Shown here: positions 1-64,000 of the stretch, in pieces | How the letters are laid out: each line of letters starts with the position of its first letter | Position numbering within the stretch: position 1 is the first letter of the stretch | Assembly (NCBI GenBank): GCA_029263355.1 | Contig: JAJCXQ010000420.1 | Span: 1,540-65,539, forward strand | Direction: 5' to 3' | DNA: 64,000 bases | Source of the DNA: Acidobacteriota bacterium | GTDB lineage: Bacteria; Acidobacteriota; Thermoanaerobaculia; Multivoradales; J023 | The notes under the pieces: generated by a model | Database searches by the model: none | What the model was told of the DNA's origin: nothing | What the model saw: only the letters and a program-made list of their open reading frames with translations | Position numbers and translations under genes: made by a program

Positions 1-340
1 CGGTGGAGTGTTTGCCATCCATCATCTTGGGCTCAAAATCGAGACCCGCGGCGGTGCAAAACTTGCCCATGTCGGTCAAGTAGCAGTCGGAGATCATCTC
101 CAACCCCATGCTGATCAGGCTGTCGTGAATCTTGCGCTGGCGATGGAGCTCGTTCTCTTCCAGGTACTCCTCGGGGAGGGTGAATTCCATCTGCTTGAAC
201 CGATAGTCGTGCATCCGGGCAGCATAGACATGACAGCCCACGAGCTTCGACTGAAACGCCTTACCCAGATTCAGGGATGTCTGGATGGCGCGATTCGAGT
301 GGTCTGAGTTGTCCACAGGGACGTAGATCGTCTCGTACAT
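1..340 (-). CDS. universal stress protein (UspA family), N-terminal part; gene runs off the left edge
   Basis: Not in the ORF track because it is open at the window edge. Reverse-strand ATG at 338-340 is preceded by GGAG. Translation MYETIYVPVDNSDHSNRAIQTSLNLGKAFQSKLVGCHVYAARMHDY... fits the UspA N-terminal pattern (hhVPVDxSxxSxxAl). Confidence 0.65.
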   Translation of the reverse strand, partial: MYETIYVPVDNSDHSNRAIQTSLNLGKAFQSKLVGCHVYAARMHDYRFKQMEFTLPEEYLEENELHRQRKIHDSLISMGLEMISDCYLTDMGKFCTAAGLDFEPKMMDGKHST

Positions 341-350
341 GTTGTCTCCG

Positions 351-2168
351 TTAACTGACTGTCTTGCCGTTCCGGCGCCGCACCATAGCGATAAAAAACA
401 ATTCGAGACCTAGGACGGTCAATCCAGCGCGGGTCATCGGACCCACCGGCGAAGGCTTTTCCAGCGGCTCGAGGTAAACCTGATACCAACCTGACAAGCC
501 GCGTTTGTTGCCACGCTCGCGATTGAAGCCGTCCCACACTGAGAAGGCGATCGGCAGGAAGGTGTCTTCCTCGAAGCTCAAGCTGCTGCTCTTACGCTTA
601 CGCTTGAAGATCACCGACCACTCACCGTTGTCGTAACTCGCCTGGGTGACGACCTCGTCACCACCTTCGGTTGGGCTCAGCGCGCTGCTGCCACGCCCTT
701 CGTAACGCTGCCCAGCGGACTTCGCCAAATCCATGAACCACAGATCCACTGGATTCTGAACGTCTCCAAACAGGAAATAAGGCTGCTGCACCCCTTCGGG
801 ATTCTTGAGCGGGAACTGCAGCGCAATGGCGTCCGAGAACTCAGTCTCCAGGGTGTCGGAGGCAGCGGAGTCGTCACCCTCTTCCTCACCCCAGAAATCG
901 TCACCGCCATCATCGCCAGCGCCGTCGTCTTCGGTGACCTCGTCGTCACCCCAGAAGCTGCCCCCGTCGTCTTCGTCCTCAGCAACTTCCTCGTCACCCC
1001 AGAAGCTGCCGCCATCGTCTTCCGTATCAGCTTCGCCTGAGGCGTCGCCGGACTGGCCGATCTCGGCCAAATGCTCGTCCCAACTCGGCGCTTGCAGATC
1101 TGGACCGTTGACACCGCCGGTTTCGGCCCGCATGTCGTTCCAGGTCACGCGAAAAGCGATCTCTTCTTCGTTGTGGATCGCTTGGGCGGTGACTTCGACG
1201 GCGGAGGGATAGAAGTTGCGGCCGGGTTCGACAATTTGGCCGAAGAGCGGGAATATCGCCGCAGGAGCCGCGGCAAAAAGCTCGGCGCCCTGCTCGAGAT
1301 CGATCTCGGTCTCGACCGGCACCGAACGCAGGAGATTGGCGTAAGGAGTATCACCTTCATCTCGCGGGCCACCGGCCAACGACAACATGTAGTCGACGAT
1401 CGCCCACATACGCTCTTGGCTCTCTTCCGGTGTGGCACCAAGGTTGTTGTGGAAGCCGGGCATCGGCGTGCCGTTGAAGCCAGTCGACATAGAACGGAAA
1501 ATGTCTTCCCGTGTTGCGCCACCACGAAACGTCCAAGGCTTGCTGAGATCGGCCACCTTGATGTGGTTGCCCCAATCGTCGACCAAGGTGGGCGCCGAGT
1601 TGCCGTCACCGCGGCCATACTCACCGTGACACCGCGCACAGCCGGTCTCTTCGTAAACTTGCCGACCAAGCGTCTGTGCAGCCTCGAGATCGTACTTCGG
1701 CGGCTCGGGAATGGTGATGGTCTCGGGATTCTGCAGCTCAGGATCTTCGAACCAATCCGAGAACGACTTGATGTACTCCACCACCGCGGAGACCTCTGCA
1801 TCCGAGAGATAGGCCTCGGTGAAGGCTGGCATCGAAGTGCCGTACAAACCGAGACGGATCGCCCGTGTGAGATCGGCGTCGGTTGGAATGTTGCCGGTGG
1901 TGGTCATCCGGACTTTGTATTTGCCGCTGGTGAAGTCACGGGGGCGAGGCTTGAGACGCGAAGCTGCAACACCTTCACCGTCGCCTTGATCTCCGTGGCA
2001 ATGCCCGCACCACTTGGTATAAACCTCGAATCCAAGCTCGTTGCTCGCATCCTGCGCGGACAGCGAAGCCGGCAACAGGGCGATGACGAGGCCCACGACG
2101 AGGATGGTGCGCATGCTGAAGCCCCTGACAGCCGCTGAGTCGAACATTTCCGATCGCGATGTACTCAT
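351..2168 (-). CDS. secreted diheme c-type cytochrome fused to a C-terminal EB_dh/DOMON-like heme-binding domain
   Basis: Two CxxCH motifs (CGHCH, CARCH). Sec signal MRTILVVGLVIALLPASLSAQD. C-terminal block ...FSVWDGFNRERGNKRGLSGWYQVYLE resembles the ethylbenzene-dehydrogenase gamma-like (EB_dh) fold. The ATG at 2166-2168 overlaps the upstream stop by 1 nt (TGATG); an alternative start is 2114. The ORF-track extension to 2333 overlaps the upstream gene. Confidence 0.75.
   Translation of the reverse strand: MSTSRSEMFDSAAVRGFSMRTILVVGLVIALLPASLSAQDASNELGFEVYTKWCGHCHGDQGDGEGVAASRLKPRPRDFTSGKYKVRMTTTGNIPTDADLTRAIRLGLYGTSMPAFTEAYLSDAEVSAVVEYIKSFSDWFEDPELQNPETITIPEPPKYDLEAAQTLGRQVYEETGCARCHGEYGRGDGNSAPTLVDDWGNHIKVADLSKPWTFRGGATREDIFRSMSTGFNGTPMPGFHNNLGATPEESQERMWAIVDYMLSLAGGPRDEGDTPYANLLRSVPVETEIDLEQGAELFAAAPAAIFPLFGQIVEPGRNFYPSAVEVTAQAIHNEEEIAFRVTWNDMRAETGGVNGPDLQAPSWDEHLAEIGQSGDASGEADTEDDGGSFWGDEEVAEDEDDGGSFWGDDEVTEDDGAGDDGGDDFWGEEEGDDSAASDTLETEFSDAIALQFPLKNPEGVQQPYFLFGDVQNPVDLWFMDLAKSAGQRYEGRGSSALSPTEGGDEVVTQASYDNGEWSVIFKRKRKSSSLSFEEDTFLPIAFSVWDGFNRERGNKRGLSGWYQVYLEPLEKPSPVGPMTRAGLTVLGLELFFIAMVRRRNGKTVS
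880..1030 (-). repeat. imperfect tandem repeats encoding an acidic (D/E)-rich FWG(D/E) linker
   Basis: The core tcaccccagaa recurs at 885, 945 and 983. The protein reads DDGGSFWGDEEVAEDEDDGGSFWGDDEVTEDDGAGDDGGDDFWGEEEGDD. Confidence 0.7.
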
Positions 2169-2977
2169 CAGTGCATCTCGACGGCGCGTGGCTGGTGGCC
2201 GGTAAAATCGTAGAGGAAGAGGATGACGTTCCACATCTCTTCTTCGGTCAGGAAGTTTTCCCATGCAGGCATGGCGCTCTGCCACGGACCGCCTTCTTCT
2301 GGCATGCCGGGAGCACCCTTGGAAATCCGCCAAAATAGAAATGCTTCACGCAGCATGGCGATGGTGCCCGGATCTTGGAAGTTGGTCGGAATCGGATTCA
2401 GAGCGTGCGCATACATGCCGGCGCCCGCCATGAGATCGCCGTGACAGTAGAAGCAATTTTCGTAATAGATCGCACGCCCCAGCTCAAGACGCTCCTTGAA
2501 TTCTTCCGGATTCGACGTCTCGAGCTCACGGTAGGGATTGTCGGCGGTACCGAGAGCGAGCTCACTGTCGTGCACGGTGATCGAATCCGGCGGCGCCGGA
2601 TGCACCGTGCGGGCAAAAAATGGCGCCTGGGGCGTGGCCGTCATGTCGGCATAGATGCGAAACGCCACCAACGCTGGAATGGCCAACGCGACCAGCACCA
2701 GTAACGGCCGATAACGCGGCTCGACGACGAACGCCTGAATCGGCTGCCAGAATTCGCTCATGCGCCGTGAGTCGGTCAGCACAAACGCAAACAGCGACAG
2801 GCTAATGATGCCCATGTAAATTTTGATCACCGAAACGGGCACCGGCACCACAAAAACGTAGTTCAGGACCAGGAACATGCCGAGCCACCAGGCCGCAACC
2901 CAGGTCAATATGCCTACCCGGCGCCAGCGCAGCACGAGCATCACCGCTACGAAGGCTATTAGGACCCACCAATTCAT
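2168..2977 (-). CDS. membrane-anchored monoheme cytochrome c (about 4 N-terminal TM helices)
   Basis: 269-aa ORF with a hydrophobic N-terminal half and CFYCH in the C-terminal soluble domain. ATGA overlap with the upstream gene at 2974-2977. Confidence 0.8.
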   Translation of the reverse strand: MNWWVLIAFVAVMLVLRWRRVGILTWVAAWWLGMFLVLNYVFVVPVPVSVIKIYMGIISLSLFAFVLTDSRRMSEFWQPIQAFVVEPRYRPLLVLVALAIPALVAFRIYADMTATPQAPFFARTVHPAPPDSITVHDSELALGTADNPYRELETSNPEEFKERLELGRAIYYENCFYCHGDLMAGAGMYAHALNPIPTNFQDPGTIAMLREAFLFWRISKGAPGMPEEGGPWQSAMPAWENFLTEEEMWNVILFLYDFTGHQPRAVEMH

Positions 2978-3789
2978 CCTTCTTCGCCTCTCTTGTCTGC
3001 CAGGTGTTGCACCAAGGTGGCGAGCTCGCCCATGGTCACTTGATCCAGGCCATCGTCGCCAGGGTGATTATAAAGCTTCGACAGCAGCTGATCAGGGCTC
3101 AGACGCGCGCCGATGCCTCTGAGGCTTGGGCTGACGGGATCGGTGGGCGTGTCGGCATCGTGACAGCGCGCGCAACCGTAGGTGTCGAGCACCGTGTTTC
3201 CGCCAGGCACCGTGTTTCCGCCAGACACATCGCCGCCACCGGCTTCGGCCACCAATACTTCACCGCCATCGCCGCCCCCAGCTGGGCCCCCACCGAGCAC
3301 ACCACCGGTGTAAACCAACTTGGTCTCCATGGTCACGGTCGCCTGCCCACCCAGGGTCTGCAAATAGGCGATCACTGCCAAGATTTCCTGGTCGGTGAGG
3401 CCAATCGGCGGCTTGTTGATCTTGGGCATTCCTGGGCTGTAGCCATCGACGATGTAAATGTCGGGCTCGTAGAGCGCCTCGGCAATGTAGTCGATGGCGG
3501 TGTAACCCTCAGCGCGACGGCGTTCCGCCGCTCGCACCGCGAGCCCATCCATATCGGGGAAACGTAATGAACCCGTCTTGCCGATCGTGTGGCAAGTCGA
3601 GCAAATACCCTTACCCAAGTAGATCTCTTTGCCGATCTCGACCATCTCCTCGGTGGAGACGTCAGACGCGATCTCGATGACTTCGGGAGGCTGAACCTCT
3701 TTCTGAGGCACAGCTTGACCAACCATCATGTAGAAGCCGGTCAAGCCCACCGTGAGTACGGCGAGTTGCAATGGAATCGGTATCTTCAT
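2974..3789 (-). CDS. diheme c-type cytochrome with N-terminal anchor/signal
   Basis: CSTCH and CARCH motifs separated by a Gly-rich linker. Its start overlaps the stop of the upstream gene by 1 nt (TAATG at 3787-3791). Confidence 0.8.
   Translation of the reverse strand: MKIPIPLQLAVLTVGLTGFYMMVGQAVPQKEVQPPEVIEIASDVSTEEMVEIGKEIYLGKGICSTCHTIGKTGSLRFPDMDGLAVRAAERRRAEGYTAIDYIAEALYEPDIYIVDGYSPGMPKINKPPIGLTDQEILAVIAYLQTLGGQATVTMETKLVYTGGVLGGGPAGGGDGGEVLVAEAGGGDVSGGNTVPGGNTVLDTYGCARCHDADTPTDPVSPSLRGIGARLSPDQLLSKLYNHPGDDGLDQVTMGELATLVQHLADKRGEEG
3190..3225 (-). repeat. 18-bp tandem duplication inside the diheme cytochrome gene
   Basis: caccgtgtttccgccagg / caccgtgtttccgccaga (17/18 identical), encoding GGNTVPGGNTV. 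Confidence 0.85.
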
Positions 3790-5810
3790 TACGTCTTCAG
3801 AGTTGAGGGTGGTTCGTTGCTAGCGGTGTTGTAGCCCGAAGCGCCCGTCGACAACCCACCGCTGGCGCTCATGGCAGTCGCCCCAGGTCCGGCCGAAAGA
3901 CCGGGCGCAGCCGACAAACCGGGGGCCGCCGACAGATCGGGTGCGGTAGACGACTCCGGCGCGGTGCCTTTGAGCTCCTGATACTTCTTCCTGTTGGTCA
4001 AGCCGGTCAGGTAGAAGATGAACCCGATCAACGCGAAGAAGACCAGCACCGTGAAGGAGACGACTTGGGTCGCAAAACCCAGCGTTGGCGTGTAGGCGTC
4101 AACCGAGGTGTCTCGGATCACACCGAAGACGTGCCAATGCTGGCGCAATCCGGCGCGGACATAACCCATCAGGCCCATGAGCCAAGTGAAGGTGACCGCC
4201 AGCATGATCAGCAAATACTGGGAGATCGGTCGGATCTTCCCCCAATTTGTTTCGGCGGTCTCGGCCTTGCGCAGCAGGAAGACGTCGATCAAGGTAACCA
4301 GCACCAGCGCCGCTAGCACGGATCCTACCTGTGGCACCGAGAATCCAATTCGGGTCTTGGCATCAACAAAATAGCCGGCGATACCGTAGCCGATCACCGT
4401 GGTGGCAGCGCCGGCGAAGATCAGGAACTGTACAAAGTTGGCTTGTTTGGCCCACGACACGGTTGGGATCTTGCCACTGCGTCGATAGAGCACGAAGCTC
4501 AAGAAGGTGGTGAGAATGAGAATGTTGACGGCGGTGTTTTTGGCCGACATCACCCCGAGGTAACCCAGCATTGGATGTGACGAGCCGCCCATCGCCTGGA
4601 TCTCTTCGGTGGTGGAGAGGATCGAGCGCGGTGTCGCCCAGATGGCGAAGCAGATCGTGATCACCACCAGCATCGGCCAGATGAAGGAACGGTAACGTTC
4701 CGCACCCTTGATTCGGCCCATGCCCAACCATAAGTACCAGTTGGCGAACAGGAATAGGTTGCCGATCAGGATCGCCTGGATAATGAATAGCCAGGAGAAC
4801 GCGCCGCCCATCATCGTCAAGCCCATGGTCTGCGAGAAGGCGTAGATCTCAGATGCCAGCCAGTAGCCGGCGAAAGGCAAAGGCAAGAGGCCGCAGATGG
4901 CGACGAAGTTGCCCATGTAACCCATCCAGTCGTAATGGGCGCGCTCTTCGTCGGTTTTGGCTTGGAGAAATTGGAACGCGGCGTAGGCGGCGGCGATCGA
5001 GCCGCCGAAGGCGACATTGGCGATGATGCGGTGGATGTTGATTGGCATCCAGGTGTAATTGGTGATCGCCTCCCAGGTCGAGATCACCGCGCCGCTCTCG
5101 GCAATACCCGCCGGTGTCGACATGAACGTCAGCCAGGCGTTGGCGATGAACATCAACGCGGTGCCAACCACATTGAGCATCAGGCCGAGGAAGAGATGTA
5201 CCCGCGGCGAAAACTTGCCCCAGCCGTAGTAGTAGCTGTAGAGGAAGCCCGCTTCAGCGAAGAACAACAACACGTAGGGCAGAAAAGTCGGCGAGAACAC
5301 CGACATCAGATAGTTGGTGAACTTCGGGTACAGGATGATCAACATGAAGGTCAATCCGGCGCCCAAACTAGCGGTGAACGCAAACGACGCCGACAGCAAC
5401 TTGGTGAACTCGTAAGCCAGCTTGTCGTAACGCTCATCCTTGGTTCGATAGCCGATGAACTCGATGATCAGAGCGAAGATCGGCACCGCCAGCACGAAGG
5501 CGGCAAACAGTAGATGGAGCTGGGCCACAATCCAGATAGCGACCCGGCTGCCGATTCGAGGGACGGTGCGATACTCCGCTTCCTCGTAGGGCTTTTCGAG
5601 CTCTTTGGCGGCTGTCGCCTCCGCGGACTCCCGCAGCGCCTGGGCACGCGGCGTCTCCGCCGGGGCCTCGACCGAAGCCTTCGTACGTACCGGCGACTTG
5701 AACGCCATTTTGTCGTCGAAGGTACTGAGGAACTTGAACGAGGCCACGATCACGGCGACCATGGCCAAAACCCCGAACAATATCGGGAGAACAGGCGGCT
5801 TACGGCTCAT
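3789..5810 (-). CDS. cytochrome bd subunit I (CydA)-superfamily polytopic membrane protein, no CydB partner
   Basis: By-eye alignment to E. coli CydA: AQLHLLF (His19 region), FFAEAGFLYSYYYGW (Glu99 region), IANAWLTFMSTPAG (ANGWMQNP motif), NIHRIIANVAFGGSIAAAY (His186 helix). Start chosen at the ATG at 5808-5810 (MSRKPPVLPILFG...), downstream of the preceding stop. The C-terminal tail is low-complexity (SAAPGL repeats). Confidence 0.7.
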   Translation of the reverse strand: MSRKPPVLPILFGVLAMVAVIVASFKFLSTFDDKMAFKSPVRTKASVEAPAETPRAQALRESAEATAAKELEKPYEEAEYRTVPRIGSRVAIWIVAQLHLLFAAFVLAVPIFALIIEFIGYRTKDERYDKLAYEFTKLLSASFAFTASLGAGLTFMLIILYPKFTNYLMSVFSPTFLPYVLLFFAEAGFLYSYYYGWGKFSPRVHLFLGLMLNVVGTALMFIANAWLTFMSTPAGIAESGAVISTWEAITNYTWMPINIHRIIANVAFGGSIAAAYAAFQFLQAKTDEERAHYDWMGYMGNFVAICGLLPLPFAGYWLASEIYAFSQTMGLTMMGGAFSWLFIIQAILIGNLFLFANWYLWLGMGRIKGAERYRSFIWPMLVVITICFAIWATPRSILSTTEEIQAMGGSSHPMLGYLGVMSAKNTAVNILILTTFLSFVLYRRSGKIPTVSWAKQANFVQFLIFAGAATTVIGYGIAGYFVDAKTRIGFSVPQVGSVLAALVLVTLIDVFLLRKAETAETNWGKIRPISQYLLIMLAVTFTWLMGLMGYVRAGLRQHWHVFGVIRDTSVDAYTPTLGFATQVVSFTVLVFFALIGFIFYLTGLTNRKKYQELKGTAPESSTAPDLSAAPGLSAAPGLSAGPGATAMSASGGLSTGASGYNTASNEPPSTLKT
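3889..3960 (-). repeat. about 4 imperfect 18-bp repeats encoding the (S/T)AAPGL tail of the CydA-like protein
   Basis: gcagccgacaaaccgggg / gccgccgacagatcgggt / gcggtagacgactccggc, with a flanking degenerate copy. The protein reads APDLSAAPGLSAAPGLSAGPG. Confidence 0.6.
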
Positions 5811-5835
5811 CTGACTCAAAACGACTCCAGCAGTC

Positions 5836-6402
5836 TCATGATCCGGCCTCGCTCTGCAGGCGGCGCACGTAGGCGATGATCGCCCAACGGTCACGCGGCG
5901 GAATCGGATATTTGTAGCCCGACATCAAGCCGAGGCCATTGGTGATGACGTCGAACATCTGGCCGTCAGGTATGTCAAGCAACCTTTGCTGGTGGAGGTC
6001 CGCGGATTCGATCTGCGCCCGTTCCCACAGCACCCCTTTGCCGGTACCACGCTGATTGTGGCACGGGGCACAGTAGATGTCGTAGCGCTCTTTGCCGCGC
6101 AGCACGAGCTCTTCATCAATTTCAAAAGGAATCTTGGAGACGATCGCCCCAGCTTCATCGAGGCCGGTGTAGAACGCCGTGTCTTCATGCAACTCGCCGC
6201 GCGCCACGGTACCTTCCAGCGGCAATCGCATCGTCGCGCCATCGTAGAAGAAGTCGCTCGCCGCTTGCGCCCGATACTTCGGTTGATGGTCCATGTTGGG
6301 ATTGGGATGAATCGGCGGACGAGGTGAGGTCGCACCGCGCCAACAACCAGACACTGTGACCAACAGCAAGACTGCGATTACCTTGGCTCTTGTGCCGTTC
6401 AC
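5836..6402 (-). CDS. lipoprotein monoheme cytochrome c (ActE-like)
   Basis: CAPCH motif and lipobox LLVTVSGC. GTG start at 6400-6402 is preceded by GAGGA. The ORF-track extension to 6561 overlaps the actB 3' end. Confidence 0.7.
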   Translation of the reverse strand: MNGTRAKVIAVLLLVTVSGCWRGATSPRPPIHPNPNMDHQPKYRAQAASDFFYDGATMRLPLEGTVARGELHEDTAFYTGLDEAGAIVSKIPFEIDEELVLRGKERYDIYCAPCHNQRGTGKGVLWERAQIESADLHQQRLLDIPDGQMFDVITNGLGLMSGYKYPIPPRDRWAIIAYVRRLQSEAGS

Positions 6403-6455
6403 TGCTGTTCCTCTAGCTTTTCGCCGGCTTTCCGTCAACAGATTCTCCTCGCGGC

Positions 6456-9422
6456 TCACGCCCAGTCGGGGTTGGGGTTCCGCAACCGGCCGAGGTAGGA
6501 GGTTCGCGGTCGATTGTTGAGCTCGCCCAGCAGGTCGTAGTCGCGATCCGATCCTTTCCATTGTGAGACGCTGCTCTCAGAGTCGCGAATGTTGCCGAAG
6601 ACGATGGCTTCGGTGGGACAGGTCTGCTGGCAGGCGGTCTTGATCTCGCCGTCGCGCGGCGTCCGGCCTTCTTTCTTGGCGGTGATTTTGGTCTCGCTGA
6701 TGCGCTGCACACAGTAGGTGCATTTTTCCATCACGCCGCGAGAGCGCACCGTCACGTCCGGGTTCATTGCCATCTTCATCAACTCGGGCGTGTCTTTGGT
6801 GTAGTTGAAGAAGTTGAAGCGCCGTACCTTGTAGGGACAGTTGTTCGAGCAGTAACGCGTGCCGATGCAACGGTTGTAGACCATGGCGTTCAAGCCTTCG
6901 TCATCGTGCACGGTCGCGGCGACCGGGCACACTTGCTCGCAGGGTGCGTTCTCACAATGCATGCAGGGAATCGGCTGGAAGGCCACCTCGGGCTCTTCCG
7001 GCTTTCCTGAAAAATAGCGGTCGATCCGCAGCCAATGCATTTCCCGTCCGCGTGACACTTGCTCTTTGCCGACCACCGGGATGTTGTTTTCACTCTGGCA
7101 AGCGATAACGCAGGCGTTGCAGCCGATGCACGAGTTGAGATCGATCGCCATACCCCACTGTGGCGACTTGTCATAGGAGTGCGACGGGAAGAGTTGGTGC
7201 GATTCGTCAGGGTCGTGCTTATGGCCCACAAAGTGCGGGTCCTCACGATACTCCTCGAGGGTCGCCTCGCGAATGAGCGGCCGCCCCTCCATGTCCCAAT
7301 GCTCTTGGGTCTGCGCCAACAAATGTGAACCCTTGACTTTAGTGAGACTCAAGCCGCCATCGAAATAGGGAGCGGACGAGTCACGCAGCGCGTAGGCGTT
7401 GGCGCCGACGCCATCACCCACTCGGCCGGCTGACGTGCGACCGTATCCCAGGGCCAGCGCTACCGAGTCATCGGCCTGTCCCGGCAATACAAAAATCGGC
7501 AACTCGAGGTTACGGTCACGGTAACCCAGACTCACCATATCGCCGCTTTCGAGGTCAAATTGCTCGGCGGTCGCGGGGCTGATCAGCGCCGCGTTGTCCC
7601 AGGTGATTTTGGTGATGGCGTCGGGCAACTCTTGGAGCCACGAGCTATTGGCAAAACGGCCATCGAACGTTGCCCGTGAGGCATGCAGGGTAAGCTCGAG
7701 GGCGCCATCAGCTTCGGGGGACACTAGCTCGGGGACGTTGATCTCGGTTACGGCGACAGCCGGCGAGGCACCCCCCTCGGCCACGTCTTGCGCTCTTCCG
7801 TCGTGCAGCACCCGGCGCCACTTGGCTTCGAACCCCTCGGCGCCAAGCAAACTGAGCCAGGTTTCGCGTACCACGTCGTACCCCGACCGAGCGGCCGCAC
7901 CCCGCACCAATCGTTCAACGATTTCGAGCTCGCTGCGGCCACCGAGCAGCGGTGCGATCAGCGGCTGGACAACACTCAACGTGCCGTCAGCGGAGCGGGC
8001 GTCTCCCCAAGCTTCGAAAGCATGTGCCGCCGGCAAATGCCAGTGGACTTGCCGCGAGGTCTCATCGAGATGACTCGACAAATGAATACTTTGCCCAACC
8101 TCTGCTAGAGCGCCCGCAAAATCGAGATCTGCTGGCGCAGAATACACCGGGTTGCCACCTAGGATCAGCAGCGTCTCGACGGCCCCACCACGCATGTCTT
8201 CGACCAGTGAGACCAGAGCATCGGGGCCGCCGTAGGCAACGTCGTCGAGCGCATGCAGGGTCAAGGTTGAACCCACAGCACCTAGCGCCTGGTTCATGGC
8301 GAGAGCCAGAGCATGCACCTCAGGCGGCTGGCTGCGACCAGCGATAACTACTGCCTCGCCGGGAGACGCCGCCAGATCCGCTGCGATCATCTTGGCTCGC
8401 GCCCCTGCCTCACCCGGCAACTCAGCTGCCGACGCGGTGACCGTAACACCTAGGTCACGCGCCACTGCGACCGCGAACGACGCCACCTCGCGGCTCTTCA
8501 GACGGACGCGATGATCAGCGGTCGATCCGGTGATCGACAGGCTGCTTTCGACCGCATAGAGCCGATTGACGTCGTCGGACGGCCCCGCGACTCGGCGTCC
8601 CTTGGCATAACCCCGGGCCGCAGCCAGGCTGTCGCTCTCGGTGTGCAGAATGTCGGCGTCGAGAGTCAGGATCTTGCGCGCTTGGTCGAGGTGATAAACC
8701 GGCCGACTCGCGACACCGGTGGCCATCTCGCAGCCGACGAAGATGTTGGCGTCGCCGAGCGGCTCATGGACGACCCACTTGGCTTGTGGCATCGCGCTCG
8801 CCAACTCCGTCGCTAGCCTTGCCAGGGCTGGCGAACAGTGGGCGCCGCTCAAGATCGCTAGACCAGCGCCACCGGTCGCTTCCAACTCGCTACGTCGTGC
8901 GTCGAAGAAGGCGTCGAAAGCCAGCCAGTCGGAAGGCGCCGACTCGGTGTCTTCGGCTCCGCGATGGCGCACCTTGCCCGATCGGTCAGGATCGAAGAGG
9001 CTCAACGGCGAGGCCTGAGTCCAAGTACTGGCTGCCCCCTGAGAGGCGGGGTGGAGCTCGTTACCTTCAACCTTGGAGGGCCGGCCCTCGTGGCTCTCCA
9101 CCACCACGCCGTAGGCGCTGCTGCCGAAAGGCAGGGTCGACGCAAAATGTTTGGGGACGCCCGGAATCGTGTACTCGGGAGCGTTGACATAGGGGACGAT
9201 CTTCTCCACCGGACGACGGCAACCCTCGAGCCCGACCATGGCGAAGGAAGCGCCCATCAGCGACATCATCGTCCGACGACTCACCGCATCGGGCGGGGAG
9301 TCGGCGCCATCGGGAAACTCAGGCTGCGCGGCGAGCTCTTCCTGCACCGCAGGCGAGCCGAGGAGCCGGTCGAGACTCCGCCAGTATTGCTTGCTTTCGG
9401 GCGGGGATTTCAACGATGACAT
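6456..9422 (-). CDS. actB: alternative complex III subunit ActB (Tat-exported Mo-pterin-like domain fused to a 4-cluster FeS domain)
   Basis: Begins MSSLKSPPESKQYWRSLDRL...SRRTMMSLMGASFAMVGLEGC (twin-arginine signal). C-terminal ferredoxin motifs CIGCNACVIAC, CMHCENAPCEQVCP, CIGTRYCSNNCPYKVRRFNF, CTYC...TACQQTCP. The ORF-track start at 9866 lies inside actA and was rejected. Confidence 0.85.
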   Translation of the reverse strand: MSSLKSPPESKQYWRSLDRLLGSPAVQEELAAQPEFPDGADSPPDAVSRRTMMSLMGASFAMVGLEGCRRPVEKIVPYVNAPEYTIPGVPKHFASTLPFGSSAYGVVVESHEGRPSKVEGNELHPASQGAASTWTQASPLSLFDPDRSGKVRHRGAEDTESAPSDWLAFDAFFDARRSELEATGGAGLAILSGAHCSPALARLATELASAMPQAKWVVHEPLGDANIFVGCEMATGVASRPVYHLDQARKILTLDADILHTESDSLAAARGYAKGRRVAGPSDDVNRLYAVESSLSITGSTADHRVRLKSREVASFAVAVARDLGVTVTASAAELPGEAGARAKMIAADLAASPGEAVVIAGRSQPPEVHALALAMNQALGAVGSTLTLHALDDVAYGGPDALVSLVEDMRGGAVETLLILGGNPVYSAPADLDFAGALAEVGQSIHLSSHLDETSRQVHWHLPAAHAFEAWGDARSADGTLSVVQPLIAPLLGGRSELEIVERLVRGAAARSGYDVVRETWLSLLGAEGFEAKWRRVLHDGRAQDVAEGGASPAVAVTEINVPELVSPEADGALELTLHASRATFDGRFANSSWLQELPDAITKITWDNAALISPATAEQFDLESGDMVSLGYRDRNLELPIFVLPGQADDSVALALGYGRTSAGRVGDGVGANAYALRDSSAPYFDGGLSLTKVKGSHLLAQTQEHWDMEGRPLIREATLEEYREDPHFVGHKHDPDESHQLFPSHSYDKSPQWGMAIDLNSCIGCNACVIACQSENNIPVVGKEQVSRGREMHWLRIDRYFSGKPEEPEVAFQPIPCMHCENAPCEQVCPVAATVHDDEGLNAMVYNRCIGTRYCSNNCPYKVRRFNFFNYTKDTPELMKMAMNPDVTVRSRGVMEKCTYCVQRISETKITAKKEGRTPRDGEIKTACQQTCPTEAIVFGNIRDSESSVSQWKGSDRDYDLLGELNNRPRTSYLGRLRNPNPDWA

Positions 9423-10057
9423 GAGGTGCAATCTTGAGGAGGTTGAATCTGGCGCTCTTCCTTGGCCTGAGCGGCAAAAGCCAGTTGATTCTTGCCCGGT
9501 TTCCAGGTTGTATTGGTGATCTGGTCGAATTCGCGCAAATGAAGGTCGGGAGCGCGATGACACTCGAGGCACCATGCCATCGACAGCGGCTCCGTCTGGG
9601 TCACGACTTCCATGCTCCGGATATCCCCGTGGCAACTGGAGCAGCCGACTCCGGCTCGAACATGAACCCCGTGATTGAACACTGCGTAGTCGGGAATATT
9701 GTGGACTCGAACCCACTCTACCGGCTGGCCGGAACTGAAGCTGTCGCGGATCACCGCCAGCTTCTCGCTGTCGCGTGTCACCAACTGATGGCAGTTCATA
9801 CAGACCTGGGTGGGAGGTACCGATGCCACTGCGGCGATCTCGACCTGCGCGTGGCAATATCGGCAATCGAGCTCCAACTCGCCAGCGTGTAGCTGATGGC
9901 TGAACGGTACCGGCTGTTCGGGCTGATAGCCGACATCGGTAAACTCCGGAGAGAAGTAATACCAGATCAGCACAGGAGCCACCGCCGCTACCGCCACCAA
10001 ACCGCCGACCAAATAGAGCGGAGCTTTATTGGTCCATTCTGGAAAAATCTGTGGCAA
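9410..10057 (-). CDS. actA: alternative complex III pentaheme cytochrome c subunit ActA
   Basis: Five CxxCH motifs (CRYCH, CMNCH, CSSCH, CLECH, CTSCH) after one N-terminal TM helix. TTG start at 10055-10057 lies 8 nt after AGGAGG. 13-nt overlap with actB. Confidence 0.85.
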   Translation of the reverse strand: MPQIFPEWTNKAPLYLVGGLVAVAAVAPVLIWYYFSPEFTDVGYQPEQPVPFSHQLHAGELELDCRYCHAQVEIAAVASVPPTQVCMNCHQLVTRDSEKLAVIRDSFSSGQPVEWVRVHNIPDYAVFNHGVHVRAGVGCSSCHGDIRSMEVVTQTEPLSMAWCLECHRAPDLHLREFDQITNTTWKPGKNQLAFAAQAKEERQIQPPQDCTSCHR

Positions 10058-10438
10058 GGACTAACCTCCTGCCAGGTGGAGGATTAAGGTCACTGTCTTG
10101 ACTTGAGCGCGGGAAGGATAGCCGTGCAGTTCGGGAACTGTCAAGGGACGAAGCTAGGCCCCCGGGCGTAGCTTCCCGAGCCTCGACGACCGTCCTACCT
10201 GCACCTCTGAGAGCTGACGGTATGACGATCATGAGACCTGAAGGTATGACGATGAGAATGACGGTCAGGAGGCTATCCGAGGTCTCCTGGATGCGATAAC
10301 ATCCACATTTAGACTCGTCTCGTCCATCTCGGCAGTGAACGCCAAAGGGCAACGGGTGAGGCGTAGATCGGATCGGATGACTTACGTATCACCGCACGAG
10401 TCGAGAGACTCTATCCTCGCTCCGCGCGGGAGGTGACA
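10058..10438. promoter_or_regulatory. divergent intergenic region between the actA operon and the receiver-domain gene
   Basis: 381 nt non-coding. Direct repeat GGTATGACGAT at 10218-10228 and 10243-10253. Inverted repeat GAAGCTA/TAGCTTC at 10150-10156 and 10169-10175. No promoter hexamers could be assigned confidently. Confidence 0.3.
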
Positions 10439-10843
10439 ATGCAAAGCGGGACGACCCACGTCCTTCTGGTGGAAGACGAAGACGCACACGCCGAGCTGAT
10501 TCAGCTGTCCTTCGAGTCCCAACCCAACCTGCATTTGACGGTTGTGAGGACTCTCGAACAAGCCCGCCAGAGCGTTGCCCGTGCCACCCCTGATCTGGCA
10601 ATCATCGACTCCTTGCTCCCCGATGGCCCTGGGATCGAGTTTGCAGCGGATTTGGCGGCGCCATCGCAATGCCCGGTGATCCTTCTGACCAGCCAGGCAG
10701 ACCAAGCCATGGAACAGCGGGCTTTGGAGGCGGGCGTTGCCCGCTACGTCGTCAAGTCTGAGCTCACTCTGATCGAAATGCCCGACATCGTTGAAGACAC
10801 GCTCCGCGTGTGGCGCGCACACCGGCCCAGCGCCTCGCCCTAG
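10439..10843 (+). CDS. single-domain CheY-like response regulator
   Basis: HVLLVEDEDAHAELI...DLAIIDSLLPDGPG...LLTSQ...YVVKS receiver pattern. ATG at 10439 is preceded by GGGAGG; the track start GTG at 10433 is also possible. Confidence 0.8.
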   Translation: MQSGTTHVLLVEDEDAHAELIQLSFESQPNLHLTVVRTLEQARQSVARATPDLAIIDSLLPDGPGIEFAADLAAPSQCPVILLTSQADQAMEQRALEAGVARYVVKSELTLIEMPDIVEDTLRVWRAHRPSASP

Positions 10844-10916
10844 TCCCCTTGAGTCTTTCCCTTCAGACGATTAGAGTAACTAGCCCTCCTATGTTCTCAG
10901 CGCAAAAGAATGACTC

Positions 10917-11483
10917 TTGGATCATCCGGTCAACAGGTGTCACGTCAACAGGCATCAGATTGTGAGTGCGCCACCTTTCGAGATCCTGCTCGTCGAGGAC
11001 AATCCGGACCACGCGGAGCTTGTCAAACGCAGCCTGGAAGATCATCCGATCGACAACACGATCCATCATCTCAGCGATGGCGAAGCGGCTCTCGCCTACC
11101 TGTTTCGGCCAGGAGTTGACACCGATCTCCGTGGCCACCATCGCCCCCACATGGTGTTGCTTGATCTTCGCCTTCCCAAAGTCGATGGCCTCGACGTGTT
11201 GCGTGAAATTCGTAACGCCCGAGAGCTCGACGAGGTGCCGGTGATCATTCTGACCACATCGAGTGCCGAGTCGGATGTCAAAAAAGCCTACCAATCACAT
11301 GCCAATAGCTTCCTTGTCAAACCGAATGACTTCCAGACGTTCGACGAGCTCATCAAGGCCCTTGGCACTTATTGGCTAGGCTGGAACCACGATCAGGGCA
11401 AAGCGCTGTCGAAATCGAGCACCACGCCTCGACGTGTCCGGAATCAGACTCCGCCCCCGTATTCCTCCAGCGAAGGTTCATGA
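10917..11483 (+). CDS. single-domain response regulator (Rcp1-like receiver)
   Basis: ILLVEDNPDHAELVKRSL...VLLDLRLPKVDG...ILTTS...ANSFLVKP. The start is uncertain: ATG 10917 or GTG 10962. Confidence 0.75.
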   Translation: MDHPVNRCHVNRHQIVSAPPFEILLVEDNPDHAELVKRSLEDHPIDNTIHHLSDGEAALAYLFRPGVDTDLRGHHRPHMVLLDLRLPKVDGLDVLREIRNARELDEVPVIILTTSSAESDVKKAYQSHANSFLVKPNDFQTFDELIKALGTYWLGWNHDQGKALSKSSTTPRRVRNQTPPPYSSSEGS

Positions 11484-11959
11484 GCCAATTCGAGACCAAG
11501 ACGATGAACGGAAATGCCCTGAACATTCTCTTCGTGGAAGATAATCCAGACCATGCCGAACTGGTGATGCGCAGCTTTCAAGATCACCGCGTCGCCAACA
11601 CCATCCATCATCTCACCGATGGCGAAGCTGCCCTCGACTATCTGCTGCGGCGCAACGCCTACAGCGATCCGCAGAAGAGCCCACGTCCTCACGTGGTGCT
11701 GTTGGACCTACGATTGCCCAAGGTAGATGGCCTGGAAGTACTCAAAGTCATCCGCAGCTCGCAAGGTTTGGAAAAGATCCCCGTTGTCGTACTCACGACC
11801 TCGCATGCGGAGCTCGACGTCGGCAAGGCTTACGAATATCACGCCAACAGTTACCTTGTGAAACCCTTAGACTTCGAAAAGTTCACTAATTTGATGGATG
11901 ACCTGGGTTTTTATTGGCTCGGATGGAACCACTATCCCTGGCCAGGCACCAGTTCGTGA
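11480..11959 (+). CDS. single-domain response regulator (Rcp1-like receiver), tandem paralog
   Basis: ILFVEDNPDHAELVMRSF...VLLDLRLPKVDG...VLTTS...ANSYLVKP. ATGA overlap with the previous gene at 11480-11483. Confidence 0.8.
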   Translation: MSQFETKTMNGNALNILFVEDNPDHAELVMRSFQDHRVANTIHHLTDGEAALDYLLRRNAYSDPQKSPRPHVVLLDLRLPKVDGLEVLKVIRSSQGLEKIPVVVLTTSHAELDVGKAYEYHANSYLVKPLDFEKFTNLMDDLGFYWLGWNHYPWPGTSS

Positions 11960-11992
11960 TTCGCTTCCACCGGAAATAATACGGAGCAGCCG

Positions 11993-13555
11993 GTGAGCAA
12001 ACAGGACATTAATGTTCTATTGGTCGAAGATGAAGAGGCTCACGCCGAGCTGATACGCAGATCGTTCGAACCTCGCGCCGAGATGATGCGCCTGACCGTG
12101 GCGACCAGCCTGCGAGAGGCGCGCTCTCACCTGAACGAGACCAAACCGGATCTCGCGTTGATCGATCTCTTGCTTCCCGATGGCAAGGGGATCGAGTTAC
12201 TTCCGGCAGAAGACGAGGAACCGCAGTATCCGATCGTCATCATGACTAGCCATGGTGACGAAGAGGTCGCGGTCGAAGCGATGAAAGCTGGGGCGCTGAA
12301 CTACGTCGTCAAGTCGGGAGAGACCCTTTCGAACATGCCTCAGATCGTTGAGGGCGCGCTGCGGGAATGGGGGCATGTCGTCGAACGTCGACGAGCCGAG
12401 GAGGCTCTACAGGTCAGTGAGGCGCACTTTCGGTCGTTGATAGAAAACGCTCTCGACATCATCACCGTGGTCGACCAACAAGGGACCATCCACTACGCCA
12501 GCCCATCGATGGAGAGGGTCCTCGGCTACACTCCTGATGATCGTACCGGAACCAACATGTTCGGTTTGCTACATCCGGAAGACAGAGAGCACGTCATCCG
12601 AAAGATTTTTTCGTCGTTCGATCAACCCGGTAGCACAAACTTTTTCGAGTCACGTTACCGCCACAGAGATGGCTCGACGAGAGTTCTAGAGGCCGTCGCC
12701 AGCACCCGAGCTCAGACTGATGGCGAGATGCGAGGAGTGATCAATTCTCGCGACGTGACCGACCGCAAGCGTGACCAGGAGGAGAATGCGAGGCTCGAGG
12801 AACAGCTCCGCCACTCACAAAAATGGGAAATCATCGGCAGCCTGGCGGGCGGCATCGCCAACGAGTTCAACAATATGTTGACGCCGATTCTGGGCTTCGC
12901 ACAAATGGCGATCGACGAAGCGCCCGCCGGCAGCAAGGTCCAAAAGAGATTGGAGCACATCCTCACCGCCGCCGACCGCTCCCGCGGGCTGGCGGAACAG
13001 ATCCTCGCCTTCAGCCGGCAGGCTGAGCCCCAGCGTAAAGCGGTGCAACTCGACGACATCGTCGCCGATGCCCTGAAGCTGCTGCGCCCCTCGCTGCCGA
13101 CCAATATCAAGATCCGCTACGAAGTCGACCTCGTGCACAATTCCGTCATCGCGGATCCCGATCAGATGCATCAAGTCTTGATGAATCTTTGCACCAATGC
13201 CCATCATGCGATGCTGGAGGGAGGGACGCTGGAAGTCCGCCTCACCGATATCGAGGTGGATTCAGAGAGCGAACGGGTCCATCAACGTCCTCGAGAAGGT
13301 TCTTATGTACGTCTGACGATCAGCGACACCGGTCACGGCATGGATTCCGAGACCAAAGAACGGATCCTCGAGCCCTTCTTCACCACCCGCGGTACCGCCG
13401 AACGGAGCGGACTCGGCTTATCGGTGGCGCATGGCATCGTAGTGAGCCATGGCGGTGAGCTCATCGTCGAGAGTGAGCCGGGCAAGGGGACCTCGATTCA
13501 CGTCTATCTGCCGCAAGCCGAACGCGTGCCCGAACGGGAAGCCAAAGCTTCCTGA
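11993..13555 (+). CDS. cytoplasmic REC-PAS-HisKA-HATPase hybrid sensor kinase with a degenerate H-box (His to Asn)
   Basis: N-terminal receiver (VLLVEDEEAHAELI...DLALIDLLLPDGKG). PAS region (FRSLIENALDIITVVDQQGTIHYASPS). H-box reads LAGGIANEFNNML where this kinase class has AHDFNN. N, G1 and G2 boxes are intact (NLCTNAHHAM, DTGHGM, GLGLS). No TM segment. Confidence 0.8.
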   Translation: MSKQDINVLLVEDEEAHAELIRRSFEPRAEMMRLTVATSLREARSHLNETKPDLALIDLLLPDGKGIELLPAEDEEPQYPIVIMTSHGDEEVAVEAMKAGALNYVVKSGETLSNMPQIVEGALREWGHVVERRRAEEALQVSEAHFRSLIENALDIITVVDQQGTIHYASPSMERVLGYTPDDRTGTNMFGLLHPEDREHVIRKIFSSFDQPGSTNFFESRYRHRDGSTRVLEAVASTRAQTDGEMRGVINSRDVTDRKRDQEENARLEEQLRHSQKWEIIGSLAGGIANEFNNMLTPILGFAQMAIDEAPAGSKVQKRLEHILTAADRSRGLAEQILAFSRQAEPQRKAVQLDDIVADALKLLRPSLPTNIKIRYEVDLVHNSVIADPDQMHQVLMNLCTNAHHAMLEGGTLEVRLTDIEVDSESERVHQRPREGSYVRLTISDTGHGMDSETKERILEPFFTTRGTAERSGLGLSVAHGIVVSHGGELIVESEPGKGTSIHVYLPQAERVPEREAKAS

Positions 13556-13590
13556 GGACTCATCCGACCGCCCTTCCGGCCTGTCGGTTG

Positions 13591-15519
13591 TCAATCACGT
13601 TCCAGATAGGTATATCCCGCCAGTCCTTCTTCATAGGTGCGTAACAGCTGTCGCGCTTGTTCACGGCTCATGCGCCGCAAACGTATGGATTTTTCGGACA
13701 GCTTGCGTACCCGCGCCATCAGCCCGTCCCGCCGATAGCCAACATACCCCAAGACGTCCATCACGGTATCACCCTCGACCACATGGTCGATCCGGTAGCC
13801 GCCCTCCTCGTCGAGGGTGACGTGGACGGTGTTGGTGTCTCCGAAAAGATTGTGCAAGTCGCCAAGGATTTCCTGATAGGCGCCGACCAGGCAAACCGCA
13901 AGGTAGTAGGGTTCATCACGGAGCTCGTGGAGATCCAACACCGGCCTGTCACCTTGCCCTGGCGTTTGCGTATTGATGAAGTGATCGATCTTGCCGTCGG
14001 AATCGCAGGTCATGTCTGCGATCACCCCGAAGCAACTTGGCTTCTCATCGAGACGGTGGATCGGGACCACCGGAAAAAGCTGATCGATAGCCCACGAATC
14101 AGGCATCGACTGAAAAACCGAGAAGTTGCAGAAGTAGGTATCAGCCAGCGCCGGCTCGACGCTCTCGAGCTCTGGCGAAACCAGTGCCTCGCCACGCACA
14201 ACATGGCGCATTTTGTGACAAACGGCGCCATAGATATCCTCAGCCAGCGCTCGATGCTCGAGGGATAGGTGGCCAAGGCGAAACAGGCTCAGACATTCCT
14301 CTCGATACTGCTGCACATCATGGTAGATCTCGCGGGCGTTGTGCGTCGTGAGCTCATGGAAGGAGTCCAACATGTTGCTCAAAATCGGTTCGGTATCGGA
14401 CGGCAGCTCGGCCGGCAGCGAGCCCAGCAGAGGTTCTCCGACACCGAGTACCTCGACGACCAGCAGCGCGTGATGAGCGACCGTTGCCCGACCTGCCTCA
14501 GTCACTAAGATGGGGTGATCGACGCCAGCTGGGTCACAGACTTCCTTGACGCCAAAAACCACATCGTTAGCGTACTCTTGCAAGCTGTAGTTGACCGACG
14601 ACCTCTGAGCTGCCTGAGAACCATCGTAGTCAACTCCCAACCCGCCGCCGACATCGAGGTACCGCAGTGGCGCCCCCATCCGCACCAGGTTGACATAGAT
14701 CTGGCTGCCCTCACGCAACGCCACCTTGAGGTTACGGATAGACGCGATCTGGCTACCGAGATGGAAGTGTAAAAGCACAAACGCATCGAGCATCCCTTCC
14801 TGGCGCAGATAGTCGGTGGCAGCGAGCAGTGCTCGAGCACTGAGTCCGAACTTTGAGCGATCACCGCCCGACGCCTCCCAATGACCCGCGCCTCTTGTAG
14901 CTAGCCGCATTCGGATCCCGATCTGAGGATGGATTCCAGTCTTCTTTGCCGCCGCAACGATCAACGGTAGCTCCGAGAGCTTCTCGACCACCAACACAAC
15001 CTTGGGCCCTAGTCGGGACGCCAAAAGTGCGGTCTCGATGTACTCTTCATCTTTGTAACCGTTGCAGATGATCAACGCCTCGGGGTCAGACAGGACGGCG
15101 ATCACCGCCAATAATTCCGGTTTGGAGCCAGCCTCCATACCAAAATGGAAGGGTCGCCCGTATCTCGCCAGATCCTGAACCAGGAAGCGATTCTGGTTGA
15201 CTTTGATCGGATAGACCCCGCGATAGTCACTATTGTACTCGTTGTCGCTGATGGCTCGATGGAACGCGGCATGAATCTCATTGACGCGTGCCTCCAGCAA
15301 ATCGGAAAATCGGATCAAGAGGGGTGACACGATGCCGCGCTCTTTGACCTCGTCAACCAACGCTTTGAGGTCGAGGGTCTTCGAATGCTCAACGTCGGGA
15401 CCTACCTCGAGATGGCCGCGCTCGTTGACCGAAAAGAAGCCACGGCCCCAGGTATCAATCCCGTAGAGATCAATTGCGTCTGTGATCGACCAACCATCCA
15501 AAGGACGCTTCTCATCCAT
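13591..15519 (-). CDS. speA: biosynthetic arginine decarboxylase
   Basis: WSITDAIDLYGIDTWGRGFFSVNERGHLEV...LLIRFSDLLEARV...YRGVYPIKVNQ is the SpeA N-terminal signature. ATG at 15517-15519 lies 7 nt after AAGGAGA. Confidence 0.85.
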   Translation of the reverse strand: MDEKRPLDGWSITDAIDLYGIDTWGRGFFSVNERGHLEVGPDVEHSKTLDLKALVDEVKERGIVSPLLIRFSDLLEARVNEIHAAFHRAISDNEYNSDYRGVYPIKVNQNRFLVQDLARYGRPFHFGMEAGSKPELLAVIAVLSDPEALIICNGYKDEEYIETALLASRLGPKVVLVVEKLSELPLIVAAAKKTGIHPQIGIRMRLATRGAGHWEASGGDRSKFGLSARALLAATDYLRQEGMLDAFVLLHFHLGSQIASIRNLKVALREGSQIYVNLVRMGAPLRYLDVGGGLGVDYDGSQAAQRSSVNYSLQEYANDVVFGVKEVCDPAGVDHPILVTEAGRATVAHHALLVVEVLGVGEPLLGSLPAELPSDTEPILSNMLDSFHELTTHNAREIYHDVQQYREECLSLFRLGHLSLEHRALAEDIYGAVCHKMRHVVRGEALVSPELESVEPALADTYFCNFSVFQSMPDSWAIDQLFPVVPIHRLDEKPSCFGVIADMTCDSDGKIDHFINTQTPGQGDRPVLDLHELRDEPYYLAVCLVGAYQEILGDLHNLFGDTNTVHVTLDEEGGYRIDHVVEGDTVMDVLGYVGYRRDGLMARVRKLSEKSIRLRRMSREQARQLLRTYEEGLAGYTYLERD

Positions 15520-15713
15520 CCTCGATTCTCCTTGGTACGGGTAGGTTTGGGAGCGTGACATTAGCACGCACTGGACGTCTATTCACCATTTCGAATCTGG
15601 CCTACAGCTCAGCATCGCTAGTAAGATTTCGCCTCCTGCACCCAAGTGCTCTCGCGCCCACAATACCGGTCCACATGCCGGTCCACAGCGCCGGCACCTT
15701 CTTGGAGATCAAA

Positions 15714-16694
15714 ATGTCGAATCAGTTCGCAGCGGTCAAAGAGTTCATGCGACACCACTACCGACACTTCAACGCCCGAACTGTGGTCGAAGCCTCCCAA
15801 GGTTGGGTCGATCAACTCGCCGCCGGCAACAAGATGTTCCTTACAATGGCCGGCGCCATGTCGACCGCCGAGCTCGGCATGACCGTGGCATCATTGATCC
15901 GCGAAGACAAAATCCACGGTCTGTGTTGCACCGGCGCCAACCTGGAAGAGGATCTCTTCAACCTGGTGGCCCATAACTCCTATCGACGAATTCCCGATTG
16001 GCGCAGTCTCACCGCAGAACAAGAGCTCGAGCTGGCGCAGCAGGGGCTCAACCGGGTCACCGACACCTGCATTCCAGAAACCGAAGCCATGCGCAAGATC
16101 GAAGCTGCGGTGCTCAACCGCTGGCAGCAGGCCGACAGAGCTGGCGAGAGCCATCTTCCGCACGAGTATCTCTACCAGGTGATCCGTGGCGGCGACGTTG
16201 CTGGAGAGTATGAGATCGACCCGACCGACTCCTGGCTAGTGGCGGCGGCCGAGGTTGATCTACCGATCTTCGTTCCTGGTTGGGAGGATTCAACTCTCGG
16301 CAACATGTTCGTCGCGAATCAGATGGTAGGCAACATCCAGAATCTCAGCACGGTGACGGGTGGACTCGGGTACATGAAAAAGCTGGTGCACTGGTATCTG
16401 GAGCAAAGCCGAAACCATGGAATCGGCTTCTTTCAGATTGGCGGCGGAATCGCGGGTGACTTTCCGATCTGTGTTGTGCCTTTGATCGAGCAAGATCTAG
16501 GTAGGTCGGTTCGAATGTGGTCGTACTTTTGCCAGATAAGCGACTCGACAACGTCCTACGGCTCTTACAGTGGCGCCGTACCGAACGAAAAGATCACCTG
16601 GGGCAAGCTGACTCCGGAATCACCTAAGTTCATCATCGAGTCCGACGCCACAATCGTCGCCCCGCTCGTCTTTTCTTACGTCCTGGCGTCGTAG
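15714..16694 (+). CDS. deoxyhypusine synthase family protein (bacterial homospermidine-synthase-like)
   Basis: FNARTVVEA...MFLTMAGAMSTAELG...KIHGLCCTGANLEEDLFNL...FQIGGGIAGDFP. ATG at 15714 is preceded by GGAGA; the track's upstream extension was rejected. Confidence 0.75.
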   Translation: MSNQFAAVKEFMRHHYRHFNARTVVEASQGWVDQLAAGNKMFLTMAGAMSTAELGMTVASLIREDKIHGLCCTGANLEEDLFNLVAHNSYRRIPDWRSLTAEQELELAQQGLNRVTDTCIPETEAMRKIEAAVLNRWQQADRAGESHLPHEYLYQVIRGGDVAGEYEIDPTDSWLVAAAEVDLPIFVPGWEDSTLGNMFVANQMVGNIQNLSTVTGGLGYMKKLVHWYLEQSRNHGIGFFQIGGGIAGDFPICVVPLIEQDLGRSVRMWSYFCQISDSTTSYGSYSGAVPNEKITWGKLTPESPKFIIESDATIVAPLVFSYVLAS

Positions 16695-16788
16695 CGAGGG
16701 CACAGCCTCGAACTCAGACTATTCCGCGGGGTTTTGGTAAGGCCCTTATTTTCAACTCGTTGTGAATTACCGAGACGTCGAGATCGGC

Positions 16789-17544
16789 TCACTCCTCGTC
16801 GGTACCTGGGTCGCCTTCTAGAATACTGTCCTCCGAAGATTTGTCCGCGGACTCGATCGGTGGGTTGAGCAGTTCTTCCAACGTTTCAGAAGCCTGGGCG
16901 AAGCGCTCCTTGGCGGCTTCCAAATGTTCCGCCTCCGGAACCTGCTGGAGTGCCGCCAGACTAGAGGCCAATGCCCGACACGTCGGTTCCAGAGCAGCGT
17001 GAACCTCACAGTCTTCGAGCGGCGGCAGCCGGCCCTCGAGTTGATTGACCCGGTTACGCCAGATCCGGCCCCACAAACGCCATCGGTTGCGAATAAGCAG
17101 CGCTCGTGTCTCGTTGGTGGAGTCGAGTCCCGAGAACTCTGAAAGCTCATCTAGACCTTCCGCGACCAGTACCTTCGTGGCCTTGGGCAACGGCCGGAGG
17201 GCGTTCTCGATGTCGACATAAGCCCACGCCGGCCTCTCCGGCTCCGCGCTCTTCGGAGCCGGAGAGGCCGGAGTGTCCAGGGGATCGGTCACCACCTCCG
17301 GCGTCCGCTGGATGTTCGGTAACCAGCGGTCAACAGCTGGGGCGACCGAAGAGCGCAGCGCATAGAGCAGCCAGCCAGCGGCCACGATCAAGACGATCGT
17401 CAACGCCCAGGCCCATCGCAGAGCGCTCTCGGATCCAGAAGAGCTCAGCGCGATTCGCAGGTTGGAGGATCGCAAGTTCTTGCGATCCGGATCTGGTCGC
17501 TGCAGAGCGCCTTCTACTGGCGGCTTCGAGGTTGGCTTCGACAT
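16789..17544 (-). CDS. hypothetical single-pass membrane protein
   Basis: One TM helix (WAWALTIVLIVAAGWLLYAL) and an acidic C-terminus; no recognisable domain. The start is uncertain: 17544 is preferred over 17667 because 17545-17667 is low-GC and carries operator-like repeats. Confidence 0.5.
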   Translation of the reverse strand: MSKPTSKPPVEGALQRPDPDRKNLRSSNLRIALSSSGSESALRWAWALTIVLIVAAGWLLYALRSSVAPAVDRWLPNIQRTPEVVTDPLDTPASPAPKSAEPERPAWAYVDIENALRPLPKATKVLVAEGLDELSEFSGLDSTNETRALLIRNRWRLWGRIWRNRVNQLEGRLPPLEDCEVHAALEPTCRALASSLAALQQVPEAEHLEAAKERFAQASETLEELLNPPIESADKSSEDSILEGDPGTDEE

Positions 17545-17618
17545 CAGCAGAGACCAGAAGCTACCACAAGCGATTCGGTCACGAAACAACAAACAATGCC
17601 AACTAGATAACCAGCTCC

Positions 17619-17743
17619 GATATCGACACAGAGATATTAACAACAGAAATGTTTGGCGATGATTCACTCAGGTTCCAGCGCTCAGTCACGAGACAACAGA
17701 AAAAACCAATCAATCGGCGCACTGATATCAGTTTAGTGATATT
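17619..17743. promoter_or_regulatory. paired operator-like motifs GATATC-N8-GATATT (two copies)
   Basis: GATATCgacacagaGATATT at 17619-17638 and GATATCagtttagtGATATT at 17724-17743. Spacing within each pair is identical and the copies are 105 nt apart. The second copy sits within the 12-bp palindrome ACTGATATCAGT (17721-17732). Confidence 0.35.
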
Positions 17744-17872
17744 CGCAAAGGAACTATTCGACAATGATTCCCTGGAGTTCAAGTCTCGGTCTACCGCCTC
17801 GAAATAGGCAGGGTCGCTGTTTGCGACAGCCCGATCTTCTCATTCATTTAGAGCAGCAAAACGAAAAGACTA

Positions 17873-17901
17873 TTGACTCAGGGGCTGAATCGGTATTTAT
17901 T
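17873..17901 (+). promoter_or_regulatory. candidate sigma70-type promoter for the NRPS operon
   Basis: TTGACT (17873-17878), 17-nt spacer, TTTATT (17896-17901), in the low-GC intergenic region upstream of 18134. Hexamer match only. Confidence 0.25.
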
Positions 17902-18133
17902 TTTCTTGCCCAAGTCGCTAAACCAGCTGCTCTTAGGCAATCTATCTCTAACCGTTCTTCTCCTACGGCAGTCAAGAAGTGACGGGCCTCTCGGTTGAAC
18001 GGAGAAGGGGCGATAGAACTGACTAGTTACCATTGTTTCTGCGACCATTAGTCACCGACCGGCTCAGGAAGACGGAGGGTGCCGAGCTGAACGTCTACGT
18101 TTGCTGTAACGCACTAGTTCCTCCCTTTACGGG

Positions 18134-21100
18134 ATGCCAGGCGACCGATGCCGAGCACTTCGAGCGGCTGGCGAAGCCAGCGTTCTCCAAAACATCGTTG
18201 AGGCGCGAACTGTGACAGGTGTCTACCCCTCCGAAGCTTCGCTTTGGCAGTTGTTCGCTGACCAGGCAGAGACGCGACCCGACGCAGTGGCGGTCGAGTA
18301 TGGCGCCGAGCTACTCGACTACGGCGAGCTCGCCCATCGAGCGCGCCGAATAGCCGCCGCACTGCAAACAGCCGGCGTCGAGCGCGGCGACCGTATCGGC
18401 CTCTACCTCGAGCGTTCGCCGGCACTGATCGAGTCGATGCTCGGCATCCTCGCTGCCGGTGGCGCCTATGTCCCGCTCGACCTCGACTATCCCGCCGAGC
18501 GCATCGCCTTCATGATTGAAGACGCCGACGTTTCGGTGGTGGTCACGGCCGCAAGCGAGCTCCCCGGCGGCATCGAAGCCACCGTTCTTGCCCTGTCTCA
18601 GGTTCCGGCAATCGCGGCGGCACCTTCTGAGCTGCCGAGCATCGGTGGCGCAGATCTTGGGTGCGTTATCTACACTTCCGGTTCTACTGGGCGCCCCAAG
18701 GGCGTCAGCGTACCGCAACGAGCCGTCAGCAGGCTGGTGCTAGGCACCGATTACCTCCAGATCGTACCCGGCGACCGCGTCGGTCAAGTCTCGAACGCCT
18801 CCTTTGATGCGGCGACCTTCGAAATCTGGAGCGCCCTGCTCAATGGTGGCCGACTCGTCGGCCTCGAGCGCCAGCTGAGCCTCGACGCGGACCAACTCGC
18901 CACCGAGCTTCGCAGCCGGCGCGTCGACAGCCTGCTCCACACCACCGCCCCGTTCAACCACATCGTTCACCAGAACCCGACGACCTACAGCAGTTTGCGC
19001 GATCTGATGATCGGCGCCGAAGCCGCCGTGCCTCGAGTAGTACGCCGCGTCCTCGACACCGCTTCACCCCAGCGTCTGCTGAATCTCTATGGTCCCACTG
19101 AAGCCACCACTCTCGCCACTTGGCACCCGGTGACCGAGGTCCCCGACGACGCCACAACAATACCCATCGGCCGCCCGATTGCTAATACCGCCGCCTACAT
19201 TGTCGACGAGCACCTCAAACCGGTACCGGGCGGCGTCGCAGGCGAGCTGCTGCTGGGCGGCGACGGTCTTGCCCACGGCTACTTCGCTAAGCCGGCGCTG
19301 AGTGCCGAGCGTTTCGTACCCAATCCCTTCGGCGACGGCGAGCGCCTCTATCGCACCGGCGATCGCGTGCGCAGCCGCGATGACGACAACATCGAGTTCC
19401 TCGGCCGCGTCGACAACCAGGTCAAGCTCCGCGGCTTCCGCATCGAACTCGGAGAGATCGAGGCCACCCTCGCTCAGCATCCCGAGGTCGATTCCGCGAC
19501 CGTACTCTTGCGCGAAGACGAGCCCGGAGACAAGCACCTCGTGGCGTACATCATCGGTCGTCCGGGATCGTCTCCTGAGGACGTTCTGCTGCGAACTTTC
19601 CTCGAGGACCGCCTGCCCAACTTCATGCTGCCGAGCGCCTATGTCTTCCTCGACGCGCTGCCTCTAACCCCCAACGGCAAGGTTGACCGGAACGCTCTAC
19701 CTGTTCCACCTAAGGTGCGCTCGACGACGAGCGAAGAGGCCGCGCTGGCAACTCCTCTCGAGCGGCAACTCGCAGAAATCGTCAGCGAGCTCTTGGGCCT
19801 CGAAGAGGTCGGGATTCACGAGAATCTGTTTACGCTGGGGGCACATTCCCTGCTCGCGGCTCGCCTGATCACCCGGCTGCGGCGCGAGCTGAACCAAGAG
19901 CTGTCAGTGACCGAGCTCTTTGCTCACCCCACCGTCGCCGAACTCGCCGAATCAATCGAAGGGAAAGCTGGCCAGCCACGAGCCGAGTCTCTGAACCTCG
20001 TTCAGGTGGATCGCTCGGCAGGCCTGCCGCTGTCATTCCCCCAAGAGCGAATATGGTTCCTAGAGCAGCTCGCACCGGGGAACATCGCCTACAACTTTCA
20101 GGCGCAGATCGAGCTCGACGGGCCACTCGACCCCCATCTTTGTCAGCGCAGCCTGAGCGAGATCGTGCGACGGCACGAAATCTTTCGCACCCGATTCGCG
20201 GCGGTCAACGGACAGCCGGTCCAAGTGGTCACTCCTCCCTTCTCAGTCGAACTGCCCGTGATCGACCTCGGCGCCATACCCAGAGAGGAAGCCGAGCGTC
20301 GCATCGAACGGGCTGTTGCGATCGATGTGCGCCGCCCCTTCGACATCCTGCAGCTACCCCTCATCCGCTGGCGTCTCTTCCGGCTCGCCGACGAGCGCTG
20401 GGTGCTTTTCCAAATGGAGCACCACTTCGTACACGACGGCTGGAGCTTCTCGGTGTACCTTCGAGAGTTCAAGGAGATTTATCAGGCCTTCGCCGCAGGC
20501 CGACCTTCGCCACTCCCCGAGTTGCGCATCCAGTTCGGCGACTATGTGGCCTGGCACCGCCGACGGATGCAAGGCGAGGTGCTAGAGGAATGTCAAAATT
20601 ACTGGCTGCGGCGCCTCCAGGGTAGCCCTCAAACCCTCGAGCTCCCGACGGACCACCCTCGTCCGCCGGTGCTCCGGTACCGGGGTGGAATGGTACAGGT
20701 CGAGCTGCCTCTGGACCTCGCTCGTCGGGCGCGCGAGCGCAGTCGCGCTTTGGGCGTCACGTTGTTCAACACGATGAAGGCAGCGTTCGACGTCCTCCTA
20801 TATCGGTACACCGGGCAGACCGATCTGCTGGTCGGAACCGGCGCCGCCAACCGCCGCTGGCCCGAGACCGAAGGGCTACTCGGGATGCTGGTCAACAGTC
20901 TGATCCTGCGCTCAGATCTGGCTGGAAATCCGAGTTTCGAGCAGCTGGCCAAAGTTTCCCGAGAGGCTTTTCGTCGCGACTGGGTCTACGAGGATGTACG
21001 TCTCGATCTGCTGGTTGAGAAGCTAGCTCCGGAGCGGGACCTTTCCCGCAACCCGCTTTTTCAGGTGACGTTCAGTTTTCACGACTCGCCCGAGCCAGAC

Positions 21101-24100
21101 CTCGAGTTCGCAGGCCTACGGGGCGTGCCACGGATGCTGCACAATGGCTCCGCCAAAGCCGATTTCAACGTCGTCGTCATTCCTCGCGCCGAGCAGCGCG
21201 TGGGACGCGAGCCCCGGCCGGAACAAGAGTGGATCCGGCTCCATTGGGAGTACAGCACCGACCTGTTCGAGCGCTCTACGGTCGAGCGCATCGCGAGCCA
21301 TTACCTCAACCTCCTCGCAGATGCAGTTCAGCACCCCGAGAAAGAAATCAGCAATCTGACGCTGCTCTCCGCAGAGGAGCGCAGAGAGGTTGTGGTCGAC
21401 TGGAACCAAACCGCGCAACCCTACCCCGCCGAGGCGTCACTGTGGCGGCTGTTTGCGGACCAGGCCGCGGCACGGACCGACGCTGTGGCGGTCGAGTATG
21501 ACGCTGAGCAACTCAGCTACGGCAAACTAGCCCACCGAGCTCGCCGACTGGCCGCGACGCTGAAAGCGGCCGGCGTCGAGCGCGGTGACTGCGTTGGCCT
21601 CTATCTCGAGCGATCAGCTCCGCTGATCGAAGCGATCCTCGGTATCCTGGCTGCTGACGCGGCCTACGTGCCGCTCGACCCCGACTATCCCGAAGAGCGC
21701 TTGGGCTTCATGATTGGTGACACTGGCCTGTCGGTGGTCGTGACCGACGCTGACGAGCTGCCTGCGACCTTTGGCGCCACGGCGCTCAACCTCTCGCAGC
21801 TGTCAGCAGCGGAGCTCACGCACCCACCCGTCAGCGACGGCTCTGATCTCGCATACGTCATCTATACCTCGGGGTCGACCGGCCGCCCCAAAGGCGTTGC
21901 GGTACCCCAACACGCCGTCGCCCGATTGGTGCTCGGCAGCGACTACCTTCAGCTAGCAACCAGCGACCGGGTCGCTCAGGCCTCGACCTTCTCCTTCGAC
22001 GCCGCTACATTCGAAATCTGGAGCGCCCTGCTCAACGGCGGCCGCTTGGTTGGCCTCGAGCGCCAGAAGACCCTTGACGCCGAGAGCCTCGACAGCGAGC
22101 TCCGAGGCCGACGGATCGACAGTCTCTTTACTACCACAGCGCTGTTCAATCAGATCGTCCAACAGGACCCAACCGCTTACGCCAGCCTACGCGATCTGTT
22201 GTTCGGTGGCGAGGCCGTCGACACCCGAGCCGTGCGGCGCGTCGCCCTAGCCGCGCCGCCCAAGCGGCTACTCCACGTCTACGGGCCGACTGAAGTCACG
22301 ACGTTTGCCACTTGGACTTCCGTCACTGAGATCTCCGACGGCGCCATCACCGTGCCAATCGGTCGACCGATCGCCAATACCACCGCCTACGTCGTCGACG
22401 AACGCCTCCGACCGCTACCCGTAGGTGTCCCTGGCGAGCTGCTGCTTGGTGCTGATGGGCTCGCCCGCGGCTATTTCGCCCGCCCTGCCCTCAGCGCCGA
22501 GCGTTTCGTACCTAACCCTTTCGGCGACGGAGAACGCCTCTACCGCACTGGCGACCGCGTACGCACCCGCCACAACGGGGCGATCGAGTTTCTCGGCCGC
22601 GTCGACCACCAAGTCAAGCTCCGCGGCTTCCGTATCGAGCTCGGCGAAATCGAAGCCAATCTGTCGCAACATCCCGAGCTCTCTGCCGCCGCCGTCCTCT
22701 TGCGCGAAGACCGGCCTGGCGACAAGCGCCTGGTGGCCTATGTGGCCACTAGCACCGACGCCGACGACTTGCCGTTGCAACTACGGACGTTCCTGAATGA
22801 GCGCTTGCCCTCCTTCATGATGCCGCATGTTTTTGTAGCTCTCGATACGCTGCCTCTAACCCCTGGCGGCAAGGTCGACCGCAGCAGCTTGCCACTGCCG
22901 GAAGCCTTTGCAGGCGAGGAGGACGGCGGCGAGCATTACGTGGCGCCCAGGACACCGACCGAGGAGGTCTTGGCGGCAATCTGGGAGGGTCTCCTGGGAA
23001 GCAGCCGGGTCGGCCTGCACGACGACTTCTTCGATCTGGGCGGCCACTCTCTGCTTGCGATGCAGGTTATCTCCCGAGCGCGGCAGGCCTTTGATGTCGA
23101 GCTGCCACTGGAGGTTCTGTTCGAATCCCCAACCGTCGCTCGGCTGGCGGCCCGGGTCAAGGCGACGCTGAATACCAAAGCGGACACACTACCGGCGTTG
23201 CAGCCGCAGCCAGCGAACACCGAGCCCGTCCTCTCCTTCGCACAGGTTCGACTCTGGTTCCTCGATCGGCTGGAGGGCCCGACCTCGCGCTACAACGTGC
23301 CGGTCGGCATCCGCCTGCGAGGCGCCCTCCGGACAGCGGCCCTAACAGACAGCTTGAACACTGTTGTCGATCGTCACGAGCCCTTGCGCGCATACTTTCC
23401 GGAAGTAGGAGGGCACCCACGCCTGACGATTGTCGAGCAGCTTCGATTGAGACTGTCCTCGATTGATCTCCGAGGCTTGTCGCCGGCGGTGGCTGAGATC
23501 GAGCGCGAGCAACTGCTACTTGACGCCTTCACGAGGTCCTTCGACCTCGAGCGTGGCCCTCTGGTGCGCGCTTACCTGCTGCGGCTTGCCGATGACGACC
23601 ATGTGCTCTTCCTGAACATGCATCACATCGTCACCGATGGTTGGTCGATAGGCGTGCTCGTGCGAGAAGTGGCCGCCCTCTACGCGGCGAAAATTGACGG
23701 CCGCCCTTCACCGTTGGCGCCGCTACCGATTCGCTACGCTGACTTTGCCGCCTGGCAACGGCACTGGTTCGAAGGCGACTTTCTCGATCAGCACCTCGGA
23801 TTCTGGCGCCAGCAACTAGCCGGCTCGCCACCGCTCTTGGAGGTGCCCACGGACCGACCGCGCCGCGAGGACAGCACCGCTCCGGGGGCTTGGGAGACGG
23901 TTGTCTACCCAGTTGCGAGAACCGCCGAACTCAACCATCTCGCCATAGCCGAGGACAGCACTCAGTTCATGACACTCCTGGCTGGCTTCCAGGCACTCCT
24001 CAGTCGCTATTCACGTCAGCAGGACCTGACGGTCGGCACGCCAGTCTCGGGTCGCAATCGACTAGAAGTCGAAAACCTGATCGGCTTCTTTGTCAATCTC

Positions 24101-27100
24101 CTCGTGCTACGTACCGATTTGACGGGGGATCCAAACTTTCGCCAGCTGCTGCGGCGGGTGCGACGCACCACGGTCACCGCCTTCGCCCACCAGGACGTGC
24201 CCTTCGAGCAGGTGGTCGAAGCTCTAAAACCGCCGCGCTCGCTGGCCCGGACCCCTCTATTCCAGGCGATGTTCGTACTCCAAGAGCCGGCCCTCTCCGA
24301 GCTCCGGATGCAGGGTCTCGAAGTCGAGCCTGTGGTGGTGATTCCAGTCGAGGCCAAATACGACCTCAACCTAGCGGTGACACCTCGCCGTGAGGGACTT
24401 GTTGCCGCCATGGAGTACAACACCGATCTCTTCGATCGGGTCACCATTCATCGTTTCCTCGGCCATCTCGGCGCCCTCTTCGAGGCGGTCGTCGAGAATC
24501 CCGAAACCCGCCTATCGAGGATTCCCCTGCTGACCCCGGCTGAGCGCTCCGAGCTCGCGGCTAACATGAACGTAGCTCAGCCATTGGCTGACGGAGCGAG
24601 GCCTGATGCCGTTGCCGCTTTCGAGGCACAAGTCCAGCGTAGCCCGACGGCTCCGGCCTTGATGGCGAGGGACCGTAGCCTGGCTTTCGAGGACGTCGAC
24701 TGTTCGGCCAATCGGCTGGCCCGCTTCCTCCTCGACAATGGGATCGGTCCCGAGCAAACGGTGGGCCTCGCCGGCGAACGGACACCCGAGCTGGCGATCG
24801 CCCTGCTCGCTATCTTCAAAGCCGGCGCCGTCGCGTTACCTCTCGACTCCCGGCTGCCCGGCGAGCGCTTCGACTTCATCGTTGCCGATTCCGGTGTCGC
24901 GGCAATCCTCGGTTCGGCACCGCAGATGTCCGAGCGCGACGACAACACCGACTCGATCGTATTGCTTCCGTTCCCGTCAAAGGAGGATCTCGCCCGCTAC
25001 AGCAGCGAGAGCCTCGAGCTCGTCCGCCAGCCCGAACAGCTCGCCTACATCATCTACACCTCCGGTTCGACCGGGGCGCCAAAGGGCGTCGGTGTCTCCC
25101 ACGGCGCCCTCGGAAGGCAACTCGCCTTCGGCCCCCGCTACTACCGCTTCTCACCACAAGACCGTCTGCTGCACACCGCTTCCTTCAGCTTTGACGTCGC
25201 CTTCGAGGATCTACTAGCACCGCTGACCGTCGGCGCCGCAGTCATCTTCTCCGACCCCGATCTCCCCGCTCCGGCGCAACTCCTGGCCGACATCCGGCAC
25301 CGCGGGGTCACGGCGGTTGATCTGACACCTGCGTATTGGGCACAGATTCTCGACGAAGTAGAGAAGCACGACACAACGGGGCTCGAGGAGCTGACGACGG
25401 TGATCGTCGGGGGCGAAGCCCTGCCCCCGAGTGCTGTCGAGCGCTGGTGTCGACTTGCACCGCCCACGCAGCGTCTGTTGAATGCCTACGGTCCGACCGA
25501 GGCCGTGATCACCACCACGATCTACGAGGTCGATCGACGAAGGGCCGACATCGGATGGCCGCGGACACCCATTGGTCAGGTATTCGGCGACCGGCTCCTG
25601 GTCGTCACCGATCCTGGCGGCGAGCCGACGCCCGTCGGCGTGCCCGGGGAGCTCGCTATCGGCGGCCAGTTCCTCGCACGCGGCTACCACGCACGGCCTC
25701 GGGAGACCGCCAACAACTTTCGCCCTGACACCTTCTCGCACACCGCTGGCACCAGGCTTTATCGCACCGGCGATCTGGTACGCACCCGCGGCGACGGCGA
25801 TCTCGAGTTCCTCGGGCGGATCGATCACCAGATCAAGCTACGTGGCTTTCGCATCGAGCTCGGCGAGATCGAGGCGGTCCTTTGCCTGCATCGCGAAGTC
25901 AACGAGTGCGCCATCTTGCTGCGCGAAGACACACCCGGCAACCCGCGTCTAGTCGCCTACCTCATTGTCGCCCGAGGGCAACAGCCGGCCGACGATCTGC
26001 GCGCCTTCCTAGCGGCCCAGCTGCCGGACTATATGGTGCCCTCGGTCTTCGTCGGCCTACCCTCCCTGCCACTAACGGCTAACGGCAAGATCGACCGTCA
26101 GGCGCTGCCGTTGCCAGAAGACGTCACAAGCCAGACAACCGAACGTATCCCCAAGCCGAGCACCTCTCCATTTGGAGAGCTGGTAGCAGCGATCTTCAGC
26201 GACGTGCTCTCAGCCGGCGAAGTCCGTCTCGACGCTGATTTCTTCGACCTCGGTGGGCACTCTCTGTTGGCTACCCAGGTCATCTCTCGAGTGAAGCGAG
26301 CTTTGGGTGTCGGCCTGCCCTTACGCGCACTCTTCGAGAACCCGACACCAGAGGCGCTCGGCCAAAAGATCGCCGACGCCCGGTCCGACGGCCGATCCGA
26401 CGGACATGCGCGCCGCGAGCCGCCACTACTGATCTCCGTCGGCCGTCAACGCCCGACAGTCCTTTCTTTTGCCCAACAGCGTCTCTGGTTTCTAGAGCAG
26501 CTTCAAGGCGAGCCGGGGCTCTACAATTTCCCGGTTGTCCTCGAGCTCGACGGCGCCCTCGACGCCGAGGCTCTAGCCGCGAGCCTTCATGCCATCATTC
26601 GCCGCCACGAGGCCCTGCGCACCACCTTTCCAGCGACCGACGGCAAGCCGACACAGCGTATCCTCGAGCGGATACAACTGTCACTCGGTCCGATCGAGGA
26701 CGCCGGGAACGCAACAGAGGAACGCCTGACAGCTGAGGCCAGCCGCCCCTTCGACCTCGCGACCGGGCCACTGATCCGTAGCCGACTGTTCCGGATCGGC
26801 CCCGACCGCCACCTCCTGTTGCTAACGCTGCACCACATCATCTGCGATGGTTGGTCGCTAGCGGTCCTGAACCGTGAGCTGATGACGCTTTACGATGCTT
26901 TCTGCTCGGGTCGACCTAACCCTCTGGAGGAGCTGCCGGCACAGTATGCCGACTTCGCCGCCTGGCAACGTCGCTGGTTGAGCGGTGAGGTGCTCGACGG
27001 TCAGCTCGGCTACTGGAGCCAACGTCTGGCGGCGATGCCTCCCCTACTCGAGATGCCCACCGATCGGCCGCGCCCGGCCGTGCGCACCTTTCGCGGCGCC

Positions 27101-30100
27101 AACCAAGAGCTCTCCCTGCCGTCCGAGCTGGCCAGCCGACTGGTCGCTTTCAGTCGACAGCGGGATGTGACCCTTTTCATGACGTTGCTGGCCACCTTCC
27201 AAACCCTGCTGATGCGCCACAGCGGACAGACGGACATTGTCGTCGGTACCGGTATCGCGAACCGCAACCGCGCCGAGATCGAGGACCTGATCGGCTTCTT
27301 CGTCAACACCCTGCTGATGCGCGGCGATCTGTCCGGTCGCCCTTCGTTCCTCACCCTGCTGGATCGCGTACGCGAAGCCGCGCTCGGAGCCTATGAGCAT
27401 CAAGACCTGCCCTTCGAGCTACTCGTAGAGCACCTGCAGCCGGAGCGTTCGCTCAGTCACTCGCCGCTAGCTCAGGTCTTCTTTCTGCTACAAAACGCTC
27501 CTCTCGGCGACCCACGTATCCCCGGGCTCGAGGTGCGTCCGAGAGAAATCGACACCCACACCTCCAAGTTTGACCTCTCGCTCTCCCTGATTGAGACCGA
27601 GACCGGCCTGGAAGGCTCGTTGGTCTATCGCAGCGATCTCTTTGACCACACCACTGTGAGTCGGCTTCTAAACCAATTCACGGTCTTGCTGCGCTCGGCG
27701 GTTGCCGGTCCGCGGCGCTCGATTGTCGACCTAGCCATGCTCAGCAACGAGGAGCGTCACCAAGCGCTCGTTGAATGGAACGACACCACCGCTCCGACTC
27801 TCGCTACAACACTTCAACACCGATTCGCGGCACAGGCGGCGATGGCGCCCGACCACATCGCCGCCGTGTTCGGCGCTCACACCCTGAGCTACGGTGAGCT
27901 CGAACGCCGTACGGAGCACCTCGCGCGTCACCTGTGCCAGCTCGGCGCCGGGCCTGAAACTCCGGTCGCTTTAGCCGTCGAGCGCTCGCTGGAGTTGGTG
28001 GTTGGCGTACTCGCAGTGCTCAAAACGGGTGGCGCCTGGGTGCCGATGGATCCTGCGCTACCGGAAGAGCGGCTGGCCTACATACTTGAAGACTCCGGTG
28101 CTCGGCTGATCCTGACTCAACTCCAAAGCCAACTGCCTCCGTTCTGGGAAGGCACTGGAGTGTCGACCGTCTATCTCGACGCCGAGCCATCAGATGCCGA
28201 GGACAACAACTCGCCGGCTCCGCTTCCACAGGTCAGTGAGAACAACCTCGCTTACGTGATCTATACCTCAGGCTCGACCGGCCGGCCGAAAGGTGCCGGT
28301 CTCACCCACCGTGGACTCGCCAACCTCTGTTCGGCGCAAGGAGCAGCTTTCGGCGTCGGCTCCAGCGACCGAGTGTTGCAGTTCTCGGCACTGTCTTTCG
28401 ATGCCTCCGTATTCGAGATTGCAATGGCCTTGCCGGCGGGGGCGACACTATGCCTTGCGGAGCGTTTCGAGCTGCTTCCAGGACCCGACCTCATTGGCCT
28501 GCTGAAGGACTTGAGGATCACGGCGGTGACATTGACACCGACCGCCGTCGCCGCTCTACCCGTTGGCGAGCTGCCGGCCCTCCGCACAATGGTCGTCGCC
28601 GGAGAGGCTTTCCCTCCAGACTTGGCACGACGGTGGGGAACCGGTCGTCGCCTCGTCAACGCCTACGGGCCGACCGAGGCAACAGTGTGGGCCACGGCCT
28701 GCACTTATCGGACCGGCAGCGAGACTCTGCCTATCGGTTTGCCAATTCAGGGTGTCGTGGCCAATGTAACTGATGCGTCGCTGAAGGCGACCCCGATCGG
28801 CGTAGCGGGCGAGCTGACACTCACTGGCCATGGCCTGGCCCGCGGGTATCTTGGTCTACCGGCGAAAACAGCCTCAGCCTTCGTCCCAAGCGCCTGGGGC
28901 ACCGAGCCTGGCGCACGTCTGTATCGCACCGGTGATCGTGTCCAACGCCTTTCCGACGGAGCCTTCGAATTTCTCGGGAGGATCGATTACCAGGTCAAGC
29001 TGCGAGGCTTCCGTATTGAGCTCGGAGAGATCGAGAGCGTCTTGGCGGACCATCACGAGATTGAACAGTGTGCCGTGGTCCTGCGCGAAGACGGCTCGGG
29101 CGACAAGCTTCTTGTCGCCTTCCTGACCGCGGCGTTCGACCCACCACCCACCGTCGAAGAACTCCGGGCTTTCCTCCAAGCTCAGCTCCCAGAGTACATG
29201 GTGCCGGGTCGATTCGTTCCCCTTCCCGAGCTGCCACTCAATCCAAGTGGCAAGATCGACCGCAATGCCCTGCCAGACCCCGACCGACTCGTTGACGAGG
29301 GAGCCGACTACACACCGCCGAGCAACCTGACAGAGGAAGTGGTCGCGAGCATCTGGGCCGAAATTCTAGGCTGTGAGCGAGTTGGCGCTGGGGCCAACTT
29401 CTTCGATCTCGGCGGCCACTCGTTGCTGGCGACTCAGGTTGTTGCCCGATTGCGACGCGCCTTCAACGTAGAGATCCCATTGCGCACCCTGTTCCAGCAC
29501 CCTTCGCTGGAGGATTTGGCGGCCCGCATCGACGCCGAGACGGTCGCGGACCGGCCAGCGGCTTCAGCGCCACCGATTCGTGCTGCTCGCCGTGATGGCG
29601 AGATTCCTCTGTCCTTTGCGCAGAGACGCCTGTGGTTCTTGGACCAACTCCTACCCGGCACCAGTCACTACAACATCCCCGCCTTCTTTCGCCTCGAGGG
29701 ACACCTCGACCTTGCGGCCTTGGAAGCCACTGCCAGCGCCTTGCTGCTGCGACACGAAGCACTGCGTACGCGGTTCCCGGAGGTAGGAGGAGTAGCGACA
29801 CAAGTCATCAGCGAGCCGGCACCGGTAGCGCTGCCACTCGTCGACCTCGGCGGGATCGCGGAAACCGAGCGGGGGAACGAAGTCGAGCGCCTCCTTCGCC
29901 GGGAAGCAGAGCGGCCGTTCGACTTGGTTGCCGGACCCGTGACTCGCTGGCACGTCGTGCGGCTCGGGGCAGAGGAACACGTCTTGCTGCTCACTCTTCA
30001 CCACATCGTATTCGACGGTTGGTCGATGGGAGTTCTGGTCAGGGAGCTCGACGCCCTCTATCGCGCCGCCGTCGAAGGCGAGCAGTGCGCGTTGTCGGCG

Positions 30101-33100
30101 CCAACAGTTCAATACGCCGACTTTTCCATCTGGCAGCACGAGTGGCTAAGCGGTGACCATCTGCAAGAGCTGATCGGTTACTGGATAGAGAAGCTCGGCG
30201 GCGCGCCGCCAGTGCTGGAGCTCCCTACCGATCACCCGCGCCCGCCAGTGCCTACTTTCCACGGCGCGACTGCGGCAGAGCGGTGGTCACAAGAACTGGT
30301 CGAGGGGCTCCAGAAGCTCAGCCGGCGTGAGTCCTCGACTCTCTACATGGTGCTGCTCACCGGACTCAAGGCACTCCTGACGCGCTACACCGGCCTGACG
30401 GATATTAGTGTGGCATCGCCGATCGCCAACCGCAGTCGGCCCGAGATCGAAAATCTCATCGGGTTTTTTGTCAACACCCTGGTGATGCGGACGGATCTCG
30501 GCGGCGACATCGATTTCGACGAAGCGCTGGACCGCGTCCGCGAAGTAGCGCTAGGGGCCTTCGGTCATCAAGACGTGCCTTTTGAGCAGGTCGTCGAGGT
30601 CATGCAGCCGGAGCGAACTCTCAGCCACTCGCCACTGTTTCAGGTGATGTTCGTTCTACAGAACGCCACTTCGGACTCGATGCGTCTCCACGGTCTCGAA
30701 GTGACCCCGCTGGCCAGCCGTTCCGAGACCGCAAGGTTCGATCTCACCCTGGTGGTGACTGAACAGACGACCGGCGAACTGCAGGTCATGCTGGAGTACA
30801 GCACCGATCTTTTCGAGCACGCCACAATCTGTCGACTCCTCGATCACTATCGACGACTCCTCGAGGTTGTGGTGGCTGATCCCGAGCAGAGCCTCTGGGA
30901 GGCCGACATGCTGGCGCCGCACGAGCGCAACCAGCTACTCGCCGAGTGGTCTGGCAAACAGACCGACTACCCGAGCTCGGCTACCGTCGGCCAGCTTCTG
31001 GCTGAGCAGGCCGGCGAGCGGTCAGATGCCATCGCCGTCGTTTTCGACGACGAGCATCTGACCTATTCGGAGCTGGTGCGCCGAGCCGCGGCCCTCGCCT
31101 CGAGCCTGCGGCAAACAGGCCTTCGCCCCGGGGCTGTCGTCGGCCTCCTGACGGACCGCTCTCTGGAGTTGGTGGTGGCGCTGGCCGGCATCCTGCAGTC
31201 GGGCGCCGCATACCTGCCGCTCGATCCCTCTTATCCGGAGGAGCGACTGGCCTTCATGCTCGAGGACGCTGGCGTCGAGGTCCTCGTGGCACAGCCCCCG
31301 CTGCTCAAAGGCTTGCCGGCCGAGGGACTGACGGTGCTCGCCCTCGAACCCGGAACCGCCACCGCGCCCTCGGACACTGCGTCGAGGCACAAAGAGGAGC
31401 CAGCAGCGCTCTCCACCCAACAGCTGCATACGGCGCCAGAGAGCCTGGCCTACGTGATGTACACCTCGGGTTCGACTGGGCGGCCCAAGGGCGTCGGAGT
31501 GCCACACCGCGCCGTGGTCCGCCTAGTCCGGGACACCGACTATGTCCGTCTCGACGCCGGAGAGGTCATCCTGCAGCTGGCACCAATCTCTTTCGACGCG
31601 TCGACCCTCGAGATTTGGGGCTGTCTCCTCAACGGTGGCCGCTTAGCCGTGGCGCCGCCCGTAGCGCCAACTCTCAGCGAGCTCGGTAACTCGCTGCAGC
31701 GCCACCGGGTGTCGACGCTGTGGCTGACCGCGCCGTTATTCCATCAGATGGTGGACGCCGAGCCCGAGGCCCTGGCTGGGGTCCGTCAGATCCTCGCTGG
31801 CGGCGACGTGTTATCTCTCCCCCATTCCCGACGGGCCTTGGAAGCGGGTGTCGAACGCCTGATCAATGGCTACGGTCCGACCGAGAACACCACCTTCACC
31901 TGCTGCTTCGGCATGGACCACGTCGACGACGCATGGACCACCATTCCGATTGGGCGACCGATCGCCAATACCTCCGTTTATGTCCTGGACGCGCACGGTC
32001 TGCCGGTACCGCACGGCGTACCCGGAGAGCTGTACACCGGCGGCGACGGCCTTGCCTGGGGCTATTGGGACCGCCCTGCCCACACCGCTGCTCGTTTCGT
32101 GCCTGACCCCTTCGCCTCCGATGGCCGGTTATACCGGACCGGCGACCGCGTACGCTGGACAACAGCTGGCACGGTGGAGTTTCTGGGGCGGGTTGACCAC
32201 CAGATCAAGCTTCGCGGTTTCCGCATCGAGCTCGGCGAGATAGAAGTCTGTCTGGCCCAACATCCCCAGGTCGAAGAATGTGCGGTCGTACTTCGCGAGG
32301 ATACGCCGAGTGAGAAAAGGCTCATCGCTTACGTCGTCGCGACGTCAGAGCCGCCGCCGTCCGCTTCAGCCTTGCGATCCTTTGTCAAGGAACATCTTCC
32401 GGGTTACATGGTGCCTGCGATCGCCTTGTTGTTGCCCGAGCTACCGCTCAATCCGAACGGCAAGATCGACCGTGCTGCTCTGCCGGCCCCAGAAGATTTG
32501 ACGGCTGAGACCGGTATCGTGCCGCCGCAGACCCCGATCGAGGAAGTTGTAGCGGGAATCTGGGGCGACGTGCTGGGGGTCGACGCCGTCGGTCGCAGCT
32601 CTGACTTTTTCGACCTCGGTGGCCATTCGCTGCAAGCGACGCGAGTGACCTCACGGTTACGACGAGCCTTCGGCATCAACGTGCCGCTCAGAACGCTGTT
32701 CGAGGGCGCGACGGTGGCCAGCCTGGCAACCCTGGTCGAGAGCTCTCGCATCGAAGGAAAACCCAGCGCGCCACCGATCCTCCCCGTGAGCCGCGACAGT
32801 CACATGCCACTGTCTTTCGCACAGCAGCGACTATGGTTCCTCGACCAGCTCGAGCCCGATTCGATCCACTACAACGTGCCGGCCGTTTTCCGAATGGTTG
32901 GGCGGCTCGATCGGTCGGCTTTGGCCGCGACTCTCGACGCATTAGTGCAGCGCCACGAGGTACTGCGCACCCGCTTCCCTGCGATCGAAGGCAGGCCGGT
33001 GCAAGAAGTCCAAGAGATCTCGGCGGAGCTGCCGTTGATCGACCTGAGCTCTCTCGCCGAGCCACAACGCGACGCCCAGGTTCAGCACCTCTGCCGGACT

Positions 33101-36100
33101 GAGAACACTCGCCCCTTCGACCTCTTGAACGGCCCTGTGCTGCGCCTTCGGTTGCTGGCTCTCGGTCCCGAGGAGCACCTCCTCCAACTCAGCCTCCACC
33201 ACATTGTGGCCGATCTCTGGTCAATGGAAGCCCTGGTGAGCGAACTGCGGGAGCTTTACCAGGGACTGCTCGAGGATCGACCGATTAACCTTCCGGACTT
33301 GCCGGTGCAATATGCGGACTTCGCGACCTGGCAACGAAAGTGGCTAGCCAGCGACCTCTCTAAGGAGCTCACAGCTTACTGGCTGGAGCACCTCCGTGAT
33401 ATGGCGTCCTTGGTCGAGCTTCCGGCCGATCGGCCCCGTCCAACATCGCGCAGCCTGCGCGGTGCTATTGAGCGGGCTGCCTTGCCAACGGATCTGAGTG
33501 ATGACCTGCGCAGATTTGCGCGGCAAGAAGATGTCACCCTCTATATGACCCTCCTGGCCGGATTCCAGCTCCTCATCGCCCGCTACACGGGTCAATGGGA
33601 TGTCAGCGTCGCAGCGCCGATCGCGAACCGTCACCGACCGGAGATCGAGAACCTGATCGGGTTTTTCGTCAACACGCTGGTCATGCGGGCCGACCTATCA
33701 GGCCAACCGAGCTTCCAGGAAACCGTCGCTCGTGTGCGAGAAACCGCACTCGGTGCCTACGCCCATCAGGATTTGCCGTTCGAGCGCTTGGTAGAGCTGC
33801 TGCAGCCCGAAAGGGCCCTCAGCCATACGCCTCTGGTGCAGGTCATGTTCGTCCACCAGAGCTCTCAGGCGACGGCGTTGGAGCTCTCCGGACTCGAAAT
33901 CAGCTCACTCCCCCAGCGCACGGACACCGCCAAATTTGACCTCACTGTCGTCGTCGATGAGGACTCTGACCAGCTTCAGACAGTCGAAGTCGAATACAGC
34001 ACGGATTTGTTCGACCCAGGGACCATCCGACGCCTGATCGATGCGTTCCGCGTCCTGCTGACCGGCGCCATGGCCGATCCAGAGATGCCGACCGGCTACC
34101 TGCCACTGCTCTCCGCTACGGAGCGTCGCAAGATCGTGGAAGGCTGGAACCAGACCCAGCGGTCCTACCCTTCCGAGTCTTCTCTGTGGAGCCTCTTTTC
34201 CGAGCAAGCCGCCGCCCGACCTGACGCCGTAGCGATCGAGTATGGAGCCGACCAACTCAGCTACGGGGAGCTCGCGCGGCGGGCTCGACGCCTGGCTTCG
34301 GAGCTGCAAGCATCCGGTGTCGAGCGTGGCCACTGTGTGGGGGTTTATCTCGAACGCTCGCTGGCGCTTGCGGAAGCGGTCGTCGGCATCTTGGCGGCTG
34401 GCGGCGCCTACGTTCCGCTCGACCCCGAGTATCCCGCCGAGCGTCTCGACTTCATGATCGAGGATACGGGCTTGGCAATGGTGATCACGGCCACGAACGA
34501 GCTGCCGGTGGGCATCGTTGCCGCCGAGATCAACCTCCATCGACTATCGGACGCCACGCCTGAGGCTACCGAGATGGTGAGCGACGGTGACGATATTGCG
34601 TACGTCATCTATACCTCGGGCTCCACTGGACACCCCAAGGGTGTCACCGTACCCCAGCATGCCGTCGCCCGGCTTCTGCTCGGCACCGACTTCCTTCAGC
34701 TCGCTCCAGGCGACCGTGTCGCCCAGGCATCGACCACCTCATTCGACGCCGCGACCTTCGAAATCTGGGGGGCCCTGCTCAACGGCGGCCGCTTGATCGG
34801 CCTCGAGCGCCAGGTAACTCTGGAAGCCAAACATCTTGCCGAGGACCTTCGGCGGCGACGGGTCGACAGCCTGTTCACCACAACAGCGCTCTTCAACCAG
34901 ATTGTCCGTCAAGACTCCACTGCCTACGGTAGCTTGCGCGATCTTCTTTTCGGCGGCGAGGCGGTCGATCCCAATGCCGTGCGCCAAGTCTTAGCTGGAA
35001 GCCCACCCCAGCGGCTACTCCATGTCTACGGTCCTACCGAGGTGACAACATTCGCCACCTGGCACCTAGTGACTGAAGTTCCCGCCGCAGCCACAACCGT
35101 GACCATCGGCCACCCGATCGGCAACACCACGGCCTACATCACTGACGAGCGCCTCCAGCCCTTACCCATCGGCGTCCCGGGTGAGCTTCAACTCGGCGGC
35201 GACGGTCTTTCCCGCGGCTACTTCGCCCGCCCTGCACTCAGCGCCGAGCGTTTCGTGCCCAACCCTTTTGCCGATAGCGAGCGCCTCTACCGCACCGGAG
35301 ACCGCGTGCGCAGCCGCCAAGACGGCACCATCGAGTTTCTCGGCCGCGTTGACCATCAAATCAAGCTCCGAGGTTTCCGTATCGAGCTGGGAGAAATCGA
35401 AGCCCTTCTCGCCCAGCACCCCGAGATCGACGCCGCGACCGTGCTCCTGCGCGAAGATCGGCCCGGCGACAAGCGACTCGTGGCCTACGTCGTAGCCCAT
35501 CCAGACTTGCCTCTCCTCGCCGACCAACTCCAAGCTTTCCTCGGAGAGCAACTGCCCCAATTCATGATCCCGGGCTTCTTCGTCAGCCTCGATAGCCTGC
35601 CGTTGACAGCCAACGGCAAGATAGATCGAAGCGCTCTGGTTGCTCCCGAAGATTTACAGCTGCTCGCAGAAGGCGATCTGGCACCGCCACAAACGCCCGT
35701 TGAAGAAGCGGTTTCGACCATCTGGGAGGAGGTTCTGCAGCGCAACAGAATCGGGCGCAACGCCAACTTCTTCGACCTCGGGGGCCATTCACTACTTGCC
35801 ACCCAGGTGGTTTCCCGAGTGCGCCAGACTTTTCAAATCGACCTACCGATCGCCGAAATCTTCGAATCTCAGACCGTGAAGGGACTCGCCGCCCGAATCA
35901 GCGAAGCGTTGCCCACTGCCGACACCCTCGTCGCGCCTCCCATACGTCGCAGGGCCCGCGGTGAGCGACTGCCTTTGTCTTTCGCTCAGCAGCGCCTCTG
36001 GTTTCTCGACCAGCTGCAACCCGACAGTGACCAGTACAACATCCCGGCGTTCTTTCGTGTTCAGGGCTTGCTCGACACCACGGCTTTCGAAGCGGCCCTA

Positions 36101-37489
36101 AGAGAGATAGTGCGTCGGCACGAAGTTCTACGGACTCGCTTTCTGAGGGTCGATGGCACGCCTGAACAAATCATCGACGAAACGTCCGACTTCGTCGTCG
36201 AGCGCGCCGACTTGACCGACATGCCACCGGAGCAGCGAGAGGTCGAGGTCCGACGCCTGGCGCGGAAAGAGGCGAAGCAGCCCTTCGACCTCGCAACCGA
36301 TCCCGTTCTGCGCGCAAAGCTCCTAAGCCTTAGCGATGACGAACACGCCTTGTTCCTGACCGTGCACCACATTGCCGCCGACGGTTGGTCGCTGGGTATC
36401 CTGATGCGCGAGCTGACCCCCCTCTACGAGGCGTTTCGCCGCAACGAACCATCGCCACTGCCGGAGCTCACCCTTCAGTACGCGGACTTCTCGGTCTGGC
36501 AGCGCAAATGGCTCTCGGACACAGTGCTCGATCGCCAACTGGATTATTGGCGACAACGTCTCGATGGCGCACCACCGGCTCTCGACCTACCTGCTGATCG
36601 ACCACGGCAGGCCCAACCGACACTAGCCGGCGGCAGGGAACCACTAGAGATCCCCAAGCAGCTCGCCGGACAGATCAAAGAGTTCGCCCGGACCCGCAAC
36701 GCGACACTGTTCATGACCTTGCTGGCGGCCTTCAAGACACTTCTCATGCGCTACTCCGGGGTGGACGACATCGTTGTCGGCACCCCGGTTGCCAACCGCA
36801 ATCGGGTAGAGACTGACGGATTGATTGGCTTCTTCGTCAACACCCTGGTCCTGCGTTCTGACCTCGGTGACAACCCAAGTTTCTTGCAACTTCTCGAGCG
36901 AGTTCGAGAGGTCACACTCTCAGCTTACGCCCATCAAGACTTACCTTTTGAGCGCTTGGTCGAGGAGCTCGTCCCAGCACGAGACCTCTCGCGCACGCCG
37001 CTCTTTCAGGTGATGTTCGTGGTGCAGAACACTTCTCCGATCGCGACCGAGTTGGCGGACCTTAACCTCACTCCGATGCCGATCAAAGGTGATAGTTCGA
37101 AGTTCGACCTGACTCTCAGCGTGGCAGAGACTGAGGACACTATTACCGCACTCGCCGAGTACAGCAGAGATCTCTTCGATCCACCAACCATCCGACGGTT
37201 GTTGCAGAGTTTCCGTATTTTGCTCGAAGGCATCGTGGAAAACCCAGAGGCACGTTTGGCAGATCTTCCCTTGCTCGAACCCAGCGAGCGCGCCCGCTTG
37301 CTGGCGGCCGGCGGACCTGCCTTCGAAACCACTCCGAGCGGAGTCAGTCTCGGCACGCTCTTCGCGCGCCAGGCAGCGGCCGATCCGGAACGTGTCGCGA
37401 TGGTGTCCGCCGACGACAGCTGGACCTATGGTGACGTCGATTCACAATCGACCGGCCTGGCGCAGCTACTCAAGGAGCTGGTCCAATGA
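18134..37489 (+). CDS. non-ribosomal peptide synthetase 1: (A-T-C)x6 plus the first ~70 aa of adenylation domain 7
   Basis: 6451-aa ORF. A3 cores YTSGSTGxPKG lie near nt 18670, 21870, 25060, 28260, 31460 and 34610. Carrier-protein serines lie near 19846 (GAHSL), 23045, 26260, 29420, 32625 and 35785 (GGHSL). LCL-type C domains (LSFAQQRLWFL, HHxxxDG) lie near 20420, 23620, 26835, 30000, 33200 (HHIVADL) and 36365. There is no starter C domain. The gene ends ...WTYGDVDSQSTGLAQLLKELVQ*, just after the A1 motif. An alternative start is GTG 18212. Confidence 0.95.
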   Translation: MPGDRCRALRAAGEASVLQNIVEARTVTGVYPSEASLWQLFADQAETRPDAVAVEYGAELLDYGELAHRARRIAAALQTAGVERGDRIGLYLERSPALIESMLGILAAGGAYVPLDLDYPAERIAFMIEDADVSVVVTAASELPGGIEATVLALSQVPAIAAAPSELPSIGGADLGCVIYTSGSTGRPKGVSVPQRAVSRLVLGTDYLQIVPGDRVGQVSNASFDAATFEIWSALLNGGRLVGLERQLSLDADQLATELRSRRVDSLLHTTAPFNHIVHQNPTTYSSLRDLMIGAEAAVPRVVRRVLDTASPQRLLNLYGPTEATTLATWHPVTEVPDDATTIPIGRPIANTAAYIVDEHLKPVPGGVAGELLLGGDGLAHGYFAKPALSAERFVPNPFGDGERLYRTGDRVRSRDDDNIEFLGRVDNQVKLRGFRIELGEIEATLAQHPEVDSATVLLREDEPGDKHLVAYIIGRPGSSPEDVLLRTFLEDRLPNFMLPSAYVFLDALPLTPNGKVDRNALPVPPKVRSTTSEEAALATPLERQLAEIVSELLGLEEVGIHENLFTLGAHSLLAARLITRLRRELNQELSVTELFAHPTVAELAESIEGKAGQPRAESLNLVQVDRSAGLPLSFPQERIWFLEQLAPGNIAYNFQAQIELDGPLDPHLCQRSLSEIVRRHEIFRTRFAAVNGQPVQVVTPPFSVELPVIDLGAIPREEAERRIERAVAIDVRRPFDILQLPLIRWRLFRLADERWVLFQMEHHFVHDGWSFSVYLREFKEIYQAFAAGRPSPLPELRIQFGDYVAWHRRRMQGEVLEECQNYWLRRLQGSPQTLELPTDHPRPPVLRYRGGMVQVELPLDLARRARERSRALGVTLFNTMKAAFDVLLYRYTGQTDLLVGTGAANRRWPETEGLLGMLVNSLILRSDLAGNPSFEQLAKVSREAFRRDWVYEDVRLDLLVEKLAPERDLSRNPLFQVTFSFHDSPEPDLEFAGLRGVPRMLHNGSAKADFNVVVIPRAEQRVGREPRPEQEWIRLHWEYSTDLFERSTVERIASHYLNLLADAVQHPEKEISNLTLLSAEERREVVVDWNQTAQPYPAEASLWRLFADQAAARTDAVAVEYDAEQLSYGKLAHRARRLAATLKAAGVERGDCVGLYLERSAPLIEAILGILAADAAYVPLDPDYPEERLGFMIGDTGLSVVVTDADELPATFGATALNLSQLSAAELTHPPVSDGSDLAYVIYTSGSTGRPKGVAVPQHAVARLVLGSDYLQLATSDRVAQASTFSFDAATFEIWSALLNGGRLVGLERQKTLDAESLDSELRGRRIDSLFTTTALFNQIVQQDPTAYASLRDLLFGGEAVDTRAVRRVALAAPPKRLLHVYGPTEVTTFATWTSVTEISDGAITVPIGRPIANTTAYVVDERLRPLPVGVPGELLLGADGLARGYFARPALSAERFVPNPFGDGERLYRTGDRVRTRHNGAIEFLGRVDHQVKLRGFRIELGEIEANLSQHPELSAAAVLLREDRPGDKRLVAYVATSTDADDLPLQLRTFLNERLPSFMMPHVFVALDTLPLTPGGKVDRSSLPLPEAFAGEEDGGEHYVAPRTPTEEVLAAIWEGLLGSSRVGLHDDFFDLGGHSLLAMQVISRARQAFDVELPLEVLFESPTVARLAARVKATLNTKADTLPALQPQPANTEPVLSFAQVRLWFLDRLEGPTSRYNVPVGIRLRGALRTAALTDSLNTVVDRHEPLRAYFPEVGGHPRLTIVEQLRLRLSSIDLRGLSPAVAEIEREQLLLDAFTRSFDLERGPLVRAYLLRLADDDHVLFLNMHHIVTDGWSIGVLVREVAALYAAKIDGRPSPLAPLPIRYADFAAWQRHWFEGDFLDQHLGFWRQQLAGSPPLLEVPTDRPRREDSTAPGAWETVVYPVARTAELNHLAIAEDSTQFMTLLAGFQALLSRYSRQQDLTVGTPVSGRNRLEVENLIGFFVNLLVLRTDLTGDPNFRQLLRRVRRTTVTAFAHQDVPFEQVVEALKPPRSLARTPLFQAMFVLQEPALSELRMQGLEVEPVVVIPVEAKYDLNLAVTPRREGLVAAMEYNTDLFDRVTIHRFLGHLGALFEAVVENPETRLSRIPLLTPAERSELAANMNVAQPLADGARPDAVAAFEAQVQRSPTAPALMARDRSLAFEDVDCSANRLARFLLDNGIGPEQTVGLAGERTPELAIALLAIFKAGAVALPLDSRLPGERFDFIVADSGVAAILGSAPQMSERDDNTDSIVLLPFPSKEDLARYSSESLELVRQPEQLAYIIYTSGSTGAPKGVGVSHGALGRQLAFGPRYYRFSPQDRLLHTASFSFDVAFEDLLAPLTVGAAVIFSDPDLPAPAQLLADIRHRGVTAVDLTPAYWAQILDEVEKHDTTGLEELTTVIVGGEALPPSAVERWCRLAPPTQRLLNAYGPTEAVITTTIYEVDRRRADIGWPRTPIGQVFGDRLLVVTDPGGEPTPVGVPGELAIGGQFLARGYHARPRETANNFRPDTFSHTAGTRLYRTGDLVRTRGDGDLEFLGRIDHQIKLRGFRIELGEIEAVLCLHREVNECAILLREDTPGNPRLVAYLIVARGQQPADDLRAFLAAQLPDYMVPSVFVGLPSLPLTANGKIDRQALPLPEDVTSQTTERIPKPSTSPFGELVAAIFSDVLSAGEVRLDADFFDLGGHSLLATQVISRVKRALGVGLPLRALFENPTPEALGQKIADARSDGRSDGHARREPPLLISVGRQRPTVLSFAQQRLWFLEQLQGEPGLYNFPVVLELDGALDAEALAASLHAIIRRHEALRTTFPATDGKPTQRILERIQLSLGPIEDAGNATEERLTAEASRPFDLATGPLIRSRLFRIGPDRHLLLLTLHHIICDGWSLAVLNRELMTLYDAFCSGRPNPLEELPAQYADFAAWQRRWLSGEVLDGQLGYWSQRLAAMPPLLEMPTDRPRPAVRTFRGANQELSLPSELASRLVAFSRQRDVTLFMTLLATFQTLLMRHSGQTDIVVGTGIANRNRAEIEDLIGFFVNTLLMRGDLSGRPSFLTLLDRVREAALGAYEHQDLPFELLVEHLQPERSLSHSPLAQVFFLLQNAPLGDPRIPGLEVRPREIDTHTSKFDLSLSLIETETGLEGSLVYRSDLFDHTTVSRLLNQFTVLLRSAVAGPRRSIVDLAMLSNEERHQALVEWNDTTAPTLATTLQHRFAAQAAMAPDHIAAVFGAHTLSYGELERRTEHLARHLCQLGAGPETPVALAVERSLELVVGVLAVLKTGGAWVPMDPALPEERLAYILEDSGARLILTQLQSQLPPFWEGTGVSTVYLDAEPSDAEDNNSPAPLPQVSENNLAYVIYTSGSTGRPKGAGLTHRGLANLCSAQGAAFGVGSSDRVLQFSALSFDASVFEIAMALPAGATLCLAERFELLPGPDLIGLLKDLRITAVTLTPTAVAALPVGELPALRTMVVAGEAFPPDLARRWGTGRRLVNAYGPTEATVWATACTYRTGSETLPIGLPIQGVVANVTDASLKATPIGVAGELTLTGHGLARGYLGLPAKTASAFVPSAWGTEPGARLYRTGDRVQRLSDGAFEFLGRIDYQVKLRGFRIELGEIESVLADHHEIEQCAVVLREDGSGDKLLVAFLTAAFDPPPTVEELRAFLQAQLPEYMVPGRFVPLPELPLNPSGKIDRNALPDPDRLVDEGADYTPPSNLTEEVVASIWAEILGCERVGAGANFFDLGGHSLLATQVVARLRRAFNVEIPLRTLFQHPSLEDLAARIDAETVADRPAASAPPIRAARRDGEIPLSFAQRRLWFLDQLLPGTSHYNIPAFFRLEGHLDLAALEATASALLLRHEALRTRFPEVGGVATQVISEPAPVALPLVDLGGIAETERGNEVERLLRREAERPFDLVAGPVTRWHVVRLGAEEHVLLLTLHHIVFDGWSMGVLVRELDALYRAAVEGEQCALSAPTVQYADFSIWQHEWLSGDHLQELIGYWIEKLGGAPPVLELPTDHPRPPVPTFHGATAAERWSQELVEGLQKLSRRESSTLYMVLLTGLKALLTRYTGLTDISVASPIANRSRPEIENLIGFFVNTLVMRTDLGGDIDFDEALDRVREVALGAFGHQDVPFEQVVEVMQPERTLSHSPLFQVMFVLQNATSDSMRLHGLEVTPLASRSETARFDLTLVVTEQTTGELQVMLEYSTDLFEHATICRLLDHYRRLLEVVVADPEQSLWEADMLAPHERNQLLAEWSGKQTDYPSSATVGQLLAEQAGERSDAIAVVFDDEHLTYSELVRRAAALASSLRQTGLRPGAVVGLLTDRSLELVVALAGILQSGAAYLPLDPSYPEERLAFMLEDAGVEVLVAQPPLLKGLPAEGLTVLALEPGTATAPSDTASRHKEEPAALSTQQLHTAPESLAYVMYTSGSTGRPKGVGVPHRAVVRLVRDTDYVRLDAGEVILQLAPISFDASTLEIWGCLLNGGRLAVAPPVAPTLSELGNSLQRHRVSTLWLTAPLFHQMVDAEPEALAGVRQILAGGDVLSLPHSRRALEAGVERLINGYGPTENTTFTCCFGMDHVDDAWTTIPIGRPIANTSVYVLDAHGLPVPHGVPGELYTGGDGLAWGYWDRPAHTAARFVPDPFASDGRLYRTGDRVRWTTAGTVEFLGRVDHQIKLRGFRIELGEIEVCLAQHPQVEECAVVLREDTPSEKRLIAYVVATSEPPPSASALRSFVKEHLPGYMVPAIALLLPELPLNPNGKIDRAALPAPEDLTAETGIVPPQTPIEEVVAGIWGDVLGVDAVGRSSDFFDLGGHSLQATRVTSRLRRAFGINVPLRTLFEGATVASLATLVESSRIEGKPSAPPILPVSRDSHMPLSFAQQRLWFLDQLEPDSIHYNVPAVFRMVGRLDRSALAATLDALVQRHEVLRTRFPAIEGRPVQEVQEISAELPLIDLSSLAEPQRDAQVQHLCRTENTRPFDLLNGPVLRLRLLALGPEEHLLQLSLHHIVADLWSMEALVSELRELYQGLLEDRPINLPDLPVQYADFATWQRKWLASDLSKELTAYWLEHLRDMASLVELPADRPRPTSRSLRGAIERAALPTDLSDDLRRFARQEDVTLYMTLLAGFQLLIARYTGQWDVSVAAPIANRHRPEIENLIGFFVNTLVMRADLSGQPSFQETVARVRETALGAYAHQDLPFERLVELLQPERALSHTPLVQVMFVHQSSQATALELSGLEISSLPQRTDTAKFDLTVVVDEDSDQLQTVEVEYSTDLFDPGTIRRLIDAFRVLLTGAMADPEMPTGYLPLLSATERRKIVEGWNQTQRSYPSESSLWSLFSEQAAARPDAVAIEYGADQLSYGELARRARRLASELQASGVERGHCVGVYLERSLALAEAVVGILAAGGAYVPLDPEYPAERLDFMIEDTGLAMVITATNELPVGIVAAEINLHRLSDATPEATEMVSDGDDIAYVIYTSGSTGHPKGVTVPQHAVARLLLGTDFLQLAPGDRVAQASTTSFDAATFEIWGALLNGGRLIGLERQVTLEAKHLAEDLRRRRVDSLFTTTALFNQIVRQDSTAYGSLRDLLFGGEAVDPNAVRQVLAGSPPQRLLHVYGPTEVTTFATWHLVTEVPAAATTVTIGHPIGNTTAYITDERLQPLPIGVPGELQLGGDGLSRGYFARPALSAERFVPNPFADSERLYRTGDRVRSRQDGTIEFLGRVDHQIKLRGFRIELGEIEALLAQHPEIDAATVLLREDRPGDKRLVAYVVAHPDLPLLADQLQAFLGEQLPQFMIPGFFVSLDSLPLTANGKIDRSALVAPEDLQLLAEGDLAPPQTPVEEAVSTIWEEVLQRNRIGRNANFFDLGGHSLLATQVVSRVRQTFQIDLPIAEIFESQTVKGLAARISEALPTADTLVAPPIRRRARGERLPLSFAQQRLWFLDQLQPDSDQYNIPAFFRVQGLLDTTAFEAALREIVRRHEVLRTRFLRVDGTPEQIIDETSDFVVERADLTDMPPEQREVEVRRLARKEAKQPFDLATDPVLRAKLLSLSDDEHALFLTVHHIAADGWSLGILMRELTPLYEAFRRNEPSPLPELTLQYADFSVWQRKWLSDTVLDRQLDYWRQRLDGAPPALDLPADRPRQAQPTLAGGREPLEIPKQLAGQIKEFARTRNATLFMTLLAAFKTLLMRYSGVDDIVVGTPVANRNRVETDGLIGFFVNTLVLRSDLGDNPSFLQLLERVREVTLSAYAHQDLPFERLVEELVPARDLSRTPLFQVMFVVQNTSPIATELADLNLTPMPIKGDSSKFDLTLSVAETEDTITALAEYSRDLFDPPTIRRLLQSFRILLEGIVENPEARLADLPLLEPSERARLLAAGGPAFETTPSGVSLGTLFARQAAADPERVAMVSADDSWTYGDVDSQSTGLAQLLKELVQ

Positions 37490-37650
37490 TCGAGAATCGA
37501 CAACTTCACCTACCACAGCGAGATCTCATCGCCGCCGGGTTGAAGTCACCGGCATTCCACGATCGCCTCGGCCCCGACCGGCCCCTCGATCCGGGCAAGA
37601 CAGCTGCGCCCCGAGAGTCCATCGGAAACCGAGGAGCCCGAAGCTCATGA
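37486..37650 (+). CDS. 54-codon ORF nested between NRPS genes 1 and 2 (hypothetical; possibly just a coupling spacer)
   Basis: MIENRQLHLPQRDLIAAGLKSPAFHDRLGPDRPLDPGKTAAPRESIGNRGARSS. Its ATG overlaps the NRPS1 stop (CAATGA, 37484-37489) and its TGA overlaps the NRPS2 ATG (TCATGA, 37645-37650). It is below the ORF-track size cut-off and has no recognisable domain. Confidence 0.35.
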   Translation: MIENRQLHLPQRDLIAAGLKSPAFHDRLGPDRPLDPGKTAAPRESIGNRGARSS

Positions 37651-40600
37651 GTACGTCCAGCGGTTCGCGCGAATCGCTCGTCGGCCTGATGGCCGACAAA
37701 GGGCCAGAGGTCGTCGTCGGGATCCTCAGTATCCTGCGTTCGGGCTGTGCCCTGGTGCCGATCTCCCCCGACTACCCCGAAGAGCGGATCGGGTTCATTG
37801 TCGAAGAATGCGGCATCGAAGTCCTCCTGACCCAGAGCCACTATCTCGAAAAGGTAGTCCGGTTGGCGACCGTCACCACGGAGCTCCGCCATGTAGTCTG
37901 CCTCGACGGAGAGCCGGAGGCACCGATCGTCGGGGCACCCTTCACGGTGCATGGGCCCGAGGCCTGGCAGCATCGCGACGGCGAGGCCAATAGCGCGGCG
38001 GCCGAGCAGCTGGCCTACGTCATCTACACCTCAGGCTCCACCGGCCAACCTAAGGGTGTGCCCATCACCCATGACAACTTGGTCCCGCTCCTCCTCTGGA
38101 GCCGCGACTACTTCGGCTTCGGCGAGCAAACCCGTGTGGCGTCGAGCCTCTCCTACTGGTTCGACTTCGGCCTCTTCGAGATCCTCAGCACCCTGCTCTT
38201 CGGCGGCCAGCTCTACCTGCCGCAAGCCGACGAAAGCGACGATCCCGCCCGGTTTGCCTCTTGGATCGCCGAGCGCCGGCTCAACACCCTGCATGGCACG
38301 CCGTCATTCATGCGCGAGATCACTGGCGCGGCAACACAACCGCTGACCGATCTTCAGGTACTTCACCTCGGCGGAGAGGCGCTGGTTCGCCCCGAGATCG
38401 ACCGGCTGTTCGAGGCGGTGGGAGAGCAGTGCGTGCTCTACAACGGCTACGGCCCTACCGAGACCAGTGTCAACAGCGCAATCTTCACGATCGGTAGCCG
38501 CGCCGAGCGGCACGACGACGGCAGTGCCAATACACCGATCGGCAACGCCTCCGCCGACAACCGCTTGTATGTCCTGGACCGCCAAGGAAACCCGGTACCG
38601 ATCGGAGTCGCCGGGGAGCTGCACATCGGAGGTGCTGGGCTGTCACGTGGGTACTGGCAGCGACAGCAGCTGACTGCAGAGCGATTCCGGCCCGATCCCT
38701 TCGGCGACGTCCGAGGCGCCCGCCTCTATCGCACCGGTGACATCGTCCACTTCCGGCCCGATCTCGCCATCGAATTCCTGGGACGCGTCGACTATCAGGT
38801 CAAGCTCCGCGGCTTTCGTATCGAGCCCGGCGAGATCGAAGCGGCGCTATTGGAGCACCCAGCGGTCAATGAGTGCGTCGTGGTGCTGTGGGGGGAGTCT
38901 CCAGAGGAGCAACGCCTGGTCGCCTACGTCGCAGCTGCCACCGAGCAATCTCCGGGACCCGAGGAGCTCCGTGCCTTCCTGCGTGAGCTGCTGCCCCATT
39001 TCATGATCCCTGGCACCTTTCTCGCCGTGCCTCAGCTACCGCGCACGGCAACCGGCAAGCTCGACCGGCAGGCTCTACCCGCACCGCCACAAGTCGAAGC
39101 CGATAATGCGCTTGTTCTGCCTCCGGCGACACCGACAGAAGAGGTGGTGGCAGGCACTTGGCAAGAGGTGCTGGAGCGCACCGAGATCGGCCGCGATGCC
39201 AACTTCTTCGACCTCGGTGGCCACTCTCTCCTCGGTACCCAGGTGATCTCCCGGCTGCGCCGTGCCTTCGATGTTGATCTGGCGATCGCCTCGCTGTTTC
39301 ATTCTCCCACCGTCCGCGGGTTGGCGGAGGAAATCGACGCCGCGCTCGAGGCTACCGGTGGGGCAAGTCTGCCTCCGATTCGCCCGGTGCCCCGAGATCG
39401 GGTGTTGCCGCTGTCCTTCGCCCAGCAGCGGCTCTGGTTCCTCAACCAGGCAGCACTGGACAATCCAGCCTACAACGTGCCCAGAGTGACGCGGCTCGAG
39501 GGCGAGCTCGACATCCCAGCGCTGGCAGCAACCTTCGACGAGATTCTCCGCCGCCACGAGATTCTGCGCACCAGCTACCCGGTCGTCAGCGGCCAGGTCC
39601 GTCAAGTGATCGCCGATGACGCCACGCTCGGACTGTCCGTTATCGACCTCGCGGCGCTACCGGCTGAGGAACGAGAGGAGCTCCGCCTGCGTCTCGTTCG
39701 GCAAGAGTCCCGCAGGCCGTTCGACCTCGCACACGGGCCGGTCATCCGCGGTCATGTGGTTCGTCTCGACCCGCGCGATCACGTCCTTCTACTCACCCTC
39801 CACCACATCGCTTGGGATGGCTGGTCACTCGGTATTTTCGATCGCGAAGTGCATGTGCTGTATGAAGCTTTTCGCCATCGACAACCCTCACCGTTGCCGG
39901 AGCTTCCGGTCCAGTATGCGGACTACGCCGTCTGGCAGAGGCAGGTGCTGGAGGGTGAGATGCGGGAGCAGCAGCTCGGCTACTGGCGGCAAGTGCTGGC
40001 GGGGGCGCCGCCGCTGCTGGCGCTGCCCACCGATCGTCCACGCCCCTCGGTTCTCAACCAGCAGGGAGCGATGGAGCACATCGGCTGGCCTTATGAGCTT
40101 CTCAAGGAGTTGCGCCAGCTCAGTCGCAGCCAGGACGTCACTTTATTCATGACGCTCCTCGCTGGCTGGCAGGAAATCCTCAGCCGCTACTCTGGACAGC
40201 TGGACATCTGCATCGGCTCCGGGACCGCCAATCGTAACCGGGTCGAGACCGAAGGGATGATCGGTTTCTTCGTCAACACGTTTGCCCTGAGGACTGATCT
40301 GTCGGGGAGGCTGACTTTTCAAGAGCTTCTCGGTCGCGCACGCGAGACGGCCCTCGGAGCTTATGCGCACCAGGAAGTACCCTTCGAGCAGGTGGTCGAA
40401 GCAGTCCAGCCGCAGCGCTCTGCGAGCTATTCACCAATATTTCAGGTGACGTTCGGCCTGCAAAACATCGCCGCCGAGGCGACCAACCTTTCCGGGCTCG
40501 AACAGCGTTCGGACTTGATCGGCACCGGCGGTGCCGTGTTCGACTTGACCCTGTTTATGCTCGAGACCCCCGAAACTCTGGATAGCCTCGTCGAATACAG

Positions 40601-43600
40601 TGTCGATCTGTTCGACCGCGTCACCATCGAGCGGCTGATGAAGCACCTCCGCCGCCTGCTGGAGCAGGCGGTTGCCGACCCGCGTCGAGAGGTCGCGACA
40701 CTCAGCTTGCTGAGCGCCGAGGAGCGGCAGCAGCTAATGACGGGTTGGAATCTCACCGCCCGGCCATACCCTCGGCAGGCGGGCCTGGCGGAGCTATTCG
40801 CCGGCCAGGTCGCCCGACGCCCCGAGGCGGTTGCATTGCAGTTCAGCGATGGCCAGCTGAGTTACGTCGAGCTCGATCGGCGGGCTCGCCTGCTGGCTAC
40901 CGAGCTCGGTGCCAGCGGCGTCGGCAATGGCTCGCTCGTCGGCCTCTGCCTCGAGCGCTCCACCGCCCTGGCGGTTGGCATCCTTGGTATTCTCCAGGCC
41001 GGCGGTGCTTACGTCCCCCTCGATCCCGACTACCCCGACGAACGCCTCGCCTTTATGGCCGAGGACGCCGGCCTCGCGGCGGTGGTCACCGGGCAAACAC
41101 ACGCCACCGACCTGCCTGACTTGGGGGTCCCGACGCTACTCCTCGAGCGCGTGCTCACCGTCGAGGCCAACGTTTCGGCGAGTGCTGACGGCGGCGGCGA
41201 CCTCGCCTACGTCATCTACACCTCTGGCTCTACCGGCCGCCCCAAGGGCGTGGGAGTGCCGCAGCGCGCCGTGGCCCGCCTAGTCCTTGGCGCCGACTAC
41301 GTCGACCTGTGCCCCGGTGACCGCATCGCCCAGGTTTCCACCGCCTCGTTCGACGCCGCAACCTTCGAGATCTGGGGCGCCCTGCTCACCGGCGGACGCC
41401 TCGTCGGGCTCGAACGCAAAATCACCTTGGAGCCCGCCGAGCTCGCCGCCGCCCTCGCTCGCCATCGCATCGATACCCTGTTCCTCACCACCGCTTTGTT
41501 CAATCAGGTTGTCCACCTCGAGCCCGCTGCCTTCGCAGGGTTGCGCGAGCTACTGTTCGGCGGCGAGGCAGTCGACCCCAATGCGGTGCGCAGCGCCCTG
41601 GCCGCGGGGCCACCTCGCCGTCTGCTGCATGTTTATGGCCCCACCGAGTCGACCACCTTCGCCACCTGGTACGAGGTCGACCACGTCGCTGCCAAGGCCG
41701 CCACCGTCCCGATCGGCCAGCCACTGGCCAACACAACCGCCTACGTGTTCGACCGTCACGGCGAGCTTTCGGCCATCGACGTGCCGGGCGAGCTCTTCCT
41801 GGGCGCCGACGGCCTCGCCCTAGGCTACCTCCACCGCCCCGCCTTGACCGCGGAACGCTTCGTCCCCCACCCCTTCATAGAGGACGAACGCCTCTACCGC
41901 ACCGGCGATCGAGTACGCCGACGCGCCGACGGCACCATCGAGTTCCTGGGCCGCGGCGACCACCAGATCAAGCTCCGCGGGTTTCGCATCGAACTCGGCG
42001 AGATCGAGGCCGTTCTGCGCAAGCATCCGGCCATCGGCGATGCGGCCGTCGTTCTCGCCGAATCGCTCCCGTTCGACAAGCAACTGGTTGCTTACGCGGT
42101 GCCCACGGCACAGGCCACCCTGCCTACCGCCGAACTGCGGGACTTTCTCGGTGAGCGCCTGCCGGACTATATGGTTCCTCACCTTTTCGTCGGCCTCCCC
42201 GAGCTGCCGCTCAACGCCAACGGCAAGCTTGATCGCAGCGCTCTGCCGGAGCCGGAATCTGGCTCCAGCCTCGAGCCAGATTCCGACGACGCCAGCCCAA
42301 AAACTCCCGTAGAGCGGCTGGTGGCGGAGATCTGGAGCGAGCTCCTGGGAATCGGGCCCGTCAATATCCACGACGATTTCTTCGAGCTCGGCGGCCACTC
42401 GCTGTCCGCAACCCGGATGATGGCTCAACTGAATCAGGCCCTGGGCATCTCCCTGCCGATCTGGGACCTGTTCGAAGGCCCAACCCTCGGCGAGCTAGCC
42501 GAGCGGGCGGCGGCAGCGCAGCTTTCCGAGGCCGGCGCGAGACCGGCGATCCTACCGGCTCCCGAGGAGACCGAACGCTGTCTGTCGTTCGCCCAGGAGA
42601 GGCTCTGGTTCCTCGACCACCTGGAGCCCGAGAGCCCAGTCTACAACGTCCCCCTCGCCCTCCGGCTCCAGGGTCCTCTCAATGCACGGGCCCTGAAGAC
42701 GAGTCTCGACGAGATCCTCCGCCGTCACGAGGTCCTGCGCACCTCTATGCCAGCAGTCAATGGCAAGGCGAGCATAAGGATCCACACGGACCGGCGGCTC
42801 GATCTTGCCGACATCGACCTGCGGTCAGTGGCCGAGTCAGCGAAAGCTGTGGCCTTGCGGCACATAGCGGGAGAGGAGTCGACACGCCCGTTCCGGCTCG
42901 CCATTGGGCCGCTAGTCCGCGGTCGGCTCGTCCGGCTGGCGGCAGAGGACTATGTCCTGCTGCTGACCATCCATCACATCGTCTGCGATGGATGGTCTAT
43001 GCCTGTCCTGATCCGCGAGTTGTTTGCCCTCTACGGAGCATTTTCCATCGATCGCCCTTCGCCGCTCGAGCCATTGCCGGTCCAGTACTCGGACTATGCC
43101 CGCTGGCAGCGCGACTGGCTCGAAGGGGAGACGCTCGAAGAGCAGATCGGCTACTGGCGGCAAACGCTCAGCGGGGCGCCATCGTTACTCCGGCTACCCA
43201 CCGACCGACCGCGGCCGTCGGTCCAGACCTACCGTGGCAACCTGGCCTCGACCGTCTACTCGCGGTCCCTTCTCGAGCGGGCCGCAGCGCTGGGTCGCAG
43301 CCATGAAGCGACCCTGTTCATGACCCTCCTCGCCGCCTTCCAAACGCTCCTCGGCCGTTACTCCGGCCAGCGCGACATCTGTATCGGTACGCCGGTCGCC
43401 AACCGCTCTCAGGCGGAAATCGAGGGGCTGATCGGTTTCTTCGTCAACACTTTGGTCATGCGCACATCCCTGTCCGATGAGTCGAGCTTCAGCCAGCTGC
43501 TGGCACAGGTGCGAGAGACGGCGCTCAGCGCCTTCAACCACCAGGAGCTGCCGTTCGAACGGGTGGTCGATACGTTGGCTCCAGAGCGTTCGCTGAGTTA

Positions 43601-46600
43601 CAGTCCGCTCTTCCAGGTACTCTTCACCCTGCAGGATGAACCGCTTCGAGAGCTCGAGGTCGGCAAGCTGAAGATCGCTCCCGCCGACTTCGGCGACGAC
43701 CAGGTTGCCAAGTTCGACCTCTCCATGGGGCTGATCGAGAACAAGCAGGGCCTTGTGGCGGCGATCGAGTACAACGTCGATCTTTTTGACCGGACCACAG
43801 TACTGAGGCTCCTGGAGCATCTCGGAACGCTTCTCGAGCAGGCGGTCGCCAGCCCTGACGAGTCAATCGAGCGCCTCGAGCTACTCACCGTCCGGCAGCG
43901 CTTCCAGTTGCTCGAGGAGTGGAACGCGACGCCGGTGATCGTCCCGCCGCTGGTGACGCTTGCCAGCCTCTTCGCAGCTCAAGCGAAGCGCGATCCGGAT
44001 CGCGTGGCGCTGATCGTCGGTGACGAGTCGCTCACTTTCGGCGAGCTCCGCAGCCGGGCTAAGCGCTGGGCGCGTCGGCTGGTGGACGACGGGATTGGAC
44101 CGGAGGTTGGCGTCGGGGTCTTCCTCGACCGCTCCTCCGATCTGGTGGTGGCGCTGCTGGCGGTGCTCGAGGCCGGCGGCTTCTACATTCCTCTCGATCC
44201 AAACTACCCGCCATCACGGGTGGAGCTACTGCTCCGAGACTCCGGTGCCAAAGTGGTGCTCACAAGCCTTGGTCTGTGCCACCAGCTGCCGCCGAACAGT
44301 GCTCGCCTGATCTGCGTCGACGCCGAGGCACCTGAACCGACATCGAACGCAGCAGGCGGCCGGCGTGCGGCCGAGAGCAACAACCTGGCTTACGTGATCT
44401 ACACCTCCGGCTCGACGGGTGTTCCCAAAGGGGTCGGTATCGAGCACCGCGCCACTGTCGCTCTGTTGAGCTGGGCTGCGCAGGTTTATGGCGAGGAGGA
44501 GCGGCGCGGCGTCCTGGCCTCGACATCGGTCTGCTTCGACCTCTCGATCTTCGAGCTCTTCCTGCCGCTGACCATGGGCGGCACCGTGGTGCTCGCCGAG
44601 AACCTCTTCGACCTCCCACGGCTGCCAGCGGCGGACCGGGTGAGTCTGGTGAACACGGTGCCCTCGGTTCTCGCTGAGCTCCTGCGATTCGGCGGCATGC
44701 CGCCGTCGGTCACAACCATCAACCTCGCTGGCGAGGCCCTGCAGAGCGACCTCGTCGACCGCCTCGGCGAGGCGGCCCGCGCCCCAGCAATCTACAACCT
44801 CTACGGGCCGTCCGAGTGCACCACCTACTCAACGACAGCGACGATCTCACCCGGGGTGGCCGACCCGGTGCCGATCGGTCAGCCGATCTCCAACACTCGG
44901 GCGTACATCCTCGACCGCCATCTCCAGCCGACAGCGCCCGGAGTCTTGGGAGAGCTGTTCCTGGCCGGTGCCGGCGTGGCGCGGGGTTATCTCGGGCGCC
45001 CCGTACAGACGGCCGAGAGCTTTCTGCCGAGCCCGTTCGGAGATGGCGATCGCCTGTACCGCACGGGGGACCTCGCACGGTTCGGTGGCGATGGCAGCCT
45101 GGAGTTCCATGGCCGTATCGACCGACAAGTCAAACTGCACGGCTTCCGGATCGAGCTAGAAGAGACCGAGGTTGTGCTGGCCCGACACCCTCAGGTCGGC
45201 GAAAGCGCTGTCGTCCTTCAGGATGACTCGGCTGGCCATCCACATCTCGCTGCTTACTTGGTGGCTTCCGACGGTCAAGCCCCCACCTCGGCCACGCTGG
45301 CGAGCTACCTCCGCGAGCACCTGCCGAACTATATGGTTCCCGGTACTTTCCGTCTCCTCGAGGAGCTGCCACGCACGCCCAACGGCAAGGTCGATCGTCG
45401 GGCACTGGCAACGATCCGCCTGGAGGCCGAGCTCGAGGGCCCGGAGCGTGGCGACTACGTCGCCCCGCGAAACGCTGTCGAAGAGCAGCTCACCGCCATC
45501 TGGAGCGAGGTTCTACAGAGAGAAACGGTGGGCGTCGATGACAACTTCTTCGAAATCGGCGGCGACTCGATCCTCAGCATCCAAGTCGCCTCCCGCGCCC
45601 AGCAAGCCGGCCTGCGCTTGACGACGAAGCAGCTATTCCAGGCGCAGACCATCGCCGAGCTGGCCAAGCTGGTCGGCACGGCGGCGACCGAGGCCGAACA
45701 GGGCATGGTGGTCGGCGAGGTACCGCTAACCCCCGCCCAGCGTTGGTTCTTCGCCCAGCGACCCGCCCACCCGCATCACTTCAACCAGGCCATTGTCCTC
45801 ACGCCGCGAGAGCAGCTGACCATGACGGCCCTGGACCGGGCACTATCGAGCCTGGTCGGCCACCACGACGCCCTGCGTCTGCGCTTCCGGCGACAAGGGG
45901 AGCACTGGGAAGCTTTCCAGTGTGACGACCTCGCGAGCTCGTTCCGCCTGCGCCGTGTGGATCTCTCCCGCCTCAGCGACGCCGACCGTCGCACCGCGCT
46001 CGAACGGTCTTTCGCGGTCGCCCACGCCAGCCTCCGGCTTGAGCAGGGGCCGCTCTTCGAGGCCACACTCCTCGACCTGGAACCAGAGACGCCGGGCCGC
46101 CTGCACCTGGTGGTCCATCACCTGGCGATGGACTGGGTGTCCTGGGGCATCCTGCTCACCGACCTGACACGAGCCTACGAGTCGGCAACGCGCGATGAGA
46201 AGATCGACCTCGGGCTGAAGACCACTTCCTTCCGCCAATGGGCGAGCTCCCTGGTCGAGGATGGAGTCCCCAGCATTGCCGAAGAGCGCGAGCACTGGCA
46301 CAGCACCGTCTTGCCATCGGTGCCTTCGCTGCCACGGGACTTTCCGGCCGGCGACAATTCCAGCGCTACCACAGAGCTGGCCAGCTCTGTGCTGAGCCGG
46401 GGAGAGACAGCCTCCCTGCTTCAAGCCGCTGGGGTCGCCTACCGAGTCCAGCCCCGGGATCTCGTGGTCGCGGCGCTCGCCGCGGGTATCGCCTCGGCGA
46501 CCGGTCAACGCCGCCTTCGCCTCGTCCTCGAGGGCCACGGCCGCGAGGAGCTACGCGACAGCCATGATCTCTCGCGAACCGTCGGCTGGTTTACGAGTAT

Positions 46601-47165
46601 CTATCCCCTGATGATCGACCTGGAAGGCAAACAATCGTCGGAAGAGGTCATCGTCGCGGTCAAGGAGAGCTTGCGTCGGGTGCCACGCCAGGGTATCGGG
46701 TGGGGAATCTCGCGTTACCTATCTACAGAATCGGACGACCGAGCACTTGCAGAAGCGCCGGAGCCCGAGATCAGCTTCAACTACCTCGGCCACTATGCAA
46801 CCACTTCGTCGCAAGCCTCCCTCTTAGAGGTGGCGCCGGAATCTAGTGGCCCTGTGCGCCATCCGGATTCGCAGCGTCCGCACCTCCTCGAGGTCTCCGC
46901 CGTTATCGCCGACGACCGTCTGCAGCTCAATATCGCTTACTCCCGCGGGCTCCACCGACAACAGACTGTCGAAGCCTGGCTGACGGCGATCACGGAGGCA
47001 TTGAGGGCTCTGATCGACCACTGTCTGGCGCCCGGCGCTGGACGCCTCACCGCGGATGACTTCACTGAGTTCGGCTGGCAGCAGCCCGATCTCGACCAGA
47101 TCCTGGGTGAGATCGACCGCACCTCCGAGGGGATGACAGTCGAACGCGGGGACAGCAGCCGGTGA
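37647..47165 (+). CDS. non-ribosomal peptide synthetase 2: (rest of A7)-T-C-A-T-C-A-T-E
   Basis: ATG at 37647 lies 10 nt after GAGGAG. The protein starts MSTSSGSRESLVGLMADKGPEVVVGILSILRSGCALVPISPDYPEERI, i.e. the A2 motif onward. A3 cores near 38030, 41215 and 44400. Carrier serines near 39225, 42395 and 45565 (GGDSI, the E-partner type). C domains near 39805 and 42975. The E domain has PLTPAQRWFF, HHLAMDWVSW (~46120), EGHGRE, RTVGWFTSIYP and FNYLGHY. The ORF-track extension to 37392 was rejected. Confidence 0.92.
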   Translation: MSTSSGSRESLVGLMADKGPEVVVGILSILRSGCALVPISPDYPEERIGFIVEECGIEVLLTQSHYLEKVVRLATVTTELRHVVCLDGEPEAPIVGAPFTVHGPEAWQHRDGEANSAAAEQLAYVIYTSGSTGQPKGVPITHDNLVPLLLWSRDYFGFGEQTRVASSLSYWFDFGLFEILSTLLFGGQLYLPQADESDDPARFASWIAERRLNTLHGTPSFMREITGAATQPLTDLQVLHLGGEALVRPEIDRLFEAVGEQCVLYNGYGPTETSVNSAIFTIGSRAERHDDGSANTPIGNASADNRLYVLDRQGNPVPIGVAGELHIGGAGLSRGYWQRQQLTAERFRPDPFGDVRGARLYRTGDIVHFRPDLAIEFLGRVDYQVKLRGFRIEPGEIEAALLEHPAVNECVVVLWGESPEEQRLVAYVAAATEQSPGPEELRAFLRELLPHFMIPGTFLAVPQLPRTATGKLDRQALPAPPQVEADNALVLPPATPTEEVVAGTWQEVLERTEIGRDANFFDLGGHSLLGTQVISRLRRAFDVDLAIASLFHSPTVRGLAEEIDAALEATGGASLPPIRPVPRDRVLPLSFAQQRLWFLNQAALDNPAYNVPRVTRLEGELDIPALAATFDEILRRHEILRTSYPVVSGQVRQVIADDATLGLSVIDLAALPAEEREELRLRLVRQESRRPFDLAHGPVIRGHVVRLDPRDHVLLLTLHHIAWDGWSLGIFDREVHVLYEAFRHRQPSPLPELPVQYADYAVWQRQVLEGEMREQQLGYWRQVLAGAPPLLALPTDRPRPSVLNQQGAMEHIGWPYELLKELRQLSRSQDVTLFMTLLAGWQEILSRYSGQLDICIGSGTANRNRVETEGMIGFFVNTFALRTDLSGRLTFQELLGRARETALGAYAHQEVPFEQVVEAVQPQRSASYSPIFQVTFGLQNIAAEATNLSGLEQRSDLIGTGGAVFDLTLFMLETPETLDSLVEYSVDLFDRVTIERLMKHLRRLLEQAVADPRREVATLSLLSAEERQQLMTGWNLTARPYPRQAGLAELFAGQVARRPEAVALQFSDGQLSYVELDRRARLLATELGASGVGNGSLVGLCLERSTALAVGILGILQAGGAYVPLDPDYPDERLAFMAEDAGLAAVVTGQTHATDLPDLGVPTLLLERVLTVEANVSASADGGGDLAYVIYTSGSTGRPKGVGVPQRAVARLVLGADYVDLCPGDRIAQVSTASFDAATFEIWGALLTGGRLVGLERKITLEPAELAAALARHRIDTLFLTTALFNQVVHLEPAAFAGLRELLFGGEAVDPNAVRSALAAGPPRRLLHVYGPTESTTFATWYEVDHVAAKAATVPIGQPLANTTAYVFDRHGELSAIDVPGELFLGADGLALGYLHRPALTAERFVPHPFIEDERLYRTGDRVRRRADGTIEFLGRGDHQIKLRGFRIELGEIEAVLRKHPAIGDAAVVLAESLPFDKQLVAYAVPTAQATLPTAELRDFLGERLPDYMVPHLFVGLPELPLNANGKLDRSALPEPESGSSLEPDSDDASPKTPVERLVAEIWSELLGIGPVNIHDDFFELGGHSLSATRMMAQLNQALGISLPIWDLFEGPTLGELAERAAAAQLSEAGARPAILPAPEETERCLSFAQERLWFLDHLEPESPVYNVPLALRLQGPLNARALKTSLDEILRRHEVLRTSMPAVNGKASIRIHTDRRLDLADIDLRSVAESAKAVALRHIAGEESTRPFRLAIGPLVRGRLVRLAAEDYVLLLTIHHIVCDGWSMPVLIRELFALYGAFSIDRPSPLEPLPVQYSDYARWQRDWLEGETLEEQIGYWRQTLSGAPSLLRLPTDRPRPSVQTYRGNLASTVYSRSLLERAAALGRSHEATLFMTLLAAFQTLLGRYSGQRDICIGTPVANRSQAEIEGLIGFFVNTLVMRTSLSDESSFSQLLAQVRETALSAFNHQELPFERVVDTLAPERSLSYSPLFQVLFTLQDEPLRELEVGKLKIAPADFGDDQVAKFDLSMGLIENKQGLVAAIEYNVDLFDRTTVLRLLEHLGTLLEQAVASPDESIERLELLTVRQRFQLLEEWNATPVIVPPLVTLASLFAAQAKRDPDRVALIVGDESLTFGELRSRAKRWARRLVDDGIGPEVGVGVFLDRSSDLVVALLAVLEAGGFYIPLDPNYPPSRVELLLRDSGAKVVLTSLGLCHQLPPNSARLICVDAEAPEPTSNAAGGRRAAESNNLAYVIYTSGSTGVPKGVGIEHRATVALLSWAAQVYGEEERRGVLASTSVCFDLSIFELFLPLTMGGTVVLAENLFDLPRLPAADRVSLVNTVPSVLAELLRFGGMPPSVTTINLAGEALQSDLVDRLGEAARAPAIYNLYGPSECTTYSTTATISPGVADPVPIGQPISNTRAYILDRHLQPTAPGVLGELFLAGAGVARGYLGRPVQTAESFLPSPFGDGDRLYRTGDLARFGGDGSLEFHGRIDRQVKLHGFRIELEETEVVLARHPQVGESAVVLQDDSAGHPHLAAYLVASDGQAPTSATLASYLREHLPNYMVPGTFRLLEELPRTPNGKVDRRALATIRLEAELEGPERGDYVAPRNAVEEQLTAIWSEVLQRETVGVDDNFFEIGGDSILSIQVASRAQQAGLRLTTKQLFQAQTIAELAKLVGTAATEAEQGMVVGEVPLTPAQRWFFAQRPAHPHHFNQAIVLTPREQLTMTALDRALSSLVGHHDALRLRFRRQGEHWEAFQCDDLASSFRLRRVDLSRLSDADRRTALERSFAVAHASLRLEQGPLFEATLLDLEPETPGRLHLVVHHLAMDWVSWGILLTDLTRAYESATRDEKIDLGLKTTSFRQWASSLVEDGVPSIAEEREHWHSTVLPSVPSLPRDFPAGDNSSATTELASSVLSRGETASLLQAAGVAYRVQPRDLVVAALAAGIASATGQRRLRLVLEGHGREELRDSHDLSRTVGWFTSIYPLMIDLEGKQSSEEVIVAVKESLRRVPRQGIGWGISRYLSTESDDRALAEAPEPEISFNYLGHYATTSSQASLLEVAPESSGPVRHPDSQRPHLLEVSAVIADDRLQLNIAYSRGLHRQQTVEAWLTAITEALRALIDHCLAPGAGRLTADDFTEFGWQQPDLDQILGEIDRTSEGMTVERGDSSR
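45705..47162 (+). other. epimerisation (E) domain of module 9
   Basis: All seven E-domain core motifs are readable (see the NRPS2 evidence). The preceding carrier domain has the GGDSI signature, and the following C domain starts with the DCL-type LSPMQQGMLFH. Confidence 0.85.
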
Positions 47166-50100
47166 GAGATCACATCGCCGACTTCTACCCGCTCTCCCCG
47201 ATGCAGCAGGGGATGCTCTTCCATGCCCTGGAGAGCCCTGAGTCTACCGTCCACCACGAGTTCCTTCGCTGCGAGCTCGAGGGTAAACTCGCTGAAGACA
47301 CCCTCGAGTATGCCTTACAAGCGGTCGTGGACCGCCACGCTGTCTTGCGGAGCGCCTTTCTCTGGGAGGGACTGCGCGAGCCGGTGCAGGTCGTCCATCG
47401 TGATGTTCCGCTGCCTTTGCAGCGCCTCGATTTGAGCGGGATCACGGCAAGCGAACAGGAGCGACGTCTCACGGTCTTGGCGCAGGAGGAGCGCGAGAGC
47501 CACTTCGAGCTCTCCCAACCGCCGCTGCTGCGAATGACCCTGGTCAAGCTCGGTCTCCACCGCAGTCTCCTGCTGTGGAGCTTTCACCACATGCTGCTCG
47601 ATGGCTGGAGCACGGCCCAGGTGTTGCAGGAGTTCTTCGAGCTGTACGAGATAGGTTGCCGCAACACGGAGCCACAACTGCCCCCGGCGGTGCCCTACCG
47701 CAACTACATCGCCTGGCTCAAGCGGCAATCCATGACCCGCGCTGAGGCTTTCTGGCGGCAACGCCTCGCCGGGTTCTCCCGGCCGACCCCGCTCCCTTTG
47801 GCACTGCCACGGGCGCGGCGAGCCGAAGGGGTGGAAGAGTGCCGGCTGTCGATCGATTCCGCCACCAGTGACCAGCTCAAATCGTTAGCAAGTCGCCTGA
47901 AGCTGACACCCAACACCGTCGTCCAGGCGGCCTGGGCCCGGCTGCTGGCCCTCTACAGCGGCGAGCTCGATATTCTCTTCGGTGCCGTAGTTTCCGGCCG
48001 GCCGCCGGAGCTTTCCGGAATCGAATCGCTCGTCGGCCTGATGATCAACACCCTGCCGGTACGGATCGCGGTGCCGAAGCAGACGGCCATCGAGACCTGG
48101 ATGCGAGAGTTACAGACACTGCGGGCCGAGGAGAGCGAATTCGAGTTCACACCCCTCTATAGGATCCAGGAGTGGGCAGGCGTCGCCGGCTCACCACTGT
48201 TCGAGACCCTGCTCGGCTACCAGAATTATCCTTTTGACTCCGTTGCCGCTCAACCTAGCAGCGGCCTACGACTGGTCGCGGTGGACGCGATCGAGCAGAC
48301 CAACGTCCCCTTGACCCTGACCATCGGGCTCGGCCAAGAAATGGGCCTGCGCGCTCTACTCGACCCGCGTCGTTTCGACCTGCACGCCGTCGACCGGGTG
48401 TTGCGTTCGCTCGCGACCCTTTTGCGGAACATCGTCGCCAACCCCGACGCACCGGTCCAGAGCCTCGGTTTTTTGAGCGCTGAGGAGCGGCAGCAAGTGT
48501 TGACGGGGTGCAACCTCACCCCACAACCCTACCCGCGCCAAGCCGGCTTGGCGGAGCTGTTCGCCGATCAGGTAGCCCGGCATCCCGAGGCGGTGGCCTT
48601 GGAGTTCGGCGACGGCCTGCTGAGCTACGCCGAGCTCGACCGGCAAGCCCGGTGCCTGGCCACCAACCTTGGCGCCAGCGGCGTCAGCCACGGATCCCTC
48701 GTCGGCCTCTGTCTCGAGCGCTCCACCGCGCTAGCGGTCGGCATCCTCGGCATTCTCCAGGCTGGCGGCGCCTACGTCCCCCTCGACCCCGACCACCCTT
48801 CCGAGCGCCTCGACTTCATGGCCGAGGATGCCGGCTTGGCGGCGGTCGTCACCGAAGAGGCGCACGCCGCTGCCCTGCCACACTGGGGGCTCCCAACGCT
48901 AGTGCTCACCACTGGGACGAACGCAAATCTCGCCAAAGAGATCACCGCTACCCCAAATGTTGTCGTTAGCGGCGAGAGCCTGGCCTACGTCATCTATACC
49001 TCCGGCTCCACCGGCCGACCCAAGGGCGTGGCCGTTCCGCAGCGAGCCGTTGCCCGCCTCGCACTCGGCACCGACTACGTCGATCTCCGCCCCGGCAACC
49101 GCATGGCCCAGGCCTCTACCGCCTCGTTCGACGCCGCCACCTTCGAGATCTGGGGCGCCCTGCTCACCGGTGGCCGCCTCGTTGGTCTCGAGCGCGAGCT
49201 GACTTTGGCGCCAGCCGAGCTCGCTGCCGCCCTCGATCGCCACCGGATTGACACCCTGTTCCTCACTACTGCTCTGTTCAACCAGGTCGTTCGGCTCGAG
49301 CCGGCGGCCTTCGCACGGCTCCGCGAGCTACTGTTCGGAGGCGAGGCGGTCGATCCTGACATCGTTCGCCGCGTCCTGGCCGAGGGCTCGCCGCGTCGTC
49401 TGTTACATGTCTACGGACCCACCGAGTCAACCACCTTCGCGACCTGGCACGAGGTCGACTGCGGCGCCGACACGGACGCCACTATCCCCATTGGCCGGCC
49501 CTTGGCCAACACCACCGCCTATGTGCTCGACAGCAACAGCGAACCGGTTCCTGTCAATGTGCCGGGCGAGCTCTACCTGGGCGCCGACGGCCTGGCGCGA
49601 GGTTACCTCCACCGGCCCGCACTGACCGCGGAGTGCTTCGTCCCCCATCCCTTCGCCGATAGCGAGCGCCTCTACCGCACCGGTGACCGCGTGCACCGCG
49701 GTGCCGACGGCGCGATCGAGTTTCTGGGGCGCTTCGACCATCAGATCAAACTACGCGGCTTCCGTATCGAGCTCGGCGAGATCGAAGAGGCCCTGCGTGG
49801 GCACCCGGCTATCGGCGACGCCGTCGTTGTCCTCACTAACTCGTTACCGGTCGGCGAGCAGCTTGTGGCCTACGCCGTACCCACCTCACCGAATGCCCTG
49901 CCTATCGCCGAGTTGCGGAACTTTCTCGGCGAGCGCCTGCCGCACTACATGGTGCCCCAGCTTTTCGTAAGTCTTCCCGAGCTGCCTCTCAACGCCAACG
50001 GTAAACTCGATCGCGACGCCCTGCCGAAACCGATCCCCGCAGAAGTGTACGGATCGGTATCGACTTCCGAACTGCCCGCGACAGCGGTCGAAGCGACACT

Positions 50101-53100
50101 CGCCGAGATCTGGGCCGATGTGCTCGGCTGCTCACAAGTCGGTCGTAGCGAAGACTTTTTCGACCTTGGTGGGCACTCCCTGCTCGCCATCCAGCTCATT
50201 TCCCGCGCCCGGCGTGCCTTTGGCATCGATCTGCCCCTCTCAGCCTTGTTCGAAAACTCCACGGTCGAGCGATTGGCGACCGTCGTCCAGCGAGCGATCG
50301 CCACCGGCCCCGAGGCGCCGCCGATCGAACGGATCACCCGGGATGCTCCCCTTCCATTGTCGTTCGGACAACAGCGGCTGTGGTTTCTCCACCAGCTCTT
50401 GCCCATGACCGACCAGTACAACGTACCTGCGAACCTCCGCCTCACGGGTCGGCTGGTAGCTCCGGTTCTGTCCGCCTGCCTAGATGAAATCGTGCGTCGC
50501 CATGAGGTAATGCGCACTCGGTTTGTCGAAGCGGACGGTGTGCCGGTGCAGATCATCGACGAGCCGCGAGGTCTGCCGCTCCCGACCATCGACCTATCCG
50601 GCTTGCCGGAGGCGGAGCGCAGCTCGACCCTCGCACGGTTGCAGCGCAACGAATCGCTGCAAGCCTTCGACCTCGTGGCCGGGCCGGTAGTCCGCGCCCT
50701 ACTCGTTCGTTTGCAGAAGAAAGACCACGCGCTGCTGCTCAGCATGCACCACGCGGTCGCGGACCTGTGGTCGATGGCAGTGCTGATGGGAGAGCTGGCC
50801 AAACTATACACAGCTTTCGTCGCAGGACTCCCCTCACCCCTCGAGGAACTGCCGGTTCAATACGCCGACTACGCGGTTTGGCAGCGACGCCAGATGGAAG
50901 GGGAAGCCTGGCAAGAGCAGATCCGCTACTGGCGCAAGCGCCTAGAGAGAACACCGCCGGCACTGGAGCTGCCGGCCGACCGGCCGCGGCCCGCGGTACA
51001 GAGCTTCCGGGGAGCACTCGAGTCGATCCGCTGGCCTGGTGACCGGCGTGACGCCGCCCGCCGCCTGAGCCGCTCGCAGGACGCGACCCTCTACATGACC
51101 CTGCTGGCCTGTTTCCAGATCCTACTTGCACGTTACAGCGGAACGCGGGACGTCTGTGTCGGTTCGCCGATTCTCAATCGCACTCGACCTGAAATCGAGC
51201 CGCTGATCGGTTTCTTTGTCAACACCGTGGTGCTGCGTACCGACCTTTCCAACGCACCGCGGTTCCGGGAGGTGTTAGCGCAGGTCCGCCGTCTGGCGCT
51301 CGAAGCCTACGCCAACCCGGACGTCCCGTTCGAGCAGATCGTCGAGGAAATTCAGCCGGAGCGGACACTGACTTTTACGCCGCTCTTTCAGGTGATGTTC
51401 GTGCTCCACAACGCCGGTGCTGGGCGGATCACTCTGCCTGGGCTCGAAGCCACTCCTCTCCCCAACGCAACGGAAACCGCGAAGTTCGATCTGACGTTGA
51501 TCGTGCAAGAAGAGACGGAGGCCGGCTTTGTCGCAACCGTCGAGTACAACACGGATCTGTTCGACCGGACCACGATAGTGCGTATGTTGGGCCATCTGGA
51601 GAGGTTGCTGATGAGTGCAGCCGCCGAACCCAACAGGCGAGTGAGTGCCCTCCCTGCCCTAGCTCTGAGCGAGTGCCATCAACTCTTGACCGAATGGTCC
51701 GGGCCCGCCGCCGATGGGCTGTCGGCCGATCTCCACGCGGACGAGGTCGGCATAGACCGGCTCTTCGCTCACCAGGCGACAGTCAGCCCGGACCGCATCG
51801 CACTGGTGTCGGCCGGCGACGCCTGGACCTACGGCGATCTCGCCGCGCGTTCGCACGGCCTGGCTCAGCTCCTAGAGGAGCTGGCACGATCCACATCCAC
51901 CAACTCTCGTGAAGTGCTCGTCGGCATGATCGCCGAGCAGGGGCCCGACATCGTCGTCGGGATCCTCGGTATCCTTCGCTCGCCCTGCGCACTGGTGCCG
52001 GTCTCCCCCGCCTACCCCGAGGAGAGGATCCGGTTTATTGTCGACGAGTGCGGTATCGAAGTCCTCGTCACTCAGAGCCACCATCTCGAGAAGCTGCTCA
52101 ACCTGGCCAGCTCCACCCCGACGCTACGCCACGTGGTCTGCCTCGACGCCGAACCGGAGGCTTCGTTGGCGGCGGCGTCCCTCGCTGTCTACGGACCCGC
52201 TGCCTGGCGGTATCGTGACAGTGAGGGTGGTGCAGCTGGCGCGACGGCTAAGCGGCTGGCCTACGTGATCTACACCTCGGGCTCCCCCGGCCGCCCCAAG
52301 GGGGTACCCATCTCCCACGCCAACTTAATCCCGTTGCTGCTCTGGGGCCGCGACTGCTTCGGGATCGACGAGCACACCCGTGTGGCATCGAGCCTTTCCT
52401 GCTGGTTCGACTTCGGCCTCTTCGAAATCTTGAGCACCTTGCTCTTCGGCGGCCAGCTCCACCTGCTGCGATCGCAGGAATCCGGTGATCCCGCCCTCTA
52501 TGCTCCTTGGATCGCCGAGCGACGGCTGAATACGCTGCACGGCACACCATCGTTCGTGCGCGAGATCACTGCCGCGGCATCGCAGCCGCTGGCCGAGCTA
52601 GAGATCCTGCACATGGGCGGCGAGGCGCTGGCCCGCGCAGATGTCGACCGGTTATTCGAGGCGGTGGGAGAACGGTGCCTGCTCTACAACGGCTACGGGC
52701 CCACCGAGGCCAGCGTCAACAGCGCGATTTTCAACATCGGCAGCCTCGCCGAACGCCACGACAGCGCCGATGCCAACACGCCGATCGGCGGCGCCTCGAC
52801 CGGCAAACGCCTCTACGTTCTGGACCGATGGCAGAGCCCGACACCGGTCGGGGTGGCCGGCGAACTTCACATCGGTGGTGGCGGGCTGTCACGGGGGTAC
52901 TGGCGGCGACCAAGCCTGACCGCCGAACGATTCTGGCCCGATCCCAACGGTTCCGCCCCAGGCGCCCGCCTCTATCGCACTGGTGACCGGGTGCGCTGGC
53001 GTGCCAGCAGCAACATCGAGTTTCTGGGGCGCTTCGACCACCAGATCAAGCTGCGCGGGTTCCGCATCGAGCTGGGAGAGATTGAGGCAGCGCTGATCGA

Positions 53101-55084
53101 ACACCCCGAGATCAACGCGAGCACGGCCCTTCTGCGCGAGGACCGTCCAGGCGAGCGACGGCTCGTTGCCTATATCGTGGCGCAATTCGAGCCACCGCCA
53201 AGCACCGAAGAACTGCGCAGTTTTCTCGCCGAGATCCTGCCATGGTACATGGTGCCTTCAGTGTTCATGAACCTGGCGACGCTGCCGCTGACGCCCACTG
53301 GCAAAGTCGACCGCCGGGCTCTGCCGCCACCGGCGCAGGGGGAAGAAGAGAGCAAATCGTACGAGCCGCCGTCCACACCGACGGAAGAGACCGTGGCTGG
53401 CATCTGGTCGGAGGTTCTAGGCCGGGAGCAGGTCGGAAGGCAGGCGAATTTCTTCGATCTCGGCGGCCATTCTCTGCTGGCGACGCAGGTCATCTCGCGG
53501 GTGCGCCAAGCGTTCGACGTCAACTTACAACTGCGAGCCCTCTTCGAGGCCGTCGACCTCGCCCGCTTTGCTGAACGGATCGACCTGGCCCGCCTGGAGG
53601 AGGTACCGGAGGGTGGCGACGCCATGGTGTCTCCAGCGAGGTTCCAAGCCGAGGTCGAATCGGCCCAACGGCGGCTCGACAGTGATCCGAATATCGAGGA
53701 GATTCTTCCCCTCGCCCCCGGCCCGCGCGCGCTGGTCGCTCAAACCCTGGCCTCGGACCGGCCGAGCACTTGGATGATGCAGCTCACCTATGGATTGGCC
53801 GCTCCGCTGGAGGAACGACTTCTCGGAGCTGCCTGGGGAGCAATTCTCCAACGTTATGCCCTGCTCCGCTCAGTCGTCGCTTGGCGCGGGCTGGAGCAGC
53901 CCGTGCAGGTGATTCGCCGCGATCTCGAGATGCCGGTCCGCTGGCTCGACTGGACAGCTCTGAACGAAGCCGAGCAAAACGACGAGCTGCAACGACTTCT
54001 CCACCGCGATCGCGAAGCTGGCCTCGACTTTAGTGCCGGCCCTTTGCTGCGCCTGGTCGCGATTCGCCGGCGGCGAGATGCCCACGATCTGGTTTTGAGC
54101 TTTCACCACCTGCTCCTCGACGGCTGGAGCAACACGATGTTACTGCACGACCTGCTCGCCACCTATGAAGCGCTGCGCACCGGTCGTGGGCCGGCGACCC
54201 TACCGGCGATCGTGCCCTACCAGACCTACCTCGATTGGCTCGAGCGCAAAAACCTCGCTCCTGCGGAGGCCTACTGGCGGCAGACCCTTGGCGGCTTCAC
54301 CGCGCCGCCCCCACTGCCCATCGATCCGATGGTGACGCCGGGCGTTGAGGGCCAGGAAGAGATCCAGGTGTTCCTCGACAAGGCTCTGAGCCGCCGGCTG
54401 GAGATATTCGCACAGCGCCACCGCTTGACGATCAATACCCTCGCCCAGGGAGTCTGGAGCCTGGTCCTCTCTTCGCTGGCAGACTGCGAGGAGTTGGTCC
54501 TCGGGGTCGTGACGTGGGGACGCCCGCCAGATCTCGAACGTGCAGAGTCGATCTTCGGTTGTCTCATGACCACGCTTCCTTTCCGCACTCGATTCATACT
54601 CGACCAACAGATCGTTCCATGGCTCCAAGAGCTGCAGATCGATCTTGCGGCGCTGCGCGAGTACGAGCATTGCAGCGCCGAGCAAATCAAGCAATGGGCG
54701 GGGTGGCCAACAGATGCACCGCTCTACGATTTTCAGTTCGTTTGCAACAATTTTCCACCCCCGGAGGCGGATCCGACAAACCTCGGCTTCGAGATTACGT
54801 CGTCCGAGGTCTTCGAAGAGAATCGTTACCTGCTTGATCTCGAGGTCATCCCGGCAACGCGCTGGCGGCTGGCACTGCTGTTTCAGCGCAGTCACTTCAA
54901 CCGCCGCGCGGCCCGCAGCCTGCTCGGTCGTTACGAGGCCGTGCTCGAACAGCTGGTTGCCGACCCCGAGCTGCTCCTCGCGAGCCTCCGGTCCCCGATC
55001 CCGTCCCTCGACCAACCCGAGAAGATCGCGGCTACAACCGAGATGACCCGTTCCGGCACACCAGCCGTGGAGCTCGAGCGGTGA
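47162..55084 (+). CDS. non-ribosomal peptide synthetase 3: C(DCL)-A-T-C-A-T-C(terminal)
   Basis: The GTG start overlaps the NRPS2 stop (GTGA). DCL C domain (YPLSPMQQGMLFH, HHMLLDGWS ~47590). A3 cores near 49000 and 52275 (the latter reads YTSGSPGRPKG). Carrier serines near 50175 and 53470. LCL C domain with HHAVADLWS (~50750). Terminal C-like domain with HHLLLDGWS (~54105). No GxSxG thioesterase or reductase domain. Confidence 0.95.
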   Translation: MRDHIADFYPLSPMQQGMLFHALESPESTVHHEFLRCELEGKLAEDTLEYALQAVVDRHAVLRSAFLWEGLREPVQVVHRDVPLPLQRLDLSGITASEQERRLTVLAQEERESHFELSQPPLLRMTLVKLGLHRSLLLWSFHHMLLDGWSTAQVLQEFFELYEIGCRNTEPQLPPAVPYRNYIAWLKRQSMTRAEAFWRQRLAGFSRPTPLPLALPRARRAEGVEECRLSIDSATSDQLKSLASRLKLTPNTVVQAAWARLLALYSGELDILFGAVVSGRPPELSGIESLVGLMINTLPVRIAVPKQTAIETWMRELQTLRAEESEFEFTPLYRIQEWAGVAGSPLFETLLGYQNYPFDSVAAQPSSGLRLVAVDAIEQTNVPLTLTIGLGQEMGLRALLDPRRFDLHAVDRVLRSLATLLRNIVANPDAPVQSLGFLSAEERQQVLTGCNLTPQPYPRQAGLAELFADQVARHPEAVALEFGDGLLSYAELDRQARCLATNLGASGVSHGSLVGLCLERSTALAVGILGILQAGGAYVPLDPDHPSERLDFMAEDAGLAAVVTEEAHAAALPHWGLPTLVLTTGTNANLAKEITATPNVVVSGESLAYVIYTSGSTGRPKGVAVPQRAVARLALGTDYVDLRPGNRMAQASTASFDAATFEIWGALLTGGRLVGLERELTLAPAELAAALDRHRIDTLFLTTALFNQVVRLEPAAFARLRELLFGGEAVDPDIVRRVLAEGSPRRLLHVYGPTESTTFATWHEVDCGADTDATIPIGRPLANTTAYVLDSNSEPVPVNVPGELYLGADGLARGYLHRPALTAECFVPHPFADSERLYRTGDRVHRGADGAIEFLGRFDHQIKLRGFRIELGEIEEALRGHPAIGDAVVVLTNSLPVGEQLVAYAVPTSPNALPIAELRNFLGERLPHYMVPQLFVSLPELPLNANGKLDRDALPKPIPAEVYGSVSTSELPATAVEATLAEIWADVLGCSQVGRSEDFFDLGGHSLLAIQLISRARRAFGIDLPLSALFENSTVERLATVVQRAIATGPEAPPIERITRDAPLPLSFGQQRLWFLHQLLPMTDQYNVPANLRLTGRLVAPVLSACLDEIVRRHEVMRTRFVEADGVPVQIIDEPRGLPLPTIDLSGLPEAERSSTLARLQRNESLQAFDLVAGPVVRALLVRLQKKDHALLLSMHHAVADLWSMAVLMGELAKLYTAFVAGLPSPLEELPVQYADYAVWQRRQMEGEAWQEQIRYWRKRLERTPPALELPADRPRPAVQSFRGALESIRWPGDRRDAARRLSRSQDATLYMTLLACFQILLARYSGTRDVCVGSPILNRTRPEIEPLIGFFVNTVVLRTDLSNAPRFREVLAQVRRLALEAYANPDVPFEQIVEEIQPERTLTFTPLFQVMFVLHNAGAGRITLPGLEATPLPNATETAKFDLTLIVQEETEAGFVATVEYNTDLFDRTTIVRMLGHLERLLMSAAAEPNRRVSALPALALSECHQLLTEWSGPAADGLSADLHADEVGIDRLFAHQATVSPDRIALVSAGDAWTYGDLAARSHGLAQLLEELARSTSTNSREVLVGMIAEQGPDIVVGILGILRSPCALVPVSPAYPEERIRFIVDECGIEVLVTQSHHLEKLLNLASSTPTLRHVVCLDAEPEASLAAASLAVYGPAAWRYRDSEGGAAGATAKRLAYVIYTSGSPGRPKGVPISHANLIPLLLWGRDCFGIDEHTRVASSLSCWFDFGLFEILSTLLFGGQLHLLRSQESGDPALYAPWIAERRLNTLHGTPSFVREITAAASQPLAELEILHMGGEALARADVDRLFEAVGERCLLYNGYGPTEASVNSAIFNIGSLAERHDSADANTPIGGASTGKRLYVLDRWQSPTPVGVAGELHIGGGGLSRGYWRRPSLTAERFWPDPNGSAPGARLYRTGDRVRWRASSNIEFLGRFDHQIKLRGFRIELGEIEAALIEHPEINASTALLREDRPGERRLVAYIVAQFEPPPSTEELRSFLAEILPWYMVPSVFMNLATLPLTPTGKVDRRALPPPAQGEEESKSYEPPSTPTEETVAGIWSEVLGREQVGRQANFFDLGGHSLLATQVISRVRQAFDVNLQLRALFEAVDLARFAERIDLARLEEVPEGGDAMVSPARFQAEVESAQRRLDSDPNIEEILPLAPGPRALVAQTLASDRPSTWMMQLTYGLAAPLEERLLGAAWGAILQRYALLRSVVAWRGLEQPVQVIRRDLEMPVRWLDWTALNEAEQNDELQRLLHRDREAGLDFSAGPLLRLVAIRRRRDAHDLVLSFHHLLLDGWSNTMLLHDLLATYEALRTGRGPATLPAIVPYQTYLDWLERKNLAPAEAYWRQTLGGFTAPPPLPIDPMVTPGVEGQEEIQVFLDKALSRRLEIFAQRHRLTINTLAQGVWSLVLSSLADCEELVLGVVTWGRPPDLERAESIFGCLMTTLPFRTRFILDQQIVPWLQELQIDLAALREYEHCSAEQIKQWAGWPTDAPLYDFQFVCNNFPPPEADPTNLGFEITSSEVFEENRYLLDLEVIPATRWRLALLFQRSHFNRRAARSLLGRYEAVLEQLVADPELLLASLRSPIPSLDQPEKIAATTEMTRSGTPAVELER
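53698..55081 (+). other. terminal condensation-like domain (putative release/cyclisation or amine-capping catalyst)
   Basis: About 460 aa after the last carrier domain with an intact HHLLLDGWS. It is colinear with the DCL C domain at the start of the same protein (..VAWRGLEQPVQVIRRDLEMP.. versus ..FLWEGLREPVQVVHRDVPLP..), but the donor-side LSPMQ motif is degenerate (LAPGPRA). Confidence 0.75.
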
Positions 55085-55620
55085 GCGAACTCACCACAGC
55101 AGGGAGCTTCGAAGTCGACAGAGGCGACCTAGGGTGGGGCATTTTCGCCCGCCGGGAGTTCCACAGGGGCGATTACATCTTCACCTTCACCGGCCCCCTG
55201 ATCGACTTCGACGGCACCGTGGCCAAGGGCGAGCGCGAGAGCGACCCTCTGCAGATCGGCGAAAACCTCTACATCGACCTCGAGGAACCGGGCAGGTCCA
55301 TCAACCACTCCTGCGCCCCCAACAGCGGCGTCATCGAGAATCGAATTCTGATCGCGATCCGGAGTATTCAGCCGGGCGAGGAAATCAGCCTAGACTACTC
55401 CACGACCATGGGGGACGGTCACTGGACGATGATCTGTGCCTGCGGCAATGCTTCGTGCCGCGGAGTGATCCGCGACTTCGAGTATCTCGACCAAGAGTTG
55501 CGTCAGAGCTATCTCGAGCTGAACGTTGTACAGGGGTACTTGCGCCACCGCCTCGGCGAGCAGCTGCAGGCGGACCGTCACGGCAGAGGCGAGATGGCCT
55601 CGAAGGATTTTCGACGATGA
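55081..55620 (+). CDS. SET-domain (lysine) N-methyltransferase with post-SET Cys cluster
   Basis: The GTG start overlaps the NRPS3 stop (GTGA), with GGAG 10 nt upstream. SET motifs GWGIFARREF, SINHSCAPN, EEISLDY; post-SET CACGNASCRG. Confidence 0.85.
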   Translation: MSELTTAGSFEVDRGDLGWGIFARREFHRGDYIFTFTGPLIDFDGTVAKGERESDPLQIGENLYIDLEEPGRSINHSCAPNSGVIENRILIAIRSIQPGEEISLDYSTTMGDGHWTMICACGNASCRGVIRDFEYLDQELRQSYLELNVVQGYLRHRLGEQLQADRHGRGEMASKDFRR

Positions 55621-56429
55621 GCTGGCGCGAGATCGAACGGGTGGAGCTGCCATCGCCGCGCGAGTTTCAGCGGAAGTACCTTGCCGGGTCGCGACCGGCC
55701 GTGTTCACCAATGCCATGGACCATTGGCCGGCCCGAGAGATGTGGACTCCTGAGTACTTCAAGTCGAGGTACGGGGACATCAAACTTCTGGTTCAGAATC
55801 ACGAAGCGCTGACCGGAGAGGCGAGTGGACCGATCGAGGAGCAGTACGCGGAACAGCGCTTGGGTGACTACATCGACGACCTGCTGACGCCGGAGCAGAA
55901 GACAGGCTACATCGTGCAGTGCCCGCTGCTCGACGCGGTGCCCGAGCTTCGCCATGATGTCGACTTTCCGCCCTTCTTTTCGCCGCTCTCCCGACCGAAG
56001 CTGCAACTGTGGATCGGCCCGGCAAACACCAACTCCAAGCTCCACTACGACCAGGACGAGAATCTCTTCGCTCAGATCTATGGCAGGAAGCGGATTATCC
56101 TAGCGCCGCCGGAAGCGACGAAGTACTGCTACCCGACCAACGTCACCTGGGGGGAAGGCTACAGCCCGATCCACCCTCACGACCCTGATCTGACTCACTA
56201 CCCGCTGTTCGCGAAGGTTCGACGTTACCAGACCGTTCTCGGACCGGGCGAGATCCTCTACATCCCTCTCCGCTGGTGGCACGATGTCACTGCGCTCGAA
56301 CCCGCTATCTCGGTCAACTTATGGTGGTGGCCGCCGAAACTGATGATCCGCAACGTCGCCTACCGGGAATGGGACCGCCTCAGCAAGCGCTTGACAGGCA
56401 AGCTAGGTGTCTCCTACGGCCCCCGCTAA
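55617..56429 (+). CDS. JmjC/cupin-8 Fe(II)/2-oxoglutarate oxygenase, FIH-like (JmjC-only hydroxylase type)
   Basis: ATGA overlap with the SET gene. LHYDQDENLFAQIYGRKRIILAPP (HxD facial triad, compare FIH [24 protein letters not shown]), ...GPGEILYIPLRWWHDV...SVNLWW (distal His). The ORF-track extension to 55134 was rejected. Confidence 0.85.
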   Translation: MSWREIERVELPSPREFQRKYLAGSRPAVFTNAMDHWPAREMWTPEYFKSRYGDIKLLVQNHEALTGEASGPIEEQYAEQRLGDYIDDLLTPEQKTGYIVQCPLLDAVPELRHDVDFPPFFSPLSRPKLQLWIGPANTNSKLHYDQDENLFAQIYGRKRIILAPPEATKYCYPTNVTWGEGYSPIHPHDPDLTHYPLFAKVRRYQTVLGPGEILYIPLRWWHDVTALEPAISVNLWWWPPKLMIRNVAYREWDRLSKRLTGKLGVSYGPR

Positions 56430-56462
56430 ACTACGACAAGCAAGCTTGGAGAACTCGAGTCT

Positions 56463-57422
56463 ATGAGCGACACCATCCTTCACGTCGAGACCATCGGCAA
56501 GAGCTTCGAAACCGTCCGCGCTCTTGACGACCTCAGCTTCCAGATCGAAGCCGGCGAGATCTTTGCCCTCCTCGGGCCAAACGGTGCCGGCAAGTCGACA
56601 ACCGTACGCATCCTGATGGGGATACTACGGCCAGACTCCGGCCAGATTCGATATCAGATCGGTTCCTACCTCGGACCGGAACCGCCGTCTAGGACTCTCG
56701 GCTATCTGCCGGAGGATCGTGGCCTCTACCCGGACGTACCGATCCTCAAGACCCTTGTCTACATGGGGATCCTACGCGGGATGCCACGCGCTGAGGCTAC
56801 TGAGGCTACCCGCCACTGGCTGGGGCGCCTAGGCCTCCTCGAGCGCGAAGGGGAAAAGCTGGACGCCCTATCGAAAGGTAACCAGCAGAGAGTGCAGTTC
56901 ATCGGCTCGATCCTCCACAGTCCTAGCTTCGCGGTCCTCGACGAACCGTTCTCCGGCCTCGATCCGATCAACCAGGAACAGATCCTCGACATCTTGCGCG
57001 ATCTCCGCAAGGCGGGTACGACGATCTTACTCAGCGCTCACCACCTCGATCTCGTCGAGCGCATCGCCGACCGGGTTCTGCTGCTCGACCAGGGACGAGA
57101 AGTGCTCGCGGGCACCATCGACGAGGTCAAGAAAGTAACCGCGGCGCGGCGGCTTGTTTTCGAGATCGCAGGTACCCCCGACACAGAAATCATCGAGTCC
57201 TTACCAGGCGTCGAGGCGGTCGAGATTCGCGATTCGGGCGAGATAGCTACTACGCTTGGAAGGACTGTCGAGCTGAATGCGTTCTTGAATGCGTTGACCT
57301 CACGCTTCGAGGTCACTTCGATCCGATCGACGGAGATGGACTTGCACGACATTTTTGTCGGCAAGATCTCGGAGCGGCGCGCGGCGGCCGAGAGCGCGCC
57401 AGGCGCTAAGGAGGCAATCTGA
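56463..57422 (+). CDS. ABC transporter ATP-binding protein (ABC-2/DrrA-like)
   Basis: Walker A GPNGAGKST, signature LSKGNQQRV, Walker B LDEPFSGLD. Confidence 0.9.
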   Translation: MSDTILHVETIGKSFETVRALDDLSFQIEAGEIFALLGPNGAGKSTTVRILMGILRPDSGQIRYQIGSYLGPEPPSRTLGYLPEDRGLYPDVPILKTLVYMGILRGMPRAEATEATRHWLGRLGLLEREGEKLDALSKGNQQRVQFIGSILHSPSFAVLDEPFSGLDPINQEQILDILRDLRKAGTTILLSAHHLDLVERIADRVLLLDQGREVLAGTIDEVKKVTAARRLVFEIAGTPDTEIIESLPGVEAVEIRDSGEIATTLGRTVELNAFLNALTSRFEVTSIRSTEMDLHDIFVGKISERRAAAESAPGAKEAI

Positions 57423-58612
57423 TGAGCTCGAGCAGACTTCTCTTTGAGATCGCCCGATGGGAGTTCGGTCGCTGGTTCAAATTCGGCGACCGGCTCCGCT
57501 CGCTGGTTTCCTCCGCCCTCATCGGCCTCGCGGTATGGGGTGGCCTCGCACTTGTCGAACGGTTTAGCCGAACCGAGGTGACGGTAGTCGTCTTCGGCAC
57601 GGAAACACTGCCTCTCGCCGCGCCTGAAGATGCGTTAATCCAACTCGAACCGGCAGCAGGCCGCAGCCTCGATGACTTGCGAAAGGAACTTGCCCAGCAG
57701 GAAATCGATGCTGTACTCAACCTTCAGACGGCCGACGCTGGCCAGCTTCTTGTCACGCGTGAGCCCGGTTACCTCACCGAACTGACAGAAATCCTGTCCC
57801 TGGCGCGACGGCAAGTGAGACTCGACGAGTTGGAGATCAACGAGGAACAATTAGCCACCCTCAACCGCCCCTACGAGCTGAGCGTCGAGTCGGTGGCAAA
57901 AGGCGGACGCAAGACGACGGCTGACAAGATCGCGGCGGGTGTGCTGATCGGCCTGATGACGCTCGGAGTCTTCATCGGTCTGAGCTACCAATTTGTCGTC
58001 ATCACCGGCGAGAAGCGCCTGCGTATTACCGAGCAGATCGTCTCGGCGGTGTCACCTCAGAGCTGGATTGATGGCAAGATCCTCGGGCTATCCGCTCTGT
58101 CGATGGTCAGCCTGTTGACTTATCTTGCCGGTACCTTGATTTTCCTGTTTGTGGCCACACTTTTCGGTAATCCCATCACGATACCTAGCAGCGCCGCCAA
58201 TCCCGGTTTGTGGCTGCTCTTGGGCCTGTTCTCTGCCGGAGGTTTCTTTCTCTGGAACACCCTTTTTGCGGCCTTCGCCGCCACCATTGACGACCCCAAC
58301 ACCTCGGCGCGAGGGTCGCTCATGATGCTGCCATTCTTCCCCCTGGCACTCGCCTTCTTCGTGCTCAAAAGTCCCGACGCGGAGATCATCCGCCTGCTCG
58401 GCCTCTTTCCCTTGACTTCGCCGACGGTGATGGCGGCACGTCTCGTCCTGACCCAGGTCACGTGGTGGGAGATCCTACTCAGCCTTGGTCTACTCGCGGC
58501 CACCATCTTAGTGTTGCGACGAGTCGCCGGTAAAATCTTTGCCCTCTCGATCCTCATGTATGGCAAGGAGCCCTCATGGTCCGAGATGGCCCGCTGCCTT
58601 CGTGAGGCTTGA
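57422..58612 (+). CDS. ABC-2 family transporter permease
   Basis: 1-nt overlap with the ATPase gene (TGATG). N-terminal TM helix, a large loop, then about 5 TM helices. Confidence 0.8.
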   Translation: MSSSRLLFEIARWEFGRWFKFGDRLRSLVSSALIGLAVWGGLALVERFSRTEVTVVVFGTETLPLAAPEDALIQLEPAAGRSLDDLRKELAQQEIDAVLNLQTADAGQLLVTREPGYLTELTEILSLARRQVRLDELEINEEQLATLNRPYELSVESVAKGGRKTTADKIAAGVLIGLMTLGVFIGLSYQFVVITGEKRLRITEQIVSAVSPQSWIDGKILGLSALSMVSLLTYLAGTLIFLFVATLFGNPITIPSSAANPGLWLLLGLFSAGGFFLWNTLFAAFAATIDDPNTSARGSLMMLPFFPLALAFFVLKSPDAEIIRLLGLFPLTSPTVMAARLVLTQVTWWEILLSLGLLAATILVLRRVAGKIFALSILMYGKEPSWSEMARCLREA

Positions 58613-58733
58613 TCGTGAGAGCCGCAACCACCAAGAATTGTATCGAAGACGAGAAGTTTCGCCCTAAACGGAACAGCTGTCGTCTCTTCTCTAGGTCGTT
58701 GCGTAGCCGGGCGTTCCGGCAAGAAAGCGTCAT

Positions 58734-59435
58734 ATGAAAAAAGATGTGTTCTTCCATTGGTCTCAGGCCCGTTTCCTCAAAGACACGTTGCGCAACAAAA
58801 ACATCGAGGTCGGCGACAACACGTACTACTCGGGTTTTTACCACGGCGAGCACTTCGATGAGTTGTGTGTGCGTTACTTGCTCGGTGACCCAGAGTCGCT
58901 GAAGATTCTGCGGGCTAACGACACTGAGATCGACCGGCTGATCATTGGAAAATTCTGCTGTTTCGCCAGCGGAGTGGTCATCGTCATGGGCGGCAACCAG
59001 GGCCACAACCCAGAGAACATCACCGTCTACCCTTTTCCAGACAAATTGGCTGAGCTCAAGAAGCTCAAGGGAGACACCGTGATCGGCAACGATGTCTGGC
59101 TGGGAACCGAGGCAATGATTCTGCCAGGGGTGAAGATTGGCGATGGCGCAATCATCGGCGCGCGGGCGCTGGTTTCGAAGGATGTCGAGCCCTATAACGT
59201 CGTCGTCGGCAATCCGGGGCGGGTCATCAAGCAACGATTCTCGGACGACGAAGTCGACAAGCTGCTCAAAATCCGCTGGTGGGACTGGCCCATGAAAGAA
59301 GTCTTCGCTCAGCAGGACATTCTGTGCAGTGGCAACATCGATCTCTTGTGGGAGATACATCTCCGGCGCCCAGCGGCGAAGATGCATCTCCGCCGCCCAG
59401 CGGCGGAGAAAAGACTCGGCTCCCCACCCGCCTGA
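58734..59435 (+). CDS. Vat-family (streptogramin A / xenobiotic) hexapeptide-repeat O-acetyltransferase
   Basis: By-eye alignment to Vat(D): ..IGKFCCFASGVVIVMGGNQGHN...YPFP...GDTVIGNDVWLGTEAMILPGVKIGDGAIIGARALVSKDVEPYNVVVGNPGRVIKQRFSDDEVDKLLKIRWWDWP. The extra C-terminal tail arises from a 27-bp tandem duplication. Confidence 0.85.
   Translation: MKKDVFFHWSQARFLKDTLRNKNIEVGDNTYYSGFYHGEHFDELCVRYLLGDPESLKILRANDTEIDRLIIGKFCCFASGVVIVMGGNQGHNPENITVYPFPDKLAELKKLKGDTVIGNDVWLGTEAMILPGVKIGDGAIIGARALVSKDVEPYNVVVGNPGRVIKQRFSDDEVDKLLKIRWWDWPMKEVFAQQDILCSGNIDLLWEIHLRRPAAKMHLRRPAAEKRLGSPPA
59358..59411 (+). repeat. 27-bp tandem duplication at the 3' end of the vat-like gene
   Basis: catctccggcgcccagcggcgaagatg / catctccgccgcccagcggcggagaaa, encoding HLRRPAAKM / HLRRPAAEK. 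Confidence 0.8.
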
Positions 59436-59586
59436 GACCTAGTGATCCACCTTTCTTCCAACGTCATGAAGAGTCAACATCTAATCAACCCTAACAACCG
59501 TGTCCAGGACACTCCGTCAAGCCTGACGCCACCGATTGTCGAAGCACCCCTTGCTAGCAAGATCGATCTGGAAGGAAGGAGAGCCA

Positions 59587-61515
59587 ATGTACAAAGTCAG
59601 CCTGGTCAATATGCCCTTCAGCCAACTGAGCCAGCCCTCAATGGCACTCACACAACTCAAGTCGGTCGTGGAGGAGCGACTCGGTGACAGGGTCCGGGTG
59701 AGGATCCTCTATCTGAGCCACGACTTCGGTCATTTCCTTGGCACTGAGGCTACCGAGCAACTCAACAACCAATCTTCGAACTCGGGGCTCGGAGATTGGT
59801 TCTTCCGGCGAGTCGCATTCCCCGAGTTGCAAGACAACGCCCGTGATTACTTCCAGCGCTACTTCCCTGGCCGAGATACCCAATTCGCGGCTCTCAAAGG
59901 GCGCCTGTTGGCCAAGCGCAACAGTCTCGACCGTTTCATGAAACAGCTCCTCGCACAGTACAGTTTGGATCAGGAAGACCTCCTGGGATTCACCACCATG
60001 TTCTCCCAGACGACCGCCTCATTGGCGATGGCCAAGCTGGTCAAAGGCAGGAACTCGGACGTCGTGACGGTCATGGGAGGAGCCAACTGCGAGGGCTCAA
60101 TGGGCCGTGCCTACGCCGAGAACTGCAATGATCTCGACTATGTGTTCTCCGGACCCTCGCTGGTGAACTTTCCAGATCTTGTCGAACATCTGGTCGATGG
60201 CCAGCAGGAGAAATGCCAGAAACTTGCCGGCGTTTATACGCAACAGAACTTCGAATCAGCTCACCTCGAGGGCCATGGTGCCTACGGCCCCGAACGGCCG
60301 ATGAGCCAAATCGTTGACCTCGACTACGACTCTTTCCTCAATGACATCGATCGGCGGTTCCCAAATCGCCAATTCGAGCCAAACATCTCCTTTGAAACCT
60401 CTCGCGGATGCTGGTGGGGGGAACGCTCTCATTGCACTTTCTGTGGACTCAACGGCAACACGATGGCCTTTCGTGAGATGCCACCCAAGGACGCTGTCGT
60501 CTACCTGCAAGGTCTTATTGACCGCTACGGGGATCGAGCCAAGGACTTCAATTGTGTCGACAACATCCTGCCCCGAAGCTACATCAACGATGTTTTCCCG
60601 GCCCTCGAGATACCCGAGGATGTGAGCTTCTTCTACGAGGTCAAAGCCGACCTCAAAGAGCACGAGATGGAAACCGTCGCTGCCGCTCGGGTCACCCGTA
60701 TCCAGCCCGGAATCGAGGCGTTGAACACCTCGACCTTGAAGCTGATGAAGAAGGGCACGACGACGTTCCACAACCTGGTGTTCCTGAAACACTGCATCAC
60801 CTACAACGTGGCGCCAGCGTGGAACCTGCTGATCGGATTCCCCGGCGAGGAGGCCGAGGTGTACCAGGGTTATCTCGAGCTGCTACCGCTGCTGCCGCAT
60901 CTTCCGCCTCCGGTCGGCGCCTTTCCGGTACGTTTCGATCGTTTTAGCCCCTACTTCTATCGCGCTAAAGAGTATGGCCTCGACCTCTCGCCGTACGACT
61001 TCTACCGTTACATCTACCCATTCGAAGAATCGGTGTTGGCCGAGCTTGCGTATTACTTCGAAGACCGAAACTACGAATCACGCTACCAAGTCGATATGGT
61101 GACTTGGCAGCAGAAGCTCAATACCGCGGTTCAAGCCTGGCATACGCTTTGGAGAAGGGACGATGGCGGAGAACAACCGCGTCTCTTGTTCCAAAAGACC
61201 AACGACCGATTCGTCGTTTACGACTCGCGATCCGGCAGACCGAAGATTCATCAGCTCGGCGATCTGGACTTGGAGCTTCTGGATCGGACCCGGGTCACAG
61301 GACGCAAAGTCAGGTCGCTAGCCTCTTCAACCAAGCTCTCCATTGACGAGGTGACGGACGCGATAGGGCGGCTGACGGGACTCGGTCTGATCTATGAGGA
61401 GAACGACAAGTTCATGAGCCTCGTAGTCGATGGCGACCGCCGTGAGCTGTATCGGAGCCAGATCGCCCCGCCCAAGGCGGAGCATCAGCCGTCCTCGCTG
61501 CGGGTAGTCGCCTAG
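59587..61515 (+). CDS. B12-binding-domain radical SAM enzyme of the RiPP-maturation (C-methyltransferase-like) type
   Basis: ATG at 59587 lies 6 nt after AAGGAG. N-terminus MYKVSLVNMPFSQLSQPSMALTQLKSVV and cluster motif SRGCWWGERSHCTFCGLNG, as I recall for the TIGR03975-type family. The track's TTG start at 59536 was rejected. Confidence 0.7.
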   Translation: MYKVSLVNMPFSQLSQPSMALTQLKSVVEERLGDRVRVRILYLSHDFGHFLGTEATEQLNNQSSNSGLGDWFFRRVAFPELQDNARDYFQRYFPGRDTQFAALKGRLLAKRNSLDRFMKQLLAQYSLDQEDLLGFTTMFSQTTASLAMAKLVKGRNSDVVTVMGGANCEGSMGRAYAENCNDLDYVFSGPSLVNFPDLVEHLVDGQQEKCQKLAGVYTQQNFESAHLEGHGAYGPERPMSQIVDLDYDSFLNDIDRRFPNRQFEPNISFETSRGCWWGERSHCTFCGLNGNTMAFREMPPKDAVVYLQGLIDRYGDRAKDFNCVDNILPRSYINDVFPALEIPEDVSFFYEVKADLKEHEMETVAAARVTRIQPGIEALNTSTLKLMKKGTTTFHNLVFLKHCITYNVAPAWNLLIGFPGEEAEVYQGYLELLPLLPHLPPPVGAFPVRFDRFSPYFYRAKEYGLDLSPYDFYRYIYPFEESVLAELAYYFEDRNYESRYQVDMVTWQQKLNTAVQAWHTLWRRDDGGEQPRLLFQKTNDRFVVYDSRSGRPKIHQLGDLDLELLDRTRVTGRKVRSLASSTKLSIDEVTDAIGRLTGLGLIYEENDKFMSLVVDGDRRELYRSQIAPPKAEHQPSSLRVVA

Positions 61516-61616
61516 ATCGCAGGTTCCGGCGCAGAAAGATTACGGTGGGCCGACCGTAGACTTCTCCGAAATTCACACGCCGGCAGCAGCAGCCCGTTAG
61601 AGCTGGTCGCTCTCTG

Positions 61617-61736
61617 ATGGACACGTGGTATGAGTTATGCGAATGGTGCGGCGGCGCGTTTCATGCCCAATACGAAGGCTGGGACGCGCGTCGCATCCGC
61701 TGGCAAGCGTGTTGGGGGGACGCTCGTCCTCTCTAA
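61617..61736 (+). CDS. possible 39-aa Trp/Cys-rich small ORF (very tentative)
   Basis: MDTWYELCEWCGGAFHAQYEGWDARRIRWQACWGDARPL. It lies 101 nt downstream of the radical SAM gene, has no clear SD, and overlaps the convergent SDR stop by 4 nt. Confidence 0.2.
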   Translation: MDTWYELCEWCGGAFHAQYEGWDARRIRWQACWGDARPL

Positions 61737-62590
61737 ACGAAGAAGTCCGGCATGAAGTCCTTTTCCCCTGGTGTCACTGAGTAGGCATCGAGGTTGTTGA
61801 CGCCTTCAGCTTGCAGCACTTCGTCATCGATATAGAAGTTGCCGGTAAATTTGCGGCTGTCCCGATGCAGGATCGCAATCGCGGCGTCACCCATGATGGC
61901 CGGTTTTCGGCATCGCTGAATCATCTCTTCGCCACCTAGCAAATTGCGGACCGCCGAAGTGGCAATTGCCGTGCGAGGCCACAGCGCATTAACGGCGATC
62001 CCCTGGTCGGCGAGCTCTGCCGCCATCCCCAGGACACACATACTCATGCCGAACTTGGCCATGGTGTATGCCACATGATTCTTGAACCACCTCGCCTCCA
62101 TGTTGAGCGGTGGTGAGAGGTTCAAGATATGCGGATTCTCCGCCTGGGCTAGGTGAGGAATCGCGACCTTGGAACACAGAAAAGTACCGCGGGTATTGAC
62201 CGAGTGCATCAGGTCATAACGTTTCATCTCAGTGTCGAGGGTTGCGGTGAGGCTGATCGCACTGGCGTTGTTGATCAGCACATCGAGGACACCAAAGGAC
62301 TCGACAGTCTTGGCGATCGCGGCCTCGACCTGGTCTTCGAAGCGGATATCGACTGCGCAAGGCAAGGCCTTACCTCCTGCTGCCTCGACTTCGGCAGCTG
62401 CGGTGAAGATCGTGCCTGGTAACTTGGGATGAGGCTCGGTGGTCTTGGCGGCAATCGCGACATTGGCGCCTTCGCGGGCAGCGGCGAGGGCAATCGCCTT
62501 ACCGATACCGCGACTGCCACCGGTAATGAAGACGGTTTTGCCCTTCAGCCGGGTGGTGGAACGGGCGGCCGGATCTGTATTGGACATCAC
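61733..62590 (-). CDS. short-chain dehydrogenase/reductase (HSDL2-like SDR)
   Basis: TGGSRGIGKAIA cofactor motif, NNAS, catalytic YTMAK. Confidence 0.85.
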   Translation of the reverse strand: MMSNTDPAARSTTRLKGKTVFITGGSRGIGKAIALAAAREGANVAIAAKTTEPHPKLPGTIFTAAAEVEAAGGKALPCAVDIRFEDQVEAAIAKTVESFGVLDVLINNASAISLTATLDTEMKRYDLMHSVNTRGTFLCSKVAIPHLAQAENPHILNLSPPLNMEARWFKNHVAYTMAKFGMSMCVLGMAAELADQGIAVNALWPRTAIATSAVRNLLGGEEMIQRCRKPAIMGDAAIAILHRDSRKFTGNFYIDDEVLQAEGVNNLDAYSVTPGEKDFMPDFFV

Positions 62591-62670
62591 GATCTCCTTT
62601 ATTCAGTGGAAGGGCAGGATCTATCAGATCCCTGGCCGAAGGCGGTACTAGGGCGGTAAAATACGTTCGC

Positions 62671-63828
62671 GTGAGCTCTTTAGAACCCGAAACGTTGACC
62701 GTGCGCCGCATCCTACACTGCGACATGGACTGCTTCTATGCCGCTGTCCACATGCGGGACGACCCCTCGTTGCGTCACCAGCCATTGGTGATCGGCGGCA
62801 ATCCCAACGGGCGTGGGGTTGTCGCCGCCGCCAACTACGAGGCGCGAAAGTATGGCATTCACTCGGCGATGCCCGCAGCACAGGCCCTGCGGCGCTGCTC
62901 ACACGTGGTGTTCATCAAACCCGAGTTTCCGCGTTACACCGAAGAGAGCCGAGCTATCTTTGACATCTTCCGCACCTTCACCCCCGTTGTCCAGCCCGCA
63001 TCCCTCGACGAGGCTTATCTCGATGTTTCAGACCATTTGGAGCCCTATGGCAGCGCCACCGCCGTCGCCCGTGCGATCCGGCTCAGAGTTCAAGAGGAGC
63101 GCAATCTCACTGTGAGTGTGGGGGTTGGGCCGAATCGGCTGATCGCCAAGATCGCGTCGGACTTCGACAAACCCGATGGCTTGACGGTGGTCAAACCTCG
63201 GCGAGTCCAAGCGTTCCTCGACCCATTGCCGGTACGACGACTGCACGGTGTTGGGCCAGCGACCGAGAAGGCGCTGCAAGAGCTCGGCGTCAAGACCATC
63301 GCCGATCTGCGATCTCTCGAGCAGAACACCTTGCAGCGTCGTTTCGGCCGTCACGGGCGGGGCCTCTACAACTTCAGCCGTGGCATCGACGAACGTCCCG
63401 TTCGAACCGACCGTGAGCGCAAGAGCTTGGGCAGTGAGCGCACCTACGCCCAAGACATTCGCAATCTCGAGGAGATGGACGCGCAACTCGAAGATCTAGC
63501 GCAACGGGTCGCAACCGGGCTGCAACGCCGTGAGATCACAGCTCGCACGATCACCGTCAAAGTGCGTTACCCCGACTTCACGACCTTGACTCGCTCCCGC
63601 AGCCTGGAGCGCCCCACAGCTTCAGCCGAGTTGATCGCTACACTCGCGATGGAACTATTGCGCTCGACCGACGCCGGAGCTCGCAACGTCCGGCTGCTCG
63701 GGGTCACCGGATCAGGGCTATCGACCGGCAATGACGGTCCCGAGCAGCTGGATCTTTTCGAGCGATCGGGAGCTCCAACCGAGCCCCCGATTGCATCTCG
63801 AGAATCAACCATCTCGAGAATCGTCTGA
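62671..63828 (+). CDS. dinB: DNA polymerase IV (Y-family)
   Basis: ILHCDMDCFYAAVHMRDDPSLRHQPLVIGG...GVVAAANYEARKYGIHSAMP...SLDEAYLDV...VSVGVGPNRLIAKIASD. Confidence 0.9.
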   Translation: MSSLEPETLTVRRILHCDMDCFYAAVHMRDDPSLRHQPLVIGGNPNGRGVVAAANYEARKYGIHSAMPAAQALRRCSHVVFIKPEFPRYTEESRAIFDIFRTFTPVVQPASLDEAYLDVSDHLEPYGSATAVARAIRLRVQEERNLTVSVGVGPNRLIAKIASDFDKPDGLTVVKPRRVQAFLDPLPVRRLHGVGPATEKALQELGVKTIADLRSLEQNTLQRRFGRHGRGLYNFSRGIDERPVRTDRERKSLGSERTYAQDIRNLEEMDAQLEDLAQRVATGLQRREITARTITVKVRYPDFTTLTRSRSLERPTASAELIATLAMELLRSTDAGARNVRLLGVTGSGLSTGNDGPEQLDLFERSGAPTEPPIASRESTISRIV

Positions 63829-63834
63829 CGAGGT

Positions 63835-64000
63835 TTAGCTCGTCGCCGGCTTGTCGTCCAGATTGCCGATCATCTTCTTGATCACCGGACTGGAGACCAG
63901 AAAAACCGCTCCAGCGATGAGCACAATCATCGCGACGGTGCGGAAGAGATCCGGCATCGGCATATCTTCGATGTAACCGGTCACGAGTCCTGCGATGAGA
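63835..64000 (-). CDS. C-terminal fragment of a membrane protein (gene continues beyond the right edge)
   Basis: Reverse-strand reading ...LIAGLVTGYIEDMPMPDLFRTVAMIVLIAGAVFLVSSPVIKKMIGNLDDKPATS* ending at a TAA (63835-63837). It shows a terminal TM helix plus a polar tail. The family is not assignable from 55 aa. Confidence 0.45.
   Translation of the reverse strand, partial: LIAGLVTGYIEDMPMPDLFRTVAMIVLIAGAVFLVSSPVIKKMIGNLDDKPATS

Follow-up and report, generated by a model that had tools for sequence, protein, structure and literature searches.

ActABE of alternative complex III and a bd-like, OR-N2-type core in one acidobacterial operon, with ActCDF encoded apart

Alternative complex III (ACIII) is known from Rhodothermus marinus, Flavobacterium johnsoniae and Roseiflexus castenholzii (ACIII-aa3 supercomplex, act-cox clusters), where the genes run in the order A-B-C-D-E-F and are linked to terminal oxidases of the heme-copper type. 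The published functional division of the complex, as quoted in PMC3534657, sets ActABE (electron transfer) apart from ActCDFG (membrane/quinone). Parts of ACIII are also coupled to bd-like oxidases, with actABCDE followed by OR-N5 in Nitrospirales and with the TO_3 and TO_4 clusters of Ca. Manganitrophus noduliformans (PMC12342949, PMC9040806); these clusters keep ActC, an NrfD protein, in the operon, and their OR-N5 is a 10-helix a/b pair. Nitrite oxidisers and Mn oxidisers have been proposed to use OR-N 'bd-like' proteins as their main terminal oxidase, and O2 reduction has never been demonstrated for any OR-N enzyme (PMC10839748; PMC3578206). One type, OR-N2 (Murali, Gennis and Hemp 2021), corresponds to the NIDE0901-type oxidase of Nitrospira, Nitrospina and Ca. 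Manganitrophus; the supplement of that study describes OR-N2 operons with several cytochromes c and an EbdC homologue, and in Nitrospirales/Nitrospinota an OR-N1 + OR-N2 pair (CydAA') has been proposed.

The locus described here lies at one end of the window, the whole 64,000-nt stretch of acidobacterial DNA that was analysed, on contig C420. Checking the open reading frames of the window gave seven tightly packed minus-strand ORFs between 351 and 10057, the seven-gene operon with small overlaps and gaps that an earlier note on this DNA had described. ActA and ActB overlap by 13 nt, gaps of 17 nt (ActB/ActE) and 25 nt (ActE/CydA-like) follow, and the CydA-like gene and the three cytochrome c genes behind it (c5, c6 and c7) overlap by 1, 4 and 1 nt, respectively. 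An eighth minus-strand gene begins 10 nt downstream of c7 (1..340) and runs out of both the window and the contig (C420:2-1879, >626 aa); it encodes a cytoplasmic Usp-Usp-PCP_red protein (Usp E = 7e-37, PCP_red E = 5e-20). A promoter-like site 5′ of actA (TTGACA-18-TATCCT, 10115..10144, minus strand) comes from a consensus scan only and is weak evidence, such sites being no more numerous in the scan than in shuffles. The public sequencing runs holding this sequence are DNA runs only. The earlier note's list of parts (ActA, ActB, a CydA-superfamily protein without CydB, and extra cytochromes c including an EB_dh fusion) was right, and we agree that the arrangement is biochemically uncharacterised.

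ActA (9410..10057, minus strand, 215 aa) is a pentaheme cytochrome c with five CxxCH motifs and an N-terminal TM anchor (residues 14-32). It has multiheme Pfam matches and is 40% identical to the canonical ActA on contig C103. ActB (6456..9422, minus strand, ~988 aa from Met149 of the ORF) is a Tat-exported fusion of a cofactor-less molybdopterin-like part and a four-cluster Fe-S part, with QrcB-like and QrcC-like/4Fe-4S domains and Fer4_7/Fer4_11; it matches TIGR04519, a TAT-variant signal model, at 34 bits (cutoff 20.6), and neither a heme motif nor a TM helix was found in it. Over its full length it is 36% identical to the canonical ActB on C103, and unlike that paralog it has lost the N-terminal-cluster Cys motif and gives no PF04879 match. 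The third gene (5836..6438, minus strand) encodes a monoheme lipoprotein of ~200 aa, read from a TTG at 6438 with a GAGGAG ribosome-binding site 7 nt ahead of it, with one CxxCH and the lipobox VSGC. The earlier note had counted this protein among four extra cytochromes c, which we reject, as it is 33% identical across the domain to the canonical ActE on C103 and is an ActE homologue. The upstream module is therefore ActA-B-E, the known electron-transfer module of ACIII, with a multiheme anchored ActA, a Tat-type fused ActB and a monoheme lipoprotein ActE all present. In genomes where the act operon is unsplit (ActABECDF), ActA and ActE are 56-66% and 51-60% identical to those of the window.

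The CydA-like gene (3789..5810, minus strand) encodes 673 aa with ~15 predicted TM helices. The earlier note's assignment to the CydA superfamily stood up to a PF01654 search (E = 8e-27, covering only profile positions 2-248 of 418, the N-terminal half), and the PDB sequence matches are CydA. Foldseek matched the AF2 model, which is of moderate confidence (pLDDT 69.9), best to CydA/AppC (E 6e-10 to 5e-6), with no NrfD among the matches. Of the ligand motifs that the earlier note had seen retained, H19 and H186 of E. coli CydA, both heme ligands, are indeed present as His99 and His260, but Tyr179 stands where E. coli has Glu99. Glu186 corresponds to E107 and His205 to H126, the E445-equivalent region is not acidic, and no residue was assigned to the M393 position or as second ligand of the low-spin heme. 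The protein has no periplasmic Q-loop behind the H186 helix, as the model helices 255-283, 287-308, 311-335 and 338-364 are consecutive with no long hydrophilic loop among them, and there is no CydB, as the genome gives no PF02322 match. The likeness to canonical CydAB(X) of E. coli, Geobacillus and Mycobacterium covers the fold, the aligned N-terminal helices and the two heme-ligand histidines, whereas the Q-loop/quinol site, CydB and Glu99 are missing, five to six helices are added and the donor is presumably cytochrome c. Nor does the protein match CydA over the whole profile with the complete ligand set of H19, H186, M393 and E99/E445.

The fit is better with OR-N2, which bears out the earlier note's statement that surveys of the bd superfamily have noted cytochrome-c-associated bd-like clades. 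Like OR-N2, the protein has ~14-15 TM helices including one extra N-terminal helix, keeps the H19, H186, H126 and E107 equivalents, has Tyr for E99, and lacks a Q-loop and CydB. Table S6 of Murali et al. 2021 gives the OR-N2 signature as H99, Y183, E190, Y197, Y199, H213 and H269 in reference numbering; H99, Y179, E186, Y191, Y193, H205 and H260 of our protein recur in 24-26 of the 26 diverse homologues compared, with His99, Glu186 and His205 nearly invariant. The CydA-like protein therefore fits the OR-N2 subfamily, a placement made by signature residues and not by a tree. It is the genome's only PF01654 gene, and no OR-N1/CydA' paralog was found in this genome or in six closed chromosomes, each with a single PF01654 gene, which differs from the pair proposed for Nitrospirales/Nitrospinota.

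As in OR-N2 operons, several cytochromes c and an EbdC homologue follow. c5 (2974..3789, minus strand, 271 aa) is a membrane-anchored diheme cytochrome c with two CxxCH motifs, an N-terminal hydrophobic segment and a Cytochrom_C Pfam match, and c6 (2168..2977, minus strand, 269 aa) is a monoheme cytochrome c with one CxxCH, four hydrophobic segments (~4 TM) and a Cytochrome_CBB3 match. c7 (351..2168, minus strand, ~605 aa from Met56 of the ORF) joins a diheme cytochrome c (two CxxCH) to an EB_dh domain of the EbdC/NxrC-like, heme b type and ends in a TM helix (ORF residues 633-651); the fusion proposed in the earlier note held when searched with PF09459 (E = 3e-13) and TIGR03477 (E = 3e-22). 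The fusion of the EbdC-like domain to a diheme cytochrome c, the ActABE genes upstream and the lack of an NXR context set this locus apart from known OR-N2 operons. Among loci with enough flank, c5 is directly downstream of the CydA-like gene in 62/62, c6 and c7 are each conserved in 62/62, and the Usp/PCP_red gene is kept downstream in 52 of 57. The order ActABE then CydA-like, with short junctions, occurs in 52 loci of Thermoanaerobaculia, Vicinamibacteria and Polarisedimenticolia, with CydA-like identity down to 63%. Rhodothermales, Calditrichia, Fibrobacteria and others also have the core (CydA-like plus three cytochromes c), at 61-71% identity and with no ActABE, and the family as a whole was matched in at least 588 species-level genomes and by >7,500 publicly available proteins. 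In some homologues from Fibrobacteria the N-terminus is extended and bears a CxxCH motif, which is consistent with cytochrome c as a possible electron donor.

The earlier note was correct that the operon holds no NrfD/PsrC-like gene, and the case it had named as refuting, an ActC just past the window, was not seen on the 1.5 kb of contig beyond it. Of 83 related loci, closed chromosomes included, 82 have no NrfD gene within 10 kb; the sole exception (L033) has a separate canonical ACIII on the opposite strand. The membrane half is instead found elsewhere in the same genome. Contig C883 carries ActC-ActD-ActF without ActA, ActB or ActE (ActC PF03916 E = 1e-23; ActD PF11821 E = 1e-64; ActF 33-41% identical to canonical ActF), and a heme-copper oxidase set, X308-CoxA-CoxC-CoxB, shares its strand. 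No ActB C-terminus was found in the 78 nt upstream of this ActC, and the genome's third ActB, on contig C200, precedes a different ActC N-terminus and therefore does not belong upstream of C883. Of 26 genomes with ActABE and the bd-like genes in one operon, 25 have an orphan ActC of this type (59-85% identity, no ActB adjacent), the exception being G011, a 3.5-Mb MAG; of 16 genomes in which the bd-like core stands alone none has one, and every ActC there adjoins an ActB. In at least 15 genomes (G001 among them) the orphan ActCDF is convergent with the operon at a distance of ~7-40 kb; the spacing of the two halves ranges from 12 kb to 2.5 Mb in closed chromosomes, which have as many ActB as ActC genes.

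In related Acidobacteriota, unsplit orthologues give the same pairing. G092 has ActA-B-E-C-D-F followed by cox genes, with 66/58/52% identity to ActA/B/E of the window and 77/60/57% to the C883 proteins, and in G121 and G145 the order is A-B-E-(cytochrome c)-C-D-F. Together with the co-occurrence, these operons tie the ActCDF of C883 to the ActABE of the window. The genome thus has the subunits ActA-F of the described ACIIIs, with NrfD-type ActC/ActF and ActD on C883 and not in the window, and the split follows the boundary between ActABE and the membrane/quinone module. Compared with those ACIIIs, linkage to terminal oxidases is shared, but the lineage order is A-B-E-C-D-F, ActB is without its N-terminal Cys cluster motif, and the oxidase sharing an operon with ActABE is bd-like. 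Nitrospirales and Manganitrophus differ in having OR-N5 where this locus has OR-N2, and in keeping ActC in the operon where here the NrfD subunits are in another.

The window thus probably holds the ActABE part of a genuine ACIII together with an OR-N2-type core and a Usp/PCP_red gene, the ActCDF half being on C883, with electrons passing from menaquinol through ACIII and cytochromes c to the bd-like oxidase. The two halves would assemble physically, menaquinol would be oxidised at ActC, and electrons would pass along the ActB Fe-S chain and the five ActA hemes to the lipoprotein ActE and on to the membrane-bound c5, c6 and c7. These would reduce the b hemes of the CydA-like subunit, with His260 at the low-spin and His99 at the high-spin site, where the acceptor, most probably O2, would be reduced with protons arriving by a path through Glu186, possibly with energy coupling. 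The same split ACIII may also feed a heme-copper oxidase. The gene organisation is new, while the component parts are already known. Against this reading, a single complex divided between two operons that each include an oxidase would be an odd regulatory design; the halves are 0.3-2.5 Mb apart in five closed chromosomes, G011 shows no orphan ActC, the CydA-like protein has Tyr for E99, and its AF2 model is of only moderate confidence. An oxidase role for the OR-N2 module can be argued by analogy from G076 and G140, where a heme-copper oxidase occupies the junction between ActE and ActC (A-B-E-[CoxB-CoxA-CoxC]-C-D-F), suggesting that both modules are functionally equivalent. With ActA and ActE directly upstream of the core and a heme-copper oxidase in the same slot in relatives, ACIII acting via c-type cytochromes becomes a concrete, testable donor.

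A bolder version, which we put forward only tentatively, is that the OR-N2 module and the split ACIII combine into a single obligate supercomplex, a respirasome leading from quinol to O2 that ends in a cytochrome-c-oxidising, copper-free bd-type oxidase. The E|C junction would then be a socket for either a heme-copper or a bd-like module, and Usp/PCP_red would serve in cofactor maturation or regulation. If true, this would add a further class of cytochrome c oxidase.

It is also conceivable, but unlikely, that the split ACIII feeds a bd-like module that does not reduce O2. The module could use another acceptor (NO, H2O2 or chlorite/nitrite-type oxyanions), connect cytochrome c and the quinone pool (reverse electron transport), or act as a membrane anchor and electron hub. 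OR-N enzymes are so far without an assay in the literature, and the Tyr at the E99 position and the non-acidic E445 region weigh against O2. EB_dh is typical of periplasmic oxyanion/alkyl oxidoreductases, and at least one heme-copper oxidase is already present in these genomes. The family is moreover found in lineages labelled Thermoanaerobaculia, whose cultured members are, as far as is known, anaerobes. On the other side, the high-spin ligand His99 and the residues Glu186 and His205 are nearly invariant, the nearest folds to the predicted model are all O2-reducing bd oxidases, ACIII genes are usually linked in operons with a terminal oxidase, a heme-copper oxidase takes the same E|C position in two genomes, and one locus has SCO1 and UbiA/heme-O-synthase-like genes directly upstream.

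The earlier note had proposed a hybrid complex with a CydA-like subunit in place of ActC/ActF that contributes the quinol or heme site; spelled out, ActA/ActB would dock directly on this subunit, giving a self-contained, NrfD-free quinol:cytochrome c or quinol:O2 complex. The genes are tightly packed and putatively co-transcribed in 52 loci whose operon lacks NrfD, no large polytopic subunit other than the CydA-like protein is encoded in it, and Lucker et al. 2013 offered the speculation that bd-like proteins, if quinone-binding, could function as an ACIII does (PMC3578206). This reading is now very improbable: it is contradicted by the ActCDF of C883, its 25/26 against 0/16 co-occurrence and the unsplit ActABECDF orthologues, and the CydA-like protein lacks a Q-loop and is predicted to have a CydA and not an NrfD fold. 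The core is also 61-71% identical in lineages without ActABE and therefore shows no sign of special docking or quinol adaptation.

Also very improbable is a chance origin of the transcript that would join ActABE to the bd-like genes, through operon break-up after rearrangement and with no functional interaction; the core does occur without ActABE in many phyla and the E|C junction appears rearrangement-prone, but the gene order is kept in 52 loci of three acidobacterial classes down to 63% identity, and ACIII-oxidase linkage is a recognised functional pattern (PMC12342949; PMC9386147).

The split ACIII that we favour has a practical side, in that ACIII can be encoded as two operons divided at the functional module boundary, and Acidobacteriota MAGs annotated with an 'incomplete ACIII' may have been miscalled. 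As a minor observation, Rhodothermales have a radical-SAM/SPASM-PCP_red protein and a NUBPL-type ATPase, which, were the obligate supercomplex real, might take the role of Usp/PCP_red there.

Translation of the window bore out the seven minus-strand open reading frames of the operon at 351-10057, along with the junctions given for them in the earlier note. ActA (9410-10057) contains five CxxCH motifs and, at its N-terminus, one TM helix, and is followed by ActB (6456-9422), which has a TIGR04519 TAT-variant signal above cutoff and QrcB-like molybdopterin-type and QrcC-like four-cluster ferredoxin regions. Gene 3 (5836-6438) encodes a monoheme cytochrome c with a lipobox and starts at a TTG codon preceded by the ribosome-binding site GAGGAG, and gene 4 (3789-5810) encodes the 673-aa CydA-like protein. 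The last three genes encode c5, a diheme cytochrome c; c6, a monoheme cytochrome c with about four TM helices; and c7, in which a diheme cytochrome c is joined to an EB_dh/DMSO-reductase-type-II-gamma domain and a C-terminal TM helix. Beginning 10 nt past gene 7, an eighth gene occupies window positions 1-340 and continues through C420:2-1879 before leaving the contig; its cytoplasmic product has the layout Usp-Usp-PCP_red, with two to three PCP_red units and a CxxC...CxxC stretch. Sigma-70 and terminator scans gave no informative signal. Two single-domain response regulators and a hybrid REC-PAS-HisKA-HATPase kinase are encoded divergently (10917-13555, plus strand) and could be regulators of the operon, though this arrangement was not conserved in three other loci inspected. 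The window corresponds to C420:1540-65539 of the source genome, a MAG of 10.25 Mb in 948 contigs (86.7% complete). The best sequencing-run match to the window was a biofilm metagenome, perhaps the sample it came from, and the search of sequencing runs returned DNA runs only, with no transcript runs.

The first three genes were compared with the canonical alternative complex III (ACIII) paralogs on contig C103 of the same genome. Identity to these is 40% for ActA, 36% for ActB and, against ActE, 33% for gene 3, which identifies the upstream module as ActA-B-E. PMC3534657 divides ACIII into ActABE, which transfers electrons, and a membrane/quinone module, ActCDFG. The window ActB no longer has the Cys motif of its N-terminal Fe-S cluster, and PF04879 found no match in it; in alignment, STLPFGSSAYG stands opposite STCGGCTAGCG of a canonical paralog (L005:2669-5977). 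At one related locus in a ‘Deltaproteobacteria’-labelled MAG (L009:3738-5328), UbiA-family (heme O synthase-like) and SCO1/SenC copper-chaperone genes lie directly upstream of actA.

The 673-aa protein did match the CydA profile PF01654 (E = 8e-27), but only through its N-terminal part (profile positions 2-248 of 418). Residue equivalences were read from two alignments, one with solved CydA chains and one of 26 family members. His99, Glu186, His205 and His260 correspond to E. coli CydA H19, E107, H126 and H186, while Tyr191 and Tyr193 take the places of F114 and F116. The earlier note had Glu99 retained, which was wrong since the E. coli E99 position is Tyr179 in the alignments. This pattern equals the signature of OR-N2, one of the ‘bd-like’ subfamilies of Murali, Gennis and Hemp (Table S6: H99, Y183, E190, Y197, Y199, H213, H269; 14 helices), an assignment made by signature residues, not by tree. 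The AF2 model (pLDDT 69.9, pTM 0.69) shows 15 long helices and lacks a Q-loop. Foldseek against the PDB matched it first to CydA/AppC chains (E 6e-10 to 5e-6) and then weakly to CydB, with no match to NrfD, PsrC or ActC. The idea that the C-terminal half is a cryptic NrfD-like domain was rejected, as the matches were to CydA and CydB only.

No CydB was found in the source genome. A CydAA' pairing of OR-N1 with OR-N2 has been proposed for Nitrospirales and Nitrospinota (PMC12342949, PMC10839748), whereas the window genome has a single PF01654 gene. Since no second one was found in this genome or in six closed carrier chromosomes, that pairing does not apply here. At two Fibrobacteria loci (L070:1371-3440 and L076:9503-11659) the CydA-like ORF has an N-terminal CxxCH extension, a possible cytochrome c fusion apparent from ORFs that may include frameshift artefacts.

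The CydA-like family is large and strongly conserved. A word-indexed search returned more than 7,500 proteins, with all of the 120 matches listed at 68% identity or above; 226 clusters (50% identity) score E <= 1e-30 to the protein, and relatives are found in at least 588 species genomes. Related loci were searched for with a 15-sequence CydA-like alignment, and neighbourhoods were surveyed by tblastn of the window proteins against 83 loci. The genes c5-c6-c7 follow the CydA-like gene in every locus with enough flank (62/62), and the Usp/PCP_red gene comes next downstream in 52 of 57. ActA-B-E lies upstream in 52 loci from Thermoanaerobaculia, Vicinamibacterales, Polarisedimenticolia and some differently labelled MAGs. 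It was not found within at least 4.5 kb upstream of the CydA-like gene in 17 others, from Rhodothermales, Bacteroidota, Calditrichia, Fibrobacteria, Myxococcota, a Spirochaetaceae-labelled MAG and several Acidobacteriota. Even in these 17 loci the CydA-like protein keeps 61-71% identity, and thus the bd-like core is an autonomous module and ActABE a lineage-specific addition. In-frame stops or frameshifts in CydA-like, ActB or ActC occur in long-read MAG loci (L062, L038, L053, L057, L075) and in the ActC genes of G001 and G017, and have the look of assembly errors, not of pseudogenes.

To find the NrfD-type subunits that would complete ActABE, we looked beyond the operon. A gene just outside the window was rejected, as the preceding 1.5 kb of contig holds the Usp/PCP_red gene only, and closed genomes with a related operon have unrelated flanks. 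ActB is encoded three times in the genome (C420, C200, C103), and so is ActC (C883, C103 and, cut short by the contig end, C200). Contig C883 starts 78 nt upstream of its ActC and continues with ActD-ActF, with no ActE between and no ActA or ActB found beside them. Joining C200, with ActB at its end, to C883 would make this ActC non-orphan; this was also rejected, because the tail of C200 codes for the N-terminus of another ActC, which means that C200 is not upstream of C883, and because the contigs do not overlap. Closed chromosomes with ActABE and the bd-like operon likewise carry a C883-type ActC-D-F far from any ActA, ActB or ActE (G002, for example).

Co-occurrence was examined in 42 genomes, 26 in which ActABE adjoins the CydA-like gene (type 1) and 16 with the bd-like core without ActABE (type 2). 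A C883-type ActC (59-85% identity) with no adjoining ActB was present in 25/26 type-1 genomes, and every ActC abuts an ActB in the type-2 genomes (16/16). The orphan ActCDF lies 7-40 kb from the operon and convergent to it in at least 15 of the type-1 genomes. On the same strand it is followed by X308-CoxA-CoxC-X175-CoxB, and in the source genome the X308/cox genes are also on C883, 10.5 kb further on. A gene for a protein of about 300 aa with a CarboxypepD_reg-like domain adjoins the CoxA accompanying orphan or unsplit ActCDF (L098:6640-7566; C883:13843-14526; L109:11088-11720); it is upstream and co-oriented in L098, L101 and C883, and on the opposite strand in L109.

Among 150 evenly sampled Acidobacteriota, 10 genomes have a C883-type ActC, and five of these also have the CydA-like gene. 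A rule that this ActC implies a bd-like gene therefore failed, with 4-5 of the 10 carriers lacking one. ActB abuts the CydA-like gene and ActC is orphan in G049, G164, G169 and G190. G092, which has the CydA-like gene, carries an unsplit ActA-B-E-C-D-F followed by X308 and cox genes, with 66/58/52% identity to the window ActA/B/E and 77/60/57% to C883 ActC/D/F. A c5-like cytochrome c gene lies between ActE and ActC in G121 and G145, and CoxB-CoxA-CoxC of a heme-copper oxidase (HCO) does so in G076 (L107, G076:C1:828000-847500) and G140 (L108, G140:C3:43000-62000), where CoxA is only 35% identical to that beside orphan ActCDF. These operons strengthen rather than weaken the pairing. Since the unsplit ones join orthologues of both halves, window-type ActABE and C883-type ActCDF belong to a single ACIII lineage, whose genes run ABE|CDF. 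Terminal-oxidase modules are located at the ActE/ActC junction and seem to have been inserted there repeatedly; in the window lineage the bd-like module comes after ActE, with CDF and the HCO now in an operon of their own. Given the 25 type-1 genomes, the unsplit orthologues and the fold matches to CydA and not NrfD, our earlier reading that the CydA-like protein takes the place of an NrfD-type subunit is not supported.

From these gene-level observations we infer how the halves assemble, which way electrons flow, what they reduce and how energy is coupled. Five steps make up the most likely path, from menaquinol through ACIII, c5/c6/c7 and the CydA-like protein to O2. Menaquinol would be oxidised at the ActC on C883, and electrons would pass via the ActB Fe-S chain and ActA hemes to ActE, then to the membrane-bound c5/c6/c7. 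They would next reach the CydA-like low-spin b heme at His260 and high-spin site at His99, where O2 would be reduced with Glu186 in the proton path. Cytochrome c is the predicted donor to the CydA-like subunit because of the three core cytochromes, the Fibrobacteria N-terminal CxxCH extensions and the positional equivalence with the HCO in G076/G140. The acceptor is the weakest step, as no OR-N enzyme has ever been assayed (PMC10839748, PMC3578206).

Linkage of ACIII and oxidase genes is standard (PMC9386147), and Ca. Manganitrophus TO_3/TO_4 combine ACIII-like components with bd-like proteins (PMC9040806). In Nitrospirales ACIII is followed by an OR-N5 bd-like oxidase (PMC12342949), whereas the window operon has the OR-N2 type. 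Our literature search found no description of an acidobacterial ActABE + OR-N2 operon, nor of act genes split into ABE and CDF operons. The operon is a new gene-organisation variant joining two known systems, and offers a useful way into an oxidase family that is uncharacterised.

The Usp/PCP_red gene and its companions may serve to mature or regulate the bd-like enzyme. Downstream of the core at a Rhodothermales locus (L077:14792-19567) there are also a radical-SAM/SPASM-PCP_red protein, a small ORF and a NUBPL/ParA-type Fe-S carrier ATPase, and at L009:17627-19866 a ParA/CbiA protein and a small PCP_red protein come after the core. Translations of the window also revealed SAAPGL-type repeats in the CydA-like C-terminal tail (3889-3960) and a GGNTVPGGNTV duplication in the c5 linker (3190-3225). 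In c7, a highly acidic repetitive insert of DDGGSFWGD[ED]EV... units (window ~860-1100; ORF residues ~410-490) splits the EB_dh domain, leaving the Pfam match in two stretches.

Follow-up and report, generated by a model that had tools for sequence, protein, structure and literature searches.

Condensation (C) domains at the end of the line are an established route of chain release in nonribosomal peptide synthetases (NRPSs), and a C domain takes the place of a terminal thioesterase (TE) in, for example, the rhabdopeptide/xenortide-type lines, which cap the chain with an amine. Division of one A domain between two neighboring ORFs has an experimental precedent in Crz1/Crz2, where a split at a8/a9 separates the core and an N-methyltransferase from the small C-terminal subdomain and both parts are required for activity (PMC11342130). 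The interrupted A domains of families 1–7 carry foreign coding sequence at a defined loop, in the form of in-frame methyltransferase fusions at a2-a3, a6-a7 or a8-a9 of one polypeptide (PMC8341866). The pavettamine pathway pavABC, which has no NRPS, is the only pathway that we found to require a DUF3326 protein, PavB, genetically; its PavC is a 264-aa JmjC-like cupin hydroxylase acting on a lysine-derived amine (bioRxiv 10.64898/2026.06.12.731819). Cupin_8 oxygenases also occur in the laxaphycin/scytocyclamide NRPS cluster, where LxaF-G are proposed to beta-hydroxylate Leu and Asn (PMC7524897). JMJD5, a eukaryotic protein-modifying enzyme, is an arginyl C-3 hydroxylase (PMC5862942).

An orphan NRPS on a metagenomic contig is in itself ordinary. 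Here we analyze one that is encoded in a 64-kb stretch of DNA (the window). Taken as a whole, the locus is best explained as a linear three-subunit NRPS of an uncultured bacterium that is, on balance, probably functional, with an inherited split in its seventh A domain (A7), tailoring of the product, release by a C domain and export.

Organization of the assembly line

Three giant co-directional ORFs on the plus strand encode the NRPS. According to an internal phmmer map, ORF1 (subunit 1; 18134–37489, 6451 aa) comprises modules 1–6, each A-T-C (A1, 18263–19681; A2, 21509–22873; A3, 24620–26089; A4, 27824–29254; A5, 31025–32464; A6, 34202–35620), and C6 (35975–37291) is followed by the first ~49 aa of A7. 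ORF2 (subunit 2; 3172 aa from the ATG at 37647 to 47165; maximal frame from 37392) opens with the truncated A7 (37647–39059) and continues as T-C-A8-T-C-A9(Ala)-T-E, with the E domain at 45738–47006 and a COM-like tail at its C-terminus. ORF3 (subunit 3; 47162–55084, 2640 aa) reads C-A10-T-C-A11-T-C, in which a DCL-type C (47180–48496) comes first, A11 lies at 51785–53305 and the terminal C domain (53684–54982) carries the motif HHLLLDGWS (54104–54130). The colinear tally is 11 A, 11 T, 10–11 C and one E domain, with 12 C-superfamily domains when C and E are taken together. Condensation, AMP-binding, AMP-binding_C and PP-binding are the sole Pfam families in the three ORFs, and their repeated A-T-C modules are those of a modular (type I) NRPS. 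Pfam and the phmmer map thus reproduce the domain order given in the preliminary description, including its A-T start, and the 11-module orphan cluster is apparently intact.

Approximately 12,260 NRPS codons run without stop or frameshift. All 11 carrier domains retain their serine, and the T1 motif reads GAHSL. Motifs a7, a8 and a10 are intact in the A domains, as is a3 in all except A11, whose P-loop is SGSPG (YTSGSPGRPKG) compared with the expected SG[ST]TG. C5 and C11 present HHxxxDL rather than HHxxxDG. Nine C domains are of the LCL type, one DCL domain follows the E domain, and the terminal C falls in the DCL clade. The E domain shows HHLAMDWVSW, EGHGRE and FNYLG and scores 123.6 bits against TIGR01720 (cut-off 74.2); the C domain after it carries the DCL signature LSPMQQGMLFH. 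This single E/DCL pair upholds the earlier prediction of D-Ala at position 9.

Translational coupling runs through all the genes between ORF1 and the ABC-2 permease, both included. Stop/start overlaps join ORF2 to ORF3 (GTGA), ORF3 to a SET-domain gene (GTGA), the SET gene to a cupin gene (ATGA) and the ABC ATPase to the ABC-2 gene (TGATG). The preliminary description had all three NRPS ORFs joined in this way, which holds for ORF2/ORF3 and the downstream genes and not for ORF1/ORF2, where a 54-codon ORF forms the bridge. As it also stated, TE, reductase and MbtH are absent from the window, and so is a PPTase, as judged by Pfam and NCBIfam on all sizeable ORFs and by six-frame motif scans.

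Substrate codes and predicted product

The specificity codes were read in a MAFFT alignment to the GrsA-PheA fragment, which itself returns DAWTIAAICK, and all 11 are identical to those extracted previously by hand. DAFFLGVTFK, shared by modules 2, 6, 8 and 10 and earlier taken as Ile/Val-like, is an Ile code (PMC2533009, PMC13122637). DVEDIGAITK of module 3 is near-identical to the Arg code DVEDIGAIEK (PMC5311044), in agreement with the cationic-like assignment; the module may load Arg or Lys, and the epsilon-amine of a lysine would be a potential methylation site for the SET enzyme. The other codes are DAFLMGLTLK (module 1), DAFTVAAVWK (module 4), DALWLGGTFK (module 5), DFFHHGGVNK (modules 7 and 11) and DLFNNALTYK (module 9), and a literature string search returned no paper with any of these five. 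We take DALWLGGTFK as a Val code and DLFNNALTYK as an Ala code. Codes give approximate substrates only, and we use Z for the substrate of the A-domain clade coded DFFHHGG[V/I]NK. With these provisos we infer the backbone X1(hydrophobic)-Ile2-Arg/Lys3-Phe-like4-Val5-Ile6-Z7-Ile8-D-Ala9-Ile10-Z11, whose synthesis would start on the A1-T1 loading module and leave the N-terminus free.

The broken A7 domain

The preliminary description recorded that A7 is split and left this unexplained; the break is real. ORF1 stops after motif a1, so that its 3′ end (37340–37486, plus strand) encodes an A7 fragment of ~49 aa with the a1 motif WTYGDV and the next helix, as delimited by alignment to the paralog A11. 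ORF2 restarts at the ATG at 37647, ahead of motif a2, where the public gene call likewise begins. The 54-codon ORF between them (37486–37650, plus strand; N-terminus MIENRQLHLPQRDLIAAGL) has one ATGA overlap with the end of ORF1 and another with the beginning of ORF2. Relative to A11, A7 contains an insert of 163 nt, unique in the window, whose first codon holds a stop and whose last holds a start, and which encodes an N-terminus resembling that of DUF3326. An RNA element in the insert was ruled out (fold z-score +0.8, no Rfam match), as was a repeat or MITE, given the uniqueness of the sequence.

The first ~19 residues of the 54-codon ORF match the N-terminus of DUF3326. The HMMER local profile gives −2.1 bits for the 54-aa product, approximately the top 2% of shuffles and not significant alone. 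An anchored PSSM was needed, and it gives 7.2 bits, the highest of 3330 null scores being 3.5. Smith-Waterman alignment to two DUF3326 proteins was no better than shuffles, an exact-sequence look-up returned no match, and Pfam and tblastn gave no DUF3326 (PF11805) hit anywhere in the window. Judged by those ~19 residues, the ORF is probably what a deletion has left of a nested DUF3326 gene.

The same arrangement recurs elsewhere. In a census of 82 DUF3326 loci, an A-domain N-fragment abuts the start of a full DUF3326 gene in 34, most of which are metagenomic, a truncated A domain begins just after it in 25, and 19 have both features. In about 30 loci the upstream ORF breaks off at one and the same point of the A-domain structure, with an ATGA overlap in 14 of them, and L084 and L085 read C-A(N-fragment), DUF3326, rest of A. 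The proteins P0024, P0027, P0028, P0030, P0034, P0037 and P0040 start at the start residue of ORF2, on contigs of up to 2 Mb. Wherever the code of the downstream A domain is readable (17 of 17), it is DFFHHGG[V/I]NK, as in A7 and A11; the same clade also occurs unsplit, in A11 and in P0038, the context of the latter being short. We define from these loci a class of A domains split at a1|a2 with a nested DUF3326 gene, for which we found no description in the literature searched. A7 shares its split, the upstream C-domain ORF ending after the a1 helix and the downstream ORF starting a few residues before a2, and its code; the intact DUF3326 gene in the gap is missing. SET, cupin and radical-SAM genes do not co-occur within 6 kb on either side of the DUF3326 loci. 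DUF3326 has no sequence homologs in the PDB, and a Foldseek search of the PDB with its AF2 model (pLDDT 78.6) had no hit under E 1e-3, showing only a flavodoxin-like subdomain resemblance.

These comparisons argue that the A7 break between ORF1 and ORF2 is an inherited architecture. A DUF3326 gene would once have been nested between a1 and a2 and been deleted down to the 54-codon coupling ORF. To judge by gene order and conservation, A7 is most likely completed in trans by the a1 fragment that ORF1 has kept, which would in this way dock subunit 1 onto subunit 2.

Downstream and flanking genes

The preliminary description placed the cluster at 18134–58612 with an exporter at its end. The core and the exporter stand; a SET methyltransferase and a JMJD5-like oxygenase within the same interval had gone unrecognized. 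All genes that follow are on the plus strand. The SET-domain protein (55081–55620, 179 aa) scores 48.2 bits against Pfam SET (cut-off 22.4), and its alignment shows NHSCAPN, LDYS and the post-SET Cys cluster CACGNASC, giving the NHSC, DY and Cys elements of the family. The JmjC/Cupin_8 Fe(II)/2OG oxygenase (55617–56429, 270 aa; Cupin_8 170 bits, cut-off 27.4) has an invariant triad H143-D145…H222, and human JMJD5 is its nearest solved relative (E 2e-37, residues 6–237 aligned). The pump consists of a DrrA-like ATPase (56463–57422; ABC_tran plus DrrA C-terminal domain) beside an ABC2_membrane permease (57422–58612), and this DrrAB-type ABC-2 system would export the product.

Beyond the permease lie a CatB/Vat-like hexapeptide acetyltransferase, by family match (58734–59435), and a radical-SAM gene (59536–61515) that scores 519.2 bits against TIGR03975 (cut-off 281.85), a family labeled "RiPP maturation radical SAM C-methyltransferase". 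No plausible RiPP precursor ORF was seen in the short gaps near the latter (100–220 nt). The only related cluster found, L007 from an organism of 70% GC, keeps the order terminal C-SET-cupin-ABC-ABC2-rSAM at 48–63% identity, and its radical-SAM gene (63% identical to the window enzyme) comes directly after the ABC-2 gene. Given this synteny, the cluster probably extends past 58612, with the radical-SAM gene as a probable tailoring enzyme and last gene; the acetyltransferase is a doubtful member, as it is absent from L007. A cupin alignment scan of 185,579 GTDB species representatives found no close relative of the cluster, its hits being at most 42% identical and none having the cluster tail, and its earlier description as an orphan stands. 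Just upstream of the cluster are an arginine decarboxylase gene and a deoxyhypusine-synthase-like gene.

With SET and JmjC enzymes encoded in the operon, methylation or hydroxylation of the product, or both, is probable. The two enzymes, and probably the radical-SAM C-methyltransferase, would act in tailoring, either on the peptide or on one of its building blocks, with the basic residue 3 as the most obvious target.

Chain release

HHxxxDG is intact in the terminal C domain, and the absence of a TE, correctly reported before, does not equal the absence of a release function. In searches it lies nearest to C domains of McyB, PvdL, BacC, TycB and SrfA-C (150–250 bits), with TycC and LgrA at ~50 bits, and the L007 NRPS likewise has a homologous C domain at its end. 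This DCL-clade domain is the likely candidate for the release catalyst. It could form an amide with an amine, which the decarboxylase and deoxyhypusine-synthase-like genes upstream could supply, or could release the chain by intramolecular attack.

Discussion

An inherited A7 split has to be weighed against a break introduced by assembly or sequencing, with A7 in reality continuous. The contig is metagenomic, and NRPS repeats such as A7/A11 (68% identical) and A8/A10 (79%) are prone to mis-assembly. The 163-nt insert is, however, unique and not a repeat join, it has a stop, a start and a DUF3326-like N-terminus of its own, and the same break is seen in ~30 independent loci, some proteins with it being encoded on contigs of 1–2 Mb; we reject an artefact as very improbable. 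That the cluster is decaying and has ceased to make the complete peptide, with the loss of DUF3326 starving or unpartnering its Z-specific A domains, deserves more thought. DUF3326 has shrunk to 54 codons with no other copy in the window, its intact form precedes the DFFHHGG[VI]NK domain in the 17 split loci with readable code, the A11 P-loop is damaged, and C5 and C11 have HHxxxDL; should DUF3326 be the source of Z, modules 7 and 11 could run short of substrate. Against this stand the open NRPS frames, the carrier serines and A-domain motifs (a3 of A11 excepted), the ATGA couplings kept across the remnant and the unsplit members of the same A clade. DUF3326 may also lie elsewhere in the genome, the window being 64 kb only. 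We regard decay as unlikely and continue with a functional line.

The SET and JmjC proteins could instead be effectors that mimic eukaryotic chromatin enzymes, or have a protein of the cell as their substrate, as their nearest solved relatives, histone methyltransferases and human JMJD5, and the non-NRPS contexts of other cupin homologs would allow. Both genes are nevertheless coupled translationally to the last NRPS gene, their order is kept in a second organism, and small-molecule substrates of small JmjC cupins are known from pavettamine biosynthesis and proposed for laxaphycin. There is little probability in our view that they are non-biosynthetic. Release in trans, by the product of a gene beyond the window such as a type II TE or a PBP-type cyclase, would leave the terminal C a structural or other role and would fit a DCL-clade domain that follows a module 11 without E and for which no acceptor substrate can be named. 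The intact HHLLLDGWS and the conserved terminal position in L007 speak for the terminal C, as does the established use of such domains in release, and a trans-acting enzyme seems improbable. A more speculative proposal is that the a1|a2 split with its nested DUF3326 is a mobile "building-block cassette", in which DUF3326 would make or present a non-proteinogenic Z and the ~49-residue a1 fragment would be a natural docking device, setting the order of NRPS subunits by fragment complementation; the cluster would then yield a new family of SET-methylated, JmjC-hydroxylated, possibly C-methylated Z-undecapeptides, set free by the terminal DCL-type C. We offer it tentatively, as a possibility with the balance against it.

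The split architecture hints at a function, and at a new building block, for a DUF family of >1,200 proteins, and a natural split/docking site at the C-A junction is of the sort sought by NRPS engineers. The literature searched held no other NRPS operon with a SET and JMJD5-like pair, which suggests histone-type Lys/Arg chemistry on a small peptide. The RiPP-annotated radical-SAM enzyme appears recruited to a non-ribosomal pathway.

Comparison with known systems places the locus as follows. Like Crz1/Crz2, A7 is one A domain on two neighboring ORFs; it differs in being divided at a1/a2, with ~49 N-terminal residues on the first ORF and with the gap occupied, in relatives, by a whole DUF3326 gene. 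It resembles the interrupted A domains in having foreign coding sequence at a defined position, whereas here the sequence inserted at a1|a2 is a gene in its own right, complete with start and stop codons, that leaves two polypeptides, so that A7 falls outside that group. Pavettamine shares the DUF3326 protein and, by description, a small JmjC-like cupin, with the differences that the window has an NRPS and retains DUF3326 as a remnant only. The laxaphycin/scytocyclamide oxygenases share the Cupin_8 family and the NRPS setting, and have no SET partner; the window cupin is nearest to JMJD5, with which it shares the HxD…H triad, though that enzyme modifies proteins in eukaryotes. The rhabdopeptide/xenortide-type lines likewise have neither TE nor reductase, their sole release candidate being a terminal C whose active site is intact; the likeness is one of architecture, and the terminal C of the window groups with DCL domains. 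The orphan NRPS is thus of a known kind, in a variant architecture not previously described in the literature searched.

Architecture of the assembly line

The assembly line is encoded by three giant ORFs on the forward strand. ORF1 (18134-37489, 6451 aa) reads (A-T-C)x6, ORF2 (37392, the longest possible start, to 47165) reads A-T-C-A-T-C-A-T and ends in a domain that is weakly C-like, and ORF3 (47162-55084, 2640 aa) presents a divergent C domain, A-T-C-A-T and a second divergent C domain. Their Pfam content is limited to Condensation, AMP-binding, AMP-binding_C and PP-binding. Mapping by phmmer, with a single representative of every domain type taken from the ORFs themselves as seed, reproduced the domain order of the preliminary description. 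The phosphopantetheine serine is present in all 11 carrier domains. T1 (19835-19852) has GAHSL where GGHSL is expected. Motifs a3, a7, a8 and a10 are found in every A domain with the sole exception of a3 in A11, whose P-loop (52271-52303) reads YTSGSPGRPKG vs SG[ST]TG in the other ten. Replacement of Thr by Pro at this site may reduce adenylation or even eliminate it, and A7, which has the same specificity code, might compensate for the loss.

An A domain split between motifs a1 and a2

ORF1 runs past C6 through 'GVSLGTLFARQAAADPERVAMVSADDSWTYGDVDSQSTGLAQLLKELVQ', the N-terminus of an A domain inclusive of motif a1, and stops at a TGA (37487-37489). Sequence resembling A11, the unsplit paralog in ORF3, restarts 163 nt on in another frame at ATG 37647 ('MSTSSGSRESLVGLMADKGPE...LRSGCALVPISP', with motif a2 inside), exactly where the public gene call places the start of ORF2. 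A 54-codon ORF (37486-37650, forward strand) fills the 163 nt, with ATGA at both ends: its ATG lies over the ORF1 stop and its TGA over the ORF2 start. The preliminary description had a split A7 between directly overlapping ORFs; the split holds, but the direct ORF1/ORF2 junction does not, as the 54-codon ORF intervenes. No second copy of the 163-nt insert exists in the window, Rfam returns nothing for it, and its predicted fold is no more stable than those of shuffled sequences.

Relatives were sought with the healed A7 sequence as query. The best matches (45-52% identity) cover only 89% of it and begin at the first residue of ORF2, as in 'MRQDRLIGLMVEPG...GILKAG' and 'MPNKLVGLLTGHNP...GILKSG'; the contigs bearing these truncated-A homologs reach 2 Mb. 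In one related locus, L084, an A-T-C protein terminates with '...RSLTYVELDGQARALADFLMGLDS' at its stop codon and is followed, through an ATGA overlap, by a gene for a 443-aa DUF3326 (PF11805) protein, 39 nt past which a truncated A-T-C protein begins. The order is permuted in a second locus, L085 (10001-20287): the truncated A-T is the first operon gene, next comes a stand-alone C domain ending in an a1 fragment, then immediately DUF3326, and after it C-A-T-TE with a fused MFS transporter domain.

Scanning of a DUF3326 alignment against JGI metagenomes provided 80 more loci, for a census of 82. An A-domain N-fragment abuts the DUF3326 start in 34 of these, a truncated A domain begins within about 20-200 nt of the DUF3326 stop in 25, and both flank the gene in 19. 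About 30 upstream ORFs share a common structural end point (consensus ..H.LFE.Q..TP.K.A.V...LT[YF].EL...LA.LI..L), 14 of them with the ATGA overlap seen in the window. In all of the loci where the truncated A domain was readable (17/17), its code is DFFHHGG[V/I]NK, which is that of A7 and A11. Judged from these sequences, the A7 split is a clade trait; that the break arose as an assembly artefact is hardly credible.

DUF3326 proteins in these loci start with MI[EDQ]N[RKQ][QE][YF].I.[KR]SE. The nearest example to the 54-codon ORF, which starts MIENRQLHLPQRDLIAAGL, is the DUF3326 start of locus L092, VIENRQFRLSKFDVIGAGS. A position-specific matrix of DUF3326 residues 2-20 gives the 54-codon ORF 7.2 bits, a score reached by none of 3,330 start-codon-anchored, stop-free 20-mers of the window (mean -29.3, sd 7.7, maximum 3.5). 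Unanchored comparisons of the ORF with DUF3326 were not significant, and the window holds no further DUF3326 copy. Because of the anchored matrix score, the identical position and the ATGA junction, the 54-codon ORF is probably a DUF3326 gene that is missing about 380 central codons. Decay of the cluster as a whole seems rather unlikely to us.

Substrate specificity, epimerization and release

Specificity codes were read from an alignment of the 11 A domains to a GrsA-PheA fragment, for which the control returned the textbook DAWTIAAICK; all 11 are identical to those extracted earlier by hand. Modules 2, 6, 8 and 10 share DAFFLGVTFK, a code for Ile (minor Val) in cyanopeptolin OciB/C and in the aeruginosin/suomilide family (PMC2533009, PMC13122637). 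That of module 3, DVEDIGAITK, is one position off DVEDIGAIEK, which is Arg in ApnA-A1, with Lys also accepted by near variants (PMC5311044). No substrate is called for module 1 (DAFLMGLTLK), module 4 (DAFTVAAVWK, Phe-like) or modules 7 and 11 (DFFHHGGVNK). DALWLGGTFK and DLFNNALTYK, which we take to be Val and Ala codes, respectively, were absent from the open literature in a string search.

The LCL pattern (LSFAQQRLWFL and HHxxxDG) is present in C1-C8 and C11, with L for G in C5 (HHIVADLWS, 33197-33223) and C11 (HHAVADLWS, 50747-50773). The domain downstream of T9 carries the motifs HHLAMDWVSW, EGHGRE and FNYLG and matches TIGR01720 with 123.6 bits (cut-off 74.2), and is therefore a true epimerase (E) domain. 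T9 itself has GGDSI, the form of the carrier motif usual ahead of E domains, and the C domain that opens ORF3 begins with YPLSPMQQGMLFH, a DCL signature. The E domain and the DCL domain after it make D-Ala at position 9 a well-supported prediction, in keeping with the single D-residue that had been proposed for module 9.

The terminal C domain (53684-54982) shares 32% identity with the first (DCL) domain of ORF3 and keeps HHLLLDGWS intact. Among solved structures it comes closest to C domains of McyB, PvdL, bacitracin synthase 3, TycB and SrfA-C (150-250 bits), with TycC and LgrA at about 50 bits. Since the best-scoring ones are C domains placed after E domains, the terminal C domain is assigned by sequence to the DCL clade. 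Pfam and NCBIfam searches of all sizeable ORFs in the window, together with six-frame motif scans, turned up no TE, reductase, MbtH or PPTase, and the claim that the first three are lacking is borne out. Release of the chain in trans, rather than by this terminal C domain, seems unlikely to us.

Downstream genes and limits of the cluster

ORF3 is coupled through GTGA to a gene for a 179-aa SET-domain protein (Pfam SET, 48.2 bits) with NHSC, DY and a post-SET Cys cluster, for which the top PDB match is NSD2. An ATGA couples this gene in turn to one for a 270-aa Cupin_8/JmjC protein with an HxD...H triad. Its nearest solved relative (E 2e-37) is human JMJD5, an arginyl C-3 hydroxylase (PMC5862942). 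Genes for a DrrA-like ABC ATPase and an ABC-2 permease come next. Just two close relatives of the cupin exist among 5.8 billion proteins, and a GTDB scan (185,579 species representatives) returned none above 42% identity. One of the two is carried by L007, a locus of 70% GC obtained from another run, in the order NRPS terminal C (48% identity to the window), SET (58%), cupin (57%), ABC (56%), ABC-2 (53%) and radical SAM (63%). That the SET and JmjC genes have no relation to the peptide is quite improbable.

Three further loci (L002, L003 and L004, from a Kofleriaceae MAG and metagenomes; around 8205-10891) have a 46%-identical cupin homolog adjoining a Lys/Orn N-monooxygenase and a Cupin_2-MetRS-like fusion. 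Such a combination of genes is characteristic of pathways that form hydrazines (N-N bonds), and the neighborhood suggests that the clade of the window cupin may act on lysine-type small molecules.

The radical-SAM gene (59536-61515, forward strand; TIGR03975, 519 bits) is probably a cluster member because it is syntenic in L007; the gaps around it leave no visible space for a RiPP precursor. Between the exporter and this gene sits a CatB/Vat-type xenobiotic acetyltransferase gene (58734-59435, forward strand), which L007 lacks. Against type B chloramphenicol acetyltransferase it scores 216 bits, short of the NCBIfam cut-off; it may serve in resistance or have inserted there without any link to the pathway. 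An opposite-strand SDR and dinB follow the radical-SAM gene, and the cluster therefore ends after it. Of the limits proposed earlier (18134-58612), the end is probably later, at 61515.

A 467-nt AT-richer gap lies directly upstream of the NRPS. Between its promoter region and the polyamine genes is a 292-aa ORF (16789-17667, reverse strand) of no Pfam family, with one predicted hydrophobic stretch. The polyamine pair, about 1.5 kb upstream of the NRPS and assignable to polyamine or agmatine metabolism, comprises a deoxyhypusine-synthase-like gene (15555-16694, forward strand) and an arginine decarboxylase (13591-15567, reverse strand); their role may be mere housekeeping, or they may furnish the amine that acts as nucleophile at release. 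A respiratory block (351-10057, reverse strand) is unrelated to the NRPS; it encodes several c-type cytochromes, a 4Fe-4S protein of 1136 aa, a multihaem cytochrome c7-like protein and a membrane protein, one region of which resembles cytochrome bd subunit I. GC is 61-67% in the NRPS block (18000-56000) vs 56-60% in both flanks, which would fit either horizontal transfer or a composition peculiar to NRPS genes.

Comparison with known systems

The a1 fragment is conserved over about 30 loci and is always on the C-domain protein, the permuted order of L085 included, which argues that it is functional. On the most economical reading, it would complete the A-domain fold in trans and so dock the C-domain protein onto the A-domain protein.

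Neither an a1/a2 split nor an NRPS-associated DUF3326 turned up in our literature search. The only functional evidence found for DUF3326 concerns PavB, needed along with PavA for the hydroxylated polyamine pavettamine, in whose pathway the third enzyme is a small JmjC-like cupin (bioRxiv 10.64898/2026.06.12.731819). When a DUF3326 protein was modelled with AF2 (pLDDT 78.6), no PDB fold matched it below E 1e-3. About 40 of the 82 DUF3326 loci (roughly half) have no NRPS within 6 kb, and in one protein, P0205, DUF3326 is fused to a PhyH domain (phytanoyl-CoA dioxygenase-like, Fe/2OG).

The NRPS itself is an orphan of a known kind. Its variant features are a TIGR03975 enzyme without a visible precursor, the SET/JMJD5-like pair, and the a1/a2 split tied to DUF3326 and to a single specificity code. 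In-frame interruptions of A domains are catalogued at a2-a3, a6-a7 and a8-a9 only (PMC8341866). A split A domain active only with both halves has been shown once, in corallorazine Crz1/Crz2; there the split site is a8/a9 (PMC11342130), whereas that of A7 is a1/a2.

Follow-up and report, generated by a model that had tools for sequence, protein, structure and literature searches.

Adenylation domain 7 (A7) of the NRPS cluster in the window (the whole 64,000-nt stretch of Acidobacteriota DNA analyzed) is divided between two genes, NRPS1 and NRPS2. Judged from sequence, the two-piece adenylation (A) domain is an inherited design in several bacterial phyla, normally with a DUF3326 gene between the pieces, and the 54-codon open reading frame (ORF) between NRPS1 and NRPS2 appears to be the 5' stub of such a gene, now deleted. 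We give this reading, a naturally two-piece A7 lineage whose gap gene has here been reduced to a stub, a probability of about 0.8.

Organization of the interrupted module

NRPS1 has the domain map A-T-(C-A-T)x5-C-A(N). Its C terminus, ...WTYGDVDSQSTGLAQLLKELVQ*, is encoded by CAA (37484-37486) followed by a TGA stop (37487-37489) ~57 residues into A7. The features concerned are as follows.

18134-37489, + strand: NRPS1 (6451 aa; from the ORF list), six full modules, then condensation domain C7, then the A7 N-terminal fragment
35963-37312, + strand: C7 (NRPS1 aa ~5944-6393); full-length PF00668 match, E = 6.7e-117
37313-37486, + strand: A7 N-terminal fragment; PF00501 positions 1-40, custom A-domain HMM positions 1-78
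37472-37477, + strand: AAGGAG, 8 nt 5' of the small ORF ATG, also read as the Lys-Glu codons of a helix; seen in the sequence
37486-37650, + strand: 54-codon ORF (54 aa) with an ATGA overlap at each end; putative DUF3326 gene remnant
37486-37575, + strand: first 30 codons of the small ORF (MIENRQLHLPQRDLIAAGLKSPAFHDRLGP), homologous to the DUF3326 N terminus
37576-37646, + strand: rest of the gap, including the GAGGAG (37631-37636) that serves NRPS2
37647-47165, + strand: NRPS2, beginning with A7 minus its first ~57 residues and continuing with T-C-A-T-C-A-T-E
37647-39068, + strand: A7 main part, the strand preceding A2 to A10 inclusive; matches PF00501 positions 45-384, AMP-binding_C, and custom HMM positions 79-521
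51629-53314, + strand: A11, the uninterrupted A7 paralogue; 69-72% amino acid identity to A7, loop ELAR-STSTNSRE-VLVG

These coordinates bear out the earlier note, which placed a 54-codon ORF with ATGA overlaps at both ends between the halves of A7 and GAGGAG 10 nt before the NRPS2 start. The first overlap joins the ORF start to the NRPS1 stop, and the second joins the ORF TGA to the NRPS2 ATG (37647-37649). The halves had also been aligned around a loop to the A domain of module 11 (A11), and the protein alignment with intact A11 is indeed gapless over the break, with a net 163 nt of extra DNA (37487-37649). The N-terminal fragment consists of the end of the C-A linker, a helix, two strands with core motif A1 (SWTYGDV), and a helix ending ...GLAQLLKELVQ; the main part has every core motif intact and the pocket DFFHHGGVNK. 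Over NRPS1-3, >12,000 codons are open, with motifs intact. Upstream of its ATG, the NRPS2 frame stays open across the gap and back to 37392.

A conserved split associated with DUF3326

A domains of the same lineage are cut at the same loop in seven loci of other bacteria (L098, L102, L103, L109, L110, L111, and L112), Lysobacter enzymogenes among them. At these loci the upstream gene, whose C-terminal tail can be aligned with the A7 N-terminal fragment, ends at A-HMM positions 76-78, and the downstream NRPS starts at positions 81-86. Between them lies a complete DUF3326 gene (417-430 aa), strongly conserved at ~60% identity across phyla, which starts 4-22 nt before the upstream stop (as an ATGA overlap in L102, L111, and L112) and is preceded by GGAG-type sites in L098 and L102. 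Two proteins ~50% identical to NRPS2 (P0003 and P0021) begin at the same A-domain residue as NRPS2. The earlier note had looked to orthologous clusters for a fused or split A7; none was found in the collections searched, where the best matches were 50% identical at the protein level and 38% around the junction, and what emerged was the same split at seven loci with DUF3326. The split that lacks its cargo gene is thus not itself backed by conservation.

The small ORF starts as DUF3326 proteins do (MIENRQ...), reading MIENRQLHLPQRDLIAAG where these read MIENRQFRLNKFDVIGAG (P0240) and MIENRQYRIRKSELTG (P0150). Positions 1-29 of the full DUF3326 HMM align to residues 1-29 of the ORF, in that frame only. 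With an anchored DUF3326 PSSM, the ORF scored 15.4 against a null of -46 +/- 10 (z of ~6) and ranked first among the genome's 127,925 ATG-anchored frames. This start and this rank mark the ORF as the probable stub of a deleted DUF3326 gene, retaining just strand 1 and helix 1 of the N-terminal subdomain; the DUF3326 C terminus matched the rest of the gap (37576-37646) in no frame. Over the first 54 nt, nucleotide identity to DUF3326 genes is 0.49, against 0.50 among the real genes. As the stub is as similar to these genes as they are to one another, the deletion may be recent, with decay not yet visible.

Relationship of A7 and A11

The pocket DFFHHGG[VI]NK is common to all family members. In the tree, the split domains, A7, and A11 form one clade with moderate support (82/92), in which A7 and A11 are sisters (100/100). 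The A11 loop retains both the Arg with which the upstream tails end (..QR*, ..TR*, ..KR*) and the leader sequence that opens the downstream half (STSTNSRE versus MSTSSGSRE). Because A7 and A11 group with split domains, A11 is most simply taken, from the tree and its loop sequence, as a re-fused copy from which the gap was lost; the earlier description of A11 as the surviving intact copy is better reversed. In the AF2 model, the A11 counterpart of the break falls where helix 68-89 gives way to loop 90-95, and at this site A7 and A11 have a loop 5 residues longer than that of the cluster's nine other A domains. This helix end and loop is a predicted site of loop tolerance. A7 has no sign of decay: its motifs are intact, omega between A7 and A11 is 0.3 on either side of the break, and its branch (0.21) is shorter than that of A11 (0.30).

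Proposed explanation

The A7 lineage would naturally be encoded as two pieces, with the first ~57 residues (helix, two A1-bearing strands, helix) ending the C-carrying upstream protein and the remainder opening the next. In this genome, ~1.2 kb of the DUF3326 gene would have been deleted, leaving its ribosome-binding site, ATGA start, and first ~30 codons, followed by 24 more in-frame codons to the TGA that overlaps the NRPS2 start. The two A7 pieces probably still join non-covalently without DUF3326, as the halves of the conserved relatives must, although we hold this part with less confidence than the origin of the gap. Along with the C-A interface, this complementation would serve to dock NRPS1 on NRPS2 as well, and the stub ORF would now be relevant only for keeping ribosomes on the transcript as they pass from one giant gene to the other. 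Among the explanations in the earlier note, a genuine split A domain comes closest, the split being conserved in seven loci; the accompanying picture of an insert in an intact domain is wrong, since the break appears to be inherited from a split-domain family and the 163 nt to be the remains of a DUF3326 gene.

DUF3326 may be dispensable for A domains of this lineage. A third domain with a DFFHHGG[VI]NK-family pocket, on contig C874, is contiguous, and no DUF3326 gene was found elsewhere in the metagenome-assembled genome (MAG), which is 86.7% complete. For P0013 and P0023, two contiguous members of the family, no DUF3326 gene lies within 10 kb. Searches by sequence and by fold found no solved relative of DUF3326.

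Alternative explanations

The same anatomy and origin could be accompanied by a dead module 7, if with DUF3326 it lost a source of substrate, a modification, or an aid to assembly of the halves. The 11-module line would then stall after residue 6, and the cluster would be an early pseudogene. DUF3326 is complete and highly conserved at all seven intact split loci, none was found in the MAG, and the stub looks young, all of which is compatible with such a loss. However, the open NRPS1-3 codons and intact motifs, the short A7 branch, and the omega of 0.3 argue for retained function, as do the three domains with this pocket that persist in the genome with no DUF3326 found, the contiguous relatives with none nearby, and a stop/Shine-Dalgarno/ATG layout so clean as to be improbable absent continued selection. 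We consider a dead module unlikely, though it is the alternative to be taken most seriously: if module 7 needs DUF3326, the line may be dead. A recent inactivating insertion, as the earlier note had it, is unsupported in that form; the recent event would be deletion of the cargo gene, with loss of function a possible consequence.

There is little to commend the 54-aa product as a functional micro-protein, such as an adaptor between the A7 halves. Its reading frame is open, begins with an ATG behind a Shine-Dalgarno sequence, and is coupled at either end, and its codon usage score lies between coding and shuffled sequence, above 96% of shuffles but at only the 4th percentile of real coding windows. 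Only one strand and one helix of the DUF3326 subdomain are kept, no homologues were found, the whole 54 aa had no Pfam match, and no conservation of the entire 54-aa sequence was found in related clusters. Database matches to an ERLGPDNPL-like short repeat motif in repeat proteins (scored over ≤11 repeats), and two weak ones, were judged to be due to chance.

Slightly less plausible again is a recent insertion of random DNA into an intact A7, with the small ORF incidental. The 163-nt stretch has no copy besides itself in its own genome, so the test for a repeated element suggested in the earlier note was negative. No DNA-level homologue was found, and its last ~70 nt (37576-37646) lack a match to the DUF3326 C terminus and a copy in 400 genomes of the phylum, all of which an insertion would accommodate. 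Yet in break position, ATGA overlap, and MIENRQ... start the stretch agrees with the split loci that carry DUF3326, the anchored PSSM result contradicts an incidental ORF, and terminal repeats (TIRs) and target-site repeats (TSDs) are absent. When random 163-mers of the same genome were put at the site, a first-codon stop and a last-codon start with a Shine-Dalgarno sequence arose in 8e-5 of trials, in keeping with the earlier opinion that the double coupling and ribosome-binding site are not pure noise.

An assembly or sequencing artifact, also proposed earlier, is very improbable, although the MAG is fragmented (948 contigs) and incomplete, its NRPS modules are repetitive, and depth is ~7. 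A 4304-nt Logan contig of run X1 (depth 7.4), from an independent assembly of the same run (one sample at ~7x depth, contigs rather than reads), has 0 differences over 37087-38400, including both junctions, and no Logan contig of that run was found that joins the flanks without the insert. The A7 break is the only internal one found in an A-domain scan of the MAG, which gave 58 full-length and further partial matches; the remaining partial matches are at contig ends or are non-NRPS ligases. Nor would an artifact regenerate the beginning of a DUF3326 gene just where the family is split.

Recoding by a +1 frameshift or ribosome hop into a single NRPS1-NRPS2 protein is the least credible, for despite the open NRPS2 frame and an AAGGAG 6 nt 5' of the final sense codon, slippery or matched take-off and landing codons are absent (CAA-TGA, with no CAA before AGT), the 163-nt stretch has no RNA structure (folding z of +0.8) or Rfam match, codon usage in the read-through frame is that of an out-of-frame sequence (score of -17 to -20), and relatives have separate genes.

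Relation to other divided enzymes

In the corallorazine synthetase of Corallococcus coralloides, adenylation occurs only when both Crz1 and Crz2 are mixed (PMC11342130, 2024). A7 likewise is a single A domain on two neighboring genes. In Crz the division falls at the natural Acore/Asub hinge, between A8 and A9 and following an embedded methyltransferase, whereas A7 is cut between A1 and A2, ~57 residues into the core fold. Unlike the Crz split, the A7 cut parts C from A over two giant subunits and is tied to a DUF3326 gene, here a stub.

Interrupted A domains (A-MT-A and similar, e.g., TioS and TioN) tolerate foreign sequence in a surface loop, one tolerated site being the a2-a3 region near the N terminus. 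These are single polypeptides with an in-frame domain, whereas the A7 break involves stop and start codons together with a gene of its own, and its loop precedes A2 rather than lying between A2 and A3.

The nrdA gene of phage Aeh1 is split by mobE into pieces whose products reassemble into an active enzyme, and A7 resembles it as an enzyme gene cut by an intervening free-standing ORF. The intervening gene in Aeh1 is a homing endonuclease, whereas DUF3326 has no mobility features, and the A7-type arrangement has been conserved by vertical descent in one lineage of NRPS domains.

Structure of the divided adenylation domain

The adenylation (A) domain of module 7, A7, is distributed over two consecutive synthetase genes, and the layout reported in the earlier note (the end of NRPS1, a 54-codon ORF, two ATGA overlaps, and a GAGGAG) was borne out from the sequence. 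Domain orders are A-T-(C-A-T)x5-C-A(N) in NRPS1, A(C)-T-C-A-T-C-A-T-E in NRPS2, and C-A-T-C-A-T-C in NRPS3. The features preceding NRPS2 are as follows.

Features upstream of the NRPS2 start
18134-37489: NRPS1, 6451 aa, ending ...SWTYGDVDSQSTGLAQLLKELVQ (stop)
37486-37650: small ORF, 54 codons, ATG overlapping the NRPS1 TGA as ATGA

The TGA of the small ORF overlaps the NRPS2 ATG (37647) in a second ATGA, and GAGGAG is placed 10 nt 5' of the NRPS2 ATG. Such start-stop overlaps are standard gene coupling in this operon, as 4-nt GTGA overlaps also join NRPS2 to NRPS3 (47162-47165) and NRPS3 to the next gene (55081-55084). The break sits between core motifs A1 and A2: the NRPS1 tail matches positions 1-40 and the NRPS2 head positions 45-384 of the Pfam AMP-binding profile, and NRPS1 terminates at position 78 and NRPS2 starts at position 79 of an A-domain HMM derived from the window. 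Aligned to A11, the intact paralogue in module 11, the two halves show no gap, leaving 163 nt of extra DNA (37487-37649). The NRPS1 frame is closed by the TGA at 37487-37489, and the halves differ in frame by +1.

Authenticity of the sequence

An assembly or sequencing artefact, raised in the earlier note, is unlikely. Support for the sequence comes from one sample at about 7x depth within a metagenome-assembled genome (MAG) of 948 contigs and 86.7% completeness; the stretch is present in one public run (X1), a biofilm metagenome. A Logan contig of that run, produced by a different assembler, nevertheless spans positions 37087-38400 with zero differences, and no contig joining the A7 flanks without the 163 nt was found in the Logan assembly. 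In addition, a six-frame HMM scan of the MAG (58 full-length A-domain matches plus partial ones) returned A7 as the only internal break, the remaining partial matches lying at contig ends or in non-NRPS ligases. One isolated 140-aa open frame elsewhere in the genome (C889:5445-5864, minus strand) resembles the A-domain profile solely over its final 70 positions, at the Asub end; it may be either a fragment or a small independent unit. The argument that the double coupling and ribosome binding site are not mere noise was upheld, as random 163-mers from the same genome gave a first-codon stop and a last-codon start with a Shine-Dalgarno sequence in 8e-5 of trials; the junctions were therefore shaped by something besides chance.

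A family of split adenylation domains

No orthologous cluster was found in the collections searched, the best protein identity being 50% (≤37% in genome_contigs and ≤38% in metagenome_contigs). The nearest relatives of the A7 core are about 50% identical and come from Acidobacteriota. Two relatives of NRPS2 begin at the same A-domain residue (P0003, MRGKLIGLM...; P0021, MKKDSRPKLIGLI...; NRPS2, MSTSSGSRESLVGLM...). At the locus of P0021 (L098), the upstream FAAL-ACP-C gene ends in an A-domain N-fragment (...SFLSFQELNDQAERLAGLIRRIENDSE, stop) and is followed by a complete 417-aa DUF3326 (PF11805) gene, whose start overlaps the upstream stop, and then by P0021. The same layout occurs at six more loci drawn from contigs carrying close DUF3326 homologues, namely, L102 (Pyrinomonadaceae), L103 (Lysobacter enzymogenes CP110813.1), L109, L110, L111, and L112. 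At all seven, the upstream gene ends at A-domain HMM positions 76-78, retaining motif A1, and the downstream NRPS begins at positions 81-86, its first residues being a short leader and then the strand preceding A2. DUF3326 starts 4-22 nt ahead of the upstream stop, as ATGA at L102, L111, and L112, the form also seen in the window at 37486-37489.

At L103 (6265-8850) and L109 (5286-7862; a metagenome contig), DUF3326 is followed by a second gap gene encoding a protein of ~860 aa, whose sole domain is a lantibiotic-dehydratase N-terminal domain (Lant_dehydr_N, glutamylation type) and which has no NCBIfam match. L110 (2946-7259) spreads one module over three or four genes, first a separate 358-aa C domain that terminates in an A N-fragment, then DUF3326, and then a 618-aa A(deltaN)-T protein; the split thus also occurs in mid-line modules.

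Close DUF3326 genes are also found outside NRPS clusters (L099/L100 and L108), as are distant ones (L105-L107), indicating that DUF3326 is not limited to split A domains. The close homologues (L099/L100:5001-6308; L108:4553-5818) score >670 bits against the NRPS-type profile, and those of L099/L100 are surrounded by glycosyltransferase genes. DUF3326 has no NCBIfam model and no PDB relative by sequence or by fold (TM ≤ 0.26); in the literature searched, DUF3326 was encountered in three papers, none concerned with NRPS, and the sole functional link given is that of PavB to pavettamine.

A DUF3326 relic between the halves

The 163-nt gap of the window, compared with 1.3 kb or more at the other split loci, lacks a complete DUF3326 gene, and the small ORF has no Pfam match. 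Its codon-usage score lies between those of coding and of shuffled sequences. Its start nevertheless resembles that of DUF3326: it opens MIENRQLHLPQRDLIAAG..., and DUF3326 proteins begin MIENRQFRLNKFDVIGAG... (P0240), MIENRQYRIRKSELTG... (P0150), and MVENRQIRIKKSDL... (P0145). Positions 1-29 of the full-length DUF3326 HMM align to residues 1-29 of the small ORF, in that frame only. A PSSM built from 19 DUF3326 N-termini and fixed at the start codon scored the small ORF at 15.4, a value that none of the genome's 127,925 ATG-anchored open 30-codon frames reached (null, -46 +/- 10). The recognizable part extends from codon 1 to about codon 30, and no DUF3326 C-terminus was matched by BLAST or HMM in the final ~70 nt of the gap. 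No further DUF3326 gene was found in the genome (86.7% complete), and few genomes of the phylum carry the family (4 of 401).

The gap ORF is thus read as a DUF3326 relic inside a conserved family of split A domains, with a probability of about 0.9. The genuine split A domain considered in the earlier note stands, with the difference that it appears to be inherited and that the supposed insert is the remnant of a gene instead of an insertion. In an AlphaFold2 (AF2) model of DUF3326, the surviving 30 residues make up only strand 1 and helix 1 of a small N-terminal subdomain, and the ORF product is therefore no functional DUF3326. Over its first 54 nt, the small ORF shares 49% DNA identity with real DUF3326 genes, which share 50% with each other, and from this similarity the deletion may be recent.

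The relationship was missed by BLAST of the full DUF3326 protein against the gap and required the anchored PSSM and the full-HMM alignment. It was also missed in a search of 1.84 billion representatives, because only ~30 residues remain of a family whose proteins are 418 aa long. That search gave two strong (E 1e-17 and 1e-13) and two weak matches, judged spurious; the strong ones stem from a short ERLGPDNPL-like motif, of which repeat proteins carry up to 11 copies.

Several other readings of the 163 nt were rejected. An interrupted A domain made as one polypeptide is rejected by the lack of a continuous frame, given the TGA at 37487-37489 and halves that are +1 apart. Programmed +1 frameshifting or bypass is rejected because, as read from the sequence, CAA TGA gives no possibility of re-pairing and no second CAA occurs ahead of 37650; the frame that reads through the gap into NRPS2 has codon usage of the out-of-frame type. 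A self-splicing intron or structured RNA is opposed by the lack of an Rfam match at E ≤ 10 and by folding no better than that of shuffled sequences (z, +0.8). For a small mobile repeat (MITE or REP-like), the comparison with the genome and its relatives proposed in the earlier note gave no further copies: the 163 nt are single copy in the genome, and neither 40 relatives nor 400 genomes of the phylum contain them; they have no terminal inverted repeats, target-site duplication, or informative repeats. DNA searches returned only GC-rich chance matches of 17-57 nt (five inspected in the same genome, none coding related), and six-frame tblastn of the gap against the genome returned only low-complexity Pro/Arg matches.

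Lineage of A7 and probable re-fusion in A11

The A7 binding pocket, DFFHHGGVNK, follows the family pattern DFFHHGG[VI]NK, which is found in 6 of 8 other split domains; L103 has DFYHHGGVNK and P0003 has DFFNHGGVNK. All A domains ≥47% identical to A7, split or contiguous, carry this pattern or a one-residue variant. A maximum-likelihood tree of the region following the break places eight split domains and A11 in one clade with moderate support (82/92), contiguous family members in neighboring clades, and A7 and A11 as sisters (100/100). The simplest reading is that the split arose once and that A11 was secondarily re-fused, as suggested by the grouping of A11 with split domains and by its loop sequence. 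The A11 loop reads LLEELAR-STSTNSRE-VLVG: its Arg matches the residue with which several upstream tails end (IQR, LTR, and IKR before the stop), the final A of these tails forms part of the ATGA overlap, and STSTNSRE corresponds to the NRPS2 leader M-STSSGSRE. In A7 and A11, this loop exceeds that of the other nine A domains of the cluster by five residues. In an AF2 model of A11, the equivalent of the break coincides with the C terminus of helix 68-89; loop 90-95 and strand 96-101 follow it, and confidence dips locally at this point.

Core motif A3 of A11 (52261-52305) is YTSGSPGRPKG, compared with YTSGSTG.PKG in A7 and the other nine domains, so that the odd phosphate loop is carried by the putatively re-fused and not the split domain. 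A third A domain of the organism with a pocket of the family pattern (contig C874; DFFHHGGINK; 49% identity to A7) is contiguous with a normal loop and lies at residue ~7217 of an open frame of >8591 aa in a second large NRPS cluster. Another contiguous family member, P0013, starts at the C-A linker (MVLEEW...) with a 61-nt overlap with the upstream gene (L113:10001-10062), which may be another unusual C/A gene boundary or a frameshift.

Proposed function of the split domain

Both halves are intact in seven loci, in at least two phyla, at ~50% identity, from which we infer that, in the family, the halves must combine in trans into an active domain. The A N-fragment comprises the A1 hairpin with a helix on either side and is covalently joined to the C domain. 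The C-A interface is known from NRPS structures, and together with it, insertion of the fragment into the A core would bind the two subunits together. The same assembly would persist in the window without the cargo gene.

A7 probably, though by a modest margin, still functions in this way without DUF3326. Counted in its favor are intact core motifs throughout A7, an omega relative to A11 of 0.3 on either side of the break, a shorter branch than that of A11, the canonical A3 loop (Thr to Pro in A11), and the clean arrangement of stop, Shine-Dalgarno sequence, and ATG at the gap. A third domain with this type of pocket in a genome where no DUF3326 was found and the absence of DUF3326 within 10 kb of contiguous relatives also count in its favor. 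Counted against it are a deletion that may be young, the lack of an orthologue showing persistence of the cargo-less form in the collections searched, and the lack of an NCBIfam model or PDB relative for DUF3326.

More tentatively, and at rather less than even odds, the post-A1 loop may be a natural cut-and-rejoin point, at which a fragment of ~57 residues on the C protein docks subunits without docking domains, with the cluster recording later states. If true, A7 would be split and working after loss of its cargo, A11 would be a healed split, and the cargo-bearing state would be the one seen in relatives; the cut would be reversible and could be transferred to mid-line modules, and DUF3326 would be a passenger enzyme rather than a component of the joint. 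A second conserved cut, lying well inside the N-terminal fold, would offer NRPS engineers a new C/A division and recombination site, would suggest that fragment complementation can stand in for docking domains between subunits, and would tie the uncharacterized DUF3326 to one A-domain lineage. These ideas are testable at the bench, as the family includes the sequenced, cultivable Lysobacter enzymogenes. Gene callers and biosynthetic gene cluster tools should be used with caution before module 7 is scored as broken.

Comparison with known split and interrupted domains

In the literature searched, the term "split adenylation domain" was found only for Crz1/Crz2 of the corallorazine synthetase (PMC11342130, 2024), presented as the first experimental example. 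That A domain is divided between A8 and A9, at the Acore/Asub boundary, and in a gamma-18O4-ATP or PPi exchange assay it adenylated only with both proteins present (PMC11342130). The Crz cut falls at an obvious hinge between subdomains, whereas A7 is cut between A1 and A2. Interrupted A domains are single chains, unlike A7, which is encoded by separate genes with a stop and a start. Relative to known split A domains, the new elements are the site of the cut, a defined cargo family, and the presence within the window of both a stub and an apparently re-fused paralogue.
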